A stretch of 63,875 bases of DNA, the filler included, from Porpidia crustulata (taxonomy: Eukaryota), in the NCBI GenBank assembly GCA_964255105.1. It is 19 parts of 19 records of this genome, joined end to end, with 100 filler letters (N's around TTAATTAATTAA, not from the genome) between each part and the next. Parts side by side here need not be neighbours in the genome. Positions count along the whole stretch, not along the records: positions 40,712 to 43,957 come from CAXUWE010002333.1; 18 more parts are not named here. One strand, given 5' to 3'. Position 1 is the stretch's first letter; each line of letters starts with the position of its first letter. Made by a program: the position numbers and the translations under genes. Below the pieces are notes generated by a model. The model was not told the origin of the DNA. It did no database searches and saw only the letters and a list, made by a program, of their open reading frames with translations. Of this stretch, positions 1-63,875 are shown one piece after another.

Positions 1-301
1 GCTAGGCTGGTGGGTTAGGGGAAGGGGTGGATGTTGCGGGCGGTCGTGATGGTGGTTTGCTGAGCGAGGTGGATCCTGTCTGGAGCGTGGTTTGGGTTCG
101 ATGGGACGGATGGCGAGGTTATGAGAGAAAGGCGGGAAACAAGAAGCTGGGAATTCATGGGTCTGAAATGGTAGATATATTGAAAAGATACCTCTTCGCC
201 CCCCACGACCCCGATCCAGGCCAAATCCATACAAAAACCACCATATGTACGTTAAATTCATCTCTACATTATCCCATCATGTTACATATACATATCCGAT
301 C

Positions 302-2113
302 TCATCGAATTTTCCGACCTTCAACCAAACGCCACAACGCCCTCAGCACAGCTAAGCCCCCGCTCTGGGTTTCTACCGTTCGGCCTCGTCCTCTGTTGTT
401 TGGATCCCGTGGCCGATCTGTTCCTGCTGAAGCACCGGTACGATAGATCTCAGGATGGTGCTGAGCTGTCAACGGGTCCTCGTCGGGTAAGCGCCACAGA
501 TCGTCGTCTGGGACCCCTCGATTGCGATAGTCTGTTCCTTCTGAGCTTGGGAGCTCGAAGTCTTCGTCGTGAGATGAAGGCAGGGGATGAGATTCGCGGC
601 CCCACCACATGCCAAACTTGCCGCTGCTGTCTCGAGTCACATATGCGGCTTTCGCATTATGTCTGATCCAAGGGCCGTAATCATCGCACTTCGATTGGTG
701 GGAAGCCGCAAGGTCATCATCAGCTTCGAACATAACTCCATCGCCATGGTCGCCTCGCGGTAGAGGAGCGCAAAACAATGTCAAATGATGAAAGAAAATC
801 CCTTTGAACGTCTGACCATCCTGGCTACAAGTCCCCGAGGAGTCGCAAGCCTCTTCCAATACACCATTGCGACCGAGCCCGGCCCATCGCCACCGGTCAG
901 CCGGGTCGTGGGCGAACCAGCCTGTTGCGATGATAACGTTGCGGATGAGTTCGTGACCGTCATGGAGATAGTGTTCGTGCCCTGTTGCTTCCCATAGCCC
1001 TCTCAAGCCGGATAGAAGCACGCCTTGGTTATAGGTGTACACTTGCTCATCTCTGATGTCGCATTTGCCAGTTCCAACGCTACCGTTCTTTCCCCCTTTC
1101 CAACCGCGGATGTGGAAGCCATCCGTGTATAAACCCCTGTTATTCCTCATATTGCTTTTCCTGAGCCAATCGTATGCTTCTGCTGCGGCGTAAAGGTATC
1201 TAGGATCGTGCGCTTTGGCCGGTGGCGATGCACTTTCTCCGATCCCTTGTTTACTGCTAAACGGAGACGTATTGTCGTCGCCTGGGAAATAAAGGTACAT
1301 GCTCACGCTCGCCGAGATATAGAGCTCGTTCGTGATCGCATTTTTGTACGGTGTGAGGTAGGGATTCCACACCATACCGCCGCCGCAAAGGGACGTATCC
1401 CATCCTTTGGCCGCCAGATCATAAAAGACTCGAGCGCGGTGTGCGAATTGAGGTATAAATTGTTGACCGTACCATCTTGACCCATTCTGGTTGATGCCTC
1501 GATCTCTGTCGTCTCCGGAGAATGCGTATTGTAATTTTGAATGCTGATTGATGAATTTGATGCTCTCCAACCAATCCAACACCACCCAAAGCATGTCATC
1601 GTGGGCTTGCGTTCGCAGGGCGAAGGCATTCTCTCCAAAGTAAAACGCCGTCAATTGCGTGAAATATCGATTGATCAAGTTCTCGTGCTCTTGGATCCGA
1701 TCCAGGACCTCCTCAGGCTTCGCCAAATCGATCGTGCATGCTATTGACTCCGTAAACGCTGAAAGCGTCGCAGAGACGTGCGTTCCCATGACCGCAGCGG
1801 TCCAGTCAATGGCGCTCGGCCAGTCTCCTTGCCAGATCTGAAAGTAGTGCGACTGCATAGTCTCGAGCGCGTCGACGAGGCTGGACAAGGCATTGAGGTC
1901 TTTGAGGGGCGCCCTCTGGTTGTCATACTGTACAGGCGGCCCATAATGAGATATGGAAGGTAGCTGCTGCTGCAAATTGTCCCCAGGACGCGAAGGATTC
2001 CCGCTTAAATACTGCTGCTCCAAACCATCGGTATTATGCGGTAAAGTAATGGTGCCTTGCGGCACCGCGTCAATTATTCGCAAGTAAAGGATCCATAGAA
2101 TAGGGAATATCAT
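302..2113 (-). CDS. Glycoside hydrolase family 76 (alpha-1,6-mannanase/Dfg5-Dcw1-like) protein
   Basis: 603-aa uninterrupted ORF with signal-peptide-like N-terminus, catalytic-type DD motif (AHDDMLWVVL), CGGGMVW, YKNAITNEL, YTYNQG and QTFKGIF motifs typical of GH76. Confidence 0.9.
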   Translation of the reverse strand: MIFPILWILYLRIIDAVPQGTITLPHNTDGLEQQYLSGNPSRPGDNLQQQLPSISHYGPPVQYDNQRAPLKDLNALSSLVDALETMQSHYFQIWQGDWPSAIDWTAAVMGTHVSATLSAFTESIACTIDLAKPEEVLDRIQEHENLINRYFTQLTAFYFGENAFALRTQAHDDMLWVVLDWLESIKFINQHSKLQYAFSGDDRDRGINQNGSRWYGQQFIPQFAHRARVFYDLAAKGWDTSLCGGGMVWNPYLTPYKNAITNELYISASVSMYLYFPGDDNTSPFSSKQGIGESASPPAKAHDPRYLYAAAEAYDWLRKSNMRNNRGLYTDGFHIRGWKGGKNGSVGTGKCDIRDEQVYTYNQGVLLSGLRGLWEATGHEHYLHDGHELIRNVIIATGWFAHDPADRWRWAGLGRNGVLEEACDSSGTCSQDGQTFKGIFFHHLTLFCAPLPRGDHGDGVMFEADDDLAASHQSKCDDYGPWIRHNAKAAYVTRDSSGKFGMWWGRESHPLPSSHDEDFELPSSEGTDYRNRGVPDDDLWRLPDEDPLTAQHHPEIYRTGASAGTDRPRDPNNRGRGRTVETQSGGLAVLRALWRLVEGRKIR

Positions 2114-2483
2114 CGTGCCTGCGTTGAAAGCTCAAAATGCTGCCGCCGTATTCACCTGATCATCTTAAATCCATGCATGAGCGCAAGATCTTGATGGCTG
2201 CCAGCAGCTATACGCAGAGCCACAACGGTATGAAGGTTGGACATGTGGGCCAAGCAATCACATCAGGTTGGCAAGAAACAGAAAGCAGATACTATACAGG
2301 TTCTACGTACTTGCGGGTCCGAAGTAGATGCCCTCAACTTGGAGGCTCAAGCGGGAGATGATGGCATTGACGAGAACCTCACGCTAACCACATCTGGCCA
2401 TAACCCCCATTGCTGTCGCCATGTATCCAGCGGCCTCTTGGCTGCAAAGATGGAGAACAGTTGATTCAAACTACTAAGAACGC

Positions 2484-2493
2484 AAAAGAAAAA
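2484..2493 (-). terminator. Pol III oligo(T) terminator of tRNA-Leu
   Basis: Minus strand reads TTTTTCTTTT starting 8 nt after the discriminator base (2501). Confidence 0.75.
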
Positions 2494-2500
2494 GTTTTGT

Positions 2501-2639
2501 TGACAACTGAGGGATTCGAACTTTATTGCGTTAGTCAAGAACAATTCGATCGTGGGTAGTTGACGTACCCCTCGCTCTTTCGAACAGGTAAGATACAGAA
2601 TTCCTGAAACCTGCGCCATAACCACTCGGCCAAGTTGCC
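2501..2639 (-). tRNA. tRNA-Leu(CAG) with a 12-nt canonical 37/38 intron (2591-2602) and a 48-nt spliceosomal-type intron at 53/54 (2521-2568)
   Basis: Minus strand: GGCAACT TG GCC GAGTGGTTAT GGC G CAGGT TT CAG G [AATTCTGTATCT] T ACCTG TTCGAAAGAGC GAGGG [48 nt] TTCGAAT CCCTC AGTTGTC A. Acceptor, D, anticodon and T stems all pair; long variable arm, G37 and A73 fit Leu; mature length 79 nt. Confidence 0.92.
2521..2568 (-). other. Spliceosomal-type (GT-AG) intron inside the tRNA-Leu T arm
   Basis: GTACGT CAACTACCCACGATCGAATTGTTCTT GACTAAC GCAATAAAG: fungal consensus 5' splice site, branch site RCTAAC and 3' AAG; exact removal gives GAGGG-TTCGAAT-CCCTC. Confidence 0.85.
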
Positions 2640-3329
2640 TTTCGACCAAATGGCCCTTAGCTAAAATATATTGTTTTAAACTGAGTAAATGAGTTGCACG
2701 GGTTGTCCAACTCTCTCCTGCATCTCACTCGTTTTCGACATTACCATCTTTCCAAAGCGGTATTTTCAGTGCAAGTGCAAGAGAGAGTACCAAAATTCAC
2801 AATTGCGCGAAATCGTTTCCTAGGCAAACAATTCCGGCTTTGTCACACAGCATCCGACGTATCGCTGTAGACATCGCATTCAAGGATACGGAGGATTCGC
2901 GATTGACTGTAGTATTGTTCAAAGCCGCTGTTGCCGCAGAGAATTGGTCGTATATGACGAGTCGGAACCCATATAACAATCCAACCCTTTCCATGCTACA
3001 AAATTCGCCTCCAGATTGCAGTCACCACCCTTGAGATTCTCGGAAATCTAACCCTTATCCAAGCACCCTTCCTAGCGCACAATCTCGTAGAATCTCCAAC
3101 GCAACCCCTTCGCATCACTACCAAAGCATTAGCATCATATCTCCCCCAACCAACCAACAAACCCGCTCACCTCGCCGCTCAAGCTTAATACAAGCTGAGT
3201 AACCTCTCCGCCTCCCCGCGTCAGAGATCTCAGCATACCCTCCTTGGGACCCAGACCCTCACTGCTCAATAGTCCCCGTCACCCATAAAATCCATCACTT
3301 GCACCCACCGCCTACTCCCCCTTCACTTC

Positions 3330-3429
3330 NNNNNNNNNNNNNNNNNNNNNNNNNNNNNNNNNNNNNNNNNNNNTTAATTAATTAANNNNNNNNNNNNNNN
3401 NNNNNNNNNNNNNNNNNNNNNNNNNNNNN
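3330..3429. other. Artificial contig linker N44-TTAATTAATTAA-N44 (first of 18)
   Basis: Identical 100-nt stop-codon spacer also at 6757, 10179, 13601, 17018, 20412, 23797, 27174, 30537, 33900, 37259, 40612, 43958, 47302, 50632, 53956, 57277 and 60596; the contigs between them shrink from 3327 to 3219 nt. Confidence 0.99.
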
Positions 3430-3724
3430 AAGTGGGGTGTGCAGGGGACCGGAACGTGCACGGGCCCGGGAATACTCCTAAAGGCAGATCAACTTTCAAC
3501 CTTTGACTTTGATCAACCTTCCAGTGCATCTGGTCAATCGCACAATTCGTTGATTCTCATCAACTTGCCAGAGAGCTTCTTGAAATCATCACGTATTTAT
3601 GTGGCGTGGTCTAGGACTACTCGCTTGAACTTGGTCCATCTCTAGTCCAAGTGAATCATCGCAACGCCTTTCAACCCACAAAGCGTTACGATATTTCGTG
3701 GTGCCTGAAATCCTTGGTTCAGCT

Positions 3725-4388
3725 ATGGCAATCGCTAGGTTGCCGCCGTTACTACGTCTCCCTCCTGAAATACGGGAACTGATCTTACGGCCATTCCTAA
3801 CGACGGATGACACTTTACTATGTTCATCCAGAGTTTTCGGAAATCGGGTTCTTGGCTGGAAAACTTACCATGGAGTTCAGCCTGAGCTTATGTTTACTTG
3901 CCGTTTATTGTACCTTGAAGTGCTTCACATGTTTGTTCGGTCGAATGTATTTTCATTTTCAGTACCTCCCACTACAACAACCTTCTTTTGCGTTCGTCAT
4001 GCCCCATACACAAAATCGATAAGAATTCAGATGCTTTGCCGGCACTGGCCCCTTTGGCAGACGTACCTCCGTGAGAATACACCTTTGACAGTGAAGGCGC
4101 TGCATCTTCAAATTCTTCCTCCTATGTCCATCGGCTCGAGGGGCAGCCACGATCATCTTGTTGACCTTCTCAATTTATGTGCATGCGTGATGGATAGTAT
4201 TATCGTAACAGAAAGTGTCAAGGTTGTCATGGCATTTGAAAAAAGGCAGTCAATACGCAGTCAGCAGTTGCAGTCCGTTCTCTAGCATCACAAACACTGA
4301 CGTGCTTTGCAGGTGTGCAAGAGTGCTTATTCAAAGCCTTGGTACCTGGTACGAAGGACAAAACATCATTCTTGGCACTGAAGACTAG
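3725..4388 (+). CDS. Fungal hypothetical protein with F-box-like N-terminal motif
   Basis: LLRLPPEIRELIL...LMFTCRLLYLE...N(V)FSF pattern common in Pezizomycotina F-box-like proteins; probable intron about 4249-4312 (CTGAC...GCAG) before the last exon. Confidence 0.55.
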
Positions 4389-5164
4389 AGTCGAAGCCAC
4401 GAAGTCTTAATTTGACGTCCTGGCACGCCCGATGCTTTAGCCTATACGTCCACAGTACTATTGATAAAATTTCCGGTGCATGGCAAGGAGCGGTCATATA
4501 GGACCCAGAATGCTTTTTACTAGCCTTACGCTGGACAACGGCCTTGTGAGAGTGAGCCCAGGATTTTGTTCATCAGGCGCTGCGCGAAACCTCTTTCGCT
4601 TCCCTGACGGCTTCTGAGATATGGATGCCATGGACAGCAAATTCTGGCTCGTTCTGAGTCGCATCTTGATGGACCCATCCGGAAATTTTAGGCCAGAACC
4701 GACTACTCCATCGTCTCTTTGACCATCCCATAACCATTGAGGTTAATCCAATGCGGGAATGGTATAGATTTATTCTGTAGCTCATAAGAAAACCAGTGTC
4801 TCAGTAGCCTGATTGGTAATGTCGAAGCATTGTTGATTACCCTAACTTTTACCATGAAGAGCCCAGGCGTGCCAGGTTCGCAAAGTCAAACTTGGGGGGA
4901 TCCTTTAAAAGCTTGCCCGTGGATCTCAACCAGCACTTTACGGGATTCTTTGGTGAAACCAAGATGAGGGTGCATATAGAATAAACAATGCATATGGTAC
5001 GCAGACTTTTTGTGACTGAGCGTGGTGCACTAAAAGGCGAACACGGCGCCACAATATTCAGCAAAGAATATCGATAATACCATAATTTACCAAATGCACG
5101 TGGCAAGTTTTCCTTCATGACATGCAGACAAGCATTGTTTACTGCTGAGCGATTGCAACCCTCC

Positions 5165-5986
5165 TTAAGCGCCCCTCTCAAAGACCCTCACTCCCCCATC
5201 TCCACTGACATAGTACAAAACCTCCTTCTCTTCTACCTCATCTGTGTCATCTCCTCCCCTCGTAATCCTCAGAACTCCACTGACATCCCTCGCCGCACCA
5301 GTATCCAATCCTCGCAATCCCATTACAATTCCCGCCTGGTGCATTAATCCCATCACGAATGCTGCATGATCAACTTCAAGCGGAGTATTCCTTGCCTGCA
5401 CAAGTGGGTAGTCTGCAGATGCCGTTACAATTATGGCGTGAACATGCTGTTGGGGGAAAGTATGAGCCGCTTGTTCGAATCTTATGCATTTAATCGTAGG
5501 GGTTCCCACCTCTCGGAGCTCGCAAACCACATCCAGCACCTCCATCGCTTCCACACTTGTAGCCGCAAGTAAGAAATCCAAACCATCCAGCACCAACAAT
5601 ACGCGACAGCCTTCCTCTTGTACCTTCACAATCGCAGCCAGAATCTCTTTCTCCGCTGCAGCAATCCCCCCTTCTCCCATCCCAATTCTCCCTCCTAACC
5701 CATCCACAAAAACGACCTTGTTACCCTTCTGGAAGTCGGTGCCCAATTTTCTTCCCGCACTCCTCCATCCTTCCCAGTCTCTCAGCCAGCTCACCAATAC
5801 AACCTTCGCGTCGCCTCCATCTGCATTTCCTGCGCTCTGATCTCTCAGCGCAGCATAGATGTATCGAAGTACGAGCCAATTCGCTGATGCGTTGAGCACA
5901 GAAGTGAGGAGGCTTAGGGAGCGTGCCTGCGGAAGCGAAGAGAGATGGGTGGATAGGAGAGGAGGGATATGGGGTTGAGAGGGCAT
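5165..5986 (-). CDS. ELP6: Elongator complex subunit Elp6
   Basis: RecA-like fold motifs LLTSVLNASANWLVLRY, VVLVSWLRD, LVLDGLDFL, LDTGAARDVSGVLRI and LYYVSGDGGVRVFERG; one short in-frame intron about 5447-5509. Confidence 0.85.
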   Translation of the reverse strand: MPSQPHIPPLLSTHLSSLPQARSLSLLTSVLNASANWLVLRYIYAALRDQSAGNADGGDAKVVLVSWLRDWEGWRSAGRKLGTDFQKGNKVVFVDGLGGRIGMGEGGIAAAEKEILAAIVKVQEEGCRVLLVLDGLDFLLAATSVEAMEVLDVVCELREVGTPTIKCIRFEQAAHTFPQQHVHAIIVTASADYPLVQARNTPLEVDHAAFVMGLMHQAGIVMGLRGLDTGAARDVSGVLRITRGGDDTDEVEEKEVLYYVSGDGGVRVFERGA

Positions 5987-6425
5987 AGGATGTAGTTGAA
6001 TGAAGAGATTTATGGCGAGGGTAGGTGATGGTGAGTTTTGCGGAGGGCGTCTAAAGACTTGGAAACAAGGGAATGCATCTCCAAGATAACGAAGCTTGAA
6101 AACGGGTACGTCTCAACTCGACCATTTATACACTATGAATGCGACATGACTGTCCGAACTGTCTCCAAAAATCCAAAGAGTCGAATGTCTTGCCCAGCGA
6201 ATATCCCGAGTTTAAAGTAACCAAAAATAAACCCCCCGCTAGGGCTGGACCCTCCCCACACCAAACCCGCTAAGCGAATTTCGACATCACGAACTTCAGC
6301 CCGCAACAGCGAATCCAGCAACGACATCACGACATCCAAACCACAGCAAAGGGTGAGCTATCCTGCCTCCCACCACCATTAGATTACCTTCACTAACCAC
6401 ATCGCCTCAGATACTCTGATCCAAA

Positions 6426-6756
<331 letters not shown>

Positions 6757-7211
6757 NNNNNNNNNNNNNNNNNNNNNNNNNNNNNNNNNNNNNNNNNNNN
6801 TTAATTAATTAANNNNNNNNNNNNNNNNNNNNNNNNNNNNNNNNNNNNNNNNNNNNGAATGAGAGGGTGGGGGAGGTGGTGAGGTGTGCGTGTTGCGAGG
6901 ATTTTTTGGGATGTAGAGGAGTGGTGATTTTCGGATTGAAGATTCAATGCAGATGCGGAATTTTCCGCTTTAGGTTGTATCTAAGAGCGCGTTTTGGGCA
7001 CGGCGTATATTTGGATTCATACGAGTAAAGTGAACATGACAAGGAGCATGTTTGGGTATATAAGACTAACCAGAATTTAAGAAGGTCGGAGAATTGCAAT
7101 TGATATTATAACGAGTGTTTTATTATTCTCAGGCCGATTAGCGGGATATAGAGCGATCAAGCCGACAGCGACAAGCTGCAACTTGTATCGACATCCTCCA
7201 CTAACCATTCC

Positions 7212-7976
7212 TTATGCGCCGAGATACCCATATGCCATGGTCGACACAACGCCCAAGAGCCCACCTGCCATTCCACATGCCATCATCTTCTTGTTGTCCG
7301 GTTTGCTGCCGGTACCTCTCGGTCTCTCGCCCGTGCCCTCATCCACGACGTAATGTCTTGCGAACAGATCGTTTTGGATCCAGAGTAGCTTGTTCCATGC
7401 CGAGAGCACTTCTTTCTTCGTTGCCATGTCTAGTTGGTCCATGCCTAAGACTGTGCTGACGAATATCTCCTCCACGTATCCCAAGAGTAGACCCATGTGC
7501 ATGTATTCCACTCGTAAGTCTGGTCTGTGGATACGATGCTTCAGCCCAGGGACACCGGTGTGTGCGATTCCGACTTTATCCATATATTCCCAGAGTGGTG
7601 AACTCGGAGTCCAGTCTCCATTGTTGAGAATTCTAAGCAGGTATCCCTTCAAAAAATTCTTTTGGCGCATGATGTGGGAGTGGTTCAAGCTGAGGTCTTG
7701 GGCTTTGGTAGGAGCAGGACCAATCTCATGGCGATCACCTTGGCGGGGCACAAATGCCATGGCAGTAATGTCGTATGTGAGGAGCTTGGTATAGACCATG
7801 TCTAGAATGCTCGGGAGGAGAGGGACAAGAAGAGGATTTGAAGCATTGATTGCGGCACCGTCACTGGGGGTGAAGGAGAGAAAAGAAGTGGTATAGGATA
7901 AACGACTGGAGACGTCTAAGAGCGACAGCGAAGAGATGTGATTCATCGGACTACGGACTTTCTCCATGGTGGCCAT
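7212..7976 (-). CDS. Protoglobin/globin-sensor domain protein with C-terminal hydrophobic tail
   Basis: SFLSFTPSD...VYTKLLTYDITAMAF...YMDKVGIAHTG...LRVEYMHMGLLLGYV...AWNKLLWIQNDLFARHY match fungal protoglobin-like proteins. Confidence 0.8.
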   Translation of the reverse strand: MATMEKVRSPMNHISSLSLLDVSSRLSYTTSFLSFTPSDGAAINASNPLLVPLLPSILDMVYTKLLTYDITAMAFVPRQGDRHEIGPAPTKAQDLSLNHSHIMRQKNFLKGYLLRILNNGDWTPSSPLWEYMDKVGIAHTGVPGLKHRIHRPDLRVEYMHMGLLLGYVEEIFVSTVLGMDQLDMATKKEVLSAWNKLLWIQNDLFARHYVVDEGTGERPRGTGSKPDNKKMMACGMAGGLLGVVSTMAYGYLGA

Positions 7977-8556
7977 TTTTTCTTGAGAGTGAAATTGAGA
8001 AAAGGAAAGGACTTTGGAAGAGATTTACAGAAAGGCTCGGAGAGACTACAAGTACCAAAAGGAAAAGGAGGGGTTAGTTGAATGTGGCAGTCATGTTAGT
8101 TGGGTCGAATATTTGCGCCTACATCTGACATATTTGAGATGAATAGAGTTCGCGGGTACAGTCAGTGAAGCTAGATAGATACCGGCACGACTGGCACGAC
8201 TGGGCAGGGAGACAGGGTGGCAGGCCATATCTTGCTGGCCATCAACATCTCCGTGGAGCAGAAGATGTTGATAAAGAGCGTTTCCTCGCGGTACAAGCCT
8301 GGATGTATAGTTTGACGACGTCTGTGTCCATTTGTACTGCACACAACGCATGCGAATTCTTTGATGAACAATTCAGAAGGTTTCCACAGTGTCAAGTTTT
8401 AAGCCGCAGCGGGAATGGCTTTAAACGGACACTGTACGTAATTTAGCGCTAGGCTGCTTTTAGCGATATGGAATTAGCTCGTTAATGGCCAACTCCACTA
8501 CGAATCCATTCCTCGTTCATTACACACTCATCTATCTTTACAGACCGGGCACTGCG

Positions 8557-9878
8557 ATGAACACGCAGGCACTTACCCTACGCCTTCAGTTGCTCTCTGA
8601 TGCTCACAAACAAACCGTACAGCTCATCAGCCGACTCTCCAAACTACCAGCTCACCTAGGTTCAAGTTCTTCGAATCCAGACGCAGCTGATGCCCGTCAG
8701 GAGCTGAGTGCCGAGATACACCAGGGCTTGAAAGAGCAAGACGAGGATCTTGAGCTCTTACGTCAAGAAATTGAAGACCAGACTAATACTGTGAGTTGGA
8801 CGTCTGCTGCTCGGAGAAGGGAAAGCGAACGGGAGCGAGATCAAAGTGGGCTGGCAGCGCAGGTTGCACGACTTGGAGACGATCTAAAGATGTCAGACTA
8901 CACAGCACTCAATAACAATTAATGAACCGCTGACATGTAATGGTTAGTGCCCGTATACAATTTCGGAAAGCCCAGCTACAAGCGAAACGTAACGCCGAAA
9001 CCGCCAAGCGAAAGGAAAGAGGGCTTCTGTTTGCAAGCGTCCAGGAGGGTAACAGCACATCTAGCTCTGGCCGGCGAAAAGGAAAAGAATTGTCTCAGGA
9101 CGAACTGATACTCAACGCCTCGAGTGACGTAACAGCTGCACTGCGAAGGACACATGATTTAATGCAACAGGAGCTCTCACGAAGCCAATTTGCACAGGAC
9201 ACACTAGTGCAATCTACTGCAGCTCTCTCGACCCTCTCAGAGTCTTACGATAATCTTGACACACTCCTGTCGTCGTCGCGTTCTCTTGTTTCCACCTTGA
9301 TACATTCAAACAAATCGGATACATGGTATCTCGAGACTGCTTTCTGGCTCCTTGTCACTACCATCTCCTGGCTTGTATTCCGTCGTATTCTTTACGGTCC
9401 TGGGTGGTGGTTACTTTACCTGCCAACTAAGCTGATGTGGCGTTTGACCTCCGCAATCCTGAACGTCTTTGTAGCACTTTTAGGCGCAGCAGGGGCAACA
9501 AAACAGAGCGCCGCACTTTCCAACGCCTCGGAGCAAATCTCCACGAGTTTGGTCGTGCAGCCCAGCGCGACACGCGGCGTTATACCCACCTTTGAGGCAA
9601 GTATGTCAGCGCCGTCGATTAATGTAGGTGGCGGAGGCAAAGGTCGGCCGCCTCCGGAGTCTCCTCAGAGCGAAGACAAAACTCTATCCGAGCAGGTCGG
9701 TGAGATGGTAGAAGCGAGCCAAAAGGCTAAAGATGTGAAAGTTGAGAGCTCGCAGCCGGCAGCCGCGCAAGGAACGGTGCTGAGGGAACGAAGAAATGAT
9801 GAGGCACCCAATCCGAAGAAGAGGATGTGGGACGAACCACCGCCACAGGAGGAAGCGAGGCAAAGGGATGAGCTATGA
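8557..9878 (+). CDS. SEC20: SNARE Sec20 (ER-Golgi retrograde transport)
   Basis: Two ORFs joined in frame by intron 8892-8947; Sec20 domain ASSDVTAALRRTHDLMQQELSRSQFA...KSDTWYL followed by a TM segment ending WLVFRRILYGP. Confidence 0.88.
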
Positions 9879-10278
9879 TATTGTCACCAATCAAGATACC
9901 CATAAGTATATAATCACAATCAACGTTTGCGATCGGACTTACATTCCGTGCGTTCCAGTTACACGAAGCAGAGCCACAAAATTATGCATTTATATACTAT
10001 ACCGCTAACCTCATTCCGCAAAGGTGGACAGAAAAGCTTTCGTTTCATCGCCAAACATCAATGTGCTGGGTATTGTATTCTTGCTCCCCCTTTGCACACA
10101 AAATCTCCTAGTCCATCTCTGAGCGCTCTTCCTACATATCATCATCCCCACCACAACTGCCCCTCCAAACCCCAACCANNNNNNNNNNNNNNNNNNNNNN
10201 NNNNNNNNNNNNNNNNNNNNNNTTAATTAATTAANNNNNNNNNNNNNNNNNNNNNNNNNNNNNNNNNNNNNNNNNNNN

Positions 10279-11792
10279 CTCCCTCCCAGCACCTCCACCC
10301 CTCCCACCCACCTCCGCAGCTCCTCCAGGTCGGACCCCATTTTCTGCAGCTTGATCAGTGTGCCGCCGACCTGCGCGATGGCGTTCTTGCGGTACACGTT
10401 CACCTGGGACAATAGGCGGAGTTCGGTATTGAACTTTGCCATCTTGCGGCTGTTGCCGCCCAGTTTCGTCCAGAGCTGGCTGAGGACCTCGTCCCGGGAG
10501 TGCTTGGCGTGGCTGTCGTCGCGGACGGCGATGGAGTGGATGAGGTCGAGACGGTCTTCCAGGTTGTTGAGCACGGAGAGCAGAGACGAGGCTTCGGAGA
10601 CGAGGCGCTGGATTTCTTGCTCGGCGACGCGGGTGTGTTGGATGTATTGGTCCAGGAGGGCGTCTTCGGTGAACCTAAGAGGTTGGAAAGGCGCGAGGAG
10701 CTGGTTGTCGGATGAGAAGAAAGAAGCGATGGCGCCCCTGTTGCTGTCGCGGATGGAGATGTCGTCGAGCACGCGCATGGTCCAGCGGTTCGTTGTGAGG
10801 ATATTATCGACGGCGCGGCCGATGTGGGAGTTGAATTTCTGAAGGTCATAGGATGCGATACGCGCGGTTTCGATGAAGCCGTCGAATTCAAGGACAAGCT
10901 CGTTGCGGGAGCGGAGCGGGGAGTGGCGGACGATGGTGCGGAGGTCACGGATGGAAGATTCGCTCCGTTTCATATCAAGGGGGAGGGAGACGCCACCGGC
11001 GGATGCTTCAAGCACGTCTTCGAAGTGGGATTGAACGTTCATGAGTTCATCAAAGTGAATCGATGGGGGTGAGTCGCCGGGGTAGATGGAAGAGTGGCAC
11101 ATAGGAAGGTTCAGGAGGGAGGCTCCAGGGATTTTGCAGATGGGTGATATGGCGGAAGAGATAGAGGTGTAAAGAAGGTTTCTTAAGAATAGCAGGAAGC
11201 CTATGAGGATATAGACAGCAACGATGTAAGAGATGGGACCTTTTAGGTTGATCAGTGCGCCTCCTATAACATCGTATGTCCAGCCGATTACTGGCTTCAC
11301 CAGATTCAGAATGTTTTCCGATGAATTTGAGGGACTCTCATGTTTTTCCAACGCTTTTGGCTTTCGACCTCTACTCGCACCGCTCTTTTCTACTGTCTTC
11401 CGTCTTGCATCTGTTTCCCTCGGCGACCTCTCATTTTGGAACCCCCTGGAATCCTGTGACTTCTCCACTGTCTTTCTGGCTCTTAGCTTTGCGCCAAGAC
11501 GAGACCCGTCTAGATCGTTTTCACGTATTGAAGGCATGACAAGATCTGGCTCCACACTGGTAGTGGTGGATGCCCGGGACGATCTTCTGCGCGGTGTTTC
11601 TGGTGAAATCGAGTGGTGTGGTGACTGGTTCGGTGCTCCGAGTCGTGTGGGGCTGGCTGTAATTGACGCGGGTGACATAGATGCTGCCCCGGCCTCGGAA
11701 TCGCTATCATCGCCACTATTTTCTAAAACCCACGATTCTCCTAAATGCGCTTCTGCCCGCGATCGAGCCCGTGATGTCTGTTGCGAAGGCAT
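10279..11792 (-). CDS. Conserved fungal hypothetical protein (one TM plus long coiled coil), 3'-truncated
   Basis: More than 500-codon ORF; S/R-rich N-terminus, TM (ISYIVAVYILIGFLLFL), CKIPG...PMC motif, helical C-terminal region with strong codon bias. Confidence 0.8.
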
Positions 11793-12241
11793 ACTGAGTG
11801 CCTGGGAAGGAAATACACGGCTTTATTTCTCGCTCAAAATTGACTCCGCTGTCTTATTCTGAGCATATATCTGAGCTCTCATAACAATAGGGAATTATGC
11901 TTTTATGATGGTAGTTGACTGTAGCACTTATCACAGCGCAAGCGAAGGGCTTTGCCTCGGGTTGGTTCAAGGTGGATGTTTCCTGGATGCGATGCAGCGC
12001 CAGCCACTAAATATCATGGAGGTCTCGATTTACGCATTAAATGGAGAGTGAAAGGATTAGATATGATAATCATGGTGCTTGTTTTAACGCCTGCCAGTAG
12101 ATAGGTAATTATATAGACTGTGCCATAGAATTGAAGCATGGAAGCTTGCTGATTGGTTTGGCGCAAGCGCGGAGTTGAGCCGCATGCAAGCTTAAAAAAT
12201 ATAAATCAAGTCTCAAAATAGCTTCATTGTGGACGAATTCC

Positions 12242-13600
12242 ATGCGATCGTTACGGCCCTTACGGCCTCTTCAACAACTCCATCCTCCTTGCAGCCATCA
12301 ACATTACAATGTGAGGTCTCGACCAATCCAGTCAAGATTCTATCAGCCGGGATCGCGAGGTTCCAAAAATAAACACCGCTCCCAAGTCGAAAAAGCTCTT
12401 TTGACTTCCACCGAGGACAACCCCGATCACCGCACACTGGGCACCGAATATGAACTCTTCAGTACTCACGATTCGAGCCCCGGCTCTCCACTCTTTCACC
12501 CCAATGGCGCCCTGATATTCCAGAAATTACAGTCTTTCCTGCGCGCCCAATACCCCTCCTTCGGCTTTCGCGAAGTCATAACACCAACCATTTACAAAGA
12601 CTCGCTCTGGAAACAGTCGGGCCATTGGGACAACTATCGAGATGACATGTTTTCCGTATCTACGCGCCGTCAGCGTCCAGCCCTTGCTGCGAGGGAGGAA
12701 GCTGCTACGTCACTAGGTGCTTCGCGCACTTCCCGCTCTGCAGGAGTTCTGTTCGAAGGGTTTCAAACAGGAAAGATCATTGAAGATTACGATGACACCC
12801 ACAAAGACAACGACAATTTACAAGGCGAAGGCTATGGTCTGAAACCAATGAATTGCCCAGGTCATTGTCTACTTTTCAAGAGCCGTAAGCTCAGCTACCG
12901 AGAACTCCCCATCCGCTACGCAGATTTCAGCCCTCTACATCGGAGCGAGGCTTCTGGGTCGTTGAGTGGACTGACTCGTGTGCTCCGTTTTCACCAGGAT
13001 GACGGGCACATCTTCTGCCGACCGATCCAAGTGGGCTGTGAAATTGAAAGACAATTAGAATTCATCAACATGGTTTACAAAACCTTTGGCATGAACATTC
13101 ACAAAGTCGTACTGAGCACGCGGCCTTTGGACGGGAAATACATTGGCCAAGTCGATGAGTGGGCAAGAGCAGAAGAGCAGCTGAAAAGCGCCTTGATGGA
13201 CAGCGGACTAAGCTGGGAATTCAACGAAGGCGATGGCGCGTTCTACGGCCCTAAAATCGACATCATCCTCGCCGACTCCGACGGTAAGCAGCACCAAACC
13301 GCCACCATCCAACTCGACTTCCAGCTCCCCAAGCGCTTTGAACTTGAATATGAGGCTCCCGCTCCAGAACAAGAGCGCCTTGGCCTCAAGACCTCCGACC
13401 CAACCCTGCTCGAGCAAAAAGGCATGGTCGTGCCCGTCATGATCCACCGCGCCATCCTCGGCTCCTTTGAGCGCTTCATGGCTCTACTGATCGAACACCA
13501 CAAAGGCCGCTGGCCCTTCTGGCTCTCCCCTCGCCACGCCATTGTCCTCTCGGTCGGCGACAATCCCAAAGTCCATGATTATGCCTCCACCCTCTGCGAC
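12242..13600 (+). CDS. MST1: Mitochondrial threonyl-tRNA synthetase, 3'-truncated
   Basis: DHRTLG, LWKQSGHW, LKPMNCPGHC, GLTRVLRFHQDDGHIFC, GDGAFYGPKID, TIQLDFQLP, IHRAILGSFERF and WPFWLSP motifs; Arg-rich presequence and no N-terminal editing domain. Confidence 0.93.
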
Positions 13601-15098
13601 NNNNNNNNNNNNNNNNNNNNNNNNNNNNNNNNNNNNNNNNNNNNTTAATTAATTAANNNNNNNNNNNNNNNNNNNNNNNNNNNNNNNNNNNNNNNNNNNN
13701 GTTGGGTGGATTGGTTGGGTGGGGAGGATGTTTGGGAGGTGAATATGTGGTCTTGTTAGTTTCTTCTTTTTGGGTGATTGCGGAGAGTGAAATTTCGCGA
13801 TTGGGTGGAGGTGTTCTTTACTGTACGTAAAAGGCTGGTTTGTTGTTTATCGTCTGTGGTTCAAGTTTTTGATGTTTGGAATCGTATCATCCAAATTTTC
13901 GATGTCTTGCTTTTACGAAATGAACCCGTGAAGGCCCATTTTCTTCTTTTCCTCCTACCAAAGGCCCCTCGCGATATGACCCACTCGACCAACCCAGTTC
14001 CTCCATATCACTACATTCCACTCTCCCTATCTCCAACCCCCGCAAATCCTAAATCCCGCGCTCATTCTCCTCCCCACCGCGCAACCTGATCCATTGATGT
14101 TTCGACGCGCCTGCTCGATTCGTTTGTTAATGTCTAGGTTTGGGTTCAGGTTTGAATTCGGGTTCAAGATGCTGGAAATCGCGTGTCTGGGTTCGTTGGT
14201 ATTGAGGGGAGAATGGGACGATCGCGGGGTCTTAGTTGCTGGTGTGGGTCCTTAATGCGGGATTTTGGTAGGGGTGGAGGTGTTGGAGGTTGATGAGGGG
14301 AAGGGAAGAGGGATTTGTAAGGATTCAGTAAACACGGCAAGGCGTCAAGGGGGTTGGCGGAAGGGTATGGGGGTGGTTTTAAGGAGTGGCTATCATGAGT
14401 TGCGAAAGAAGTATGGAGGAGCCGGTTCGGGGTTGGTTGGAACCAAATACAGTATGTAGTCTTGCAAGGAAGCAAGACTTGTTTGCAGATGCGGAGCGGG
14501 TGTGTTTAAGATGTTTTGATTTGATGAATGTTAGAATGTGAGGGTTGGAGAGGCTGTCGGGAAGAAGCTTGTTGAGAATTCTTTATAAAAATGAGAGGGT
14601 TAGAGGAGCGCTTGCGATGAAAGAAGGTTGTCAATAGACTCTGTGGACTTTGATATTCTCACTTTAGTCTCCTTGGCTTTGTGGATCCTGATCCTGCGCG
14701 TCGGATTCTTTGCGCAACGAAAAAGATCGTCTTTGATGAGCTGCTCCGTAACTCGCTATGATTTCCTCTCCTGTCTTTGTTGCTTTCTCCCGCCCGCTGC
14801 CAACTGATATCTGCTTTCCTGAGCGAGTCGTCTATAATGTGAAGACGTAGTGTCATACACGATTTCCTTTATGCGGACTCCTTTGAATGGGCGACATAGT
14901 TTGACTGCTGAAACTTGTCCGGGATGATTTGTAGATCTGTTGAGTTGATGTGGGTTTATTTATCGTGGGAAAAGAAAATGGAAAAGCGACAAACACCCGT
15001 CATAAACCAGGCAGGTACTACATACTTTGATAGATAAGAATCACGTAACTAGAGACTTGGAAAACAACAGAATCATTTCTAAATTCTTTTGCGTACCT

Positions 15099-16431
15099 CT
15101 AGTCATTGTAGGTATTGTGCCATGCTGGGATACGAGATGTACTTGACATTAGACGGTTGGGGGAAACCCCTCCTAAGTGGGGATCATCCAATTCGGTGAT
15201 GGGCGGTATTGTTTCTATATTTTGTATCATCGTTTCCACATCGGCATCGGTAAGTTCTTCTGCCTCAATTGCATCTTCATCATTATCATCGTCATCTAGG
15301 TCGCGATCAACAGTCATTCCTTTTAGCAAAGAGTCTACTCCATCGGCCACGTTGTCCTCTTGGTCGAGCGCTTTAGTATGAATTTGGTGCCGCGGAAGGA
15401 ATCCAGCCGAAAAGGTGGCAACACTTGGTGGTGCAGAGCTCAAGGTTGGCATCAAACCTTGCTGCAAGGAAGGCCGTACTGGTATTGAGAATTTCCCGCT
15501 GTTGATTCTGGCACTCGATACACTATAAGGTGAGCCACCAGGGACATATTCGTAAGCCGTGTGATAAGACTCATTGAGCGAGTGTGCAAGGGAGGCGTTC
15601 CTGCCTATTGTATCCTTCATAGCCCTGATTAAAAGGCTTTGGTTGTCTTTGATCATCCCTGGTGTAATGCCCTCCTCTCGTAGAATTCTCCCTAAATTCA
15701 TCCAGGTCTGGCGCCCTTCTGGCGAAGATGCGTCCAAACTGTTCGGCAATATTTCAGATCCTTGTCGTGACGTCAGAAGTCCTTTCAATTGGGTCTCCAT
15801 GCGGGCTTGGGACTGCTCAATGCGCTCTTGTGCACTTTCCACTCGCGTCTGCGAGCTTGTAATTTGGTCTTGAGAATCCTGGATACGGCTTTGAGATGAT
15901 CTGGTGCACAGTCAGCGAGGAAGAGGACAAATGCTGGAAATGGCAAAAGCACTGTATTAACAGAACATTATATGCAGTCATTTTCTCAATCTGCGCGGTA
16001 ATTTGGCGTCGAGCATCCGGTATTTTCCTAGCGACGCTTGCGTGTCGAACTCTTTCGCGAAACTGGAGAACGAGGCTTTGGGAACCCGAGGATTTCATGT
16101 CAAAGGCGCGTATGCCATCATAGCTTCTCTGATATGCGTGTTTCCGAATTTGTTCCCGATAATGGGGCGGCAAGAAAGTTCCCATGATTGTGGAGCAAAG
16201 GAGCTCCTCACAGTGGTCACAGTGTCTTTTGAGCGAGGAGAGTTCGTCTGCGTTTAGGTGGTGTTTTATATCTCGTATAGTGTACCCCATCTTCACCAAG
16301 ACTCCGTGGAACAGCAGGACGTCTATGGCAAACACTTGACAATCTACCGTTCCCGTCTTGAGCGCTTCGTAGATCTGCCATGCAAGCTGAGCGCAGCCGA
16401 GAAAGTCGGAGATACTGAAGCCGAAACTCAT
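15099..16431 (-). CDS. Protein with fungal STAND/NACHT N-terminal (HeLo-like/SesA-type) domain, coiled coil and acidic tail; no NTPase domain
   Basis: MSFGFSISDFLGCAQLAWQIYEALK N-terminus; intron about 15901-15952 (GTGCTT...CTGAC...CAG) joins the two ORFs in frame. Confidence 0.7.
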
Positions 16432-17117
16432 GGCTGCGTTGCGCTACGACATAGAATAATGCTTCATCCAGAACTCCGCCAGAAGACGGCGAGTCACAGC
16501 GCTTCACTTATTTCGAGCTTCGTGATTCGTGGTACGGGCAACGCAGATGGAAGACTTTGTTTGTCTCATGGCTCATCTTCAGGCAGAGAAGGATGTCAGG
16601 TCCACGCTATCAGATCTATCACAATCTTGACGGATTAAGGCATAGTGGCTGTGTCTGTTGAACAAAAGCAATAGAGGGCAAGGCAGACCAGTGAGTCGGA
16701 CTCCAAGGCGCCTGAATGTGTCGGTGCATGCATATACTTGGTATGGAGGTAGATACTACTGCAGTCTGTGGTTTGTAGATACCTATGATGGAGGTCTACC
16801 TGGGCGCCTGATTGGCGGCCGATCGGAACGGGACGAGACTCCCCGGGAGGCTGAGCGTATTGAGCCTATGGAGCCTGTCGAAGAGTCTCTAGCTAATCAT
16901 TCTCGCTTACTACTAACGCAGCGCTTATTGTGTGGCCCGTGACCATTTGCTTACCCAACACCCCCCAATCCCTCCAACCCTTTAACTTGTATGCGAAATA
17001 GCCACACTTCTGCAGCANNNNNNNNNNNNNNNNNNNNNNNNNNNNNNNNNNNNNNNNNNNNTTAATTAATTAANNNNNNNNNNNNNNNNNNNNNNNNNNN
17101 NNNNNNNNNNNNNNNNN

Positions 17118-19507
17118 AGTGGGGACATTGAGGGATTACTCACATCCTTCTTGATGCCATCGAGCCACTCTGGATGACGCTTCTCCACGTGTTTCCTCCA
17201 GAAACCGTCGCCCTTGAAGAGCTTGGTACATTCTGGCACTTTGCATCTAAATTTTGCTTCATCTTCTTGTTTGACATGCTTTTTGAGCTCCTCATCTAGA
17301 CCTTCCTCAACAGGCTTCCCACCAAGCTTCTTGACATCAACATTCTCAGGTTCTAGGATTTGCAAGATCTTTTCTTCAAATATCTTTACCCAATTGAATG
17401 CACGAAGAAGCTGCTGGTCGTTCTTGAACCCATTCCGTTGAAACTTCTCAACTACCGGAGAACCCGCCTCGCCATCTTCAATTGCTGCAGAAGACTCTTT
17501 GCGCTTGATAGGAAATGGCAGGCCAGACGCGCTCGCTCTTGCGGCAGCTTTTGCTGCAGAGCTCAGACTGGCCCGGGGACGACGTAGGTGACCACCCGGA
17601 CATTTTCGAATGAGTTCATGAATTGAGTCGCTCTCAAACACACAAAAGAAGCAAAAGTTGAAGACTCTACGCAGGTACTCAACCAAAAGGTCCAGTGTCT
17701 TCTTCTTGACCAGCAATTCCTCGCTGTCAATCTCCTCATCAAAAGCTCCTTCCTCCTCCTCGTCTTCTTCCTCGTCTTCCTCCCCATCCTCCATCTCCTC
17801 ATCGTCGACACCCACTATCTGCGTACTTTTCTTTTCCGGCTTCGTACTAATGGTGCCGGATGCTGGAGGTTGTAACCATCCTTTGGCTTGGAGTTCTGTC
17901 ACACGCTGCTCTACTTTGCTTACGCCGTCAGCGTCAGTCCCAAAGTTCTGATCGAACTTGGAGACCAGGCGTTTAGCTAGTTCCAGGTCTCGGTCGATGC
18001 GTTCAGGTGCAGAGAATAGATCCCATAAAGCCTTCTTCCTTGGTTCTCTTGGTGGGACATGGACACCAACATGACAGGTAAAATCTCCTCGAGATTCGTC
18101 ATAGATGGTTTTGCCGTTGATCGCTTCGAGCGCCTTCTCGGCAGTTCCGAGCATGGTCTTCGGCTCAGTCACTGCGCCATTCTCCTCGCCTTCTCCTTCG
18201 TTCTCCTCATCTCTACCATCCCCTCTTTCTGTAACGTTCTCAACCTCGGCGCTTGGATGGAGCATGATCCACCCGATTCGATGACACTTCTTCAGAGGAT
18301 TCGGATCACTTAAGCTCAGCCACCTGAAGCCCCCATCGGAGTCTCCTAGGTGCTCTTTACAAAAATCTTCGATTTTTCCACGACTTACCGTGGGCGCAAG
18401 AGTTTTGATAAGCAAAGCAGGCTGTAATGCAGACTCGTCACGAATATCTCCACCTCGGCTAGGAACAAGATCGCCAACGCCAAGAACTTCAGCCGCAGCA
18501 ACAGTTTCACCTTCTTCCCTCTCAACAACACCGCCAACGCCATTGCTTTCTGCTTTGTAGATTCCTTCCAGCGTGAACTCATCAAATATTCCGTTCTCAA
18601 CATCGCGCTCCCATTGACCGAGCGCACCTCGCCTGAAATCGGCCAGGCGTTGACGGAATGGGTCGCGTATTTCTGGCAGATATCGCTCTTTGAACCATTC
18701 TTCACTTTTGTGCTGTTGCACAAAAGTCCGAGCCATCTTGATCTGCAAATCCTCTTTGTAGGCATCATAAGCAACCTGGATCTGGGCTCTCTCCTTGTCA
18801 CGGTCTTCCCGGGTTTCTCGTTCACCTTTGATGCCTCGTTCGAATGGCCTCCGTCCTCCTTCTTTTTGACGTTCCTTGTCTTCTTTTATGTCTCGCTCGA
18901 CACGCCACCATTCTGCGAACCAATTGAAGCCAACCTGGAAGTCAAGACTAAGAGGATTTGCCAACGGGTTATTACGAATCGGAGGCTTTGCAGGAGTTTG
19001 GCCTGGGACGTAGCGATCGATATTTCCCAAGGGTGAAGGTGCCCTACGGCGATCCTCGCGGTCGCGGGAGGCGTGGTCTCTGGATTGACCATAGTAGTCG
19101 TCTCGAGGCACTCGATCACTAGGTTGGTAACGATCAATCATGACAGGGGAACGAGAGCGGGCTCGAGCGCCACGATGACCTCCACGACGGTCGTGCATGC
19201 CTATCAAGAAACGTGTAAGTACATGCAATGCTTCGAAGAGTAAGGAAACGACGACCAGCTTATCATGAATATAATTGGGGTGAATGGACGACATATTAGC
19301 AGTGATGCGAATAGAAGTGAGAAGTATAGCAGCTCGATTATAAAACAGAGGTGCAGTGTCGTTCATTTAATCCATGATTAGAGCCTTACCAGGGGATCTC
19401 CGAGAGCGATAACTATCATTGCCAAGTGGGCGTTCAAACGTGTCGTCGCGGCCATTCCATCGAGTTTCGGCCTTGATGGAGGGAGAGCGGTAAGTTTCGA
19501 ACTCCAT
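17118..19507 (-). CDS. SERRATE/Ars2 family zinc-finger protein, 3'-truncated
   Basis: FVQQHKSEEWFKERY, LDLLVEYLRRVFNFCFFC and the C2H2 finger FRCKVPECTKLFKGDGFWRKHVEKRH; first exon 19507-19390, then an intron to about 19201. Confidence 0.9.
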
Positions 19508-20511
19508 AACAGCGATGCTATGGCAACGGTAGTTCTCGTCTGGAAAGACGGTTATTATAGTATTGAATGAAGCGTTTGACTTTCGAGTATGGTGAATAGG
19601 GCCGTGATTGAGGTTCTTGGTTAACGTTAAGTGATTGCTGGAGGATAAAAGAGGGTGAATGTGGGATTAGGGCTGTTTATCGACATTGTCTCGTGTCAGA
19701 GTAACTTCAATATGTAGAGTATGTGAAGAAAATGAAGTGCATAAAGGCAATTAGGGTGCTAAAAGGGCGTATGAAGGAAGAAGCAGTATTCCTGAAGAAT
19801 GTGATAAGGAGGGGTGCAGAGGGGCTGAGAGAAGATGGAGGGCAAATGGTAACGAATCCTGAGCCAGGCCACAAGGATCATGAGGTAACAGCAGATGATG
19901 AGGGTTTGAATAGCAATGTAAGGGCATTGTATGTATACGTGACAGAAAACTCACGTTTTGCCTATACTGGGGATCACTGTTGAGTAACCACCAGGTCGGA
20001 AGTTGTATGGAGGAGAAGCTGAGGCTGGCACGCCGTGCTTTAGGTAGGGACTACGGTGGGCGTTAGCCTAGCTTGCGCAAGGCGCTTAAACACAAACGGA
20101 GGGCTAAAGCGCTGGTCGCGAAACTGAATCCGGGAAGGCGTAGCTCAACTACTTATGCAGGGTGCATCGAGGGAAGAGGAAGGCAGCTATCGAGACGCGA
20201 CAGCATTCTTTTGCACACCGTTGGACAGACTATATATTCACAAAGCAAGAAGCTGATCTTCATACGGTACGTGATACAAGCCTTTATGTCAACGATCAAA
20301 CATCCACGCCACGATGCATGAAAAGCCGCCTATTCACAAGCTATTCAATCGCAGTACCGCACACTGACTTATCTGAATGCATAGACCCAGCAATAATGAC
20401 ATCCTACATTCNNNNNNNNNNNNNNNNNNNNNNNNNNNNNNNNNNNNNNNNNNNNTTAATTAATTAANNNNNNNNNNNNNNNNNNNNNNNNNNNNNNNNN
20501 NNNNNNNNNNN

Positions 20512-21135
20512 CTCTCCCGCTCCCAGCTCCACCCCAACCCTTTCACCCAGTTCCATACCTGGTTCACCCACGCCCAGTCCTCCCACGTCCACCAGCCCGA
20601 GACCGTCTGCCTCTCGACCGCCTCCCTGCCCTCGGGTTCCGTTTCCTCGCGTTTCGTGTACCTCAAGGAGTTGGACGAACGTGGCTTCGTCATCTACAGC
20701 AACTGGGGCACCAGCCGGAAAGCGGACGATGTGCGCAGTAACCCGCGCGCGAGTCTAGCGTTCTGGTGGCATGAGCTAGAGCGGCAGGTGAGAGTGGAGG
20801 GTCGCGTCGAGCGGCTGGAGGAGGCGGAGAGTCAGGCGTATTACGACCTGCGGGCGCGGGGCAGTCAGATCGGGGCGTGGGCAAGCGAGCAAAGCAAGGT
20901 TTTGCCGGAGGAGGCGGGGGGCAGGGAGGTATTGGAGAAGCGAGTGAGGGAGGTGGAGAAGAGGTTCGAGGGCCGGGAGGAGATCCCGGTGCCGGAGTTT
21001 TGGGGAGGGCTGAGGGTGGTACCGGAGATGGTCGAGTTTTGGCAGGGGAGAGAAAGTAGGCTGCATGATCGGTTTCAGTATCAAAGGGATGAGGCGGTTG
21101 AGGGGGAATGGAGGGTCGAGAGATTGAGTCCGTAG
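20512..21135 (+). CDS. PDX3: Pyridoxamine 5'-phosphate oxidase, 5'-truncated
   Basis: SRFVYLKELDERGF, ERQVRVEG, SQIGAWASEQS, EFWGG, EFWQGRESRLHDRF and ERLSP* motifs. Confidence 0.95.
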   Translation, partial: LSRSQLHPNPFTQFHTWFTHAQSSHVHQPETVCLSTASLPSGSVSSRFVYLKELDERGFVIYSNWGTSRKADDVRSNPRASLAFWWHELERQVRVEGRVERLEEAESQAYYDLRARGSQIGAWASEQSKVLPEEAGGREVLEKRVREVEKRFEGREEIPVPEFWGGLRVVPEMVEFWQGRESRLHDRFQYQRDEAVEGEWRVERLSP

Positions 21136-21266
21136 GTTAGCGGTCTTGAGTGAATTTCAAGGACAAGAAACGTTTCTTCTTCCGGAGGACATGTATTATA
21201 AAGCTAAGCGTTCTTGAGATGCGCATAAAACTCCCACAGCCATTGCTCTTCGAGCGAGGGTGCCCT

Positions 21267-23033
21267 TCATATTGTATACGCTTCCGCTCCTTTCCCAAAT
21301 AGAAGGTGTGGCTTTCTCTCAGCCACATCCAAGATTGTCTGGGCAAAGACCGAGTTTGCCCACGCAAACCAAGGCCCTTCAGGAGGATCAGCGTCTGGGG
21401 TCTAGTAACGGTGAGGTGCACTTACTAGTATAATCCGCGATGCGCTCGACATTGATACTCTCATGCACAAGACCAAGTCTGCTTGAATCCCGTACCGCTT
21501 CCAGGGCATCACTAATTTCATTATCATTGCTGCTCGTCATTGCTTGCACTAGCCTGCTCATGGGCCATGCAAATTGCACCCCAATATGAGGCCCCCCAAT
21601 GCCAGAAAAGCCCTTGCCCTTCAGAAAGTATGGGTTCCCGGACTTCTCTAGGATCATCTTTCGGGTATTTTGATATATCTTGTTTTCCACGTCAACAAAA
21701 CCGAGTAGGGGAAGCCCGAGCAACGACGGAGAATTGGCATCATCCATGATTACAGAAGATCCATAACCATCAATTTCGAAGGCAAACACGTCGCCGTATC
21801 TCTTATGGTGTACTACGCCGTGATCCCAGATGCCTTTCTTGATGCCTTCAGACCACCTGAGTAGGGTTTCAGCGAGGTTTGCTTTGCCGGCCATTTTCAC
21901 CAGATTTGCAGTCCGTTGTAGCTCCACTGACATCATCGCATTCGAGGGAATAAGGAAACCGAAGATAGTTGCATCATCGCTTGGTCGGAACGCACTTCGA
22001 ATGAGGCCTGTACCGTCGGCAAGAGGATTACCAATTCCTCCGAGGTTCAGAGTTTCTGTCCCCACAACAGTTTTGCGCCGGAAAATATATTCGTTCCTTT
22101 CATATGCTCCTGTAGTGGAGTTGAAAGTTGGTCGAGATTGCTGATCTAGGACCGCCAAGACGGTGTCTAGAGCGGTGTACCATCTGGGTGATAGGAAATC
22201 TCTTGAGCCTGTGTTTTCATGAAATTGGTTCCCCAATGCCAGGAAATGAGCTAGCGAATCAAGTTCCCACTTGCATTCAAATACTCTGGACTGTTCATAG
22301 ACTGGATGCACTGTGTCGTCCTGTCCGTTGGCTACGGCTGAGAGACGGCTTGGCGGAGGTGGCTGGAAGGCGTTGCAATACGGAGACTCGATTACGTATT
22401 CAGCTTGCGTGTTGATGGCACCAAGAAGAAGGCTTTCTAACTTCTTGTCCTTCTTTGCCAGCGGCTGGTATTGCTTCAACTGGTTCGTTGAATCCCTCAA
22501 CCACTCTGCATTGATGTCGCCCGTTACAATAAAACTTTGAAGACCTTCCCAGTGTCCTTCATTGTGCGAGAGCTGGAAATACTTCTTGCTTTGTCTCTTC
22601 TTGCCTCCATCGTCATGCCATCTAATAGTGGTATCGAGGGTATTTGGGAAAGCATTCTCGAAAATTCGAGCGAGATCCTTGTCTTTCATGCGTGATGTAA
22701 CATCTTTAATAACCTGTTCTACAAGAGGAGACGAGAATGTTCGGCAATGTGGAGATGGTCGTTGAGACGGCAAGTTCAGAGGTCCGTGGCTCAAAGGCCG
22801 GCTGGAGCATTGATCAGCCTCACGCAGTCGGACCCAATGCGCAGGGTTTTTTAAACGTACTGTGCAACCGTTGAAAAGAGAAGATAGTCTGGACAAGCCT
22901 GCTTGTATCTGTCTGGATCAATACCAGACCTCAGAGTATCTTGATTTAATGGTTTGGCTACTCCTGCAGCTTCGCCGAGATTGTGGAACAAGCTGCTTGT
23001 AAGCAGACGCAGAACTGCGAATAGCAGCAACAT
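21267..23033 (-). CDS. Glycoside hydrolase family 125 (exo-alpha-1,6-mannosidase, Mug157-like)
   Basis: FENAFPNTLDTT, TGDINAEWLRDS, FECKWELDSL, SAFRPSDDA, MDDANSPSLL and GGPH..FAWPMS motifs; last exon RPWFAWANSVFA after intron 21377-21425; start codon uncertain. Confidence 0.9.
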
Positions 23034-23900
23034 AGCTCCTGCCAATGATCTTCGTCGATCTCACGAAGAGCTGCCCCAAGGCCTCGCGCTTTTTACCAGA
23101 GATAGCTGCAGCAGGCAGATATGAAGATAGCAATTTTAAAGCCGACCCTAGAAGATCTTTGATACATGTCTACACCGCGACGTAAACGATGCAGAATAAA
23201 TAACAACCAACATATGATTTTGTGTCCATACCACTTGTTCCACGACCACGACAGGATGATAATCTCTTCCTCAAGGGGATGGTGCTGAGCTTTGCTGTAC
23301 CCGTACTGTCACGGTTGGCACGTGACATCGGATAAAGGTAAAATCCGGTGTTAGAAAAAGTTGGTGTTAGGACTTTGGGCACGGTACGGTTCATTGATTT
23401 CCTACCACTTGGGAGATCAACACCGGAGTTGGGCTTGGCACACCTACTTAACGGCCTGTTTCTTGCTTGTTTCTTACTTTCCTTTCTTCTTCGTGCAACG
23501 TCTTGTATCTAAAACCCTAGTTACTAGAACACAGTCTTTGCCCCAGTCCAGTCCCGTGACACGTACGAGTAGCCCGCGGCTGTCTACCATTTATCAGGGG
23601 TATTAACTGTTAGTACGTGGCTTTTGGCTATACCCGATTTGACATCGCTTATGATCAGTATATCTATTTTTAAATCTAGTATGTTTTTCATCTGCATCAA
23701 TAACGATCTGACAACGATTAGACATTTTGTCAATCAGTTGATTTTGTTACGATCAGACCTTCCCCAACATCCCCAGCAGCCCACCGGATCAAGGTGNNNN
23801 NNNNNNNNNNNNNNNNNNNNNNNNNNNNNNNNNNNNNNNNTTAATTAATTAANNNNNNNNNNNNNNNNNNNNNNNNNNNNNNNNNNNNNNNNNNNNGAAC

Positions 23901-23995
23901 GCTGCTCACTGTGCTCAGTACCATGAGCACGGTGAGCGGTATCCTTATTACCCTTTGCCCGCGTAGTCCCCGTTCCAGGTGGGGTTTCCACCTGG
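23901..23995. repeat. Two adjacent inverted repeats (17-bp and 8-bp stems)
   Basis: GCTGCTCACTGTGCTCA-gtacca-TGAGCACGGTGAGCGGT (three G:T pairs) and CCAGGTGG-ggttt-CCACCTGG. Confidence 0.8.
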
Positions 23996-23997
23996 GG

Positions 23998-25480
23998 CTA
24001 ACACAGAGCTTGTAAACATGTATCGTCATTTGTCATTCTTCGAAACGTTAATTGCGATACGTCTGTAAATTGTGAGAGACGATCGTTGATTCTTTCAAAA
24101 GCTATTTGTTTCATGCGAGAGAGAAGCATCTGTTGATTCGAAAAGCGATCTCGAAAAGAAAAATTGCCGAACGCCAACACTTGAAGTGCTGTTACGTCAT
24201 CAGATTCAAACGCTCATTGTGCGAAGGTCAGCTTCTCAGACAGAATCTCTGAAAACAAGACACGAGCTTTCTGTTTGATGTTCGTCGATATGAACTCATG
24301 AAAGATGTTCTTGACGATGTCATCGACTCTGAATGAATCGCGGTCACTTGACGTGGATTCGTTGTTTGAAATAACACGTCCACACTCGCCTGATCTTGCT
24401 TCGTCTGTCAGAACGAGACCGCTTGAGGAGATGATGCTTGAATCGTCATTGTCCGATGACTCGCCATCAATCGTGTGATTATATTGTTCGTCACTGCTAT
24501 GCTCCTTACTGTTTGCATCTTCGCTGCTTGATCCTTCATTTCTCGACAGACCGTACGTGGATGGCATAGACACGGCCTTTTGATGTGCAATAGTCTATAT
24601 TTCGACCGTGGAGTGATCATGCTCGAGACAGGTGCCTAAGATGAAGCGAGTTGGGCCAGCAATCAGTCTATCGTCGAACTAACGCTACTGAGAGGGTTAA
24701 GAGCATACCAAGTACATGAAAGTCACACAGTTCAACATACTCGAGGTTGCCTCCGCGAAACAAGTCGAACATCGATCCGTCCCAACTCAACATGTTATCT
24801 GCAAAGAGTTCAAAATCTGAGAATTCGTCATCGAGATCGACGTCTCTTTCGTGATATATGACTCGCTTCAGCGTCGGCTTGTGATGAAAGGACTGCGTCC
24901 CAATACTTATTGATGATTGTCTCAGGTCCATGAACCAGTATGAATAGATCTTTCAGACCATCAAACATTTCAAGGAATCTGCACGCTGCCGGCGTAGAGC
25001 TGAAAGATTTCAGATCGTCACTGCACACGACTAGCTTCAGAGACGTCAGACAGATGATTTGATGTGAATTCACTAGCATTTCCAGCAGAGCGTTTGTTTC
25101 AGAGCAATTCCGTAGCTTTAAGGTTTGAAGCCGATCGAAGTTGAAAGCGGACGTCATGTCCTTGATCGATCTTCGAAAGGACACCGTCGACAGCGATAAG
25201 CTGCTGAGGCGTGAGAACAGCACTCTTCTTTTGACGACTTCCAATTTTAGGACGTGTCGAGCGAAGCGGTTTCTGAAACGATTTGCACGGCCGTTGCGCA
25301 ACTGCTCATTGACATCGACTCAGTCGAGAAGATTCAGCCGAGAATATTCAGCTTCAACTCCTCTAAGTGTTTCATATTCCCTTGAAGAATCTTCGCTAAT
25401 GCATTGAACTTCTCTATGAATTGTAAGACTCGTCAACAGAGATGTCGAAGACGCGTGAGAAGAACGAGAGAAAGATAGAT
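23998..25480 (-). pseudogene. Hypermutated fungal F-box/LRR-like gene
   Basis: Fragments LQTLKLRNC...LTSLKLVV and FAQ*AFESDDVTALQVLAFGNFSFRDRF; TGA stops at expected Trp positions, G->E/D and P->S changes, visible CC/GG depletion; boundaries approximate. Confidence 0.7.
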
Positions 25481-25962
25481 ATCTTTAGAATTCTTACCCT
25501 GCGGCCGCATCGCTGCCACAAGGCTGCAGTCTTCTATTCTTCGGTCCTCTTTTGCCCTTGCAATCTTCCTTGCTGACGCTCCTTTGAAGGTCTTTCAATG
25601 AAAGTTTCTAGAATGGCCGGTTGTCCTGATTTCCGAGCAATTGGGTCCGCGGATATACAAATTTTGATAGGGGCCACAGCGGCTGTTGCAGATCACGAAC
25701 GATATTTTGCATACGCCAAATGAATTACCGGGCCGCGGTCGTTCTTTAAGTGATAGGTAGATCAAGGAGAGTCTCGCCCTTAGTAGATGTCTCGGTCGTC
25801 TTCGCAATTCACCACGATTTGAAGCAGGTTCCACCACCCAAGAGATACTCATACTCCAAATCTCTTGGCTACTTAATGCCACCAAATCCTTTTGAAATGG
25901 GGTCACTACCAGAACTTGGCCCAGAGGGTTGTCTCGCTTCTCCCCTCCACGAATACGGCACC

Positions 25963-26787
25963 TTACCCTTCTCCCAAGTGCACTACTTCCTCCTCCTCCA
26001 CGGCCGCGGCCATTAGACGTTCATGTGCGAATTTAAGGTCTTGCAGAACCGAATCTACCAAGGCATATTCCCCAGCCCAACACTTGTGAATAACGCGGTT
26101 CATCGAGGAGCATTCTATCTCAGGAAATTGCCCGGACGAAAATCTCTCCATGATTCGTTCTTCATCATGGTCAGGATGTAGCTCCGGATAGGGTTCATGG
26201 CCTTCCATGATGTAGTAAATGGCTGACCACAAAGCAAAAATCTCAGTTCTCCAGTCCGCATGATTGGGATTGACCCGAGGCATGAAGGACTTGGTGGTTT
26301 CAACCGAAAGACCATCCTCCTCAACCTCTCCATCCGGCCTAAGAAGACGTCCTTGGAAATCGCTTAGTTTGACATTCAATTCTGCATCTAGAAGAAGATT
26401 GCTGGCAGAGATATCACCGTGAAGGACACGTTTCTTATGTACTGTGGCAAGAGCTTCGGTAGCTTGACGTGCCCATCCAAGCCTCCGCCGCAATCCCGGA
26501 TTGTTGACCTTGAGGTATTCGGCTATTGATCAAAAATATGCACGCTCAAGTAGAAGACCGTCTTTTGTCAGCCCTTTAAAGCCAATGATATGCTTGTGTG
26601 GTCCTATCTCCTTCAGGATTCGGGCTTCAAGGCCGAGAATTGCAAGTGCCTTTTTGTCACCCGGAAAATGTGAATATTTCAGGACAGTAGTTTCATCCAC
26701 AATGCCGATAAAGCTATTAGTGCCCATTGTCAGACACGCAGTGACGTCCCCGGGGCAGTAGATGGAGAGGTAGATCTCCGTTGACAT
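25963..26787 (-). pseudogene. Small fungal Ser/Thr protein kinase-like gene with one in-frame TGA (26530-26532)
   Basis: ORFs 26530-26787 and 25963-26493 are in the same frame: VLKY...EARIL..IGPHKHII...LLLERAYF*SIAEYL...VLHGDISASNLLLD..VKLSDFQG. Confidence 0.75.
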
Positions 26788-27478
26788 GCTCTAGGTGTCT
26801 ACCGCTTTGCACGTAAGGTGCGAAGGATAAATCAAAGTGACGGTTGGCCAGGACAGCGATAATTCAAGAGTGGACGATGATGTGAGTTGCTGCACTTCTC
26901 GTGAGCTGAGGGTTCGCGAGCTACGGGCCGAAACCGGTGGCTGTCAAAAGCAGCCCTGGAACCTGCTGTTTTCGAGCGCCTAAACACTAAAACTTCGACT
27001 ATATATGTAGACAGTTCACAGGTGTACATAGCTAACCACTGCACATACTCAAATATCTTCTCAAGCTTGCTTCAGAATTTTATCATAGCACCATCCACCG
27101 GCTCAACTTCCAAGCTACCGTAGCCCCCACGTACTCCAGCAAACTCTGCCCTCCCAGAGGATCTTCTCTTCCCNNNNNNNNNNNNNNNNNNNNNNNNNNN
27201 NNNNNNNNNNNNNNNNNTTAATTAATTAANNNNNNNNNNNNNNNNNNNNNNNNNNNNNNNNNNNNNNNNNNNNGAGTGGGATATGGTGGGGAATCTTTGG
27301 ATAAGAGGGAGGAAGGAGATAGGCGAGGTCTGGGCCAGTTTGTTGTAGTTGACTGGACGGAATAAAGAGACAGATACAAGAAAAGACAGATATGATCATT
27401 ATAAGGTATGATACCGTATCACCGAACCAAATCTTAACCCATACCATCCATCGCACACTCGCAAAAGTAAATCCCCGA

Positions 27479-28584
27479 TCAAGCCTCCTTCTTCCGCGTC
27501 CGCACCAGCCTCGCCAACCTGTCCAGCCCAAACGCTTTTGGAAAATACCACCTTCCCAGAAATCCATGCGGGAAAAACGTCGTCACGAACCAAACAGGCC
27601 AAGCCATGTTCCCCTCCCACAGGTGCTCGGGCTGCTTCCTCTTCAATGCCGCGTCCACAACCCCCTTCGCATAGATCTCGTTGCTCATCGCCCCCTCCTG
27701 CGAATGCTTCTGCCGGCGCTGATACTCCTTATCGATCTCGACGTACAAGCTCCCAGCGGGCAGCTCGTGATGGGTGCGTGCGATGTTGCTCTGCACGCCT
27801 CCCGTCACGACCACGAGGACCCGGACGCCGTAGGGCGCGAGTTCGACGCGGAGGGTGTCGCTGTAGGCGTGCAGTGCGGCCTTGGTGGCGTTGTAGACGG
27901 AGCCGAAGACGTAGGGCATGACGGCAGCGAGGCTACCGATTTGGATGATGGTGCCTTTGGAAGCGACAAGGAGGGGGCTGAAGGCTTGGCAGAGAAGCAT
28001 GACGGCATAGACGTTGGTGGAGAAGGTGAGTTCGACTTCGGAGATGTCGATGTCGAGGGCGGGGACGGTGTAGTTGCGGCCGCTGTGGTCCTTGGGTTAG
28101 TGTGTCATGGAGGTGAGAGGGGGAGAAGGTAGGTGGAGGTGCTAACGCGTTGTTCACAAGGAAATGAAGAGAGCCCCCGGTCATGCGTGTGACTTCCTCT
28201 TTAGCTTCTGCTATGCTTTTTTGTGACGTGACTTCGAGGGACAGGGTATCCATGCCCATGGCGGCTAGGTCTGAGATGGAGTCCTTGTTGCGAGCTGTTG
28301 CGAAGACATGAAGACCTTTAAAGTCTTGAGTCTTAGAATGAAGCTGAACATAGAAGGGTATTTCCTACCTCTGGCATGGAAATCCCGAGCCTGACGGGTC
28401 GATTAGCCATTGAATGGGGTTCCGAGCTTTTGGCATACCAATGCATGGCCTATCCCGCCCTTTCCACAGCTATAACCCATAGTCAGCTTCCAGACTGCCA
28501 AGCAGTACAACGAATCTCGTTGAGATTATGGACTTATGGGTACCCAGTGATCAAGACGGTTCTCTTGCCGTTCATGAGAGCCAT
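27479..28584 (-). CDS. AYR1: Short-chain dehydrogenase, 1-acyl-DHAP reductase type
   Basis: Spliced exons give TVLITG/CGKGGIGHAL/ARDFHAR/GLHVFATAR...LVNNA/GRNYTVPALD...YNATKAALHAYSDTLRVELAP (Rossmann TGxxxGIG-type and YxxxK motifs). Confidence 0.85.
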
Positions 28585-29129
28585 GTTCGTCTGAAATGTA
28601 CAGCTCTTTCGTCAATTCCGTGGTCTACTTGATGAAAGATTGAATCTTGAAATGCTCAGAAGGTAGATGGCAAATGAGCAATACCAGCTACCTAGGTTCC
28701 TACATCACGGATAGATAGCAGAGCGGAAGAAGCTGCTGCACGTCGGTATGGATTGGCAGCCCGATTTGGCTAGACCATCGAAATACCTCGGCTTAAAATC
28801 GACATTACCACGACCAAATTATCAACCGCTTAGAACAGCCAACAAGATAAAGAGTAAGCTTGCTCAAGGTATTCCAATAGAGTCTAATTAGACCTACCCA
28901 GAGAGCGAGACCAGTAGGAGTGCCAGTTGGGCTTTACTCACAGCCACTACGGTCACGCGGACGATAGAAAGCTCATCCAGCCAATTTTCATGGGAAAGAA
29001 TTCTCTGCTAAGCCTAGAGGCTACACTTTCATTGCTGATCTAGGACCCCAATAATAGCGCCGAATGGCTTTGATAGACGAGGGCCTATATCACGGCTCGT
29101 AGGTTTCCATCAAACACAACTTGCCCCGA

Positions 29130-30411
29130 TCAATCCTTGGTCGTCTTCCTACTGACCTTCGTCCCTGTTCGGCTGAAATACCCACTGTCCCCCGTCAGGC
29201 TCCTTTGCATTACTATGCTCCCTTCCAAATCTTCGCTCCTGGACTCCCCGATCACTTCATTCAAGCTCAGAATTGCCTCTTTCTTCTCCTTCAATTCTTT
29301 CCTCCTACTTTCTTTATGCTTGGCCTTGCCGCGCTCGGCGGCTTTGACACGCTGGTAGTCTTTCCAGTCGTCGAGCTCCTCGGCGATGGGGTGAGCGAGC
29401 GCTTTATCAAGAGAGTCCTGGTCGGGTTCGCGTTGCAGAGTGAAGTTGTAGTTCCAGCTCTCTTGCGCGGATGGGAGGGATTTGGAAGAGCTCAGGGAGA
29501 TACCGTAGGAGGTGACGCGATACAGACCATCATATCTGAGACCCCCGATTGGTGCTTTGCAAGAATTGAGCTTACAACTCCTCAAGACCCTCACCACTTC
29601 TCTTTCGCTGCTACTTATTGTGTTCATTAATCTAAAGGCACCTTTATCGTGCGTTGGCGCTTTGTAGCGCAACGTCCCCAGTTTTGTTTCCGTGCGGAGT
29701 TCTTGTCCATCTTGCATAAGGATGGCATAGGCTGTGCGATGATCTGCGGTTATGCCGGCACTTGGTGAAGATATAATTCCATCATGGAAAGCGGCAACGG
29801 GGTTGATCCACCAACTGTGAAGGGTAAGGGAATTTAGTTCCGGGGATGGCAAGGATGGCGAGACTTACGCTCCGATTTTGAATCCAAGGTCGCCGTATCT
29901 ATAGGCTTTGGACGGATCTACAGGAGGCTCAAAGATCCACAATAGCTCCGAGTACTTATGAGTCGTCAGTCCATCTTATTTCCAATCTTACCAATCAGAA
30001 GCTTACATCATCTCCAAAATTCTCAGCGCTCAATTCAGCCTTTCTCTTGATCCCTTGCAATCTTCCCCGAGGACCCCACAAATCTGTATGGATACTTTGC
30101 AAGCTCCCCAGCGCCATTTCCCATTTGGTCACCAATTCCTCCGCTTGCATCATCAGGTCAAGCGGCCAGTCGCTCCCGAGCGAAATCACTTTAAGAGCTT
30201 TGTCAACGCGTGAAAAGCGCAGAAGGTCCAGTGTCATCGGAACGGCGTTCAGACTGACCATGATGGAGCGGAGCGTGGAAGCATCTTCGAGGTCAAGGCC
30301 GGAGTGGCCTCTGGTGGCGATCAGCGGTGCGAGCTTATCACGAATGAAGCGGGAATGGGTTAGGAGGTCTTCGGGTTTCGTGCCCATTTGTACGGTCCGT
30401 GGACTGTCCAT
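29130..30411 (-). CDS. SRA/YDG domain protein
   Basis: WWINPVAAFHDGII...AYAILM...VRVLRSCKLNS..APIGGLRYDGLYRVTSY...FTLQREPDQ; two introns between about 29825 and 30010. Confidence 0.8.
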
Positions 30412-30923
30412 GGTGCCGTGATCACGGGCGTTGTCGTATTAATGCATGTCCAAAACGACTGGAATGTGAATTGGGGTTGTCTCAGGGGAGACCCTCACAA
30501 TACCACAGTACCAGACACATATGGAACAACATATCCNNNNNNNNNNNNNNNNNNNNNNNNNNNNNNNNNNNNNNNNNNNNTTAATTAATTAANNNNNNNN
30601 NNNNNNNNNNNNNNNNNNNNNNNNNNNNNNNNNNNNGAGTAGCAGGGTTAGGGTACATGGGTACGTAAGCACGGTAAGGCAGGATTTCACAGCCTACCTT
30701 GCGCCACTTGTTCGAAAGGGCCCCATAATCCATGTTCATAAATCAATCGTGAGCCATCATCCTTTAATTCGACAAGCAGCCTCTGCGTGATCCTTCCGAC
30801 AACACTTCAGCTGTTCAACTCCCATAGCCTCACCTTACAGTTTGATAAATATCTGCTCGCTTCGTCTCTCAGCCGGTGGTACTTCTGCCATCGTCAACCT
30901 TTCATCGCGCTCAGATCTCTATT

Positions 30924-31572
30924 ATGGCGATTCTACCACGATACTCGTATGTCTAAATATCTACATCCAATGTAGCCTTGTAGGAGTCACGCATCCGCTA
31001 ATACATGCCCGTAACAGATGCTACAACAGTAGCTACAATAGCAACGACTACTGTTATAGCTCTTGGGATTCCTATGGCCGTTACATAGTTATTGCTGCAG
31101 TCATCGCTGGAGGTTTCTTCATCTTCTTCATGTTCGCGTAAGTCATCCAGGACTGTCTTGTTCTGTACACAAGGACTAACCAAGCCGCAGTTGTGTTACC
31201 GCTCGTAGACGTCGTCAATCTGGCATGCAGCCATACCGTGGTACTGGTTGGGCCGCCGGGAGGACACCGCCTGGCCACGCACCTGCACAATACACTGGCG
31301 CCCAACCGTATTACGCTGGCAACAACAATCCGCAATACAACGCTGCTGCTGCGCCCGGTGTCAATGGTGCGCCTCCTGTATATTCTCCGGCTCCGAATCA
31401 AACATACTACGGAAACAACCAAGCCGAACATGGGTATTTTGGTGGTCAGCAGCAGTCTGGAATCGAGCTGCAACAGCCGCAAAGCGTATACCAGCCGCAG
31501 AGAGGTGGCGACCCAGTCTACAGCCCTCCAAGCGGTCCGCCACCAGGAAAGGGTGATGGCATCATCAGGTAG
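30924..31572 (+). CDS. Chitin synthesis regulation / Congo red resistance (RCR-type) small membrane protein
   Basis: Three exons: SSWDSYGRYIV-TM-ARRRRQSGMQPYRGTGW followed by a P/Q/Y-rich tail with PPVY and YSPPSGPPP. Confidence 0.75.
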
Positions 31573-32302
31573 AGTGATATGTCCTTGCTATGTCAGATGA
31601 AATGGCCGCAAATACAGTGCACTAGCTTTCAATAATGATGTCCGGCGTTGATATTTGAAGGCGCATTAGTAGTGAGGATTTGGTGGCCGGAGCACTTCCA
31701 TGGGACATAGTTTCTTTTCCGTGCCTTTGAACTCTTTTAGTTGCACATAATCTATCTAAACTATGCTAAGTCGACGATCAAATCTGTGCTTTAGTGACAT
31801 GTAACAAAGCATTATCAACTACGGGGAGCCCGGCTTGTTACTATAAGAGTCAATTTCAATGATAGCCTTGACAGCTTGCATCGACGCGTCATCTTAGTGA
31901 AAAACTCCTCACCTCCGAACTTTCACGATGACTGATCATAGTGCATTCTCAACATTAGAGATCAGGCTGGCATTCAGGCTGGCACTCAAGCTGGCTCCGA
32001 GACTCTAATAAACCCAACGTGTGGCGGTTTTTTTGTGACGTTGTGGCTGGTGCCTCGCTACTGCCTGTTGATTAGCGTGCCAAAACGCTTATCCTTTGAT
32101 TTGTTGTTGACATACAATCTACTATGCAACACTTTTCTGATGTCGCCGGGTTCTGTGTTCATGGATTTATCTGAAGCTACTTGCTCTATATTTCTCATGT
32201 CAGGCAAGATCGCCAGACATCTCAGTCCATCCTTCTCTATCCGTGTCCTAGGGGTCCGAGCCGACTACGCCCACTAACATCATTTCACCAAAACTTGTCG
32301 CT

Positions 32303-33763
32303 ATGACTTCTAGCTCAGATCCCGAGATGGAATACCTGACAGCGTCCTTTGACCCTTCATCACTCACCGTTCCAAAACTACGAGGCATACTAATGTCCCA
32401 CGACATCCCCTACCCAGCCTCTGCCAAGAAGCCGCAGCTTATCGATATCTTTACTCAGCAACTCATTCCGAAGTCGCGTAGGATACTCGCCGCTCGATCG
32501 AGAACTAGGAGAACTAGCAAGGGTATAACGGATATGCCAAGTAGCCAAGAAGGAACGGTAAACGGGGATGAAGATGACAATGTTAGCTTGATGCCACCAC
32601 CACCAACTCCAGGGCGAATTAAGAGGAAAGGGAAAAGCTCATCCGAAGACGCCGAGCCGTTAAGCAGTCGAAGGATTGCTAGTGGCCGAAAGAGCTCTTC
32701 GAAGCATGCTCGGCCATCTGACACAGAGACAGACCCGGATTTAGAACCTAAGGGACCAATAGTACGTAAAACTCGGAAGAGTGAGGTTACACCTATCGTC
32801 AAGGCCGAAGAAGCAGACGATGTACCAGTGCGCCCTTCACTGAAGGAGAGCCCCTTCAGTCATGAGAATCCCTTTCAAAGCGGTAGTTCGCCACTGCTGC
32901 CAGGTGAAAGCAGGAGAAGGAGCGCTGGCACCAGCAATGACCGCAGGAAAAGCACATCAAGGAGACGGAAGACCGAGGGAATTGGCGGCCCTGAATTGTC
33001 CAGAACCAAGACATTCGAAGTCCCTGTTGCGACTCTAAAGCGACCCAAGGCCCGGGCTGAAGTTGAACAGGATGACGGTGTTGAAGTGGGAGAGGATTTT
33101 ACCCCAGAAGAGCAGCTGGAATTGGTGAGAGCACGTGCTGCGAATGGGGATCTTGATATCCTTCCGCCCCGCAAGAAGAAACGGCCACGTAAATCTACTA
33201 CAATTCCGAAATCTGCGCCTTGGGTGGTTTTCATGACACTGTTATCAGGATATGCCTTGTGGTTTCGACAAGAGAAACTTCAGATGGGCTACTGCGGGAT
33301 TGGTAGGAGTTCCGATGCACTTTCGAACGTACAATTACCTGATTGGGCGAGCGCACTACAACCTACATGTGAATCATGCCCGCAGCACGCGTATTGCTAC
33401 GAAGGGATGGCGACACGATGTGAGCAGGACTTTGTGCTCAAGCCACATCCTTTATCTCTGGGAGGCTTGATACCACTACCACCGACTTGCGAGCCTGATG
33501 GCGAGAAAGTACGAAGAGTCAAGGCAGTGGCCGATAGGGCAGTTGAAGAGTTGCGCGAGAGAAAAGCCAAGTTCGAATGTGGAAGTCTTCTTGATGCGCA
33601 AGGAAAAGATCCCTCAACCCTAGAGATCCCTGCCGAAACCCTGAAAATGGAAGTCTCGAAAAAGCGCCGGAAAGGCATGTCGTCTGCCGAATTCGAAGAC
33701 CTCTGGAAAGGTGCCATTGGCGAAATCCTTGGTCGCGAGGAAGTCATCCATTCTGTCAACAGG
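32303..33763 (+). CDS. SRC1: Inner nuclear membrane LEM/HeH protein Src1/Heh1-Man1 family, 3'-truncated
   Basis: HeH domain FDPSSLTVPKLRGILMSHDIPYPASAKKPQLIDIF; TM; luminal GYCG, CESCPQHAYC, CEQDF and PTCEPD motifs; donor GTAAAC at about 33763. Confidence 0.9.
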
Positions 33764-33999
33764 TAAACTTGCCCCTTCCCCGTTCCCTCCTCCCTTGCAC
33801 CTCCACCTTATCTCCTTTGAATTCCCCCGCCTCCCGATCGAAACCATTACACAACCAATCTGACACATAGTCCCCCACTAACCAGCTTCCCCCAAGAAGN
33901 NNNNNNNNNNNNNNNNNNNNNNNNNNNNNNNNNNNNNNNNNNNTTAATTAATTAANNNNNNNNNNNNNNNNNNNNNNNNNNNNNNNNNNNNNNNNNNNN

Positions 34000-34236
34000 A
34001 TCACTCTGCGTGGGCGATGGAGTCTTCTGTTTAAGCTGACTAAGCACTTTTTCTTTCTTCGGTGTAGTACTGAATCAGCTCGGTGTTACGCTTCATCCAT
34101 TGTTTCAGAATCGAGAACGAGGTCTCAATCGGATTGAAATCAGGTGAGTAGGGAGGCAGCTTTACCAACAGCACTCCTGCTGCCTCACAAAGCTGATCCA
34201 GTTCGATTGATTGATGAATCCTGGCGTTATCCATCC
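34000..34236 (-). mobile_element. Tc1/mariner (IS630-like, DDE_3) transposase C-terminal fragment
   Basis: MDNARIH...LLVKLPPYSPDFNPIETSFSILKQWMKR contains the second D and the catalytic E of the DD34E-type triad. Confidence 0.88.
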
Positions 34237-35969
34237 TACAAGGCCTGATCCTTGAGCGCGCAGGGCCCGTCGTACAGTACCTGATGCGGTGGAACAATCC
34301 CGTCTCTTGTCGGTATCTGTATCAAGATTGTTTCCTCGTCGCTGGGATACGCCGTGACGTGTTCTTCCTTGCTATTGCCAACCACATCCGTGGCAATGAT
34401 AAGGCCGTGCTTGATGCCGCCCTTGATCTACGCCTCGTGTTTTCCGGAGGGCAGGGCGATATGAGCGAGACCGGTGAGAAACATGCCGTATCTATTGGTG
34501 AATGATAATTGGTGTTAGCTCATCGAGGCTAGGAGGAATAGAAGCTTCGAAGGCAAGAAGAGAGGTGGGAAGTTCTGGGAGGATTCTACGCACTGTACGA
34601 TTGGTGCATGATGTCCAGGAGGGAAAAACTTGGGCGGCGCAACGATGTAGCTCATGTTCGCAATGTCCCCTTGTTGTAGCTCTAATGCGCCAGGCAATCC
34701 GCTTTGACTGGTTGTCTGGAATGGGTCGTCGAGCTGTCAACACTCCTTGGTACTGAGGCCGTCCTGATGAGCAACGGCGGTCAGATTGAGGGTCGAAGGA
34801 CCTTTGTAAGCGGCCACACTGGGTGATAACGGTGAAGCTATAGCCGGTGGAAGACACAGAACAAAAGCCGTTGCCACTGGGAAAATGTAAAGGAGCATAG
34901 TGGGTGAGTAAGACACGTTGTCTTGGATTTTTTTCGAGACGATAGAAGTGAAAGGTCATAAGACCGCCGAAAGACAAATATCAAGGTCACAGAGGAAGCA
35001 CAGTCATACGTTATTGACAAAGCCGCATGACTCCGGTATTGCAGAGTTAGCAAGTTCGGCCATTTAGGCTCCCACACGGAGGATGATCATCTTTCATGGC
35101 TTGAAGTTGAGGGTATGAATCTACGCAGCGCAGGGAGGTCCTATTCTAGACCGCGGCCAACTCTATCGTTGTGCATTTCGAGTGTTTCTTCATGTCCCCG
35201 TTCGCCGTTACAGACAAATTCGGAAATTTAATGGGCTGCAGGCACCGAGTATGGGTGTCAGTGAAGCCAATTATTCCGAGAACCGTCTGCGAGTTCTAAA
35301 AGCGGAGATATTTTTGCACAACGCGTCTCCTGCGTTCGCTCCACCAATCGGCTCGTTTCCAAAACTTCAAAACTCCGGTCCTCGCCAAGTGAACTTTCAC
35401 CTTTGGCTTCCAACTCCGCATTTCGACTCTGGAGAATTGCAGGTTCCGTCGAGGGCTCAGTGTGCTTGATAAGGCGTTTTTGAGTAAACGAAACATCGAC
35501 CTGTCAGATCCCAGGAAAAAAAGACTGGTGTAGATTCTTTGCTTAGCTGCGTCGTTGAATACGTCGGATAGAGGGAGAATAGCCACTGAGTAGATAAGCT
35601 TAATGACGGGATGCGAAACAAGATCGTCAGTCTCTACTGTCTTTTCAGGTTCCCTCGGTCCCGCGCTCTACTTCAGTCATATTCTTCTATCACCCTATTT
35701 CTGACTACTTGAGAGTCGAGTATGAGGGTAGAACGTGATCCTGGGAGATGAAACTGTGCCAATCATTCTGACCGCTTCAGATTAATAAAGACGTGGTGCC
35801 GCCAAGGTTCTCGTTTTTGAGCTATTCTTCCAAGCAACCTTCGATTTGCTCTCCTCCTCCTGTTCGTTTCAAGCCCGCTTACGATACAAGGACTAGTCCT
35901 GTCTACTTTCTCCTCGCGTCTGGTTTTCTGTGTTTCTCTGAATTCTTGCCTTCGTTCTTTGGACAACAA

Positions 35970-37047
35970 ATGGCAATGCAGCTCTCCACAAAGTTGGTCA
36001 GAGTACTGCTACTCAGCTGTGTGATCCTCGTGAGCCACGCCGTTTCTCTTCCTAGGCAGACAGCTTCCATCAAAGATACTAGTTATGTCGAAAAAGATGA
36101 TCATTGATCCAATTTACCTTCTATCGCGACGGATTCCCGTTCAGAGCATAGTACTGTTACATTGAGGAACGACATTTATATCATCGAAGAAATACGTCTA
36201 GAACAATCTGTCAACGAAACGACCTTTTCGACGTTGAGCAGCGTTGAAGTCTATTTCATTGCTCAGGAACAGCTGACGCACAGTCGCGTCTTCATCGATC
36301 TCAATGAATCACGTTAATGCCGTCGCTGTTGATGATAAAATATACAATGATCTGACTCTCGACAAATTCTAATTTGCTTTTCTCGACTGCTACGTTTACG
36401 ATTCAGAAATCGATCACTGAACGACGCTGACATCGATGCTCAAGAAGCAAGCTCGAGAAAGTGTCGCAGTAGAGATACACGAAAGATTCATCTATCTAGC
36501 GACTGAAATGCGCTCCCTTGACGACTCTTTCAATGATTTGCAAGACATCGTAAACATCTTCACTTCGTACGATATCAAAACCGAACTCTGAACATCGCTA
36601 CTGAATCTCTCGACATCGCGCGATCACGCCGAAATCGTCATGATTAAACACATCATATACGTGTTCGACGAACGCATTTACGAGCAAGTCAACGTACGAA
36701 ACATCATCTACGCTTTGAATCTTCGCTCGTCAGCAGTCGAATGAACTCGCAAAATCGACCTGCTCACTACCTGCGGTAGTTTTTCAACAGGCATGATCGA
36801 CAAAGTGATGTACACATTTGACGACGAAGGAAAATCGACTTCGAACTTCAACGACGTCTACAACGAAACCAAGTCGTACGAGACTGTGACAGATACGTGA
36901 ATCAAGTTGGCGCTCATGACGATCCCGAGACATGGCACGGCGGCGATTTTGGTGGATGGGGGAATATATATTCCTGGCGGATCGATTGCCAAGGGCGAGG
37001 AGCCCGTGGACGCTTTCACTGTGTTTAGGCCTTGTGGGGCAGGGTAG
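35970..37047 (+). pseudogene. Secreted Kelch-repeat (beta-propeller) protein gene destroyed by GG->GA / CC->TC mutation
   Basis: Signal peptide, then Kelch repeats with GG dipeptides changed to EE/DE/DD (IYIIEE, YVFDER, YTFDDE) and TGA at Trp positions 36105, 36418, 36589 and 36898; last repeat intact (PRHGTAA..IYIPGG). Confidence 0.88.
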
Positions 37048-38297
37048 GATGGCTTGAATGGCCATGATTGGGGGATGAGACCGTTTTTAAGCGCACTTTG
37101 CCTTATCAGCTTCTTGGTTCAGCAGCGACACACTGAGGATTGGAAAGAGTCGGAATGTACATGAATAGGATGTGCAGTTCTTCTCTACATAATTTCCTTT
37201 CGACCAAATTACACCGTCATCCTTTTTCCCTTTCCTTACATCTCTTGCTCCCAACTAGNNNNNNNNNNNNNNNNNNNNNNNNNNNNNNNNNNNNNNNNNN
37301 NNTTAATTAATTAANNNNNNNNNNNNNNNNNNNNNNNNNNNNNNNNNNNNNNNNNNNNGAGTTGAGATGGTATTCATTTATCTTGTATATTTTTTTGTGT
37401 AGGGTGAGAGTTTTAGACAAAATGAAACATGGGATGACCACTGATCCGTCCATTTGACGTAGTAGACTCTTTGTGATCCGGGAAGCAACTTAAATGCGAA
37501 GGTTAGGCAGCTCCATCAATCGGGCATGTCGTGGTCCTCTCATCGTTAAAGGACGGGGCTGAATGTGGTGTCCGATGGAGTATCTAGGATTGTTTTTGGT
37601 CGAACGTAATACCTGTTCTTATGTTAGAATAAATGGCATAGGACAACGGATTTCATGGAGGTAAAGAATGGTCATTTATTCTGTCGGGAAGCTCGCGCCA
37701 ATTGGGCACGCTGGGGTACAAGTACTCTAGTGTGGTAGTCAAAATATCTTATTCCATGGCTCTTCAAATCATTAGACTTACCGATCTTTCCTGAGAGTTA
37801 CTTTTTGTTCTCACGGATTAGCTTATGACAAGTCCAATCTGGTGCGATTGTTTTTTGCGCAAGCTCTCCGACTATTTGGTGCGTGAGACATGAGGCTCCA
37901 TTGGTCGATGATGCCCATGGAGCCACGAGAAGTCCCATCGTTATCTCCAACGCAAAAATATTATATCCATCGAGCCGAATTAGCCGTCAAATGGTTGCGA
38001 TTCAAAGTCACGGCGACTGTCGTTGTCAAACAGCGATCGCTCGATGTTCCATTGCAGCCTCGGCAGGCAGCCTTGGATTTCTGTAGCCTTGGATGTTGCC
38101 TAGCTGAACTTGAGAGTCATAAATAACGTTGTGGAACATTGATGTCTCTTCCTTCTAATGTTCTCAATTGACATACTTCATTCTGCTGTGATAGATATAC
38201 AATCTATGTTCTGCCACTTTCGCAGTCGTTTGAATCTTTGTGACAGAAGACCTACAACCTGAGGGTCATTGCATCGTTTAGCCAATACAGCTACGAC

Positions 38298-40611
38298 ATG
38301 GCGGAAGAGAAGATACACAAGCAGGAATACTTAATTCGTGGTCTGGCCACCAGATCAGTGACTTTATACCCTGCGCGAGCTCATGTTATTCGAGACATCG
38401 ACGAAGTCGCCCTCAAGGTAAAATCCAGTTCTTCTCAGACCATAGATGAATATGTACTGATTGAAGCTTGACAGCCCGGCGCAAATGAAATCACAATTTA
38501 TGGCCTCACTCCGACTGCCGACGAGAGCTCTATCAAGGTTGACGGCAAAGGATCAGCTACCATTACTGATATGACCGTTGATCTCGTTACGAACCGGGAA
38601 ATCTTTGAGGACGCCTATCCATCTGATTCGGAAGATTCAGATGATTCGGATGCCGATACCAGCGAATCGGATACAGAGCCAGAAGGTATAGCGATCTTGA
38701 GCAAGAAGAGAAAAGAGCTTGAAAATGCGCTCAAAGAATCACGGGCAGAACAGAATACCGGAGCGGGTCAGTTGACAATGCTCGAGAATTATGCGCGTAG
38801 CTTGTCTACTTCTCGGCCAGACAATCTCAGAGATTGCATGAGCGCCTACGGCATCGAACGCAAAAAGGCTTTTGATGTCTACAGTGCTGGGGGAAACAAC
38901 GCTGTGGAAATAATGCAAGAATTTGAGAAGCTCGCCAAGCAAGAGAACAAGATACACGCCAATGTGATGAAGGAAAAAGCAAAGTTCCTGAAAGCAAAAG
39001 TCAAGGAGAAGAACAAGAAAGAACGAGTGAGAAAGGAAAAGATGGAGGCAAAGAGGCGCCTTCAAGCAGAGCGAATCCAATTCTGGCCGAAGAAAGTGTA
39101 CCGGGTCGTTTTGAGCCTCGATACCAACTCCGACTTGACGCCTGGATCTTCTCGTCGAGGATCTATCGACAGCGTGGTCAAACCTGCTCTTTCACCCACT
39201 CCAATGACTTTAGATGCTTCAACTTCGGAACAAGGCTCGGCTTCTTGCTTTGTCTCTCTGTCGATCTCTTACATCACCTACTCAGCTTCCTGGTCTCCTC
39301 GGTACGATCTCAGCCTAAACACAACTACGAGGTCCGGTTTGATCACCTATCGTGCGGAGTTCTACAATGCGACCTCGGAGACCTGGCGTGATGCAAAGGT
39401 CATCCTTTCCACATCTCAGACCTCATTCCAAGGACTTGGTGAGCCCATTCCAAGCATGCAACCGTGGTATATCCGGCTAGAGAAGGTTTGGGGTAATAAC
39501 AATAGCTTCGTCAAAAACGATATGTCTCAGGGTTTGTACAGTCGCAGTGAAGAAGAATCCAAGCACAAAGCCCGTGATCAGTTTGCCGGCAACCCCAGCC
39601 AGAACCGCGCCGAGCTATTCGGGCTGAATGGTCACGATCGGGCAAAGTTGTATCCAGCATCAGGCCAGTCGCAGTCGGATTATCAGGTGCAACTGATGTT
39701 GCTCGAGAAACAAAACAAGAAACGCCTGTTGATGGCACGTGAGGAGCAGTTGCAGGCCGCACCCAATGTGGCTATGAAGGCTCCACAATCAAGGTTATTC
39801 GCGCAGCAGCCGCAGCAGCAGCAGCAGCTTCAACAGCAGCTGTCCTGGGCACAGAATCTCAGCGCTGGCGGTGGTCTTTTTGGATCCTCGACTGGAGGGG
39901 CAGGCAATTCAGTGCTCTTGAACGCCTCTAATCAAGCTCGAGCTCAGTCATCTAGTGCACTTGTCAACAACGCCAATACCCAAATCGAAGGCGAGATCGA
40001 CTTCTCCGCCGACGGAGAAGACGCACCTACCCTCACCGTCCCCGACCCCACTCTCGCTTTCCAAGAGTCCACCTGGGAAGAATCCGGCCTCACGGCCACC
40101 TACGACGTCCCCGGCACGCGGACGATCCCGCCCTCCCCAACCACCCGCCGGCACAAGATCGCCTCCATCGCCCTCAAGGACATCCAGCTCTCCTACGTCA
40201 TCGTCCCCAAACTCCGCAGCGCCGCCTTCCTCAAAGCCCGCCTCCGCAACACCTCCTCCACCACGCTCCTCCGCGGCGCCGCCGGCCTCACCCTCGACGG
40301 CACCTTCCTCGGCAACACGACCCTGCCGCGCTGCAGCGCCAACGACGCCTTCAGCCTCAGCCTCGGCGTCGACCCGGCCGTCACCGTCACCTACGCCGCC
40401 CCGACGGTCCGCCGCAGCGAATCCGGCATCTTCGCCAAGGAAGGGTCCTGCGTCTACACCCGCGCCGTCACCGTCGTCAACACTAAACCCCATACGCCCA
40501 TCGAGGGCCTCGTGCTCGACCAGGTTCCCGTCAGCGAGGACGAGAGGCTCAAGGTCGAGATTTTGCAACCCAAGGGACTGATGCGCGAGGAGGGGTCCGG
40601 GAGCGTGAGGG
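38298..40611 (+). CDS. DUF4140/DUF4139 (F37C4.5/MuiA-like) protein, 3'-truncated
   Basis: SVTLYPARAHVIR, SSIKVDG, ASWSPRYDL, TWRDAKVILST, SLSLGVDPAV and DQVPVSEDERLKV motifs; intron 38418-38474. Confidence 0.88.
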
Positions 40612-41067
40612 NNNNNNNNNNNNNNNNNNNNNNNNNNNNNNNNNNNNNNNNNNNNTTAATTAATTAANNNNNNNNNNNNNNNNNNNNNNNNNNNNNNNNN
40701 NNNNNNNNNNNGGGTGGGAGATGGGGGTGGTGAATGTAATGAGTATCAAAAGCGTGACTCCATCTTGTAATTGGTGTGTGAAATACCAAATGAATCTGTA
40801 AATCTCTGGCGGTATAATCGAACATGCGGATTGATTTGTGAGCGTATACGTTTTGATTACGGACAGCAACGTGACCATCGGTGGTGTGACGAAAAGGGCC
40901 GGATCTCGGAAAAATTCATGTACATTGATAGAGACCTGGGGATGCTCATATGAAGAGGAGATGGGTAAGGGAGCTGCGCGCGCGGGTGATCAGTTGAGTT
41001 GATATTATATCGAGCTATATATGTTCGAGTTGGGGATCGTAGTCATTTTTCGCAATCAAGTAAATTG

Positions 41068-41086
41068 TATATATATATTATAAAAA
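41068..41086 (+). promoter_or_regulatory. Upstream TATA element of tRNA-Gly
   Basis: TATATATATATTATAAAAA, with TATAAAAA starting 30 nt upstream of the mature tRNA 5' end. Confidence 0.6.
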
Positions 41087-41108
41087 GAAGACATTCTACC
41101 ATGTAGTA

Positions 41109-41237
41109 GCGTTAGTGGGTAAGTCACAATGTCTACATTACCACAATGTCTTCGCTAACAGCCACAAAGTTTAGTGGTAAAATTCGTCGTTGCCATACTG
41201 TATCGACGAGCCGGGGGTTCGATTCCCTCCTAACGCA
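41109..41237 (+). tRNA. tRNA-Gly(GCC) with a 51-nt spliceosomal-type intron at 10/11 (41119-41169) and a 7-nt canonical 37/38 intron (41196-41202)
   Basis: GCGTTAG TG G [51 nt] TTT AGTGGTA AAAT T CGTCG TT GCC A [TACTGTA] T CGACG AGCC GGGGG TTCGATT CCCTC CTAACGC A; perfect acceptor and anticodon stems; 71-nt mature fungal tRNA-Gly. Confidence 0.94.
41119..41169 (+). other. Spliceosomal-type (GT-AG) intron inside the tRNA-Gly D stem / A box
   Basis: GTAAGT CACAATGTCTACATTACCACAATGTCTTC GCTAAC AGCCACAAAG: perfect 5' splice site, branch site and 3' AAG; exact removal restores TGGTTTAGTGG. Confidence 0.88.
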
Positions 41238-41249
41238 CAACGTTCAATA

Positions 41250-41286
41250 TTTTTCCTTTTTTTATTTTTTTGTTTTTTTGTTTTTT
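41250..41286 (+). terminator. Pol III oligo(T) terminator of tRNA-Gly
   Basis: Five T5-T7 runs beginning 13 nt after the discriminator base. Confidence 0.85.
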
Positions 41287-42497
41287 AGAATACTCGAACG
41301 ACTACCTTCCTACCTTCCTACTTAAGTTATTGAGCCTTCATACCTAGTTGGATTATAATCTACGTCATCTACTTTAGAGCGCCACTACTGGTTTGATGCA
41401 ATTGTGACTTGTTTGCTTTATGTTCCTCTTACGCAGGTTGCAAACCGCGGCGTTCTACATGTGTTCCTATCATTGATCTACTTGTTTTACTGAGGCGAGT
41501 CAGTGACGAGATGGGTCAACAGCTTTCGGTTTGGAGACTGATGTAGATAAGGTGAGGGTGCGAACGAGTATGGTGAAGATTGATAGACTGAAATACATCT
41601 AGGATACCTGGGTCTCTGGAGTTCCACCAGCTATCACAACGCCACCCTTCACACTTCACACTTCAGGCAGTAAAGACAGAATGCCATGAATATGGGATCG
41701 GGGCGCCTCAGCTACGGAAAACTTTTCTTTCCTGTTCCATGCTCGAGTTGGCTTTTTCACATCTTGGAGACATTGCTTCACAACATTTACTGTATAATTG
41801 ATTCCGTTAAGGACACCATTAAGTTCCCCAAGGAATATACGAACCCGAGAAAGAATGGCTGCCTTACAGCGTTTTCTTTCACGTTTTCCTTATCCTTTGC
41901 TTTCGCTGCTATATTACTGGTGCTTCTTGGCTTCTTCACAACTATTCTATCGGATTTATTCATTCTCCTCGCAATTTTGTCATTGGAGTTAGGCATCAAT
42001 ACTCGATGCAACGTGATGAAGGGCGCTATATTCCCGATGAGGACATCTATGGAGCCGTATCCGAACGTCTTGCATGCAAAATCCAATTTGAGAGGGCAAT
42101 GAATTTGGTTTTTGGACCTTCGCGTTGCACCAACAAGTCGATGGCTGCGTTCTGTTGGCTATGCCTGAAGCCTTCATCGAATATTGCTTTCGTAGCATTC
42201 ATCGTGCGCGGTCATTAACTAATTTTCAATACTATGAATCTCAATTTGTATCGTTCGTTCCTTGATAATGTCACCAAGATCTTGGATACATAAGGGCTAG
42301 CTATGCCCACTGGCTTCTTTTCTCAGCAGGAGGTAGAATTGAGAGCGTACAACAAAACCAAGCAAATCCATTCTTACTAAGCTAACAGAATCATATTTGA
42401 GCCCACATCTTCTCGAGCATCAAATACTTCGTGATAAAAGGATCTACTTCATACAAACCCATTTTCGGTACGAAATCTCGGCTTCTACGAATCTAGT

Positions 42498-43304
42498 ATG
42501 GGGCCTAGACCCTCTGAGAGATGGATCTGTGACCCTTGCTCAACAGCCAACGAGGCTTTCTCCATCAAGTGCGCATACTGCGATCTTGATTATGATCCAA
42601 GACGCTGTCGGACGGCGGAACCAGTTGGTTTCCGTGGATCTTATGTTCGCCAGTCTTCGCAAGCCTCTGGAGAAAATGAACGATTGGGTCTACTGAACCC
42701 CTCCACTGGAAATGACAATAGCCAAGTGCAGCAAATCCCTCAACAGAATCGACAAACAGAACTTTCAACTAACTCTCCTGTCTATCCTACTGGTCAAGTG
42801 CACCAAAGATCTCAACGGACCATACAACCATTTCTATTGCAGAGGTTCACCTCCCACGATGATCAAGCGTCGGCCTCGCAGCATGATAATCTCAACTTCG
42901 CTCCCTACTCAAATCTGCATGGCAGCTTACATGACCCTTTAGTCCGCCGTCATGATGAAACCTATGACCAGTACATAGAAAGGCGTGCGAGAATACGACT
43001 TGAGTGGCCGGAAGAAGAAAGATTATTGGTGAGGCAGCAAGGAGACTTGAACCTCGTGTTCTATGGAACTCGTACGCCCCGAGTTCCATTTTCCCACCGA
43101 CCAGCGGCGCAGAACTCCCAACCCGACGACGAAGAATCCGGCGACGAAGAATCCACCGACAAAAGCTACGCGCCCTCCAAGGTTTCCCGTGGAAAGCAAA
43201 AACGTACGCGAGATTCGCCCAGCGACGATGGTGGTGACGGGAAGGGTGGCACAGAGAAGGTCACTTGGACGCCAATAAAACAAGCTAGAAAGAGTTACTC
43301 TTAA
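42498..43304 (+). CDS. Hypothetical protein with N-terminal RanBP2-type zinc finger
   Basis: WICDPCSTANEAFSIKCAYC matches W-x-C-x2-C-x3-N-x6-C-x2-C exactly; the remainder is low-complexity. Confidence 0.65.
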   Translation: MGPRPSERWICDPCSTANEAFSIKCAYCDLDYDPRRCRTAEPVGFRGSYVRQSSQASGENERLGLLNPSTGNDNSQVQQIPQQNRQTELSTNSPVYPTGQVHQRSQRTIQPFLLQRFTSHDDQASASQHDNLNFAPYSNLHGSLHDPLVRRHDETYDQYIERRARIRLEWPEEERLLVRQQGDLNLVFYGTRTPRVPFSHRPAAQNSQPDDEESGDEESTDKSYAPSKVSRGKQKRTRDSPSDDGGDGKGGTEKVTWTPIKQARKSYS

Positions 43305-44057
43305 TCAGTATGTACGTGGGGTGAGGAGGGAGCACATGAGCGGAGGAGAGGACGTGGTCGGGGGCAGATCCAAAAGCGTGCTTTTCCGCGGTCGGGGTAG
43401 TAATGGGCGGGGTGTGGTGTTTCGATTTGCCAAGAGTAATGACGGTCATATTTCGGGTGTTAATGTTCAGGATAATGTGGATGATAGACGGTACGATGGA
43501 GATTTCGGTTATATTATTGTTCCAATCAACTTTCACTTCCGATATCTTCCTCGCCGTCGCACCGAAATGCCCCGTCTTCTTCGAGAAGTGAAAGACGGTC
43601 GTGCGGGAGGGTACACCCACAGAAAAGCTTCATCGCGTGAACGTCGCAGCAAAGCAGCATCGCTCCCAACATCGAAACCCCCGCGCGCCCGAAGTCTCCC
43701 ACACATACCGTTCCCCGCGTAATTCCAATCGCAAAAACATCTGCTTTCCCCAAATCTTCTAATAACAGCCTCTTTCCTCATCACGCTCCCCCTCCGACAG
43801 ACATTTATTGCTACAAATCTTTGAGATACGCTGCAAACAGTGCTCGAAGAAGTGGGAATGGCGCTTAAATTCACGGAGTAGAAGGAGGGATGCGGAATGA
43901 GCGGTTGAATGTAGGGAAGAGGCGGGATGGTTGTTGAGGTGCGGGAGGATGGGGAAGNNNNNNNNNNNNNNNNNNNNNNNNNNNNNNNNNNNNNNNNNNN
44001 NTTAATTAATTAANNNNNNNNNNNNNNNNNNNNNNNNNNNNNNNNNNNNNNNNNNNN

Positions 44058-44438
44058 GGGGTTGGTGTTGCGGGGCGTACTGGGAGAACTAGATTTAGAG
44101 CCCGGCGGGGAGCTGGTAATCCAAAGGATGGAATTAGCTCTGCAAGGCGCGCTGCTTGAAGAGAGAGGGGAAGGGGAAGGAGTGAGAAGGGAGTCAGGAA
44201 TTGAGTCATAAGATGGAAGACGTGCATGAGGGTCATCCACATCTTCATCTTGTGTCTCCTCCAATCGATCCTTGTTTGGAAATGACTCTTGTGAGAGTGT
44301 GTCTTCAAAAAACGTGGCCCTTATGCTATTTTCGGCTGCGATACGGCTGGCCTTTGCACGAGTGACTCGCTGTGATGATTGCAGTAGGCTGAGGTTGAGC
44401 TTGTTGGTTGGCTTGGAAGATGTTCGGATTGGCGGCAT
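44058..44438 (-). CDS. N-terminal fragment of an unidentified protein (truncated by contig edge)
   Basis: ATG-initiated ORF open to the contig end; S/P-rich; no recognisable domain. Confidence 0.35.
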
Positions 44439-45733
44439 ACTTGCTGTTGGTTCTTGATGATTTCATTCTTTGGTTCGTGGTTTTCAGTCTTCGGTTCTTG
44501 AGTTTTTTGCTTTCGTACAAACGGGTCTGAGCACTACAAGTTACTGTTGTGGGAAGCCGTAGAATGGGATGATATCTCTACTTCGTGGCTCTTTACAGTC
44601 CTTTTGTGTGTCAATTCCCTTGTCCATTTCTTTACACATCTGTCGCTAGGTCCTCTGGTTTTCATCAAAGATAAGATCATTGTGTGTGTGTGCATATTTG
44701 CACCAAAATGTTGTTCTTCTTTGTGCCTTTGTAGACTTCTCAACACCAGCCAGTGAAATCGGAATAACCCGGCTATCTGTGAAGACTTTGCGATATGACA
44801 TATCTCATAATGCCGTGCAGTCTACCAGGACACAGTGCGTCGAACTTGACAAGTAGAATTTCCGAGTTGTAATAACTCGTCGGTCATCGCTTTCAGCGGT
44901 CTCGATCCTCTCCGGCGTCTCGCAATGGTCACATCAGGGTCAGCCATTCTCGTGAAGATAGGGCTCTGTGCCTTCTAGTCTAGCGCCTTGCCTATCCTGC
45001 TTCTGATTAATTCTCAACAATCATAATACTTTGACTGCATTAATTTTGCAGTAGAATTGGGTAGTTTCTCAACATATAACAATCGTCGATATTTCTTTGT
45101 TTTCTAAAAGACCATTGTCACGCAGTTCGAGCATTCAGTCCCTTATCGAAATGCTTGACACCAAACCATGGTCATCTCAACGTCCGCCTAGCTATCGATG
45201 ATGGAGGATGCGACGGAGAGCCGTATTCCTCGTCTCCTATTTCTCACGACTCTCCAACTCGCCTTCCCGGCAGGTAGCATGTTTTGACACCCTTTCCAAG
45301 ACCACAAATATGTCAACTTATCACGGTCCTAATTGGCTTTGAAACTTCAATGTCTATGGTTCCTTATACTAAATTCATTGAGATGTTAGTGATTGATGGG
45401 GCCACAGCCGGTTTGCTGCAGGTTCATGTAGTAGCCCGGCTTCAACATTGTCTGAGTCGCCGCCAGACTTTTCATAGCGCAGAGTAGCGTTGGAGGGACT
45501 TTGGCATGGGAGTAGCAGAGATGTCCGCTTGGCTCCAGTCTTTTGTAGCGACGAATGAGGGTGCAATGCCAACATAGCTAACCAAACTTCTGAATGGTGA
45601 ACCTAGGGTAGGGCTTCTCGGCTAGATTGAGTCTAGTGTGAATGTTATCGCCGCAAACGCGACGATTTGATGGATCTCAAACGGATAACCTAGACGGTAT
45701 TAAATACACTACATCCAAAAGAAAGCCTCCATC

Positions 45734-46926
45734 ATGGATTTTGCCTCTTTGATGTCCACCGAAATATCCAAATCCCGTAAAAAACCCCCTCCAGACCCCT
45801 CGACAGAATCCACAAAAAAGTACCTCAAGCAAGCCGATATCGAAGCCCAACGCCAACAAGCATACCTTGACGAGCAAGCCGCGATCCAACGCGATCGGGA
45901 GGCTAAGCTGTTCAAGAAGCGTAAATTTGAAGAAGAGGAAGCCACGCGGAATCAAGAGCGAGATGAGAAACGGCGACGTTTAGCAGAGGAATCTCGTATT
46001 AGAAGAGAGGAGGAGGAGAGAAGGAAAGATAAAGCGAGAAGGAAGAGATTAGGGCTTCCAAAGCTACCAATTGAGGGAGCAGGTGATGCGGATGGAGCTC
46101 CAGTACCGGATAACGAGCAGGCCATCACCGAGGACGAACTACTGACCAAATTACGAGCGCTGAACGAACCGGCCATTCTATTCAGCGAAAGTCACAAACA
46201 ACGCCTCCGCCGCTATCGTCAACTAACAACCCCGTCCTCCCAATCCCTTCAAACAACCGGTCCCATTCCCACAACCCTCGTCTTGCTCCCCGAATCCGAG
46301 ATGAAAGTTCCCTTCACCCTGCCACAAGACCCAGACGTGCGAGCCTTCCTCTTCCGACAATTAGCATCCTATTTCACCATGGTGCTCACTGAATGGACAA
46401 TAGCTCTCAACCAACGAAATGAAGATGTAAAACAGAGTTTCCAAGGTAAAGCGGCGCTGAACGCCATGGTGCAGTCACGGGAGAACATGCGCCCCCTTTT
46501 CAAGAAATTCGAAAAGGGGGAGCTGGAAGATGGGATTCTGGAGCCTGTGGTAGAGATTGTACGAGCAGCGCAGGAGCGGCGGTATGTGGATGCCAACGAC
46601 GGATATCTACGATTAAGTATCGGGAAAGCGTGAGTCTCCATCCTGCACACCAACACCTCCTATCATTCCATCATCCTACACAAACCCCTTTCCCAGGACA
46701 CATCGCTAACGTAGAGACCACCTCCTTCAGGGCATGGCCAATCGGCGTGACAATGGTGGGTATCCACGAACGCTCCGCGCGGGAAAAACTCCACGAAAGC
46801 GACAAGGGGCAAGCGCACATCATGAGCGACGAGGTGACAAGGAAATTTTTACAAAGCATCAAGCGATGTCTGAGTTTTGCGCAGACCAGGTGGCCGCCGG
46901 ATGATCTGATGCAATTGATGGGGTAG
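45734..46926 (+). CDS. PRP18: Pre-mRNA splicing factor Prp18
   Basis: PRP4-like motif KLRALNEPAILFSESHKQRLRR and Prp18 domain [32 protein letters not shown] across intron 46630-46730. Confidence 0.95.
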
Positions 46927-48228
46927 ACTGTTCAAAGTCATTACTATTGGCGACTTAGAAACGACCTCGTCACCAACACTACAAAGGTATCCAGATCTAG
47001 TGGCAAACTTCTTCACTTCTTGTTCAAGTACAGGCTGCTAGACCTTAAAGCAGTGACTGATGGTAATAACCAGTACTGTGACTGACCAAGGGCTCAGATT
47101 TCCAAGACGCTATCAAGATTCATCACCTTACCTAGCACACTATTAAGGGAAATCGATCTCGACGTGCTTATCTATGCGATTTCCCGCGAGGCGTTTTATT
47201 TCTTTCACGATATCTAGAGACGTGGTTTTGCTCCTTGAGTATGTATTTCAATCCTGACCCGAAATTCTCCCACCCCTCTCTATTAGCTGTTCCTACGATG
47301 CNNNNNNNNNNNNNNNNNNNNNNNNNNNNNNNNNNNNNNNNNNNNTTAATTAATTAANNNNNNNNNNNNNNNNNNNNNNNNNNNNNNNNNNNNNNNNNNN
47401 NAGCTTGGTGCAGTATTGCCAATGCTCGTGAAGCTTGAGCAAGGCTAAGAGTGCCAATAGATATGTAGCCGTAGCGTACCTGTCGTACCTGTCCGTCGGT
47501 CATGTTCGTGCCTGTGCTAATTGAGGGGTCAACCCTAATGCGGGTAAGCTTATTCGGGTATTCGGGACTGGGGATTTCTCCACTCCACCCCTTGTTCACC
47601 ACGATAGATCAATAAGTTGAGTGGCTGAGGATTAATTACATTATTATGTAAGTTATATTTGCCGATACGGTGATAAGATACCCTTCTCGTCGTGCCGGTT
47701 GACGATTAGACAACATGTCACGGTATCTGAAAGAAGATTTGTCAAATGTGATCACGAGATAAAATGCACGTTTAATCGGGCTGCAAAATATATCTGGATT
47801 GTTCACTATACACATAAAGATCCCAGGCCTTGGATGACGGACAACCCTGTTTCTGTCTGCTGAGCTGAATCATGATGATACAAGACGAAACAAATTTGCT
47901 CCGAATTTAGTCGAGGTTGAGCAACAGTTCAAAATGATGCCTAGAATTTTGGGCAACTGGATGGAGTAAGGGCTGAGGGCCAGGCAGCGTTGCTGGCCTG
48001 CCGCCGAATTCTTCCATAACATTCGATTGTTCTTCGTGCATCAACGTCCAGGTGTCACATCCATACCAGCACTCAAGGCGTGTTATTTCAAGAGTTCACG
48101 ATGCAATTCTCACATACCAGACTTTTTATGACCTCTTAAGTCTTCTAGGGAGAAATTTGTATTTTACTACTTTAATCATCAAGGCGCTGCGTTTTGCTAA
48201 ATGCCTAACCTTCTATTTGTCTATAAGC

Positions 48229-48657
48229 ATGGTATGCACCTGTTCAATACGTACATCTACTCAACCGCAAATGCGTAAGAGGCAACACCACTTCAATTGA
48301 CCACCATCAAACCGACAGCTCTTCATCTACTCCGCGTCTGGACTTTGGCCGGAGAATGCTTGCAATTCTAATCCGCGTCGTTCAATATCCAAGGTGAGCT
48401 TTACACGCACCTGGAGATTCTTTGACCATTTTGACCGAAATACTTCTCATCATGATCAACAAGACCGTATTCTCCAACCTGCCTAGGTATAGTAGCCAGG
48501 GGCAACGAATCAGAAGACCGAATTTGGGACTTTCGGCACTATTGACTTTGACCGTGTCATCTGCGAGCTGAATATTCAGACTAGTGCTTGCTTTGACATG
48601 TGTTGGTTCAACGGTACCATTACGAACCTAAATGTATCAGGAACATGGAAATACTAA
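48229..48657 (+). CDS. Possible small three-exon orphan gene (about 79 aa)
   Basis: ATG|GTATGC...CAG|LFIYSASGLWPENACNSNPRRSISK|GTGAGC...TAG|PGATNQKTEFGTFGTIDFDRVICELNIQTSACFDMCWFNGTITNLNVSGTWKY*; splice model only. Confidence 0.25.
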
Positions 48658-49478
48658 ACCTTCACTGATCCAGCGTATCTTACCCTCCTGTTCATTCGGC
48701 TGTATTTGTGGGTGCTACGACTATGGTAATCTCATAAATAGCTAGCTTCACCCTTCAATTCTACCGCTTGCTGACTGTAATTACTTCATTGTCTTATTTT
48801 GATGCAACTAAAACCTCTTCTACACAGAATTTGACGCCACAAGACAAAGTTCATCTCCTTTCCATATGGTAAAGATCATGATCTTCCGCGTCAGCCTGAT
48901 TCTTACTGAAAGACCACCGTGAAGATCCGCCAATGAATTTAATAACGAGTCCCTTTCTTCAAAGCGCCTCCAACAGTTCCCCGAATCTAGGATTGGCATC
49001 CCTTTTCACGTCTGGGTTTGTTGATCTATGATAGTACGCTGTCGTTACTTCTAGAGAGTAGCGAGGCGTGCGAAGAGAGGATCGAGAAGATGTGACGGGT
49101 AAAAGTAGTAGGGACTGCTGAGGGTGGATCATGATTGGCCTTGAGATAGGAAAACTATCGAAATGTTATGTTATGTGACAGGAGGGAAAATGAGAGGAAG
49201 TGGATGGTGGGGTTGTAAAGACGGAAGAGAGCAGAACGGAAGTGAAGGGAGTAGAAAGGGAGCAACAAGCACCAAGGTGGCATCAAGACAAAGTTAGCAT
49301 GATCGAAATGGGGAAACTGCCGTCACCATCTTGTCCAACTAAACACGCATGGTACAGTTCTTATTCACCTAGTTACAGCCCCTTAATCACCCAGCCCAAA
49401 GACACCCGAGATCTTTGCCCTCGAACCCAAAACCATTAAATGGGTATCTACTACGCCAAAACAACAGAAAAGGCTCTA

Positions 49479-50556
49479 CTACGCCGACCTCCCGCTCACC
49501 GCCCAGGAGTTCCCATTCGCTTTCAGCGGCAGTGGATAGCTACCCAACTCAATGCGCTGCATCGTCAGCGGCTGTGGGTAGTCCTCCGTGGCGCTCACAG
49601 CCTCTAGCCCAGACTCTGGCACGGGTTGGCCGTTCTCGCGAATTTGCGGGACTGGCGGCGGGGATGAATACTGTGGCGGCGATGGACACCGCGGGTTTGT
49701 CTCCAAGAGGATCTCCTTGGCACGGCGGGTGGCGGCGTCGCGGCGGCGGGCGTGGGTGGCGCGGCAGGCCGAGATGAAGAGGGCGAAGTGGAAGAGACTG
49801 CGAGCAGGATTAGGACGGGATCGGCGAAGATGCAGGGGATCTGAGAAAGTACTTACAGGAGGGTGAAAGTTATGGCGCTCGCAATGGCCTCGAGCGTACC
49901 TTGCTGCTGCTTCCGGTGGATTTGGGCTTCTTGCTCGGCGCAATCGACGAAATGGTCGGCGAATCCGCAGACCGGCCGGCCGTCCGAGTAGTAGCCTGTG
50001 CTGTTGTAGGCATATCCACTGGGCACGTAGATGGTGCCGTTGGCATAGTGGCGCGGGGACGTTTTGGGTACGGAGTTGACGGTCTGGTTATAGCGGGCGG
50101 TATTCACGGTCACGACGGCGGTGAAGGACAGGAATAGACCGGTGACCAGCAGAGCGAGCCAGAGGATGAGATCGCAGCCCACATTGGCGCCGGGGTGGAT
50201 GGAACGTTTGCGCATCAGGAGGACGGTGACGTTAGCAGCGTTCCAGACGATTGAAAGGCCGACCTGGAAGAACGGTCAGTTTGCGGGGCTCTTCTTGGTG
50301 AAGTAGTGGAAAGGGGCCCGGGGGCGGAGCGGTGGTCAAGGCTCACGGGTATCAAGTCCCAAGGAACCCAGAAGTAAGAAAAGCTGTAGTAATAGGAAGA
50401 GATCCCCCCGCCATCGATCTGACCCATCACCCCGCCAATGCAGCCGACAGCAATAAGGGCCACGACGATCGAAAGCACCCGCACGGCGAACTTCCACGCC
50501 CACGTCCTGTCATTGTTATAGAGCCGCGAGCGGAACGAAACCACGTTGAACCCCAT
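49479..50556 (-). CDS. Four-TM fungal membrane protein (MARVEL-like)
   Basis: Three exons with GT-AG introns give four hydrophobic segments, IHPGANVGCDLILWL and HFALFISACRATH motifs. Confidence 0.75.
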
Positions 50557-51501
50557 GCTGACTTACTGAACCTATCACAAAGGTACGAGGAAATTTTTAT
50601 AATAGGAAAGAGAATGTACCGTGCGCATGTANNNNNNNNNNNNNNNNNNNNNNNNNNNNNNNNNNNNNNNNNNNNTTAATTAATTAANNNNNNNNNNNNN
50701 NNNNNNNNNNNNNNNNNNNNNNNNNNNNNNNGGGCTGATGTGATTGTGTGATTTGGGGGGTGTGATTTGAAGAATGTGAGTTGAAAAAAGAGGAGAAATT
50801 TTTGATTTAAGTGAGGATGAAGGTGAGGATTGACCAAGCTGGGGATCGGATTCGTGGGCTGAGGACTTAACATTAGAACACGTGATCTTTGGATTTTCAG
50901 CGATCATTCCTGATATCGAATCTAACAGTTATATTTTAATAGAGACTTGTGTATATAATAGTTGTATACGCATTGAAAATCTTTTTCAAAGTTATGCCGA
51001 CTCTCGCAACGTGAGTAAAATCGTTCTGACCTATCTGTCCGTAGATCATTCACGCAAATCTCAGTTTACAATAACATTTCAAAACATCAGATACGATATC
51101 TTACGATCACAAGTTTAGGATGAATACAAAGTATATGATGTATATAATATATGTATATATATAGATATAGATATGAACCGAGATCTCCAAGATAGACAAA
51201 ACACTTTAGAAGAGACCCGAAATTCCCGCCGTATAGACATTACATACATTACTTAAGCCTCGTGATATCGTTGACAAAAAGCTCCCAAAATAAAAGGTGG
51301 GACAGACGCCGTCGAGTAAACACCCTTCGGCACTGACGGTAGACGGGAAAGAGAGCAAACAATAAGTATATGGCAGGAACGGAAATCCTCGGTGTGCAAA
51401 ACCACCGGGTAGAAACAAATCCAATGGTTGTTTGCTGTCTGGACGCCCAACGAGAACAACGATGCAGGCGAGCCACACCTGCGGGAAGGCAGAACATTTA
51501 A

Positions 51502-53236
51502 TCAGTTGGCGACCACCATGTTGCCGAAGTTCTTCCTCTGCCCTCCCATGCCTTTATCACCACCGCCCATGCTCCAGAATCTCGTCAATCGCTTTCTGAA
51601 ACTCGGTTTTTTGTCACTATGATCTAATGTCTGACGACTTTCGAGGTTGGTGGTGGATGGCATGGTGACGGCGGATATGGAGGTGCTAGGTCTACCGAGT
51701 GACTGCTGGTACTGACTGGGGATTGTGAGGTGCGATGCTTTGTCTGATGCGACAATAGCTCCTCTCTCCACCTTTTCCTTCCCAGCTTTCCGCATGTCCT
51801 GCTGTGTTCGTTCATCCGAGTGACTCAGTATTCGCTTCATTCCATCGTCAACCACCGTTGCTTCGACTTCCGGCTTGTTCTCTGTAGGTTTACGACCAAC
51901 ACGCATGAGCAGTCCAACATGCTTCGGTTGCTTCTTCTCTTTGTACTGGTCTAGACCGGGCAGAGCAGGGAGTGCACGATTCAGATTCGGGGCCTTGTCC
52001 GCAGCACTCGTGTCTTCTTCCCTTTCCGGCTTCGCGCTGCGGAAGGAACTCCAGCTTCCCTTTCGCCGGAGATCTTTGGGACGCCACGAGAACTTGGACC
52101 CGCTGCTGCTCTTGATACTGCTTGATCGGCTCTGGGTCCTTGATAGACTGCCTTCGCCAATTGACCGAGCACTGTCCATGCTTGCCCTTGGTCGAATATA
52201 TCCTACAATGCCATCTCTGAAACTGCCGGCGATACTGCCAGCTCGGCTCAATGGCCGTTCCGGAGGCTCATACTGTTTGGTCTGCTCGGACCTCGTACTG
52301 CCCGGTCTACCAGCGTTACCGCTTTTATTATACTCGGCCCGGCGACGAGCAAGCTCGTGCACCATCCATGCTTTGGCCGTGGCATCCGCAAGCGAAGCGG
52401 ATGCACCATCTTGCAGGACCTGTTCCGACACACGCATGTTCGTGTACGAAGCTCTTTTGTCGTCGCCAGGAGTCAATGCTGCCGACGTCAGTCCAGTGGA
52501 GATAGGGCGACCTCGGTCATCGTAGGTTGTGTTCGTGCGCGATGTAGACGCGCTCGTGTCCACCGAAGGACCAGTATAGTCTATACAGGCCGCGGCCGAG
52601 GTCTTTGGTCGGGTGTCCAATGATGCCCGCACGTGCGACAGTGGGTCGTCTGCTTCTTTGCCCTTACTTCGGTTGCCCGCAGACAGCTTGGTATGAGTTG
52701 GTTCAAGAGGTTCAAAAGGAAAGCTGGGCAGCTGGGCCATATTGTCCCTGGCTGCGTGCGTTGGCACGTACGCAGTGAGTTTCGGGGCTGGTTGGCGGGG
52801 CTCATCCTGGCGGCGCGATGAAGAGTGGCGATGGATCCGGACAGCAGCACGAGCCTGCTCGGCAGCCTTTTGTGCCTTGTACTCCTCGTACTTCTTCAAC
52901 GTCGCTTGATGCTCCGGCAGATCTTCGTCGTCGTCACTTGGCGGGTTGGTTTCTTTGACGATGATGGCGCATACGCGGTGCAGCTCCGCCTCGATCTCGT
53001 GCGGAAAGGTTGGACGTTCCATTTCCGACGGCGTGGGACTGTATGGCGGCGAGTCTACTCCATCGAACTCGTGATTTTCCTCTGGCGTTGAGGAAGACAG
53101 TTTCTGGGAGGATTGTTAGCTTTGTATCACACCGCGTTTCACGGTCATGCACCGGAGCAGATCCGAGGCTACTGGAGGGGTGAAGTGGGCAGCCACTGAC
53201 CAGTCGTAGCGATGAAAAAGAGAATTTACGCTTCAT
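51502..53236 (-). CDS. Hypothetical S/R-rich fungal protein
   Basis: 506-aa ORF extended in frame by an upstream exon MKRKFSFSSLRL (intron about 53104-53200, GTCAGT...GCTAAC...CAG); LNRALPALP motif. Confidence 0.8.
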
Positions 53237-54055
53237 GATGACGGCGAATCGTTGGGGGGAGTGGACGGATTAGGCCACCAATGGGTTGAGAGGTGTCCCT
53301 TTGGAGTTTGGAGGGACAGACAAACTGCGAGCTTTCGTGGCTGTGTCTGTGCCTCTCGAGGGTGTCGAGTCCCGATCCAGTACCTTTTTTTTTTTGGTGT
53401 GGGCGCAGGTCGGACGAGAGAAATGCTCTAGGGCGCTGTTCCTGTCCTTGTTGGCGTCGGCACGCTGCAGGTGTGGTGGGGCAACGATCTGGCGACAAGA
53501 AAGTTTCACACACACGAGCACACAGACCTTGTTAAGGACATGCTCGTTGCGTTGAAAGAGAATCAACGATTTTGACAGTAGATGTAGATATCGCGATGAT
53601 TTTCAATCAGGGAGAGATGAGTGTACTACGTATATTATTACTCCTTGCTACCCCGTACCGTTCTCCCAAATTACCTTGCTGCCATCGCCCATGGTAGTGG
53701 ACCGGCAGCGGTGATTTCTGCTTCTCCTCCTGTCAGCCACGGCGTCCGTTAGCTCCGTCCATTTATCCTCTAAGCCGCCAACTCCATCTATTTCCCACAT
53801 ATTCGACCAATCACATCCCGTCTCTCTGATTCCTTTTCATCCCTTCATTATTATCATGTATGTATGTATTATTGTTCTCAGTGTTATTCACTCCCCCCTT
53901 CTCCCTCTCAGCCTCTCCAGTCTCGACTCGATCGAAAGGCCTGGCCAGCCTCGACNNNNNNNNNNNNNNNNNNNNNNNNNNNNNNNNNNNNNNNNNNNNT
54001 TAATTAATTAANNNNNNNNNNNNNNNNNNNNNNNNNNNNNNNNNNNNNNNNNNNN

Positions 54056-57000
54056 GAGGCGCATCGGGTGGTTGAAGTTGTAGGCGGTGCGGACGGTGCG
54101 AGAGTCGAGGGGACCGGCGTGGGGGAGGATGGCGTAGCGGATGTGGTGGCGGCCTGGAACGAAAGGATGTTAGTGAAATTTGGTTTAAAGTGGAGAACAA
54201 AGAAAATTTCTCCAAGGTTCCGGCTTACCCATATCGGCATGAGCGTCTGGAGCTTTGGGCGCTCTTAGAAGAGACAAGCGCATCATGTTGCCGCACGTCG
54301 CGAAGCCGTACTTGCTATCGTTCATTATCGAGACCCCGTAGCCGTTCTCTGATAGATCGGCCCATTTATGGCAACAAACTTCGAACTTCGCCATGTCCCA
54401 GCTGGTGTTGTAGTGAGTAGGTCTCCGAATGATACCGTACTGAGTCTCGTAGGAGGCTTCGGTATTGACAATATCCACGGGGAATTCGACCTTGAGGAAT
54501 TTCATGTTCTCTCGCCATTCAATCTCGCTGGCCATTTCGACGTACGATGGCTGGCCCTCGATGCTCGCTGCTAGGCTGATGGTGGTCCTGACCCAGCTGT
54601 GCTCACTGATCTTGGTCTCCGTGACCAAGCTCACGAGGTGAGGCCCATGCTCTACAATCTCGCTTTCGCCTGGCGGTAGCTCTTGTCGCGATTCAAGGTG
54701 GTAAACCTCTACATCCCAAGCTTGCCAGTAAAGCGGCTTGTCGTCAAAGATGACGAGTTGGTTTGCCTTCCCGCCCTTAGCGATGATCTCGCGCCTTTCA
54801 AGGACATCAAAAAGCGAGGTGATTGCTCCGCCCTCAACTTGGAGCCTGTAGTGCTTATTTGACAGCTGAAAGACGCCTTTCTTGACCTCTTTGATGGACG
54901 CCGACGAGTTGACACTCTTCGATGGTCCCGAAAGTAACTCCACGGCGGCAATACCCGTGTTTCCTCTCACCAAAGCAAACTCTGAGGCTTTAGACTTCGA
55001 AGCTCCGGGAACTTTCATTATCTCCGCACGAGGCCAGGGAGAAGTATTGATAGCGGTCGGGGTACACCCATTCGCCCCGTGCCTTGAAAACCCAAGAGTG
55101 CACAAGGCTTCTTTCATGACGTCCTCGCCAGTCTTGAAGACTTTAGCGTAGAGCTCATCCGAATCATCATAGCACATTTCGATGCAGCTTCCGGGAAGAC
55201 AATCATGAAATTGACACAGTAAAATGTTTTCCCACATATCGTCGATATCCTTCTTAGGATACCTATAAGACTCATCCTTCATTGAGGCCAAGGTAGCAAG
55301 GTACTCAACATCATGCATCATGATTTCCGTCTTTCTATTGTTCCATTTGTTGTTGGCTTGTGTAGTGTAGGTGCCGCGATGAAGCTCGAAATAGAGCTCC
55401 CCATACCAGGTGACAAATTCGGTGCCATTCTCTGCTTTCAACTCCAGCCGATCGAAGAAGTCTTCAACCGAGTTACCCATTTTAACTCGAGGTAGTAACC
55501 CAACTTTGTCACTTATTCCTCGGCACCTTCGGAGTTTCTCTAGGTGCTCCCACGTTGGCCCTCCTCCACCGTCGCCTTTACCGAACATGAGTAACGAGGT
55601 TTTGTCTTGATCCATGGACTTATGTTGAGTTATGCTGCGCTTTACGTCACCAAAGTTCGCATCAGCGGTGTATGTTTCTGAGGGCGCCATATGACATATG
55701 ACTTGGCTGCCATCGAGAGACACCCATCGGAAGGTAGTGTGAGGAAAGTTGTTGATATTGTTCCAGCTGAGCTTTTGAGTGAAGAATCGACTCATCCCAG
55801 CAAGACGGCACAACTGCGGAAGCTGGCTCGAGTACCCAAAGGTATCTGGTAGCCAGAAAGTCCTGCAACGTTCGCCGAAGTGACTCTCAAAGAATCGTTG
55901 ACCGTACAGGAATTGACGGACGAGTGATTCTCCACTAGGCATATTTGTGTCATGCTCGACCCAGCTACCGCCAATGGGCTGGAAGGTACCTTTCTTAACT
56001 TTGGACTTGACGCGGTCGTATAAGGGCGGGTAAAGCTGTTCAAGCCATTTGAATTGCTGAGCTTGCGAGCATGCAAAACGATGCTCTGGGTAGCGCTCCA
56101 TAAGATTGCATTGATTAGCCCAAGACCGGGCAACTTTCCGCTTTGTTTCTGCCCACGGCCACAACCAACAGGTATCAATGTGACAATTTCCGACAGCAAA
56201 AACGATAGTTTCTTCACCCGAGTCGTAGACTTTAGACGAATCGACGTTACTGCCAATATACTTGCGCGCGATCTTTCGACCCTCCACGATGGATTGTTGG
56301 CTTCCATGACCTGCAATGAAAGTATTCATAACAGCATTACCGACTTGAAGAGCTTCATGCGACTCCCAAGAGTCTCCGGGAAATTCTCTTGCTGCGTCTG
56401 TATTGGAATTAGCTACTGCACAGCACGAACTTTATGCTTCCTACCTCCAATTTGCCAGAAGTCAATGTACAGCGCTCTGGCCTCTTGGTTGATGGCAAGG
56501 ATATCTGCCAAGTATAATTGAAAGTATACGTCTGGATGTGGTGGCTGAATTATATCCCCTTCCGCATTACCAAACATGCGATTGCAGGCCATTTCGATAT
56601 AAAATGTGTGGAATTCACCGTCTCGGAAAGACTTCGGAATGATCCATTCTCTGCGCTCTCCACCTCCAGTAAGGCCTTGAAGCGGTTCACCATCTTCACT
56701 CCATACGAGTCCTTCATTGTTCGCATCCCAATGAAACTCGAGCAGCTCGAATTCCTTCATGTGCGACGGCACCTTTAGTTGAATTTTGAACCAGTGCGTT
56801 GACCAACTTGGCCCGAACGATTCGCCCACATTGGTTTCCTTAAAGTCTTTCGATATTGCCTCCTTGAAGGTGGGCCGTGCAAGATCTGGAGGGGAATAGA
56901 CCGAGAGCTTTACGTAGTCCTCCCCAGAGGCTCGTCCGTGATAGAACTTCCTATATTTCCCAATTAGTATATATCTGAGGTCCTAGAACCTAGTCACTAA

Positions 57001-57177
57001 TTTATGCATTCTGTGATTCTCCACTTACCCGCGTAAGTTTTCCGGCTCATACTGTCCACCACCAGTGAATTGACCGAGTCGGTCTCTGTAGATGTTGTTG
57101 ATTCGTTGCCCTACAGGACCAGCCGAGAGCTTCGGAAGGGAGATCGACGAGACTCTGATCTGGGTCTCGCCACCCAT
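54056..57177 (-). CDS. AMS1: Vacuolar alpha-mannosidase, GH38, 3'-truncated
   Basis: [58 protein letters not shown] and [11 protein letters not shown] motifs; at least three introns. Confidence 0.95.
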
Positions 57178-57693
57178 ATTGATGTTATGACGATTTTCCA
57201 CGGGGGCATTCAAACCCGTTGTATTGAGGAGTGGTGATAAAATACTACTATTATAAGGCAACGATTAAGATCTAAGNNNNNNNNNNNNNNNNNNNNNNNN
57301 NNNNNNNNNNNNNNNNNNNNTTAATTAATTAANNNNNNNNNNNNNNNNNNNNNNNNNNNNNNNNNNNNNNNNNNNNGGAGAGATGGATGTCGGGTGATGG
57401 TGTTGCGTTGGAGGGTGTAGGGGTTCGTCGGTCGAGGCGTCATGTGTTGAGAGTTTAAAAGGATAGCGTAGCTCAAAAAAAGCGTCGGCCGCGTGCGACT
57501 TTTTTCAGATGCTCGCGCTCGATTCCGGAGGAGCGAGGGAGATGGAACGCTGCAACAAATATGATTTGGTCTAATCCGTCCACCCGTAACCCTAACCCAT
57601 GATTTCATTGCACCGTTCCTTACTCGTATGTACGTCGCGCCCCCACCGCAAATCTCCCAACTCCCAATAATGGCAAAAGATAGAAAAAAACAC

Positions 57694-60167
57694 TCAAGCC
57701 CCACCCCTCTTCTCCCTCCACTTCCTCAGCGTATCCTGCGCCGTCGCCACCTTGAGCCCGATGCGCGCGTCCAACTCGTACCCCTCCCACCGCGCCGCCT
57801 TCTCGATCCACCGCTCGCACTCGGCGACATACTCCTCCTCCCGCCGCTGCCCCGTCTCCGCCGCGCCACTATCCCGCCTGCGCATCCAGCAAATCACGCC
57901 CATCTCGTAGTGCGCGGCCGGCGCCGTCCAGTCATCCTTTGTCCCGCCTTTGAGCTCGGTCTTGTCGACGCCGATGACGCCCGCGCGCAGGAGGGCGGCG
58001 GCGTCGTCCCAGCGGCGGAGACTGCGCAGGGTGGCGGCGCGGAGGACGGCGAGGATAGCGCGCTCGTCGGGGCCTTCGTGCTTCCAGATCTGGTTAGTTG
58101 TGTTGGGGCTGTCGCTCCAGGAGAGGGCGGCGAGGCTGGCGGTCAGTTGGGCGTCGTCCATGCGCTTGTAGCCGTTCCAGAGGAAGATCATTTCCTCGAG
58201 GGGGCTGACGCCGACGGCGTCGATGAAGGGGATTTTCCATTCTTTGGCTCGGGCGTCCCATTTGGTGATCTTGCGTGTGGCGAAGACGTCAAAGGGGAGC
58301 TGGCGGGCCATGAACTTCTTCTTACCGGCGTGCTTGGGCGCGGTATGGAAGTATTCGGTTGCCTTTTCTGCGTGAGTAGCTGCAAGCTTGGGGTCGGAGG
58401 TTTTGTGCAGGCGGTAGAGCTCCAAGTGGGCGGCGCCGGCGATGTAGTAGTATAGGGCGTGGGACCAGTTGTTCAGGGTGACGCAGGCGAGAAAGGAATC
58501 AGCGCAGAGGGTGTAGTCGTGTATGTACATGGCATTCAGGGCGCGCTCAAACATCTCAAGGGCTTCGACTTGTTTTAAAGGGGATTTGGTGGCATTGTTG
58601 AGGGTGGAGATTGCGGTGGAGAGACGCCGTTTTGTTGCTTGCATTCGGGCTTCTTCAAGGAGCCAAAGATGGGACTGAGGGTGGCGAGTACGCATATCCA
58701 TAAGAAGATCTTCGCAACGCTGCCTAGGGTAACCTTCAACTGATTGTTCCTTACCCTCAGCGGCTGGGACAAAATCAGGGAGTATGTCAGAGAACCCCAC
58801 GATGGTATTGTAATATCCCAAGAGAATGAGGCCGGCCATGGCACCATTGATGTTGTGGAATTTGCTGGCTTGCCATAGTAGGCGAAGGCCGCGGTCTCGA
58901 TCTCCTTTGAAACCTATTATGAAGAGAAGTTTGCCAAAGGCCGGTGGAATCATGGAGATCATGACGAGCAAAAGCCCAAAACAAAGGTTTGCACCAGAAT
59001 GTATAAAGACATCAACTGGGTTCGCAAAGACATCAGAATCCGGATTATGATTTAGCATTCTATGCTTCTGACTCGTAGGCTTCTGAGAAATTACGCTATT
59101 CAAACCTGGATTGTCGAGGGACATGTCTGCTAGTTTTGCGTTCATGTCGAGATGGTCGGCAGCTTCCGAGTCTTCTTCAGCGTCGTAGAATTCATCTCCT
59201 TCTTCGTCCACTTTTCTGCCTGTAGGAGCAGTGCTCTCACCATTTGGTATCGACCGAACCGTGGGCGCTGCATCTTGCTGCAAGCTTCTAGGGTTATCTC
59301 CGAACCCGCCAGGCATACCCTTCATCGAATCCACTGATCCTCCTGACCTCAAAGAATCGACCGACTTGCTCGCTGAAGCGTTCAAACTTGTCTTACTCAT
59401 TCCTCGCATATATGTGATTTCTGCTTCAAGTATACCATCCAGGGTAAGGTAAGCTTTGCGGAGCTTATAGAAGCCCTTGATACTCTCCGTCAAACTTTCG
59501 TTGAGAACGGCAACTACTGCACTCATCAGTTGAGACTGGGCATGGCAAAGTGCAAATTCAGATCCGATCGTGTATATAGTCGAGCGAAATGCATTTGGAT
59601 CTCGATGTGCCCGCTTGTGGGCCGCCGATGCTGTTCCTTCGCAGTCTGCCAGGCGTTGTGAGGCTGAAGAATGGAGCAACCTTAGCTTCGCCTTCCCGAG
59701 AGACAACGCACAGTAGTTTTACCTTCTTGCATGACTTCTTGTTCAAACCCCAAGGTGGCTTTGAGGAATGTTACAACCCCTTTTCCGAGCTATTGAACGC
59801 CTCGGAGAACTTCATCAGCGTACATTCTCCTTCGAGCGACGAATCAGCCTCAGGTTCAGGCCGCCGGGTCATTGTTCCAATCCCATACCTTATGAAAAGC
59901 CGAATCACCCTGGCTCAGCCCGCTTTCCGCCGCTTCCAAGTCATCGTCCATAATATATAGTGCCGCTGCAATTTCGAGTCAAATCTGTTTCCAGGAGGCG
60001 GAGGATCATGAACGCCCATACCTCGCATGGCTGTTTCTACTACCGTAAGTATTAGTAATTGGTAAACTCTGTATAGCAGTTGAGGATATACAGCTATGGG
60101 GCTCGGACAATGAGTTCAATGACTGGCTCGAGGCGTTGTCGCCACCGCGCAGCCATCCTCTCAACAT
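57694..60167 (-). CDS. IML2: Iml2/TTC39 (DUF3808) TPR protein
   Basis: MDDDLEAAESGLSQGDSAFHK exon, IKGFYKLRKAY, FIHSGANLCFG, IGFKGDRDRGL, NNWSHALYYY and KKKFMARQLPFD motifs; several short 5' exons. Confidence 0.9.
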
Positions 60168-60695
60168 TGTGCCTTTTCTACTCCGTCAATATGTGATTTG
60201 ACAGAATCCGAAAATCCACTATAGCCAGTCATGAATTGTATCAAACATGATCTTGAGAATGCGAGAGTGATGAATAGAGTCAAGACCAGGGAAGAAAATG
60301 GACGAAAAAACGAAAGCACGGTGACGGGTCGAGACTGCTGAGTCCTCTTGCGGCTCGCGGTCATGAAGCGTCATTGACCCGGACTTGTCGTTAGCGAACT
60401 CCGTCGGTAAATCCGGAACATATTCTCCCCTGAGAACAGAGTAGATCTATTAGCATTAGCTTCATCTCGTAAGAGGCCTTGCTCATAGTGTTGGAAGCTC
60501 TCTTTTCATATATAACAGTGATTCGCTGAGCAAAGTACATGATTGGATAAGTAACGGTCAATATTGTTACGGCCATACCCACCATATCTAGTAGTNNNNN
60601 NNNNNNNNNNNNNNNNNNNNNNNNNNNNNNNNNNNNNNNTTAATTAATTAANNNNNNNNNNNNNNNNNNNNNNNNNNNNNNNNNNNNNNNNNNNN

Positions 60696-61369
60696 GGGTA
60701 GTTGGGTTGATATTCGTGCTGGGCCGAGGAGCTGGATACGGTATTTCTCTTCTTCTTTGACTTACCGTTAACTTCGGGTGAATGACCATTTGGGATATGG
60801 CCGTTCGTTCGCGGTTGACCAGTATATTGGTTATGGAACAATCGGCCCTCATCATCGGTATAGTATAGATCCTCCCCTTCCCCAGGTTCGTATTGGTCTT
60901 GATCATCATTGTCAGACGCCCCATAGTCGTACCCATTCATTTGAGCCTGAGTCCGCGCTGCAGAAATTTCAAGTAAGTGGTCTTGGTGCATCGTACTGCC
61001 ATTTCCAGCAAAGGTCTTTGTGGGATCTGGTCCTCTTGACTGGGTTTGTTCTGCGGCTAAGCGTGCGGCTTGCTTTTGCCGTCTTTTCTGTTTTTTCCTA
61101 TTGACACCAGTAGCACCATCTACAATACCTCCACTGGGGTTGTCGGCGATAGGCAGGCTGTCTACTGATTGAGTAGTCTGAACACCAGACGCCACTTTCG
61201 CTATTGGTGGGGTCATTTTTGAGTTCGTCATGATTGACTGAGGGTTGACAGGATTTTGGGCATTCGTAGCTTTTGCTTTCAGAGCTCCATTGTCCAGAGC
61301 TCCCTTTGAGGGGGCCTGTTTCGGCGGATTTTTAAGTCCTGGCATATAGGAGGATGGCTTTGGAGGCAT
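60696..61369 (-). CDS. NST1: Stress response protein Nst1, N-terminal part (truncated)
   Basis: VNRKKQKRRQKQAARLAAEQ followed by an acidic YYTDDE segment and KSKKKR, as in filamentous-fungal Nst1. Confidence 0.7.
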
Positions 61370-62117
61370 TTCGACCAAGAACTATCGAAATGGAACGCTA
61401 CAAACCCGCTGGCATGTAGTTTGGAGTCAGACGCTACTCCGGTTGTTTATTGTTGTGTAAGGTATCCGGGGTGAAGTGTTAAAAAGGCCCCTCCAACCCG
61501 TGATCAAAGCCTAGGTTGGGGAACGCGGTTCCGAGTCTTGTGTGACAGCAAGCGCCAACACACATGAGCAGAATTGACGTTGAATATCTGTCTGATGTCT
61601 CTGGGTCCGGATGGAAAAAATAATGAGTTCGTGGGGCCGAGGAGATTCGGCATTCGTAATTCAACGTAAGAGGGTCTCACTTGGATGCAATTACTAGTGG
61701 TCCTGTCCGTACGCCAGGTACGACAGTCGTGCATAAACCGACAAGCGGCGTCAATTATGTCCAATCGCAACTCAACTACATATCCAAATTTCCTGTCACG
61801 TATTCATATTATACTACCGCAGCAGCAGGTAGCTTCTCGCTGTCTCTCGCTTTCACATTGATCGTCGCCAAGGCTTGACGTTGTCAGCGGTGAAGGTGGG
61901 CGACAACTTCAGCTCAACCTTGTGTCACAACGAACAACAGCTCAACCCTCTAAATCCACTGCTGGCATAAGTAGCACATCGCTGATTAGAGGCCGGGATC
62001 GGATTGTATGTTCCGACTCTAGTCATCGGTCTCGAATATTCCATTATCAGCAATACACTGGTGCTTCTTCCAGACGGCGGTTCCTGCGAAGGAGCGGAGA
62101 GCAAGTGTGAGCTCACC

Positions 62118-63212
62118 ATGGCGCAACGAAATGATCAAAACGTTATGCGAAGGTATGTGGAATAGCTTGGATATTACTGTCCAGGATCCAAGTCTAGCAA
62201 ACACACCGACGAACCCAGCTCGGCAACCTGTCAGCAAGTTCAATTACTCATACAAGTGCTATTATGATATACGTTGACAGACTACACATAAATTTACCAG
62301 CATCCTTTCGCAATTGCAAAGTATGAAACAAATCACTGGAATTGTGATGATCCAGGGAAACATAAGTCTCGAACTTGACCACGAATGCTGCATTGATAGG
62401 GGAACAAATCGTTCACGATGGGTTCTGAGGCTGATATTTGCTGTCAAATCTTAGAAAATTGGTCATAATCGGTGATGGTGCTTGCGGCAAGACAAGTCTT
62501 CTCAGCGTCTTCACGTTAGGCTATTTCCCCACGGTAATCATAGAAAGTGACCAAGAACTTGAGAGGATAGGCTAACATTAAGTAGCACTACGTAGGTAAA
62601 CCATCTTGACCACGATCCGATCACGCTGCCTGGCGTCCTCAAATTTCCAGCTGACTTGGAAACTTTGCCTCTAGGTACCGACAGTTTTCGAAAACTATGT
62701 AACAGATTGCAGAGTTGATGGCAGATCCGTTCAACTGGCATTGTGGGATACAGCAGGCCAGGAGGATTATGAAAGATTGCGACCATTAGCATACTCAAAA
62801 GCCCACGTTATATTGATTGGCTTCTCACTCGACACCCCTGATTCACTGGATAACGTCAAGCACAAGGTAGATTACTAGATCCAGCCACGAGGCCCGCTAC
62901 AATCATCTAACATCGTCCTAGTGGATTGACGAAGCCAACGAGCGCTGCCCCGGGGTACCAATAATACTCGTCGGTCTAAAAAAGGATCTCAGAGAAGATC
63001 CCGTCGCCCAGGAAGAGATGCGCAAGAAATCCCTGCACTTTGTGACCGAGCAAGAAGGCCATACCGCCGGCCGCGAGATCGGGGCAAGGAAATATCTAGA
63101 ATGCTCATCCTTAACCGGCGAAGGCGTAGACGACGTCTTCGAAGCCGCTACGCGAGCTGCTCTGCTCTCCTTTGAGAAAAGAGAAGGGGGCGGGTGCTGC
63201 ATCATTTTATGA
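62118..63212 (+). CDS. RHO2: Rho-family GTPase Rho2
   Basis: Spliced: [64 protein letters not shown]...CCIIL* (CAAX); four introns. Confidence 0.95.
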
Positions 63213-63875
63213 AGCGGGTTTCATGCGAACGATTGGGAACGCTGTTGTTCATACTCGGGTGTTTTACGGCTGGACTGGGGTGTCGCAGAGCTTGTCGTTT
63301 GGACGGTCTTTTTCTTTTTGCGGAGCTAGCGACTGCGCGTGCGTATGTTTAGCATTTATCGGGCGTTTGCGATTCGACACGTTCGCTTTCAGGCGGATGT
63401 TGTGGAGCTCAAAGTTGGTGATGGTGTGAAAAGCGATAGACGGCGTAATTATGAAATAGGCTTGCGGAAGATGTGCTTCAATATTAATGATTGACAGGAG
63501 GGAGAAATATGCAATTGCAGTAAGTAGAATGGATCGCGTAAGATTCAGGATGTATAGTCTTGCAATGGAGGCATGATCTCTCCGTAGACAAGACCAGTCG
63601 CTTCGAGGCACTAGATATAGATTGGACAGGATGGTATAAACGCCGTGAATACACCGAATTTACAGTACTCGCAGAGAAGGATCATTCCGGGCAAGTCATG
63701 GCTATGCCCCGACCCTCTAACGCTCCACCGCGCAAATGAACATCCCCCAGCTCATCCTCTCTCCTCACTCCCAAACCACCATCACCTCGTCCACCCCTCA
63801 TCGAAACCTTCCCTCGGCGGCCTCTCCGTCTGCGCCCTTGCATACTCCGCCGGCACCCCCCCATTTCCTGTCAAC

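Follow-up and report, generated by a model that had tools for sequence, protein, structure and literature searches.

A putative spliceosomal intron in the T arm of a tRNA-Leu(CAG) gene, with signs of a recurring class of interrupted tRNA genes

Textbooks and reviews divide introns between two machineries, with those of mRNAs assigned to the spliceosome and those of nuclear tRNAs to a protein endonuclease that acts at one fixed position. Reviews describe tRNA splicing as a process without the spliceosome (PMC10275265; PMC13149111), and another account grants eukaryotic tRNA genes at most one intron each (PMC8450103). Among other noncoding RNAs, one of the closest described cases is U6—from the transcript of the sole S. 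pombe U6 gene, a Pol III gene, the spliceosome removes an intron, and the introns of fungal U6 genes are unrelated between species and are suggested to have arisen through reverse splicing (Tani and Ohshima, 1989/1991; Canzler et al., 2016; as presented in PMC5855946). The same source cites Frendewey (1990), whose title indicates that Schizosaccharomyces U6 introns contain a match to the B box, and the noncoding RNA hosts of spliceosomal introns that it names are U6, U2, U5, U1, and rRNA, with tRNA absent from that list (PMC5855946).

A second setting for such introns is the rDNA of lichens, where they have been suggested to influence the supply of ribosomes. Spliceosomal introns in the rDNA of lichen-forming ascomycetes were reportedly described by Bhattacharya et al. 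in 2000. In a study of these ectopic introns, the yeast spliceosome removes one of them from transcripts made by Pol I, “bending the general rule,” and the intron tested in yeast is 57 nt long (PMC8527467). Ectopic introns also occur within nuclear tRNA genes themselves, in Cyanidioschyzon merolae, where all of them are framed as mediated by a bulge-helix-bulge (BHB), including one at position 53/54 (PMC3728597). As for spliceosomal introns in tRNA genes, no description was found in a literature search whose scope left subscription journals largely outside.

Here we report on a tRNA-Leu(CAG) gene that resembles each of these systems and departs from each of them. Like the fungal U6 genes, it has a short intron with a 5′ splice site, a branch site, and a 3′ splice site in a small noncoding RNA gene that is presumably of the Pol III type, and the B-box match in Schizosaccharomyces U6 introns is paralleled by a B box that is rebuilt at its intron/exon junction. 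Unlike U6, the host tRNA is not a component of the spliceosome, so that “proximity to the active site” cannot explain the insertion, and the gene has a second, endonuclease-type intron, so that two splicing systems would act on one transcript. As in lichen rDNA, short spliceosomal-type introns lie ectopically in an ascomycete gene for a structured RNA that is highly expressed and outside the Pol II realm, although the pairing there is of Pol I with rRNA and here would be of Pol III with tRNA. Finally, ectopic and multiple tRNA introns are known from C. merolae and archaea, with up to three per nuclear tRNA gene, placed in the D arm, at the 37/38 position, and in the T arm (53/54 among the sites). 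This arrangement is like that described here, but those introns are defined by a BHB and cut by the tRNA endonuclease, whereas here the BHB is absent and GT..CTAAC..AG is found instead. Spliceosomal introns in RNA genes outside the Pol II system are thus known as such; what this locus would add is a tRNA host, i.e., the class for which current reviews deny them.

The window (i.e., the whole stretch of DNA analyzed, 63,875 bases with a GC content of ~48%) is made of 19 separate contigs of ~3.2–3.3 kb each, with N44-TTAATTAATTAA-N44 spacers between them. Its first piece (1–3329) holds the tRNA-Leu gene and, adjoining it, a minus-strand ORF (302–2113) that encodes a GH76 glycosidase with its nearest Atlas clusters in Ascomycota; a tRNA-Gly gene lies on piece 13 (40712–43957). 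The tRNA-Leu(CAG) gene occupies 139 nt (2501–2639) on the minus strand, on which all of its parts described below also lie, and is composed of three exons, one canonical intron, and one spliceosomal-type intron, as established by sequence reading, by ARAGORN after excision, and by Rfam RF00005. Exon 1 (2603–2639) covers tRNA positions 1–37, namely the 5′ strand of the acceptor stem, the D arm, the 5′ strand of the anticodon stem, the anticodon CAG, and G37; exon 2 (2569–2590) supplies position 38, the 3′ strand of the anticodon stem, the variable arm, and the 5′ strand of the T stem, GAGGG. The sequence, ARAGORN, and Rfam agree on both of these, and the sequence and ARAGORN agree on exon 3 (2501–2520), which contributes the T loop TTCGAAT, the 3′ strand of the T stem (CCCTC), the 3′ strand of the acceptor stem (AGTTGTC), and A73. 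After excision, the exons make up a type II cloverleaf with a long variable arm, the T loop TTCGAAT, and the discriminator A73, in which the acceptor stem reads GGCAACT/AGTTGTC, the anticodon stem CAGGT/ACCTG, the T stem GAGGG/CCCTC, and the anticodon loop TTCAGG+N.

Two introns separate these exons. The smaller of them, AATTCTGTATCT (2591–2602), is a canonical 12-nt tRNA intron at 37/38, reported by ARAGORN as i(38,12), and the length differences seen in a second organism (below) are confined to it. It contains a CTG complementary to the anticodon, and an anticodon–intron helix is present in the minimum free energy (MFE) fold; such an anticodon-complementary stretch is usual in eukaryotic tRNA introns. 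This intron was absent from an earlier note on the same DNA, and its removal is also needed for a mature tRNA-Leu(CAG).

The larger intron is the 48-nt insert (2521–2568) that the earlier note had placed between G53 and U54 with the form GTACGT..GACTAAC..AAAG. Our reading of the sequence agrees with this placement, and the claim that exact excision rebuilds GAGGG-TTCGAAT-CCCTC holds as well, since ARAGORN then calls tRNA-Leu(cag) with its 12-nt intron at position 38. The limits of the insert are further matched by a contig from another organism, which skips exactly these nucleotides (below). Its 5′ splice site GTACGT (2563–2568) is directly preceded by exon nucleotide G53 and fits GTRNGT; its branch-site motif GACTAAC (2530–2536) fits CTRAC, with position 2531 as the presumed branch A, which lies 10 nt before the 3′ end; and its 3′ splice site is the AG at 2521–2522 (within AAAG, 2521–2524). 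A 3′ end in AAG, as in this insert, is less common than YAG in fungal introns. A shared G leaves 1 nt of ambiguity in the boundary, and the GT–AG register is one of two equivalent registers. The insert carries all three spliceosomal signals, at boundaries that the cloverleaf fixes independently. When the pattern GTRNGT..CTRAC..AG, with the branch A 8–14 nt from the end, was sought in every window segment with a length of 48 or 51 nt (244,610 in all), it matched two, and both were tRNA inserts (those of the Leu and Gly genes), i.e., a chance of ~1e-5 per insert.

The candidate mRNA introns of the window may be similar in style, although the list, which comes from an ORF-joining heuristic and is not transcript-verified, is too noisy for statistics. 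Its credible members are 47–101 nt long and pair GTAAGT, GTACGT, or GTGAGT with CTAAC, CTAAT, or CTGAT, and one of them (31138–31184, 47 nt, GTAAGTCA..GACTAACCAAG) may, within the limits of this heuristic, share the style of the tRNA inserts. As for an introner, i.e., a mobile intron expected in many near-identical copies, neither tRNA insert is repeated elsewhere in the 63.9-kb window, where no other match is better than 10 nt. A self-splicing intron of group I or group II was considered and rejected: such introns need a conserved catalytic core of hundreds of nucleotides, the insert has only 48, and no Rfam intron family was matched at E ≤ 1.

In its intact form the gene escapes standard detection. 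ARAGORN found 0 tRNAs in the intact window and, at lowered thresholds, returned one mis-modeled call (“SeC” with a 63-nt anticodon intron). We then took both strands and removed, one at a time, each of 73,104 GT..AG segments of 30–200 nt, submitting every resulting sequence to ARAGORN. Only five of these excisions yielded a tRNA call, all at two loci: removal of 2521–2568 gave tRNA-Leu(cag), and removal of 41119–41169 or 41123–41174 gave tRNA-Gly(gcc), in which the intron is 7 nt long. The other two, on the opposite strand at the Leu locus (2530–2598 and 2534–2598), produced shorter calls, and, as they remove a different segment that is not GT–AG on the strand of the gene, we regard them as artifacts. 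In a permissive run, Rfam RF00005 aligned the intact Leu gene end to end (2639–2501, model 1–71) while leaving 15 nt of the anticodon loop and 55 nt of the T loop as gaps, and scored it at 26.5 bits, just below the gathering score of 29. No uninterrupted tRNA was found among the 19 contigs of the window by ARAGORN or by Rfam at E ≤ 1, and the tRNA-like loci that they do contain are both interrupted (2/2).

The second of these loci is a tRNA-Gly(GCC) gene (41109–41237, plus strand; ARAGORN after excision and Rfam RF00005), which has a 7-nt canonical intron and a 51-nt spliceosomal-type intron, GTAAGT..GCTAAC..AAAG (41119–41169, plus strand; sequence and ARAGORN), at positions 10/11 in the D stem, inside the A box. 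The Rfam match to this gene (model 9–63, 28.2 bits) begins right after the 51-nt insert. That the Leu and Gly inserts were gained independently, as the earlier note had proposed, is a reasonable reading, as the two differ in gene, contig, and position (53/54 vs. 10/11) and their interiors align only marginally better than shuffled sequence, with a score of 40 against 25 ± 5 and 2 of 500 shuffles reaching 40 in a control that destroys the shared CTAAC motif. Homology of the two inserts, the other way of reading this score, was set aside as marginal and confounded by the shared motifs.

Evidence from metagenomes suggests that these are not isolated cases. An exon-anchored, intron-agnostic scan for the tRNA-Leu(CAG) gene itself (GCGAGGG N30-60 TTCGAATCCCTCAGTTG) gave 0 matches. 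A broader pattern (G + GTANGT, 20–45 nt, CTAAC, 4–18 nt, AG + TTCGAATCC) matched 13 loci, of which six, representing five distinct sequences, become tRNAs only after excision. Specifically, four of them (L006, L008, and the identical L007 and L010) give no call when intact and tRNA-Leu(TAG) after a single excision, while L003 and L012 give tRNA-Leu(TAA) and tRNA-Pro(CGG), respectively, only if an additional segment is excised from the D arm. In L003 this second insert lies in the D loop and is 53 nt long (GTACGT..CTGAT..TAG), and that of L012, at 10/11 and so at the same position as the tRNA-Gly insert of the window, is 52 nt long (GTTAGT..ACTAAC..CAG); both genes also bear canonical introns, of 12 and 30 nt. 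The T-arm splice signals at all of these loci were demanded by the search pattern, so that only the restoration of a tRNA counts as independent there; the D-arm inserts were not demanded by that pattern, although the filter for D-arm candidates in L003 and L012 also required GT..CTRAY..AG.

The remaining seven of the 13 loci (L002, L004, L005, L009, L013, and the identical L001 and L011) yield no tRNA even after a second excision and were rejected. L001 and L011 have the same sequence as an Acidobacteriaceae MAG, and this sequence was also one of the two matches that the same pattern made in a prokaryote control (596 Gb of genomes), in which 0/2 restored a tRNA. Taken together, the nine tRNA inserts are all 48–53 nt long and poor in G (14%), with the branch A 10–12 nt from the 3′ end. 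From these comparisons, the tRNA-Leu(CAG) insert appears to be a member of a recurring class that is spread over several organisms and returns to the same G|U sites, 10/11 and 53/54.

The gene also has the features that Pol III would use. Its A box, TGGCCGAGTGG (2622–2632, tRNA positions 8–18), is intact; the A-box consensus is TRGCNNAGTGG. A B-box-like element, AGTTCGAATCC (2512–2522), agrees with the consensus GGTTCGANTCC at 10/11 positions and is composed of the terminal AG of the intron and the start of exon 3; the DNA still spells this box across the junction because the intron ends in G, the same nucleotide as G53. At ~110 nt, the distance between the two boxes is above the usual. The T5 run that the earlier note reported behind the gene is indeed present (2489–2493), 8 nt after A73, where it resembles a Pol III terminator, and is followed by a T4 run (2484–2487); 24–31 nt upstream of position 1 there is a TATA-like sequence, TATATTTT (2663–2670), that may be functional. 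There is no T4 run inside the 48-nt insert. Avoidance of such runs was examined as a possible Pol III signature and proved uninformative, since their absence from all distinct inserts (0/8 with T4 or longer) is not significant (P ~0.26–0.31 under three null models). The A box, the B-box-like element, the T5 run, and the TATA-like element are together compatible with transcription by Pol III.

Considering this evidence as a whole, we favor, with a probability of roughly 65%, a reading in which this is a functional nuclear Pol III gene for tRNA-Leu(CAG) in an ascomycete fungus, with a U2-type spliceosomal intron acquired in its T arm, and in which the transcript would need the spliceosome to mature. 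From the sequence we infer the splicing, the transcription by Pol III, the order of the steps, and the origin of the intron, as follows. TFIIIC would bind the A box and the B box, and Pol III would transcribe ~150 nt and stop at the T5 run. U1 would recognize GUACGU and U2 would recognize GACUAAC, and the spliceosome would remove a 48-nt lariat (branch A2531) and join G53 to U54, first or at some point in maturation, which would let the T loop form. RNase P and RNase Z would trim the ends, the Sen endonuclease and a ligase would remove the 12-nt intron at 37/38, and CCA would be added. For the intron itself, the most likely origin is the one put forward for the U6 introns of fungi: it would have been reverse spliced into a tRNA or pre-tRNA present in abundance, with reverse transcription and recombination as the next steps.

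An intron-less form of the same tRNA bears on this reading from two sides. A search of public sequencing runs of any kind with 2200–3000 listed no RNA run that contains the locus. Three sequencing runs were compared over 1500–3329 at ≥80% likeness, of which X1 is possibly the source of the assembly itself, and X2 and X3 come from other organisms of the same study. X1 contains one 3,187-nt contig that is identical across the locus, at a word depth of 9.6. In X2, from what we call organism B, a 5,078-nt contig matches 2499–2520 and 2569–2639, and the joint between the two matches skips exactly 2521–2568, i.e., a segment that reads CT..AC on the plus strand and GT..AG on the strand of the gene. 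This contig has nine inserted letters relative to the window, all at 2594–2602 inside the canonical intron, and two substitutions, one of them at 2601 in that same intron, so that the 91 exon nucleotides differ by at most one. The GH76 coding pieces of the window and of organism B are only ~80–88% alike, from which it follows that organism B is not a close relative; at most one substitution in 91 exon nucleotides over this distance indicates that, despite the interruption, the exons have not decayed. The flanks of the tRNA of organism B are unlike those in the window, so that orthology is unproven and the gain of the intron is not separable from its loss. In addition, a second X2 contig, 27.6 kb long, contains a Leu-like gene of ~150 nt whose middle 98 nt are unaligned and which may be another interrupted gene.

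The presence of an intron-less copy in organism B makes the intron dispensable in principle, and it agrees with an alternative in which the gene is dead, i.e., a spliceosomal intron was retro-inserted, the Pol III transcript is not usefully spliced, and what remains is a pseudogene of recent date, with intron-less paralogs doing its work. The textbook view that tRNAs mature without the spliceosome also speaks for such a pseudogene (PMC10275265; PMC13149111). We nevertheless consider this alternative unlikely, as the exons are intact, with at most one difference in 91 nt from an organism whose coding DNA is ~80–88% alike, the promoter boxes and the terminator are intact as well, and the window's sample of two tRNA loci contains none without an interruption. 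The metagenome loci add to this from a different gene in different organisms: between L006 and L008, both tRNA-Leu(TAG) genes, 0/80 exon nucleotides differ, as do 1/16 in the canonical intron and 2/53 in the insert (one of these two changes being GTATGT/GTAAGT), whereas the flanks differ at 25/330 and 53/395 nucleotides (~8–13%). An interrupted gene was thus preserved intact as the sequence around it diverged. Moreover, L003 and L012 each have two such introns in an otherwise perfect gene, which is hard to square with inactivation by a single hit. The earlier note added that, were this the only copy of tRNA-Leu(CAG), its splicing may be needed for CUG decoding. A functional gene, as favored here, need not be an essential one: wobble allows the tRNA-Leu(UAG) of some fungi to read CUG, and even a single copy of tRNA-Leu(CAG) would therefore not imply essentiality.

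The route by which the transcript might reach the spliceosome is a separate matter. Splicing is normally coupled to Pol II, and the tRNA lies on the same strand as, and just upstream of, the GH76-like ORF (302–2113), whose ATG is 388 nt downstream; with the TATA-like element upstream of the tRNA, one can conceive of a longer Pol II transcript, e.g., with the tRNA upstream of or within the 5′-UTR of the GH76 gene, that is spliced co-transcriptionally and from which RNase P and RNase Z then free the tRNA. This we consider improbable. The canonical A box, the preserved B box, and the T5 run directly behind the gene all speak against it, as do the T5 runs in which the interrupted genes L003, L006, L007, and L012 all end, and no feature of the locus demands Pol II.

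Our favored reading, with the spliceosome acting on a Pol III transcript, must also be weighed against removal of the insert by protein enzymes. The insert could be a noncanonical tRNA intron that is cut by the tRNA splicing endonuclease or by another protein nuclease, with its GT..CTAAC..AG motifs a coincidence, and there is a precedent for the position, in that C. merolae has a 22-nt BHB intron at 53/54 of tRNA-Ile(UAU) (PMC3728597). In the gene described here, however, it is the 12-nt intron that sits at the canonical 37/38 position, and the 48-nt insert at 53/54 is off it. We examined the inserts for a BHB, of which a relaxed form (hBH/HBh′) also exists, by looking for a central helix of 4 bp between 3-nt bulges in which the second nucleotide precedes the cut, with helices on its flanks. 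At the Leu insert, the central helix has 0/4 and 1/4 pairs in the two equivalent registers, at the Gly insert the flanking helices fail, and the MFE folds contain no such motif. As the Leu insert cannot form a BHB, the tRNA endonuclease is an unlikely remover, and coincidence would have to account for a full set of splice signals at fixed boundaries (~1e-5 per insert) that recurs in nine inserts; we therefore hold this explanation to be very improbable. The spliceosomal-type character that the earlier note had ascribed to the insert appears well founded, given the signals at cloverleaf boundaries, the lack of a BHB, the absence of the insert from organism B, and the recurring class.

An assembly or chimera artifact, in which the 48 nt would not be part of the DNA of the organism, is highly improbable—the assembly is fragmented and of low depth, with contigs of ~3.3 kb, and the sole run that holds the locus, X1, may be its own source, but the 3,187-nt X1 contig is identical over the whole stretch at a word depth of 9.6, the same architecture is found in independent metagenome contigs, and perfect splice signals at cloverleaf boundaries are not expected from an artifact.

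If the favored reading is right, a tRNA that needs both machineries would break the separation between mRNA and tRNA splicing and would add tRNA to the list beside U6 and rRNA. It would also provide a natural system in which to study the way Pol III transcripts are found by the spliceosome and the order in which two splicing systems act. That the insertion sites recur inside promoter boxes suggests a rule, open to testing, as to which gained introns are tolerated by a Pol III gene. For annotation, the consequence is a blind spot: standard tRNA finders miss such genes (0 calls by ARAGORN and a sub-threshold score with Rfam), and fungal genomes could thus seem to be without tRNAs that they actually have.

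A broader proposition, which we put forward tentatively and at somewhat short of even odds, is that certain lineages of ascomycetes use the spliceosome as a routine and perhaps obligatory tRNA-maturation enzyme, with a large share of the tRNA genes interrupted (2/2 of those sampled here). Were this so, inserts would fall within the A and B boxes at recurrent G|U hot spots, namely 10/11 and 53/54, where the terminal AG of the intron would keep the box readable, and some tRNA genes would require three splicing events by two different machineries. Much as has been suggested for ribosomes with the rDNA introns of lichens, the supply of tRNA, and hence the capacity for translation, would in such lineages be tied to the availability of the spliceosome.

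The nine spliceosomal-type tRNA inserts, namely those of the window (2521–2568, in tRNA-Leu(CAG), and 41119–41169, in tRNA-Gly(GCC)) and those of the metagenome loci that read as tRNA genes once their inserts are excised (L003, L006, L007, L008 and L012), are 48–53 nt long, A/C-rich and G-poor (14% G), and in all nine the presumed branch-point adenine lies 10–12 nt from the 3′ splice site. These nine form a tighter set than the mRNA-intron candidates of the window.

Within the window, the tRNA-Gly(GCC) gene (41109–41237, plus strand) lies on a different contig from the tRNA-Leu gene and is interrupted twice: its 51-nt insert (GTAAGT..GCTAAC..AAAG; 41119–41169, plus strand) falls between positions 10 and 11, within the A box, and an unusually short insert of 7 nt occupies the canonical position (about 41196–41202, plus strand). 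A TATA-rich stretch precedes this gene and several T runs follow it. Two metagenome genes, both on the minus strand of their loci, carry three interruptions each: in tRNA-Leu(TAA) of L003 and tRNA-Pro(CGG) of L012 alike, spliceosomal-type inserts break both the D arm and position 53/54, and between them lies a canonical intron at 37/38. A T5 run stands directly 3′ of each gene.

The 19 contigs of the window are unlinked and ordered by decreasing length, separated by 18 spacers (3330–3429, 6757–6856, and so on), each of the form N44-TTAATTAATTAA-N44; two features that a spacer separates are not genomic neighbours. On the minus strand at 12245–12304, Rfam weakly matches the ssnA RNA motif of bacteria, with 23.3 bits where the gathering score is 37.3 (E = 0.1); this match is most likely due to chance.

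Related tRNA contigs were found in sequencing runs of two other organisms. In organism C (run X3, record 7), a 75-nt contig aligned to window 2569–2635 ends, for tRNA-Leu, within a few letters of the boundary between exon 2 and the insert; gene copies might diverge near this boundary, though a contig end alone is no proof of it. In organism B (run X2, record 3), a 27,585-nt contig aligned to window 2501–2521 and 2610–2640 and holds a tRNA gene that is Leu-like, of type II and about 150 nt long, with GH76-like (glycosidase) pieces 10.5 kb away on that contig. This gene and the window tRNA-Leu gene have their first 30 and last 21 nt in common, while the 98 letters between are unalignable; the organism B gene may be another interrupted gene.

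What the first reader, a model, noticed from the sequence alone, without database searches (positions are those of the whole stretch)
2501..41237. Both tRNA genes found carry such introns: possible genome-wide invasion of tRNA genes by spliceosomal introns
Seen: the only two tRNA genes I found in 19 unrelated contigs both have a GT-AG intron. Both insert at a G|TT site (G|TTC and G|TTT), both end in AAAG, both have the branch motif 9-10 nt from the 3' end, and neither contains four consecutive Ts. AAG acceptors also occur in mRNA introns here (GH125 last intron, an AYR1 intron), so they appear usable. Inference: this is a systematic class rather than an accident, perhaps gained by reverse splicing into abundant RNAs as proposed for rRNA and U6 introns. 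The A-rich 3' ends may reflect selection against Pol III oligo(T) terminators. The sample is only two genes, and the span given covers separate contigs.
Basis: inference. Interest (0 to 1): 0.9.

Follow-up and report, generated by a model that had tools for sequence, protein, structure and literature searches.

The report
mRNA-type introns inside fungal tRNA genes
Two tRNA genes of a lichen-type fungus, and the same glycine tRNA gene in related fungi, are interrupted by short introns that look like ordinary mRNA introns, a kind not described for tRNA genes and invisible to standard tRNA finders.

Summary
The window is 19 unrelated ~3.3-kb pieces of a Lecanoromycetes-like fungus. It holds two tRNA genes, Leu(CAG) at 2639..2501(-) and Gly(GCC) at 41109..41237(+). 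Each carries a short anticodon-loop intron and a 48/51-nt GT..CTAAC..AAG insert at a non-canonical site (T-loop 53/54; D-stem 10/11). Of 43,436 GT..AG excisions, 5 restore a tRNA, all at these loci.

A search with exon sequence only found the same tRNA-Gly in other fungi.
- It carries such inserts at three further sites or hosts (6/7 and 54/55 in a Dothideomycete-like fungus; 53/54 in another Lecanoromycete).
- Two paralogues have 71/71 identical exons but diverged inserts.
- An orthologous locus shows one insert present versus absent.
- An intron-less tRNA-Leu in another organism lacks exactly the 48 nt.

No insert has a bulge-helix-bulge, inverted ends or copies elsewhere.

Best reading (0.7): working tRNA genes whose transcripts need the spliceosome, as fission-yeast U6 does. 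No RNA data were available, so splicing is inferred. "Genome-wide invasion" is only partly supported (5 of 8 distinct fungal tRNA loci). The oligo-T selection idea is not supported. Eight full-text searches found no paper describing this. The scan noted a similar case before on other DNA (an alga's tRNA-Ala, e1-4091646; not tested here).

The parts
2501..2639 (-). tRNA-Leu(CAG) gene, 139 nt in the genome, 79 nt after removal of both inserts; type-II tRNA with an 11-nt variable arm and discriminator A73
   Evidence: Rfam sub-threshold hit covering model positions 1-71 with two inserts; ARAGORN after excision; anatomy
2521..2568 (-). 48-nt spliceosomal-type insert between G53 and T54 (T-stem/T-loop junction): 5' GTACGT, branch ACTAAC with the A 10 nt from the end, 3' AAG
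   Evidence: A contig of run X2 skips exactly these 48 letters (joint 2520->2569, CT..AC on the + strand). No BHB
2591..2602 (-). 12-nt canonical anticodon-loop (37/38) intron of tRNA-Leu (boundary ambiguous by 1 nt)
   Evidence: ARAGORN i(38,12); the length differs in the X2 and X3 homologues (table 4)
2489..2493 (-). T5 run 8 nt after the tRNA-Leu 3' end, followed by a T4 run: Pol III terminator-like
2662..2672 (-). AT-rich TATA-like element about 33-23 nt upstream of tRNA-Leu position +1
   Evidence: function inferred
41109..41237 (+). tRNA-Gly(GCC) gene, 129 nt in the genome, 71 nt after removal of both inserts; the spliced product is identical (71/71) to that of L010
41119..41169 (+). 51-nt spliceosomal-type insert between G10 and T11 (D-stem): 5' GTAAGT, branch GCTAAC with the A 11 nt from the end, 3' AAG; contains a 10-nt direct repeat
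   Evidence: absent from the tRNA-Gly genes of L005, L007, L009, L010, L011; no convincing BHB
41196..41202 (+). 7-nt canonical anticodon-loop intron of tRNA-Gly (register ambiguous by 1-2 nt)
   Evidence: ARAGORN i(38,7). Homologous genes have 9-22 nt at the same place. The review PMC4090602 gives 6-133 nt for canonical eukaryotic tRNA introns (passage)
41250..41285 (+). T5, T7, T7, T7 and T6 runs starting 13 nt after the tRNA-Gly 3' end: Pol III terminator-like
41068..41086 (+). TATA-like element 41-23 nt upstream of tRNA-Gly position +1
   Evidence: function inferred

Best explanation
These are working nuclear tRNA genes of filamentous ascomycetes that have acquired spliceosomal (U2-type, GT-AG) introns at non-canonical positions in the tRNA body, in addition to the ordinary anticodon-loop intron.

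Proposed pathway (inferred):
1. The gene is transcribed from upstream of exon 1, most likely by RNA polymerase III. The evidence is an internal A/B box, a TATA-like element at about -30 to -45, and a T5-T7 run just downstream.
2. The spliceosome removes the 48-54-nt intron using its GURNGU 5' site, its CURAY branch site, and an AG 10-11 nt downstream of the branch A.
3. Only then can the acceptor, D or T arm form. This lets RNase P and RNase Z trim the ends and lets the tRNA-splicing endonuclease and ligase remove the short 37/38 intron.

The introns were gained independently at several sites in different lineages of at least two classes, Lecanoromycetes and Dothideomycetes. What is shown here is the gene anatomy, its recurrence and the selection on it. 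Actual splicing, the polymerase and the order of steps are inferred.
For: (1) Excision restores the tRNA. Precise removal restores complete cloverleaf tRNAs in 5 distinct genes with 7 inserts. Controls: 5 of 43,436 window excisions give a tRNA, all at the two loci. 8 of 1,489 motif-based constructs over 186.5 kb give one, all at the tRNA loci. 0 of 10 pattern matches in the prokaryote and viral collections restore a tRNA.

(2) Splice signals. All 7 inserts have GT(A/G)NGT, CTAAC or CTAAT with the branch A 10-11 nt from the end, and a terminal AG. They are 48-54 nt long, inside the 47-102 nt range of this organism's candidate mRNA introns. The chance rate is 4 in 855,484.

(3) Selection. Paralogues L001 and L004 lie in unrelated flanks and have 71/71 identical exons. 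Their inserts are 46/54 and 41/55 identical, with the 5' splice site and branch site conserved and the interior and length changed. The anticodon-loop intron is 17/23 identical and the upstream 60 nt 37/70. At intron-like identity, 71/71 has probability about 1e-7.

(4) Orthologous presence/absence. L007/L009 (no GT-AG insert) and L010 (insert at 53/54) share flanks at about 73% identity over 2.7 and 1.1 kb. They differ in the acceptor stem by a compensatory pair change.

(5) Precise absence. A contig of another organism (run X2) has the tRNA-Leu lacking exactly the 48 nt.

(6) Independent assemblies. Each insert-bearing allele is seen 100% identical in two differently prefixed records: L001=L002, L003=L004, L010 and L015.

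(7) Pol III features. T5-T7 runs lie 1-13 nt downstream of all 5 genes, AT-rich elements lie at -49 to -23, and no insert contains TTTT. Where an insert follows G53 or G10, its terminal G recreates the G of the B box or A box next to the 3' exon (read from the sequences).

(8) Precedent. Spliceosomal introns exist in Pol III-transcribed U6 and in U1, U2, U5 and rRNA genes (PMC5855946, passages).
Against: - There is no RNA evidence. No RNA run holds the locus, so splicing, the lariat and the mature tRNA are not shown.
- The polymerase is not shown. A TATA-like element would also serve Pol II.
- For L001/L004 (intron after position 6) and the window's tRNA-Gly (after position 10), a start site placed at the usual distance from the A box would fall inside the intron. 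Transcription would have to be positioned by the upstream element instead, which is inferred.
- In L001/L004 the 54/55 insert splits the B box, and the 3' part lacks one T.
- Intron-less tRNA-Gly loci exist in related fungi (L005, L007~L009, L011). Redundant intron-less copies in the same genomes therefore cannot be excluded.
- The sample is small: 8 distinct fungal tRNA loci, plus the Leu homologues seen only as laid contigs.
Confidence: 0.7

Rival explanations
1. The inserts are removed, but not by the spliceosome. The tRNA-splicing endonuclease, or an unknown nuclease/ligase pathway, recognises them, as for the non-canonical tRNA introns of Cyanidioschyzon merolae, nucleomorphs and archaea.
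For: Non-canonical tRNA introns in D and T arms that are removed by or attributed to the endonuclease are known, and some are spliced by an unknown route (PMC4090602, passages). These genes already depend on that machinery for their 37/38 intron.
Against: No bulge-helix-bulge is present. In every register that gives the same product, the central helix has 0-3 of 4 pairs and never combines with good flanking helices, for 7 of 7 inserts. That rival does not explain why all 7 inserts carry GTRNGT, CTAAY at 10-11 nt and AG, a combination with a chance rate of 4 in 855,484. It also does not explain why the paralogues conserve exactly those signals. My BHB test is a simple pairing count and not a dedicated BHB finder.
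Confidence: 0.08
2. The insert-bearing genes are dead copies: tRNA pseudogenes disrupted by insertions that merely resemble introns. Intron-less paralogues do the work.
For: The review notes that insertions in one of many synonymous eukaryotic tRNA genes are usually taken as pseudogenes (PMC4090602, passage). Intron-less tRNA-Gly genes exist in related fungi. No expression data are available.
Against: - Exons are 71/71 identical between paralogues whose inserts and flanks have diverged.
- Spliced products are identical (71/71) in the window and in L010 despite different insert sites.
- A compensatory acceptor-stem change separates the orthologues.
- Terminators and upstream elements are kept in all 5 genes.
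- All 7 inserts have the full splice-signal set.
- Both tRNA genes found in 62 kb of this organism carry an insert.
Confidence: 0.05
3. Spliceosomal removal is right, but the precursors are made by RNA polymerase II, alone or as part of a longer transcript. The tRNA is then released by RNase P and RNase Z, so no Pol III-spliceosome coupling is needed.
For: TATA-like elements lie at -49 to -23. A very short 5' exon (6 or 10 nt) is easier to reconcile with a capped Pol II transcript. Spliceosomal introns are described as a feature of Pol II transcripts (PMC12530127, passage). The tRNA-Leu lies about 370 nt upstream of a GH76 ORF on the same strand.
Against: - T5-T7 runs lie 1-13 nt after every gene, and TTTT is absent inside all inserts.
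- The A and B boxes are kept or recreated next to the 3' exon (read).
- Pol III-made U6 is known to carry such introns (PMC5855946, passages).
Confidence: 0.15

Closest known systems
mRNA-type (spliceosomal) introns in small nuclear RNA genes: U6 of Schizosaccharomyces pombe and other fungi (Pol III), and U2, U5 and U1 of Rhodotorula hasegawae
   Same: A GT-AG intron with a branch site sits inside a short, highly structured, non-coding RNA gene. U6 is a Pol III transcript. Insertions are lineage-specific and at several sites (PMC5855946, passages).
   Different: The host is a tRNA, which is not part of the spliceosome, so proximity to the catalytic centre cannot explain the gain. The tRNA genes also carry a second intron of another class, and up to two spliceosomal-type introns per 71-nt gene. 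tRNA is not in that review's list of ncRNA hosts.
Spliceosomal introns in the rRNA genes of lichen-forming and other ascomycetes (Bhattacharya et al. 2000; seen only as a citation in PMC6652019, and PMC5855946)
   Same: The same fungal groups are involved: the window's best named relatives are Lecanoromycetes. Spliceosomal-type introns lie in a non-Pol II, non-coding, abundant RNA.
   Different: The host RNA is different (Pol I rRNA). I did not read that paper, so details are recalled only.
Non-canonical tRNA introns of Cyanidioschyzon merolae, nucleomorphs and Archaea (bulge-helix-bulge, endonuclease-dependent)
   Same: Introns lie in the D arm, T arm and acceptor stem. There are several introns per tRNA gene. 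The genes are invisible to standard tRNA finders (PMC4090602, passages).
   Different: Those introns are defined by a BHB, or are 3-24 nt long, and lack GT-AG and branch signals. Here there is no BHB, the full spliceosomal signal set is present, and lengths are 48-54 nt.
Introner-like elements of Dothideomycetes and other introners (cited in PMC5647799, passages)
   Same: They are a possible source of new introns. One of the lineages here is Dothideomycete-like, a class in which active intron gain is described.
   Different: Introners are multi-copy and often have target-site duplications. The 7 inserts have no similar copy in the 197 kb held except their own paralogue, no inverted ends and at most 1-3 nt of boundary repeat. 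The sequence held is far too little to exclude a family.
   Same: It makes the same kind of claim in an unrelated eukaryote.
   Different: It is in another genome and is an unchecked AI note, not tested here. It is a single gene, with no comparative evidence seen by me.

Membership tests
Spliceosomal (U2-type GT-AG) introns | 5' splice site GURNGU | tested here: met
   7 of 7 inserts: GTACGT once, GTAAGT four times, GTGAGT twice
Spliceosomal (U2-type GT-AG) introns | Fungal branch-site consensus CURAY a short distance upstream of a 3' AG | tested here: met
   CTAAC four times and CTAAT three times, with the branch A 10-11 nt from the 3' end in 7 of 7. 3' ends are AAG four times, CAG twice and TAG once. 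AAG is used in 4 of 15 candidate mRNA introns of the window
Spliceosomal (U2-type GT-AG) introns | Length within the organism's own intron range | tested here: met
   48-54 nt, against 47-102 nt for the 15 candidate mRNA introns
Spliceosomal (U2-type GT-AG) introns | Precise presence/absence between homologous genes | tested here: met
   The X2 contig skips exactly 48 nt. L007/L009 and L010 are a syntenic locus without and with the 53/54 insert
Spliceosomal (U2-type GT-AG) introns | Removal by the spliceosome through a lariat, shown on RNA | not testable with these tools
   No RNA run is listed for the locus
Nuclear tRNA gene (Pol III type 2) | Complete cloverleaf with anticodon after removal of the inserts | tested here: met
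   ARAGORN calls Leu(CAG) and Gly(GCC) after excision. Intron-less homologues score about 53 bits with Rfam RF00005
Nuclear tRNA gene (Pol III type 2) | Internal A and B boxes and a downstream oligo-T terminator | tested here: inconclusive
   T5-T7 runs lie 1-13 nt downstream in 5 of 5 genes. The boxes were read by eye. They are intact or recreated by the insert's terminal G in the window genes and L010. The B box is split with one T missing in L001/L004. The consensus used was recalled, not computed
Endonuclease-type (BHB) tRNA introns | Bulge-helix-bulge (3-4-3) at the exon-intron junctions, or position 37/38 | tested here: not met
   0 of 7 inserts form it in any register that gives the same product. 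Positions are 6/7, 10/11, 53/54 (twice) and 54/55. The separate 7-22-nt inserts at 37/38 do fit this family by position
Introner-like / transposon-derived introns | Several similar copies in unrelated genes; target-site duplication or inverted ends | tested here: inconclusive
   No similar copy beyond the paralogue, TIR length 0, boundary repeat 0-3 nt. Only 197 kb was searched
Group I / group II self-splicing introns | Conserved ribozyme structure of hundreds of nucleotides | tested here: not met
   The inserts are 48-54 nt. Rfam in permissive mode reports no intron family in the window or the loci

The most novel reading that the evidence does not exclude
Filamentous ascomycetes of at least two classes, Lecanoromycetes and Dothideomycetes, routinely pass tRNA precursors through the spliceosome. 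Spliceosomal introns have repeatedly colonised tRNA genes at many positions (acceptor stem, D stem, T loop), up to two per gene, alongside the classical endonuclease intron. The textbook separation of 'tRNA introns' from 'spliceosomal introns' then breaks down. Pol III transcripts other than U6 would be spliceosome substrates, and current tRNA gene catalogues of these fungi would be systematically incomplete.
Probability: 0.55. Interest if true: 0.9.

Novelty: new variant of a known kind. Interest (0 to 1): 0.85.

Why it matters
Eukaryotic introns are taught as separate classes with separate hosts. A 2025 paper still describes spliceosomal introns as belonging to mRNAs and other Pol II transcripts, and tRNA introns as unrelated (PMC12530127, passages). 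The 2014 tRNA-intron review never mentions the spliceosome. The 2018 U6 review lists U6, U2, U5, U1 and rRNA as the ncRNA hosts of spliceosomal introns.

If confirmed on RNA, tRNA genes with spliceosomal introns would matter in four ways.
- They add a new host class.
- tRNA maturation would depend on two splicing machineries in sequence.
- They give a clean natural system for studying intron gain. The exons are very short and fully constrained, the insertions are dated by orthologue and paralogue comparison, and the host RNA is not part of the spliceosome. That bears on the reverse-splicing, introner and abundance hypotheses.
- Annotation is affected. ARAGORN and Rfam miss or under-score these genes, so apparent gaps in fungal tRNA sets may be artefacts.

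Tried and rejected
- Whole-genome scan: no genome is held for the window, and the records behind the relatives' loci cannot be searched.
- RNA evidence: no RNA holder is listed for the locus. The three runs laid are contigs of unrecorded kind.
I used a gap-free exon pattern instead.
- BHB, inverted ends, target-site duplications and multi-copy similarity: none found.
- Further tRNA or ncRNA genes in the relatives' flanks: none, whether by ARAGORN, by motif-based 1-3-intron excision, by unrestricted single excision (59,254 constructs; the only other junction hits were edge artefacts at intact genes), or by permissive Rfam. Introns in 5S, U6, SRP or RNase P genes could therefore not be examined.
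- A general 53/54-insert pattern in the prokaryote and viral collections gave 10 chance matches, and none restores a tRNA.
- Taxonomy of pieces 1 and 13 through the protein atlas: not answered. Composition alone is a weak substitute.
- T-run depletion and AAG enrichment relative to mRNA introns: not significant.
- Two of the five excision hits, cuts on the opposite strand at locus A, are alternative cuts giving a poorer, shortened tRNA. I rejected them by inspection.
- Literature: eight full-text searches found no paper describing spliceosomal introns in tRNA genes. Subscription journals are largely outside that library.

Full report
WHAT THE WINDOW IS
The 63,875 bases are 19 unrelated pieces of about 3.3 kb, joined by N44-TTAATTAATTAA-N44 spacers. 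No whole genome is held. A GH38 alpha-mannosidase on piece 17 has its best named relatives in lichen-forming Lecanoromycetes (Hypocenomyce scalaris 83%, Lasallia pustulata 82%), with unnamed proteins up to 92%. Pieces 1 and 13, which carry the two tRNA genes, are unremarkable in composition (GC 0.51 and 0.46 within a range of 0.46-0.53; tetranucleotide r 0.69 for both, range 0.62-0.82). Both are held by the same run X1. That they belong to one organism is likely but not proven.

THE OBSERVATION
ARAGORN and Rfam at gathering threshold find no tRNA. Rfam in permissive mode gives two sub-threshold tRNA matches. One is at 2639..2501(-), 26.5 bits, with inserts of 15 and 55 nt in the anticodon loop and T loop. 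The other is at 41168..41229(+), 28.2 bits, and lacks its 5' part.

Removing 2568..2521(-) (48 nt) and 41119..41169(+) (51 nt) lets ARAGORN call two genes:
- a type-II tRNA with anticodon CAG (Leu; discriminator A) and a 12-nt 37/38 intron;
- a tRNA-Gly(GCC) with a 7-nt 37/38 intron.
A review gives 6-133 nt as the range of canonical eukaryotic tRNA introns (PMC4090602, passage).

The 48-nt insert lies between G53 and T54. The 51-nt insert lies between G10 and T11. Both start GTA(C/A)GT, carry CTAAC with the branch A 10 or 11 nt from the end, end in AAAG and lack TTTT.

IS IT CHANCE?
- Of 43,436 GT..AG excisions (30-130 nt, whole window, both strands), 5 produce a tRNA across the junction, and all 5 are at these two loci. 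Besides the two exact cuts there is one register variant at locus B and two opposite-strand cuts at locus A, which give a shortened, poorer tRNA.
- Only 4 of 855,484 random 48-54-nt segments of the window carry GTRNGT, CTRAY 8-13 nt from the end, and AG.

THIS ORGANISM'S mRNA INTRONS
A frame-joining scan gave 15 candidate mRNA introns, against 1 hit in a reversed-sequence control. They are 47-102 nt long. Acceptors are CAG 5, TAG 4, AAG 4 and GAG 2. The branch-to-end distance is 5-23 nt, and TTTT occurs in 1 of 15. At least one candidate, inside the uninterrupted GH38 ORF, is probably false. The tRNA inserts therefore look like ordinary introns of this organism, and AAG acceptors are common, including the last GH125 intron. 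For the same reason the lack of T-runs is not distinctive (0 of 7 against 1 of 15; p = 1).

RELATIVES
One metagenome scan used 26 nt of exon sequence only (D loop to anticodon), so it did not presuppose any insert. It found 17 matches in 15 loci.

Five loci (L006, L008, L012-L014) are dense arrays of intron-poor tRNA genes of an unrelated organism. The other ten are fungal and collapse to six distinct genes:
- L001=L002 and L003=L004: tRNA-Gly with a GT-AG insert after position 6 (acceptor stem), a second one between T54 and T55, and a 19/22-nt 37/38 intron.
- L010 (contains L015): an insert at 53/54, the same site as in the window's tRNA-Leu.
- L005, L007~L009 and L011: only the 37/38 intron.

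With the window's two genes, that makes 5 of 8 distinct fungal tRNA loci with spliceosomal-type inserts. There are 7 inserts in all. They represent five host/site combinations, which I count as independent: Gly 6/7, 10/11, 53/54 and 54/55, and Leu 53/54.

ARAGORN finds none of the insert-bearing genes. Rfam does not report the two-intron genes even at E <= 1, and gives L010 31.3 bits against about 53 bits for intron-less genes.

WHO THEY ARE
The Ars2 ORF of L001 is closest to Dothideomycetes (Vermiconidia calcicola 75%, Saxophila tyrrhenica 75%, Oleoguttula 70%, Friedmanniomyces 70%), with Lecanoromycetes near 58%. A kinesin ORF of L010 has Lecanoromycetes (Caloplaca aetnensis 65%, Gyalolechia 61%) as its best named hits, with unnamed proteins up to 80%. 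The phenomenon therefore spans at least two classes of Pezizomycotina.

EVIDENCE FOR FUNCTION
- Paralogues. L001 and L004 share only about 226 bp, the gene itself, in otherwise unrelated contigs. Their exons are 71/71 identical and their two inserts 46/54 and 41/55. The 5' splice sites, the branch sites and the 3' region of the first insert are conserved, while the interior and the length differ. The 37/38 intron is 17/23 identical and the upstream 60 nt 37/70. At the inserts' level of identity, 71 unchanged exon positions have a probability near 1e-7.
- Same product, different sites. The window's tRNA-Gly and L010's give the same 71-nt product although their inserts sit at different sites.
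- Orthologues. L007/L009 and L010 share flanks at about 73% identity over 2.7 and 1.1 kb, so the locus is orthologous. One lacks and one carries the 53/54 insert. They also differ by a compensatory pair change in the acceptor stem.
- Precise absence. Laying contigs of other runs on piece 1 shows, in run X2, a 5,078-nt contig with unrelated flanks that carries the tRNA-Leu. It has a joint skipping exactly 2521-2568 (CT..AC on the + strand) and 9 extra letters in the anticodon-loop intron. It is an intron-less genomic homologue.
- A weaker case. In X3 a loose end continues from exon 3 directly into exon-2 letters, with a different anticodon stem. It rests on 25 letters.
- Independent assemblies. 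Each insert-bearing allele is seen 100% identical in two differently prefixed records, which argues against assembly error.

RIVAL MECHANISMS
- Endonuclease removal. No insert forms a bulge-helix-bulge in any register that yields the same product: the central helix has 0-3 of 4 pairs and never has good flanking helices.
- Mobile elements. The inserts have no inverted ends, at most 1-3 nt of boundary repeat, and no similar copy in the 197 kb held other than the paralogue.
- Self-splicing introns. The inserts are far too short, and Rfam reports no intron family.
- Pattern control. A general pattern for a 53/54 insert found 8 matches in the prokaryote genome collection and 2 in the viral one. None restores a tRNA on excision.

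TRANSCRIPTION SIGNALS
All five insert-bearing genes have a T5-T6 run starting 1-13 nt after the 3' end, and AT-rich TATA-like elements between about -49 and -23.

Reading the sequences against the A-box and B-box consensus as I recall it:
- An insert that follows G53 or G10 ends in a G that recreates that base next to the 3' exon.
- In L001/L004 the 54/55 insert leaves the 3' half of the B box one T short.
- For the inserts after positions 6 and 10, a start site at the usual distance from the A box would fall inside the intron. A working gene would need the upstream element to set the start. I infer this; it is not shown.

HOW IT MOST LIKELY WORKS
The gene is transcribed by Pol III (probable) from upstream of exon 1. 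The spliceosome removes the 48-54-nt intron. The body then folds, the ends are processed, and the endonuclease and ligase remove the 37/38 intron.

The precedent is the spliceosomal intron of Pol III-made U6 in fission yeast, together with introns in U1, U2, U5 and rRNA genes (PMC5855946, passages). [quoted passage not shown]

The gene anatomy, the recurrence and the selection are shown. Splicing, the polymerase and the order of steps are inferred, because no RNA run was available.

COMPARISON WITH WHAT IS KNOWN
Eight full-text searches found no paper describing spliceosomal introns in tRNA genes. I also read passages of seven papers:
- The 2014 tRNA-intron review does not contain the word stem 'spliceosom'.
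- A 2025 paper treats the two intron classes as unrelated and assigns spliceosomal introns to Pol II transcripts.
- The 2018 U6 review's list of ncRNA hosts lacks tRNA.
The library lacks most subscription journals, so the absence is not proof. An earlier, unchecked note of this scan reports a similar single case in an Ostreococcus-like alga (e1-4091646).

VERDICT
The interpretation as a recurrent class of spliceosomal-type introns in tRNA genes is well supported by comparative evidence. 'Genome-wide invasion', origin by reverse splicing and selection against oligo-T are respectively untested, untested and unsupported. I rate it a new variant of a known kind (spliceosomal introns in ncRNA genes, with a new host class), of high interest, pending RNA proof.

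Noticed in passing
L006, L008, L012, L013, L014 (whole loci): Metagenome contigs of an unrelated organism hold extremely dense tRNA gene arrays: 18 tRNA genes in 2.2 kb and 27 in 3.0 kb, almost all without introns. Sequences resembling the start of a 5S rRNA lie between some of them.
   Followed up: no
L001:9915-9938(+), L004 (- strand, same register), L010 (- strand, about 25-8 nt upstream of the tRNA): A block directly upstream of tRNA-Gly exon 1 (TTTCCATCCAATCAGGA) is conserved between the two paralogues, whose further flanks are unrelated. It resembles the upstream block of the Lecanoromycete locus L010 (TTTTCATCAATCAGAAG). It may be a conserved leader or start-site element.
   Followed up: partly
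window 41125-41151 (+): The 51-nt insert of the tRNA-Gly gene contains a 10-nt direct repeat (CACAATGTCT, twice, 17 nt apart). Its meaning is unknown.
   Followed up: no
window spacers, e.g. 3330-3429: Pieces are joined by N44-TTAATTAATTAA-N44. This is an artificial joiner with stops in all frames and not biology.
   Followed up: yes
window 2501-2639 (-) and 302-2131 (-): The tRNA-Leu gene lies about 370 nt upstream of a GH76 ORF on the same strand. In run X2 a GH76 homologue and a tRNA 5' half lie about 10 kb apart on one contig, so the linkage is not conserved.
   Followed up: partly
window 12245-12304 (-): A sub-threshold Rfam match to the bacterial ssnA cis-regulatory RNA (23.3 bits against a gathering score of 37.3) lies inside a fungal class-II aminoacyl-tRNA synthetase ORF. 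It is most likely chance.
   Followed up: no

Follow-up and report, generated by a model that had tools for sequence, protein, structure and literature searches.

Two tRNA genes of Porpidia crustulata carry inserts with a full set of spliceosomal intron signals at noncanonical sites, besides canonical introns

INTRODUCTION

Canonical introns of eukaryotic tRNA genes are 6 to 133 nt long (PMC4090602). Noncanonical tRNA introns are known among eukaryotes from nucleomorphs and from Cyanidioschyzon merolae, where the processing enzyme is guided by a bulge-helix-bulge (BHB) motif (PMC4090602, PMC3728597). The tRNA genes of C. merolae, of cryptophyte and chlorarachniophyte nucleomorphs, and of archaea resemble the genes reported here in that they may be interrupted more than once, also within the D and T arms, and escape standard tRNA finders (PMC4090602, PMC3728597). 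Their introns, however, are short (3 to 24 nt in nucleomorphs), defined by a BHB where they are understood, and cut by the tRNA endonuclease, whereas the inserts considered here have spliceosomal signals and no BHB.

Spliceosomal introns occur in the genes of U6 snRNA, which is made by RNA polymerase (Pol) III, as well as in U1, U2, and U5 snRNA and rRNA genes; tRNA is not named in the parts of that source considered here (PMC5855946). The U6 introns of Schizosaccharomyces pombe and other fungi (Tani and Ohshima 1989, 1991, cited in PMC5855946) are similar to the present case, since there, too, a GT-AG intron with a branch sequence interrupts a short, structured, noncoding Pol III RNA. The U6 intron is removed by the spliceosome (PMC5855946), as predicted for the inserts described here. 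The hosts differ. U6 is itself a component of the spliceosome, so that its intron can be traced to reverse splicing at the active site, to which tRNA is not comparably close; tRNA genes also possess an intron system of their own, which is present in the genes described here.

Lichen rDNA also carries spliceosomal introns, and yeast accurately excised a 57-bp intron of Cladonia grayi from transcripts made by Pol I (PMC8527467). These introns of lichen ascomycetes (Bhattacharya et al. 2000, cited in PMC8527467 and PMC5855946) share with the inserts reported here the broad lineage, the size class, and a host that is not transcribed by Pol II. Removal by the yeast spliceosome was demonstrated experimentally for the rDNA introns. 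The host is a Pol I rRNA in one case and a Pol III tRNA in the other, and the parts of these sources considered here mention no tRNA case. Introns of the U3 snoRNA gene, present in most Pezizomycotina analyzed (PMC5832005), are likewise spliceosomal, reside in a small noncoding RNA gene, and come from the same subphylum; they differ from the present case in that the host is a snoRNA and its gene is subject to one splicing system only.

Reviews devoted to tRNA introns and their splicing set the two systems apart and, in the parts considered here, describe no spliceosomal tRNA intron (PMC10275265, PMC12530127); the string “spliceosom” has no occurrences in the text of PMC4090602 considered here. 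An initial annotation of the DNA studied here, which proposed a spliceosomal-type intron in a tRNA-Gly gene, knew of no described tRNA case, and a full-text literature search, with most subscription journals outside it, also returned no report of a spliceosomal intron in a tRNA gene.

RESULTS

A tRNA-Gly(GCC) gene interrupted at two positions

The window analyzed is the whole 63,875-nt stretch of P. crustulata DNA, made of parts of the assembly joined end to end with filler. At 41109 to 41237 on the plus strand, it contains a tRNA-Gly(GCC) gene with the following features.

41079..41087, plus strand: TATA-like element TATAAAAAG, about 30 nt 5′ of the tRNA-Gly 5′ end
41109..41118, plus strand: exon 1, nt 1 to 10 (5′ acceptor strand, U8, G9, G10), from the ARAGORN cloverleaf after in silico insert removal
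41119..41169, plus strand: 51-nt spliceosomal-type intron between G10 and U11, with a complete signal set and no BHB
41170..41195, plus strand: exon 2, nt 11 to 37 (A-box core, D arm, anticodon GCC), from ARAGORN and Rfam
41196..41202 (equally 41197 to 41203), plus strand: 7-nt insert at the canonical 37/38 position, reported by ARAGORN -i as a 7-nt intron at 37-38
41203..41237, plus strand: exon 3, nt 38 to 73 (T arm with GGTTCGATTCC, 3′ acceptor strand, A73), from ARAGORN and Rfam
41250..41254, plus strand: first of several T runs 3′ of the gene, Pol III terminator-like, from sequence reading

The 51-nt insert begins with the 5′ site GTAAGT (41119 to 41124), contains the branch sequence GCTAAC at 41154 to 41159 followed by 10 nt (presumed branch A at 41158, 11 nt from the end), and ends with AAG. 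All of these elements had been pointed out in the initial annotation and are present in the sequence. The position of the cuts is ambiguous by 1 nt, since the insert is preceded by a G and also ends with a G. It had also been claimed that removal of GT...AG yields a complete tRNA-Gly. ARAGORN indeed calls tRNA-Gly(gcc) when 41119 to 41169 are excised in silico, but the 7-nt insert at 37/38, which had been overlooked, remains in this product, and a clean 72-nt cloverleaf results only when both the 51-nt and the 7-nt inserts are removed. The 7-nt insert is predicted to be of the kind that is removed by the tRNA splicing endonuclease; two kinds of splicing would therefore be needed to produce this tRNA. 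Within exon 3, GGTTCGATTCC of the T arm is located at 41216.

The flanks of the gene agree with the upstream TATA and the T-run terminator noted earlier: TATAAAAAG is found at −30, and the T runs begin 13 nt past 41237. TATAAAA has four plus-strand copies in the 63,875-nt window, one of which is the upstream element of tRNA-Gly. The intron contains a 17-nt tandem repeat (41125 to 41141 and 41142 to 41158; 13 of 17 positions identical, including an exact 10-mer), which suggests internal duplication as a possible route of its growth. A search for introner-like copies revealed no further copy of the intron in the 64-kb window, where the longest match to it was 10 nt.

A second split gene specifies tRNA-Leu(CAG)

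A tRNA-Leu(CAG) gene at 2639 to 2501 on the minus strand is the second split gene in the window; it was located independently of the locus flagged in the initial annotation. Its features are as follows.

2662..2670, minus strand: TATA-like element TATATTTTA, −31 to −23
2603..2639, minus strand: exon 1, nt 1 to 37, from the Rfam tRNA model and from ARAGORN after insert removal
2591..2602, minus strand: 12-nt insert at the canonical 37/38 position, ARAGORN i(38,12)
2569..2590, minus strand: exon 2, nt 38 to G53 (3′ anticodon stem, long variable arm, 5′ T stem), from ARAGORN and Rfam
2521..2568, minus strand: 48-nt spliceosomal-type intron between G53 and T54, with a complete signal set and no BHB
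2501..2520, minus strand: exon 3 (T loop TTCGAAT, 3′ T stem, 3′ acceptor strand, A73), from ARAGORN and Rfam
2489..2493, minus strand: T5 run 8 nt 3′ of the gene, Pol III terminator-like, from sequence reading

The 48-nt intron has its 5′ site, GTACGT, at 2568 and a CTAAC branch sequence with the presumed branch A at 2531, 10 nt from the end; like the tRNA-Gly intron, it ends with AAG. Each of the two genes is thus interrupted twice, by a 37/38 insert (7 nt in tRNA-Gly and 12 nt in tRNA-Leu) and by a GT-AG insert of about 50 nt, of the U2 type by its signals, elsewhere. All stems are intact in both tRNAs, G-U wobbles being the only departures, and each gene is flanked by a TATA-like element near −30 and a run of five or more T residues 8 to 13 nt downstream.

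Standard finders miss both genes

ARAGORN run with default settings on the intact window reported no tRNA, neither tRNA-Gly nor tRNA-Leu, and the outcome was the same with the anticodon-loop intron option. Rfam at gathering scores gave no match in the whole window. The prediction that standard finders would miss the tRNA-Gly gene thus holds for default ARAGORN and for the Rfam gathering score. In a permissive Rfam search, intact tRNA-Gly was matched only at 41168 to 41229 (model positions 9 to 63) with 28.2 bits, compared to the gathering score of 29; the acceptor stem is dropped from this match because of the 51-nt insert. Intact tRNA-Leu was matched by the tRNA model over its full length (1 to 71) with 26.5 bits and insertions of 15 and 55 nt. 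The permissive search (E ≤ 5) revealed just two tRNA-like loci in the 64-kb window, these tRNA-Gly and tRNA-Leu genes, and both of them carry a spliceosomal-type insert.

Low-stringency ARAGORN produced 16 calls, two of which overlap the split genes with wrong parses: 2501 to 2639 was read as SeC(tca) with a 63-nt intron and 41109 to 41238 as Gly(gcc) with a 50-nt anticodon-loop intron. Automatic pipelines could therefore mislabel the two genes besides missing them. The other low-stringency calls were taken as spurious; one of them, 43398 to 43540, was inspected by eye.

After in silico excision of 2521 to 2568, ARAGORN called tRNA-Leu(cag) and placed a 12-nt intron at position 38. The excision procedure was then applied to every loose candidate intron, defined as a 30- to 150-nt GT..AG segment with any NTRAY near its end, and ARAGORN was run on each product. 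A junction-spanning tRNA was obtained from 2 of the 3,612 excisions, those of 41119 to 41169 and 2521 to 2568. We also scored a composite signal consisting of a GTRNGT start, CTRAY 8 to 20 nt from the end, and a terminal AG. Among 127,650 51-mers of both strands, 17 have the GTRNGT start and AG end, and a single one remains when CTRAY is added; it is the tRNA-Gly insert, and the reversed-sequence control contained none. The composite signal is likewise present in 1 of 127,656 48-mers of the window, the tRNA-Leu insert.

The inserts lack features of endonuclease-cut and self-splicing introns

The 51-nt insert is located at 10/11 in the D stem and the 48-nt insert at 53/54, the junction of the T stem and T loop, and the 37/38 position holds only the 7- and 12-nt inserts. 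The initial annotation had named a BHB-like fold at the tRNA-Gly junctions as an observation that would speak against spliceosomal removal. We scored BHB motifs at both borders of each insert and found none, with no more than three of four pairs in the central helix. The best BHB totals were 6 of 10 pairs for tRNA-Gly and 4 of 10 for tRNA-Leu, values equaled by 34 and 83%, respectively, of 20,000 random site pairs. In the minimum free energy folds of the precursors, the acceptor and anticodon arms are kept (in tRNA-Gly, the T arm as well), and the insert folds into hairpins of its own with no BHB. Given the absence of a BHB at either insert, we rejected a BHB/TSEN reading of the ~50-nt inserts. 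Self-splicing introns of group I or II were ruled out by size, as the catalytic core needs hundreds of nucleotides and the inserts have 48 to 51; Rfam at E ≤ 5 found no intron family in the whole window.

Comparison with mRNA introns of the window

Candidate mRNA introns were defined by the strict motif together with the requirement that excision join two open frames, each 25 codons or longer. This rule yielded 16 candidates compared to 5 in the reversed-sequence control, and because of the latter number about a third of the 16 may be false. Two introns were verified in other ways: 38418 to 38474 (+; 57 nt), in a DUF4139 gene, by homologue alignment and 46630 to 46730 (+; 101 nt) by Pfam continuity, the Prp18 profile being left at 88 and resumed at 90. 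A looser ORF-bridging finder was discarded as noisy (115 matches versus 87 in the reversed control), and the strict composite motif applied to the window without the ORF test showed no enrichment (26 versus 28 in the reversed control). The tRNA inserts were accordingly compared with the 16 ORF-bridging candidates and the two verified introns.

The 16 candidates are 47 to 102 nt long with the branch A 9 to 17 nt from the end. The tRNA inserts, with lengths of 51 and 48 nt and branch distances of 11 and 10 nt, fall within these ranges, as had been asserted for the tRNA-Gly insert. Both tRNA introns end with AAG, compared to 4 of the 16 mRNA candidates. No T run in either tRNA intron exceeds 2 nt, which is uninformative because 14 of the 16 mRNA candidates have no run longer than 3.

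Intron placement and kinship

Both tRNA introns end with AAAG followed by TT, and the target context of both is GG/TT. The tRNA-Gly intron lies directly 5′ of TTTAGTGG and the tRNA-Leu intron directly 5′ of TTCGAATCC, which we take, reading the cores by eye against the consensus, to be the core of box A and the core of box B, respectively. The boxes stay near consensus in DNA because the terminal AG of the intron replaces R9-G10 in tRNA-Gly and R52-G53 in tRNA-Leu. We infer that these kept promoter boxes may be the reason why the GG/TT insertion sites are tolerated.

Alignment of the two introns gave 34 identical positions in 52 columns and a score of 11. This score was reached by none of 120 mRNA-intron pairs (maximum of 6) and none of 37 length-matched pairs (maximum of 5); 0.75% of 2,000 shuffles scored 11 or higher. 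The likeness hints at either common descent or common constraints.

Searches for relatives and gene neighborhood

A pattern for tRNA-Gly with an insert at 10/11 had no matches in metagenome contigs. A wider, permissive pattern matched at least 121 metagenome loci, nearly all of them ordinary bacterial-type tRNA-Gly with U8-A9, and no spliceosomal-type insert was present among the matches listed. For 11 of the 121 listed loci, acceptor pairing was absent at the expected place (with up to one mismatch allowed); these are truncated, bear a 37/38 intron, or are degenerate. A degenerate example, at 290 to 372 (−) of metagenome contig L095, resembles tRNA-Gly(GCC) but has a mutated T loop and a 5′ acceptor strand that has lost its pairing; we regard it as a likely pseudogene or tRNA-derived repeat with no bearing on the split genes. 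A scan of genome contigs for interrupted tRNA-Gly gave one chance match, a Saccharibacteria tRNA-Gly(TCC), and the scan of viral contigs gave none.

The protein of the neighboring DUF4139/DUF4140 gene has its best named homologues in lichen-forming Lecanoromycetes (45 to 53% identity), and unnamed proteins match it with 60 to 62% identity; we therefore place the source among the Pezizomycotina, close to that class. The first intron of this gene (38418 to 38474) is in phase 0, has a length that is a multiple of three, and uses a nonconsensus GTAAAA donor. A gene for a Prp18 splicing factor, with PRP4-like and Prp18 domains, is located at 45704 to 46923 (+), 4.5 kb from tRNA-Gly. An ORF of 288 codons at 42438 to 43304 (+), 3′ of tRNA-Gly, has a sole, 100% identical match, an entry without a stated source like those of the window's own proteins, among proteins of near length in a collection of 5.8 billion proteins and is either an orphan gene or not a gene. 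Ordinary fungal genes in the window include those for a GH125 alpha-mannosidase at 21391 to 22800 (−), an Ams1-like GH38 alpha-mannosidase with several exons at 54011 to 57264 (−), and an RCR (chitin synthesis regulation) protein at 31192 to 31569 (+).

DISCUSSION

Two tRNA genes of the window contain inserts with the full set of spliceosomal signals at noncanonical sites and, in addition, canonical introns. We consider it probable, at roughly 0.65, that both are working Pol III genes whose expression needs the spliceosome as well as the tRNA endonuclease, the ~50-nt inserts being spliced from Pol III transcripts. This reading is suggested by the presence of such inserts in both tRNA-like loci of the window, by the flawless exons and flanks, by the kept promoter boxes, and by the precedents of U6 and lichen rDNA. 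Two features of tRNA-Gly count against it. Exon 1 comprises only 10 nt plus a short leader and lies within the acceptor helix, and so is an awkward 5′ exon for the spliceosome. Box A is located ~60 nt from the presumed start, which is far for TFIIIC-directed initiation. For both genes, the AAG end of the intron, shared with just 4 of the 16 mRNA candidates, also speaks against it.

If the genes work in this way, Pol III would start about 25 to 30 nt 3′ of the TATA-like element and stop at the T run. With the intron immediately ahead of the box A or box B core, the Pol III promoters of the genes would survive. The spliceosome would recognize GTAAGT or GTACGT, the CTAAC branch, and AG and release the ~50-nt intron as a lariat, and only after this step would the D arm of tRNA-Gly or the T arm of tRNA-Leu be able to form. 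The canonical intron would be taken out by TSEN and tRNA ligase, and the ends would be trimmed by RNase P and RNase Z.

The main rival explanation is that mRNA-type introns landed in the two genes, by reverse splicing plus recombination or through an intron-spreading element, and inactivated them, tRNA-Gly(GCC) and tRNA-Leu(CAG) being supplied by intact copies elsewhere. Genes for tRNAs are usually multicopy, so the loss of one copy would be tolerable, and both intact loci score just under the Rfam gathering threshold. We nevertheless regard inactivation as unlikely. Were split genes a rare dead minority, they would hardly account for both of the tRNA-like loci in the window, and both have kept perfect stems, invariant bases, the canonical intron, the TATA-like element at −30, and the terminator. 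Moreover, the introns differ from each other at 18 of 52 columns and the repeat units within the tRNA-Gly intron differ at 4 of 17 positions, while the exons show no decay; if the introns are related, we infer that time has passed without exon decay. The TATA-like element at −30 could also serve Pol II, and the genes might be functional and spliceosome-processed but transcribed by that enzyme, alone or within a longer transcript, with RNase P and RNase Z releasing the tRNA. Both genes are co-oriented with neighboring ORFs, and the recruitment of the spliceosome normally goes together with Pol II transcription (PMC8527467). Yet the strong T runs that immediately follow the two genes and the near-consensus state of their A and B boxes are Pol III features, and spliceosomal removal has non-Pol II precedents in U6 (PMC5855946) and rRNA (PMC8527467), which makes a Pol II precursor a decidedly doubtful alternative.

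The ~50-nt inserts could also be cut by a protein endonuclease, either a TSEN relaxed as in Cyanidioschyzon and nucleomorphs or another enzyme, with the splice motifs being coincidental. Noncanonical introns of the D and T arms do exist in nucleomorphs and C. merolae, but they are BHB-guided (PMC4090602, PMC3728597), and neither insert has a BHB. A 5′ site, branch, and AG coinciding with the tRNA-restoring borders, at 1 of about 127,650 k-mers and in two independent cases, exclude coincidence, and endonuclease cleavage is accordingly very improbable. A further alternative is an assembly or sequencing artifact. The stretch is contained in a single public run (0.88 of sampled words), which may be the source of the assembly itself; however, two loci 38 kb apart have the same architecture with different sequences, and we give an artifact almost no credence.

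Taking both loci as working Pol III genes, we tentatively put forward a wider possibility, that a large share of the nuclear tRNA genes in this lineage may carry a tRNA-specific family of spliceosomal introns, inserted at GG/TT 5′ of box A or box B cores so that Pol III promoters are kept, and spreading among tRNA genes. In such genomes, the usual annotation tools would arrive at too low a number of tRNA genes.

Reviews treat spliceosomal and tRNA introns as unrelated and as having separate substrates (PMC12530127, PMC10275265); a tRNA that needs both systems would break this separation. If the spliceosomal reading is true, tRNA is added to the few non-mRNA hosts in which spliceosomal introns are known and becomes the second Pol III-made host after U6. 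The two genes would then offer a natural system for studying spliceosome recruitment without Pol II, splicing with a 10-nt helical 5′ exon, and intron gain in structured RNAs. Should the wider possibility hold as well, tRNAs would follow snRNA and rRNA as a third class of ectopic host, the tRNA supply of the lineage would depend on both the spliceosome and TSEN, and the introns may act as a brake on growth like that proposed for lichen rDNA introns.

Follow-up and report, generated by a model that had tools for sequence, protein, structure and literature searches.

Two tRNA genes of the lichen-forming ascomycete Porpidia crustulata with candidate spliceosomal introns beside short anticodon-loop inserts

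The stretch of DNA analyzed here, hereafter the window (63,875 nucleotides, i.e., about 62 kb of sequence), consists of 19 short contigs of the lichen-forming ascomycete Porpidia crustulata (assembly GCA_964255105.1) with N linkers between them. Protein similarity placed the host among the Lecanoromycetes. The contig bearing the tRNA-Gly gene (CAXUWE010002333.1) resembles the other contigs in tetranucleotide composition, which is the sole support for a common origin; its 268-aa open reading frame had no homologue among 5.8 billion proteins and its small open reading frames gave no credible Pfam match. Exactly two tRNA genes were found in the window, tRNA-Gly(GCC) and tRNA-Leu(CAG), and each of them is interrupted twice. 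When the raw window was searched, no tRNA was called by ARAGORN and none by the Rfam tRNA model at its gathering threshold, and an uninterrupted tRNA was detected by neither tool in the ~62 kb. At a permissive threshold, the only matches of the Rfam model in the whole window were the Gly and Leu loci, with 28.2 and 26.5 bits, respectively, against a gathering score of 29. ARAGORN run at a lowered threshold returned 16 calls with introns of 50 to 2409 nt, among which, besides the two loci, the one at 43398–43540 was inspected and is not a tRNA.

The tRNA-Gly(GCC) gene occupies 41109–41237 on the plus strand and spans 129 nt with both inserts, for a mature length of 71 nt. Its first exon (41109–41118, plus strand), read directly against the cloverleaf, corresponds to tRNA positions 1–10, i.e., the 5′ strand of the acceptor stem, U8, G9, and G10. 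It is followed by a 51-nt insert of spliceosomal type lying between positions 10 and 11 of the D stem (41119–41169, plus strand), as located by direct reading, ARAGORN and the composite signal count described below. In this insert, GTAAGT is found at 41119–41124, CTAAC at 41155–41159 with the putative branch A at 41158, and the terminal AG at 41168–41169, the distance from branch A to terminal AG being 11 nt. The Rfam match (28.2 bits) extends over 41168–41229 and starts directly past the D-stem insert. The second insert, the 7-nt TACTGTA at 37/38 (41196–41202, plus strand), was reported by ARAGORN as a 7-nt anticodon-loop intron and is also apparent in the Rfam alignment, where the anticodon loop counts nine bases against two in the model, i.e., seven extra; ARAGORN set its register one base rightward (ACTGTAT), with an identical mature RNA. 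Deletion of 41119–41169 in silico led ARAGORN to call tRNA-Gly(gcc). When the large insert was kept and the small one deleted, the program was silent without its intron option and produced a spurious call with it. A 10-nt direct repeat (41125–41134 and 41142–41151) is also present inside the large insert.

The tRNA-Leu(CAG) gene lies on the minus strand at 2501–2639 and measures 139 nt with both inserts and 79 nt once mature. The Rfam model aligned to it over its full length (1–71, 26.5 bits). Its large insert, 48 nt long and likewise of spliceosomal type, sits at the junction between T-stem position 53 and T-loop position 54 (2521–2568, minus strand), according to the composite signal count and to the Rfam alignment, in which the T loop holds 55 bases against 7 in the model (48 extra). 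It displays GTACGT at 2568–2563, ACTAAC with the putative branch A at 2531, and AG at 2522–2521, with 10 nt from branch A to terminal AG. The 37/38 insert is 12 nt long (AATTCTGTATCT, 2591–2602, minus strand): the anticodon loop contains 15 bases in the Rfam alignment against 3 in the model (12 extra), and the cloverleaf is obtained only once these bases are deleted. With both inserts removed in silico, ARAGORN called tRNA-Leu(cag), and with the large insert kept and the small one deleted it found no tRNA. The SeC(tca) with a 14-nt intron that it returned when the large insert alone was deleted is a miscall, the deletion of both giving Leu(cag).

These results agree with the earlier note on this DNA, all the coordinates of which hold on direct reading, by ARAGORN and in the Rfam alignments. 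It had assigned a short insert at 37/38 to each tRNA (7 nt in Gly, 12 nt in Leu), and both ARAGORN and the Rfam alignments placed them there. It had also described the Gly intron as very short, which is correct as to its length but does not make it unprecedented, as the published range for canonical eukaryotic tRNA introns, in the extracts of PMC4090602, is 6–133 nt. Both short inserts fit this range, the 7 nt of Gly being near its lower end, and both are like the canonical 37/38 introns cut by TSEN/Sen (PMC4090602; PMC10485636) in position as well as in length. An anticodon-intron pair is possible in Gly between U32 and G(-3) on hand reading. In Leu, U32 faces U(-3) and no such pair is evident, while folding and hand reading indicate that the anticodon CAG can pair with the CTG of the intron.

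The two large inserts are of a different nature. Both contain the complete set of U2-type signals, namely a consensus 5′ splice site, CTAAC 10–11 nt ahead of the 3′ end and AG as the last two bases, and in both of them the 5′ splice site GTRNGT coincides precisely with the upstream boundary needed for the cloverleaf to re-form. For each large insert, two placements of the boundaries yield an identical mature RNA, and GT...AG appears in one of the two only. The composite signal, defined as a 48- or 51-nt segment starting with GT[AG][ACT]GT, ending with AG and having CTRAY 6–30 nt from its end, occurred in 4 of the 244,610 segments of the window, both inserts being counted among the four. The numerous near-identical copies expected of an introner-like or transposon-derived intron family were looked for across the ~62-kb window, where neither large insert has a second copy and no similarity was found between the two. 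As they are unrelated in sequence and unique in the window, their signals would be kept independently by each gene. The inserts also resemble the mRNA introns of the window. A verified one interrupts the Prp18 gene (46630–46730, 101 nt, GTGAGT..GCTAAC..CAG, supported by the continuity of the Pfam domain). Twelve candidates join open reading frames; the four most intron-like are 53, 59, 59, and 78 nt long, start with GTAAGT or GTACGT and have CTRAY 11–13 nt from the 3′ end. With 48 and 51 nt, the tRNA inserts fall just short of the smallest candidate mRNA intron of the window (53 nt), and their 3′ ends are AAG in both cases, not the preferred YAG.

A bulge-helix-bulge (BHB) motif consists of a 4-bp central helix, flanking helices and two bulges of 3 nt in which the splice sites lie; it is impossible for either large insert. 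The central, outer and inner helices reached 3/4, 1/3, and 0/3 in Gly and 1/4, 1/3, and 2/3 in Leu, and the exon bases that such a motif would need are already paired in the acceptor stem. These values weigh against a reading that we consider very improbable, in which the large inserts are real introns removed by another machinery, i.e., by the tRNA splicing endonuclease at sites other than the canonical one, as happens in Cyanidioschyzon merolae, or by an unknown activity like that which excises D- and T-arm inserts from the tRNAs of cryptophyte nucleomorphs. Precedents do exist, since extracts of PMC4090602 and PMC3728597 describe non-canonical and multiple tRNA introns in C. merolae, in the nucleomorphs of cryptophytes and chlorarachniophytes and in Archaea. 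Like those studied here, these introns lie at D- or T-arm sites (including 53/54 in Archaea) and may share a gene with a canonical 37/38 intron, as documented for nucleomorphs and C. merolae in the extracts of PMC4090602, which also indicate that BHB substrates can be cut by the eukaryotic endonuclease. However, the introns in these extracts are either 3–24 nt long (nucleomorphs; PMC4090602) or bounded by a BHB, and their removal is due to the splicing endonuclease or to an activity of unknown nature, whereas the present ones are of ~50 nt, can form no hBHBh′ motif and carry spliceosomal signals. Moreover, another machinery would leave unexplained the perfect 5′ splice site, the well-spaced CTAAC and the terminal AG found in both genes. 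The earlier claim that each tRNA gene contains two different kinds of intervening sequence is thus well supported, by the splice signals at the cloverleaf-restoring boundaries and by the BHB test, which the large inserts fail.

Putative signals for transcription were read directly around both genes. A TATA-like AT tract lies upstream of the Gly gene at 41066–41087 on the plus strand (TATAAAAA at -30 to -23 relative to tRNA position 1), and a TATA-like tract, AATATATTTTA, upstream of the Leu gene at 2662–2672 on the minus strand (about -33 to -23); both are putative promoter elements. Downstream, a cluster of T runs (T5, T7, T7, T7, and T6) at 41250–41288 on the plus strand begins 13 nt past the Gly discriminator, and T5 and T4 runs at 2484–2493 on the minus strand begin 8 nt past that of Leu. 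These tracts probably serve as RNA polymerase III (Pol III) terminators. The longest T run inside each large insert is 2; candidate mRNA introns also rarely have T runs of at least 4, which makes this depletion compatible with Pol III transcription and not diagnostic of it. Against what we take to be the consensus, the B box is perfect in Gly and one mismatch off in Leu, where it stays this close because the final AG of the intron takes the place of G53 (AG for GG). On the same assumption, the A box of Gly is split after G10 and its core is still intact. If TFIIIC used the A-box-like sequence past the insert, the transcription start would fall inside the Gly intron.

These features bear on the polymerase involved. 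That the inserts are spliceosomal introns of RNA polymerase II (Pol II) transcripts, either of the genes alone or of longer capped ones from which RNase P and RNase Z would cut the tRNA after splicing, seems improbable to us. A TATA-like element at about -30 would fit Pol II too, which usually makes the host transcripts of U2-type introns, the inserts interrupt the internal boxes for Pol III, and co-transcriptional, cap-assisted splicing would ease the recognition of a 10-nt first exon. Against this, T runs are present 8–13 nt past each discriminator and none of at least 4 inside the inserts, both of which Pol III requires, the B box is perfect in Gly and off by one mismatch in Leu, and U6 RNA of fission yeast is a Pol III transcript that is spliced.

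Hence, with a probability of roughly 0.6, we favor the reading that the large inserts are real introns of spliceosomal type in working tRNA genes, whose transcripts are most likely made by Pol III and spliced like fission-yeast U6. Under this scheme, the B box and the TATA-like tract near -30 would position Pol III, which would read through both inserts and end transcription at the T runs. The nuclear spliceosome would then recognize GTAAGT or GTACGT, the CTAAC branch box and the AG, and the ~50-nt intron would leave as a lariat. Only the removal of the large intron would let the D arm (Gly) or the T loop (Leu), and hence the tRNA elbow, form, which in turn would permit the ends to be processed, the tRNA to be exported and the short intron to be cut by the tRNA splicing endonuclease. 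For both genes, we infer the transcription itself, the polymerase, the spliceosomal removal and the order of the steps from these sequence signals. Several features count against this reading: the 5′ exon of Gly, which with 10 nt plus leader is very short as a spliceosome substrate; the split A box of Gly, with the start inside the intron that TFIIIC might impose; the AAG ends and small size of both inserts; and the purely compositional assignment of the Gly contig. Full-text searches, which covered few subscription journals, turned up no account of a tRNA gene with a spliceosomal intron.

Alternatively, the two loci could be dead genes, inactivated by an intron that was reverse-spliced or otherwise inserted, with intact copies elsewhere supplying Gly(GCC) and Leu(CAG) and the interrupted copies being unexpressed or unmatured. 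We regard this as unlikely, while recognizing several points in its favor. According to the extracts of PMC4090602, a eukaryotic tRNA gene with an insertion in the D or T arm is usually taken for a pseudogene, the A box of Gly and the B box of Leu are split, and both loci score under the Rfam gathering threshold (28.2 and 26.5 against 29). Expression of the two genes is, besides, a prediction, and the search for tRNA genes covered the ~62-kb window. However, no decay is visible in either gene: once the inserts are deleted in silico, the cloverleaves of both tRNAs comprise standard pairs only, and the conserved GG of the D loop and TTCGA of the T loop are kept in both. The terminators and the upstream TATA-like tracts are intact as well, and full splice signals are kept in two unrelated inserts. 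Furthermore, both tRNA genes of the window are interrupted and none is intact, an unlikely outcome if dead copies were a rare minority.

Spliceosomal introns in genes for structured RNAs have been described before. A 2018 review lists them in the genes of U6 (a Pol III transcript), U2, U5, and U1 snRNA as well as in rRNA genes (PMC5855946), and cites mRNA-type introns in U6 of Schizosaccharomyces pombe and in U6, U2, U1, and U5 of Rhodotorula hasegawae (Tani and Ohshima, 1989, 1991; Takahashi, 1993, 1996, via PMC5855946). According to the title of a study cited in the same review, the intron of S. pombe U6 contains a B-box-like sequence. The inserts of the present study are like these fungal snRNA introns in being short GT-AG introns with a branch box in a structured, non-coding fungal RNA, which in the snRNA family is partly made by Pol III, and in that an origin by reverse splicing has been proposed. 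They differ in that their host, a tRNA, lies outside the spliceosome, that its precursor also has a second intron of endonuclease type, and that splicing is here predicted. With such a host, the insertion has to be explained by something other than "proximity to the active site". Bhattacharya and coworkers reportedly described, in 2000, spliceosomal introns in ascomycete nuclear rRNA genes as well (cited in PMC5855946; title listed in PMC6652019). The likeness with these consists in the ascomycete host, a gene not transcribed by Pol II (Pol III being the probable polymerase here) and a product that works as a folded RNA, whereas the rRNA introns belong to Pol I transcripts of several kilobases and those described here to RNAs of 71–79 nt, the internal promoter boxes of which are struck by the insert.

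As for the origin of the large introns, reverse splicing into the tRNA, followed by reverse transcription and recombination, is the most likely route; this is the one proposed for the introns of fungal snRNA genes (PMC5855946). An origin through duplication of flanking exon sequence was also considered and discarded: just a TCGAAT hexamer is shared in Leu, and in Gly 7 nt are complementary to the D loop, both within chance by a rough hand estimate. Other collections were scanned as well. In metagenomes, a 16-nt pattern composed of the intron AG and the D loop gave 122 matches at 121 loci, almost all of them bacterial-type tRNAs with ..TAG before the same D loop. Chance alone let two of the 122 matches pass a loose test for splice signals; neither of these is an interrupted tRNA. 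The gapped pattern of the intron-bearing Gly gene had no match in prokaryote genomes or in viral contigs, two collections devoid of lichen fungi.

If both kinds of intron are real, the order of their removal may be considered. In Gly, an action of the spliceosome before TSEN is plausible from the TSEN structures, in which the tRNA D-arm anchors TSEN54, this being the arm that the large insert splits. In addition, TSEN acts in the cytoplasm of budding yeast, after export; if this also applied here, the nuclear spliceosome would have to act first. The order is more open for Leu because its D-arm is intact. A scheme without obligatory order, in which TSEN may cut the 37/38 intron first, at least in Leu, and both singly spliced intermediates exist, is conceivable, although we lean against it. 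Thermodynamic folding predicted the acceptor stem as formed in all precursor forms (mean pair probability of 0.95–0.99) and the anticodon stem likewise (0.98–1.0 in Gly, 0.57–0.72 in Leu), and the Leu D-arm, which TSEN contacts, is uninterrupted. These points favor such freedom, whereas the split of the TSEN54 anchor in Gly speaks against it, as does the predicted probability of the Leu T-stem, which falls from 0.99 to ~0.26 with the insert present, so that the elbow would be disturbed. Export of a folded, end-matured tRNA would also precede TSEN if the latter were cytoplasmic as in budding yeast. For Gly, folding was of little use as a test of order, the AU-rich D stem being predicted unpaired even in the mature tRNA.

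Taken together, two tRNA genes with mRNA-type inserts suggest that the production of these tRNAs depends, in this fungus, on the machinery that splices its mRNAs. In the textbook and review extracts consulted, up to 2026, tRNA splicing is independent of the spliceosome, and the three nuclear classes of introns are unrelated, each with separate substrates. A tRNA precursor needing both machineries would break this separation. The tRNA supply would also, as a consequence of the model, be coupled to spliceosome capacity. tRNA would count among the few RNAs not made by Pol II that have spliceosomal introns, so far U6 and rRNA. Such a precursor would also offer a natural substrate for studying how the spliceosome copes with a Pol III transcript that is tiny, uncapped and highly structured and has a first exon of 10 nt, and would supply new examples for the reverse-splicing model of intron gain. 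In practice, the tRNA gene sets of lichen fungi, together with the analyses of codon usage and tRNA adaptation that are based on them, would be incomplete.

A further and tentative extension, which we think possible but would not bet on, is that a large share of the nuclear tRNA genes of this fungus, and perhaps of Lecanoromycetes generally, bear spliceosomal introns in the tRNA body. In that case, tRNA maturation on Pol III transcripts would strictly require the spliceosome, one 130-nt precursor would be processed in turn by two splicing machineries unrelated to each other, and standard tRNA finders would overlook much of the tRNA gene set. Such overlooked interrupted genes would help explain why published genomes of lichen fungi list only 56–67 tRNA genes. 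At the density corresponding to 56–67 genes per genome, a stretch of 62 kb should contain ~0.09 tRNA genes, and two were observed, both of them interrupted.

Neither tRNA gene was recovered from the raw window by ARAGORN, which returned no tRNA, or by Rfam at its gathering threshold (score of 29). With a permissive setting, the Rfam tRNA model gave only two matches window-wide, at 41168-41229 (plus strand, 28.2 bits) and 2501-2639 (minus strand, 26.5 bits), and the matches of a B-box pattern search of the window were confined to the same two loci. The first corresponds to a tRNA-Gly(GCC) gene (41109-41237, +) with a large insert in the D stem between positions 10 and 11 (41119-41169) and a small insert at 37/38 (41196-41202), the second to a tRNA-Leu(CAG) gene (2639-2501, -) with a large insert at 53/54 (2568-2521) and a small one at 37/38 (2602-2591). 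Compared with the Rfam model, the Leu T loop counts 55 bases versus 7 and its anticodon loop 15 versus 3, while the Gly match begins directly 3' of the D-stem insert and shows an anticodon loop of 9 bases versus 2. Once 41119-41169 was deleted in silico, ARAGORN recognised tRNA-Gly(gcc), its anticodon loop holding a 7-nt intron, and deletion of both 2568-2521 and 2602-2591 yielded tRNA-Leu(cag) of 79 nt. When only the small insert was deleted and the large one retained, the Leu gene received no ARAGORN call at all; after deletion of the small Gly insert alone, ARAGORN made no call unless the intron option was on, and the call then made was spurious. In both cloverleaves all stem pairs are standard, including two G-U pairs per tRNA. 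The boundaries proposed in the earlier note (41119, 41202 and 2591-2602) proved exact.

The Gly large insert (51 nt) starts with GTAAGT, contains CTAAC with its branch A 11 nt from the end and terminates with AG, and the Leu large insert (48 nt) starts with GTACGT, contains ACTAAC 10 nt from the end and also terminates with AG. For each of them, two boundary placements restore an identical mature RNA, one of which is GT...AG. At these insert lengths, the composite splice signal occurred in 4 of 244,610 window segments, both inserts counted. Doubly interrupted tRNA genes with splice signals are real here, far beyond chance. The reference mRNA intron for this genome was taken from the gene of Prp18, a second-step splicing factor with Pfam Prp18 and PRP4 domains (45704-46923, +, contig 14); this 101-nt intron (46630-46730, GTGAGT..GCTAAC..CAG) was verified, because the flanking exons match successive stretches of the Pfam Prp18 domain and the frame continues across the junction. 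An ORF-joining heuristic provided 12 intron candidates, a small set with some false members, the four most intron-like of which (53, 59, 59 and 78 nt) start with GTAAGT or GTACGT, with CTRAY lying 11-13 nt short of the 3' end. The signals of the tRNA large inserts match those of this genome's own mRNA introns. Both large inserts lie in the exon context GG/TT (41115-41118/41170-41171 in Gly, 2571-2569/2520-2519 in Leu) and end with AAAG, which differs from the classic AG/G proto-splice site. Besides, within the Gly large insert a 10-nt sequence, CACAATGTCT, is directly and perfectly repeated at 41125-41134 and 41142-41151 (period of 17), and TTACCAC (41139-41145) is the exact complement of GTGGTAA in the D loop; CCAC occurs again at 41162-41165, where pairing with GTGG is possible.

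The large inserts were also scored for a bulge-helix-bulge (BHB) motif, in its canonical helix-bulge-helix-bulge-helix geometry, at both splice-site pairs. This geometry failed for Gly (3/4 central, 1/3 outer and 0/3 inner pairs) and for Leu (1/4, 1/3 and 2/3, respectively), and an endonuclease-type identity of the large inserts is very unlikely. In Gly, the exon bases that a BHB would require are already engaged in the acceptor stem. The two large inserts show no sequence relation to each other and no further copy of either was found in the window; hence, nothing in the 62 kb searched points to an introner family.

Spliceosomal introns of ascomycete rDNA, the rRNA case, were reportedly described by Bhattacharya et al. 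in 2000. A 2018 review of U6 (PMC5855946) lists spliceosomal introns in the genes of U6, a Pol III transcript, and of U2, U5, U1 and rRNA, a list in which tRNA does not appear, and calls the determinants of intron insertion into non-coding RNAs unclear. A review of tRNA introns (PMC4090602) describes non-canonical introns of the D- and T-arms only in nucleomorphs, at 3-24 nt, in C. merolae, as BHB introns, and in Archaea, the remaining eukaryotic insertions in these arms being presumed marks of pseudogenes. Such a presumption favors the main rival explanation, namely that both tRNA genes were recently inactivated, which is considered unlikely here, given two cloverleaves with standard stem pairs throughout and large inserts delimited by splice signals. 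The best reading, with a probability of about 0.6, is that spliceosomal-type introns reside in functional tRNA genes alongside canonical tRNA introns. It would extend mRNA-type introns, known from fungal non-coding RNA genes, to tRNA. In two recent papers, tRNA splicing is described as needing no spliceosome and the intron classes as having no relation to one another; in the literature searched in full text, no tRNA gene was reported to carry a spliceosomal intron and a two-machinery precursor had no described counterpart.

Transcription signals were considered in the light of the A- and B-box consensus sequences and of the upstream TATA rule for Pol III in fission yeast. In Gly, a T5 begins 13 nt past the discriminator and several T6-T7 runs follow; in Leu, T runs (T5, T4) begin 8 nt past it. 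An AT-rich TATA-like tract lies at about -30 of both genes, and the longest T run inside either large insert is at most 2. The 3' AG of each large insert occupies the site of GG in the intact gene, so that the Leu B box has at most one mismatch from consensus; the Gly A box is split, its core AGTGG being unaffected. These features are consistent with putative Pol III transcription directed by a TATA element upstream, the arrangement of fission yeast. What genuinely counts against it is the split A box of Gly: an A-box-like sequence follows the insert, and any start that it directed would fall within the intron. The segment 41107-41118 (Gly exon 1 and two upstream bases) resembles a second, slightly stretched A box ending with AGTGG; speculatively, TFIIIC might use it, which would bring the start upstream of the tRNA even though the A box is split.

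As proposed in the earlier note, each tRNA carries a canonical intron at 37/38, of 7 nt in Gly and 12 nt in Leu. The Gly intron, said to be very short, is indeed near the lower limit of the 6-133 nt given for canonical eukaryotic tRNA introns in PMC4090602, but is not unprecedented. An anticodon-intron pair is possible in Gly, between U32 and the G at -3, and is not evident in Leu, where the anticodon can pair with CTG of the intron. Near the 3' end of each of these otherwise unrelated inserts stands CTGTATC (41196-41204; 2591-2598), a shared heptamer whose register to the 3' splice site differs between the two; with a chance roughly estimated at about 1 in 100, it may be coincidental or may be typical of canonical tRNA introns in this lineage.

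The ordered pathway initially suggested, with the spliceosome acting before the tRNA splicing endonuclease (TSEN), is plausible, and better so for Gly than for Leu. Human TSEN, as described in a 2023 review, sits where the acceptor stem, D-arm and anticodon arm meet. A spliceosome-first order is reasonable for Gly because the insert splits the D-arm. The Leu D-arm is uninterrupted; in predicted folding, the mean pair probability of the Leu T stem is 0.99 without the insert and about 0.26 with it, and such a loss would disturb the elbow. In budding yeast, the endonuclease acts in the cytoplasm, after export; a similar TSEN location here, if it applies, would alone impose the order by compartmentation.

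The window (63,875 bases) is not a single locus: 19 contigs of 3.2-3.3 kb are placed end to end, longest first, with N runs at intervals of about 3.3-3.4 kb, and each of the 18 junctions (3330-3429, 6757-6856, etc.) consists of 44 N, TTAATTAATTAA and 44 N. Features on separate contigs, such as the Gly gene (contig 13, 40712-43957, plus strand) and the Leu gene (contig 1, 1-3329, minus strand), have no physical linkage here. G+C (0.46-0.53) and tetranucleotide composition (mean r of 0.61-0.71, each contig against the rest) are alike across contigs. Ordinary fungal genes include an ARS2/SERRATE homologue (17066-19366, -), a GH38 alpha-mannosidase resembling Ams1 (54185-56329, -), a GH125 mannosidase (21391-22800, -) and a GH76 protein (302-2113, -), which shares the strand of the Leu gene and lies about 390 nt downstream of it. 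By protein similarity, the closest named relatives of the GH76 protein are lichen-forming Lecanoromycetes, mostly metagenome-assembled genomes of Teloschistaceae (about 55-64% identity), other relatives reaching 78%. The host is taken to be a lichen mycobiont. The Gly contig is assigned by composition only, because its sole long ORF (268 aa, 42498-43304, +) has no homologue: among 5.8 billion proteins it matched only itself, with no Pfam family, so it is an orphan gene or no gene at all.

In about 62 kb, two tRNA genes were found, both interrupted and none intact. Published lichen-fungus genomes have low counts: one of 44.6 Mb lists 67 tRNAs and another, of about 39.8 Mb, lists 56 (PMC9946308, PMC12960683). 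At such densities of about 1.4-1.5 per Mb, a stretch of 62 kb would be expected to hold about 0.09. In a bold reading that takes these short contigs as representative, interrupted tRNA genes could be more numerous than detectable ones; short contigs from a fragmented assembly are, however, not necessarily representative. In Cladonia uncialis, the annotated tRNA length averages 92 nt (PMC9946308, PMC12960683), which suggests that many tRNA genes of lichen fungi bear introns.
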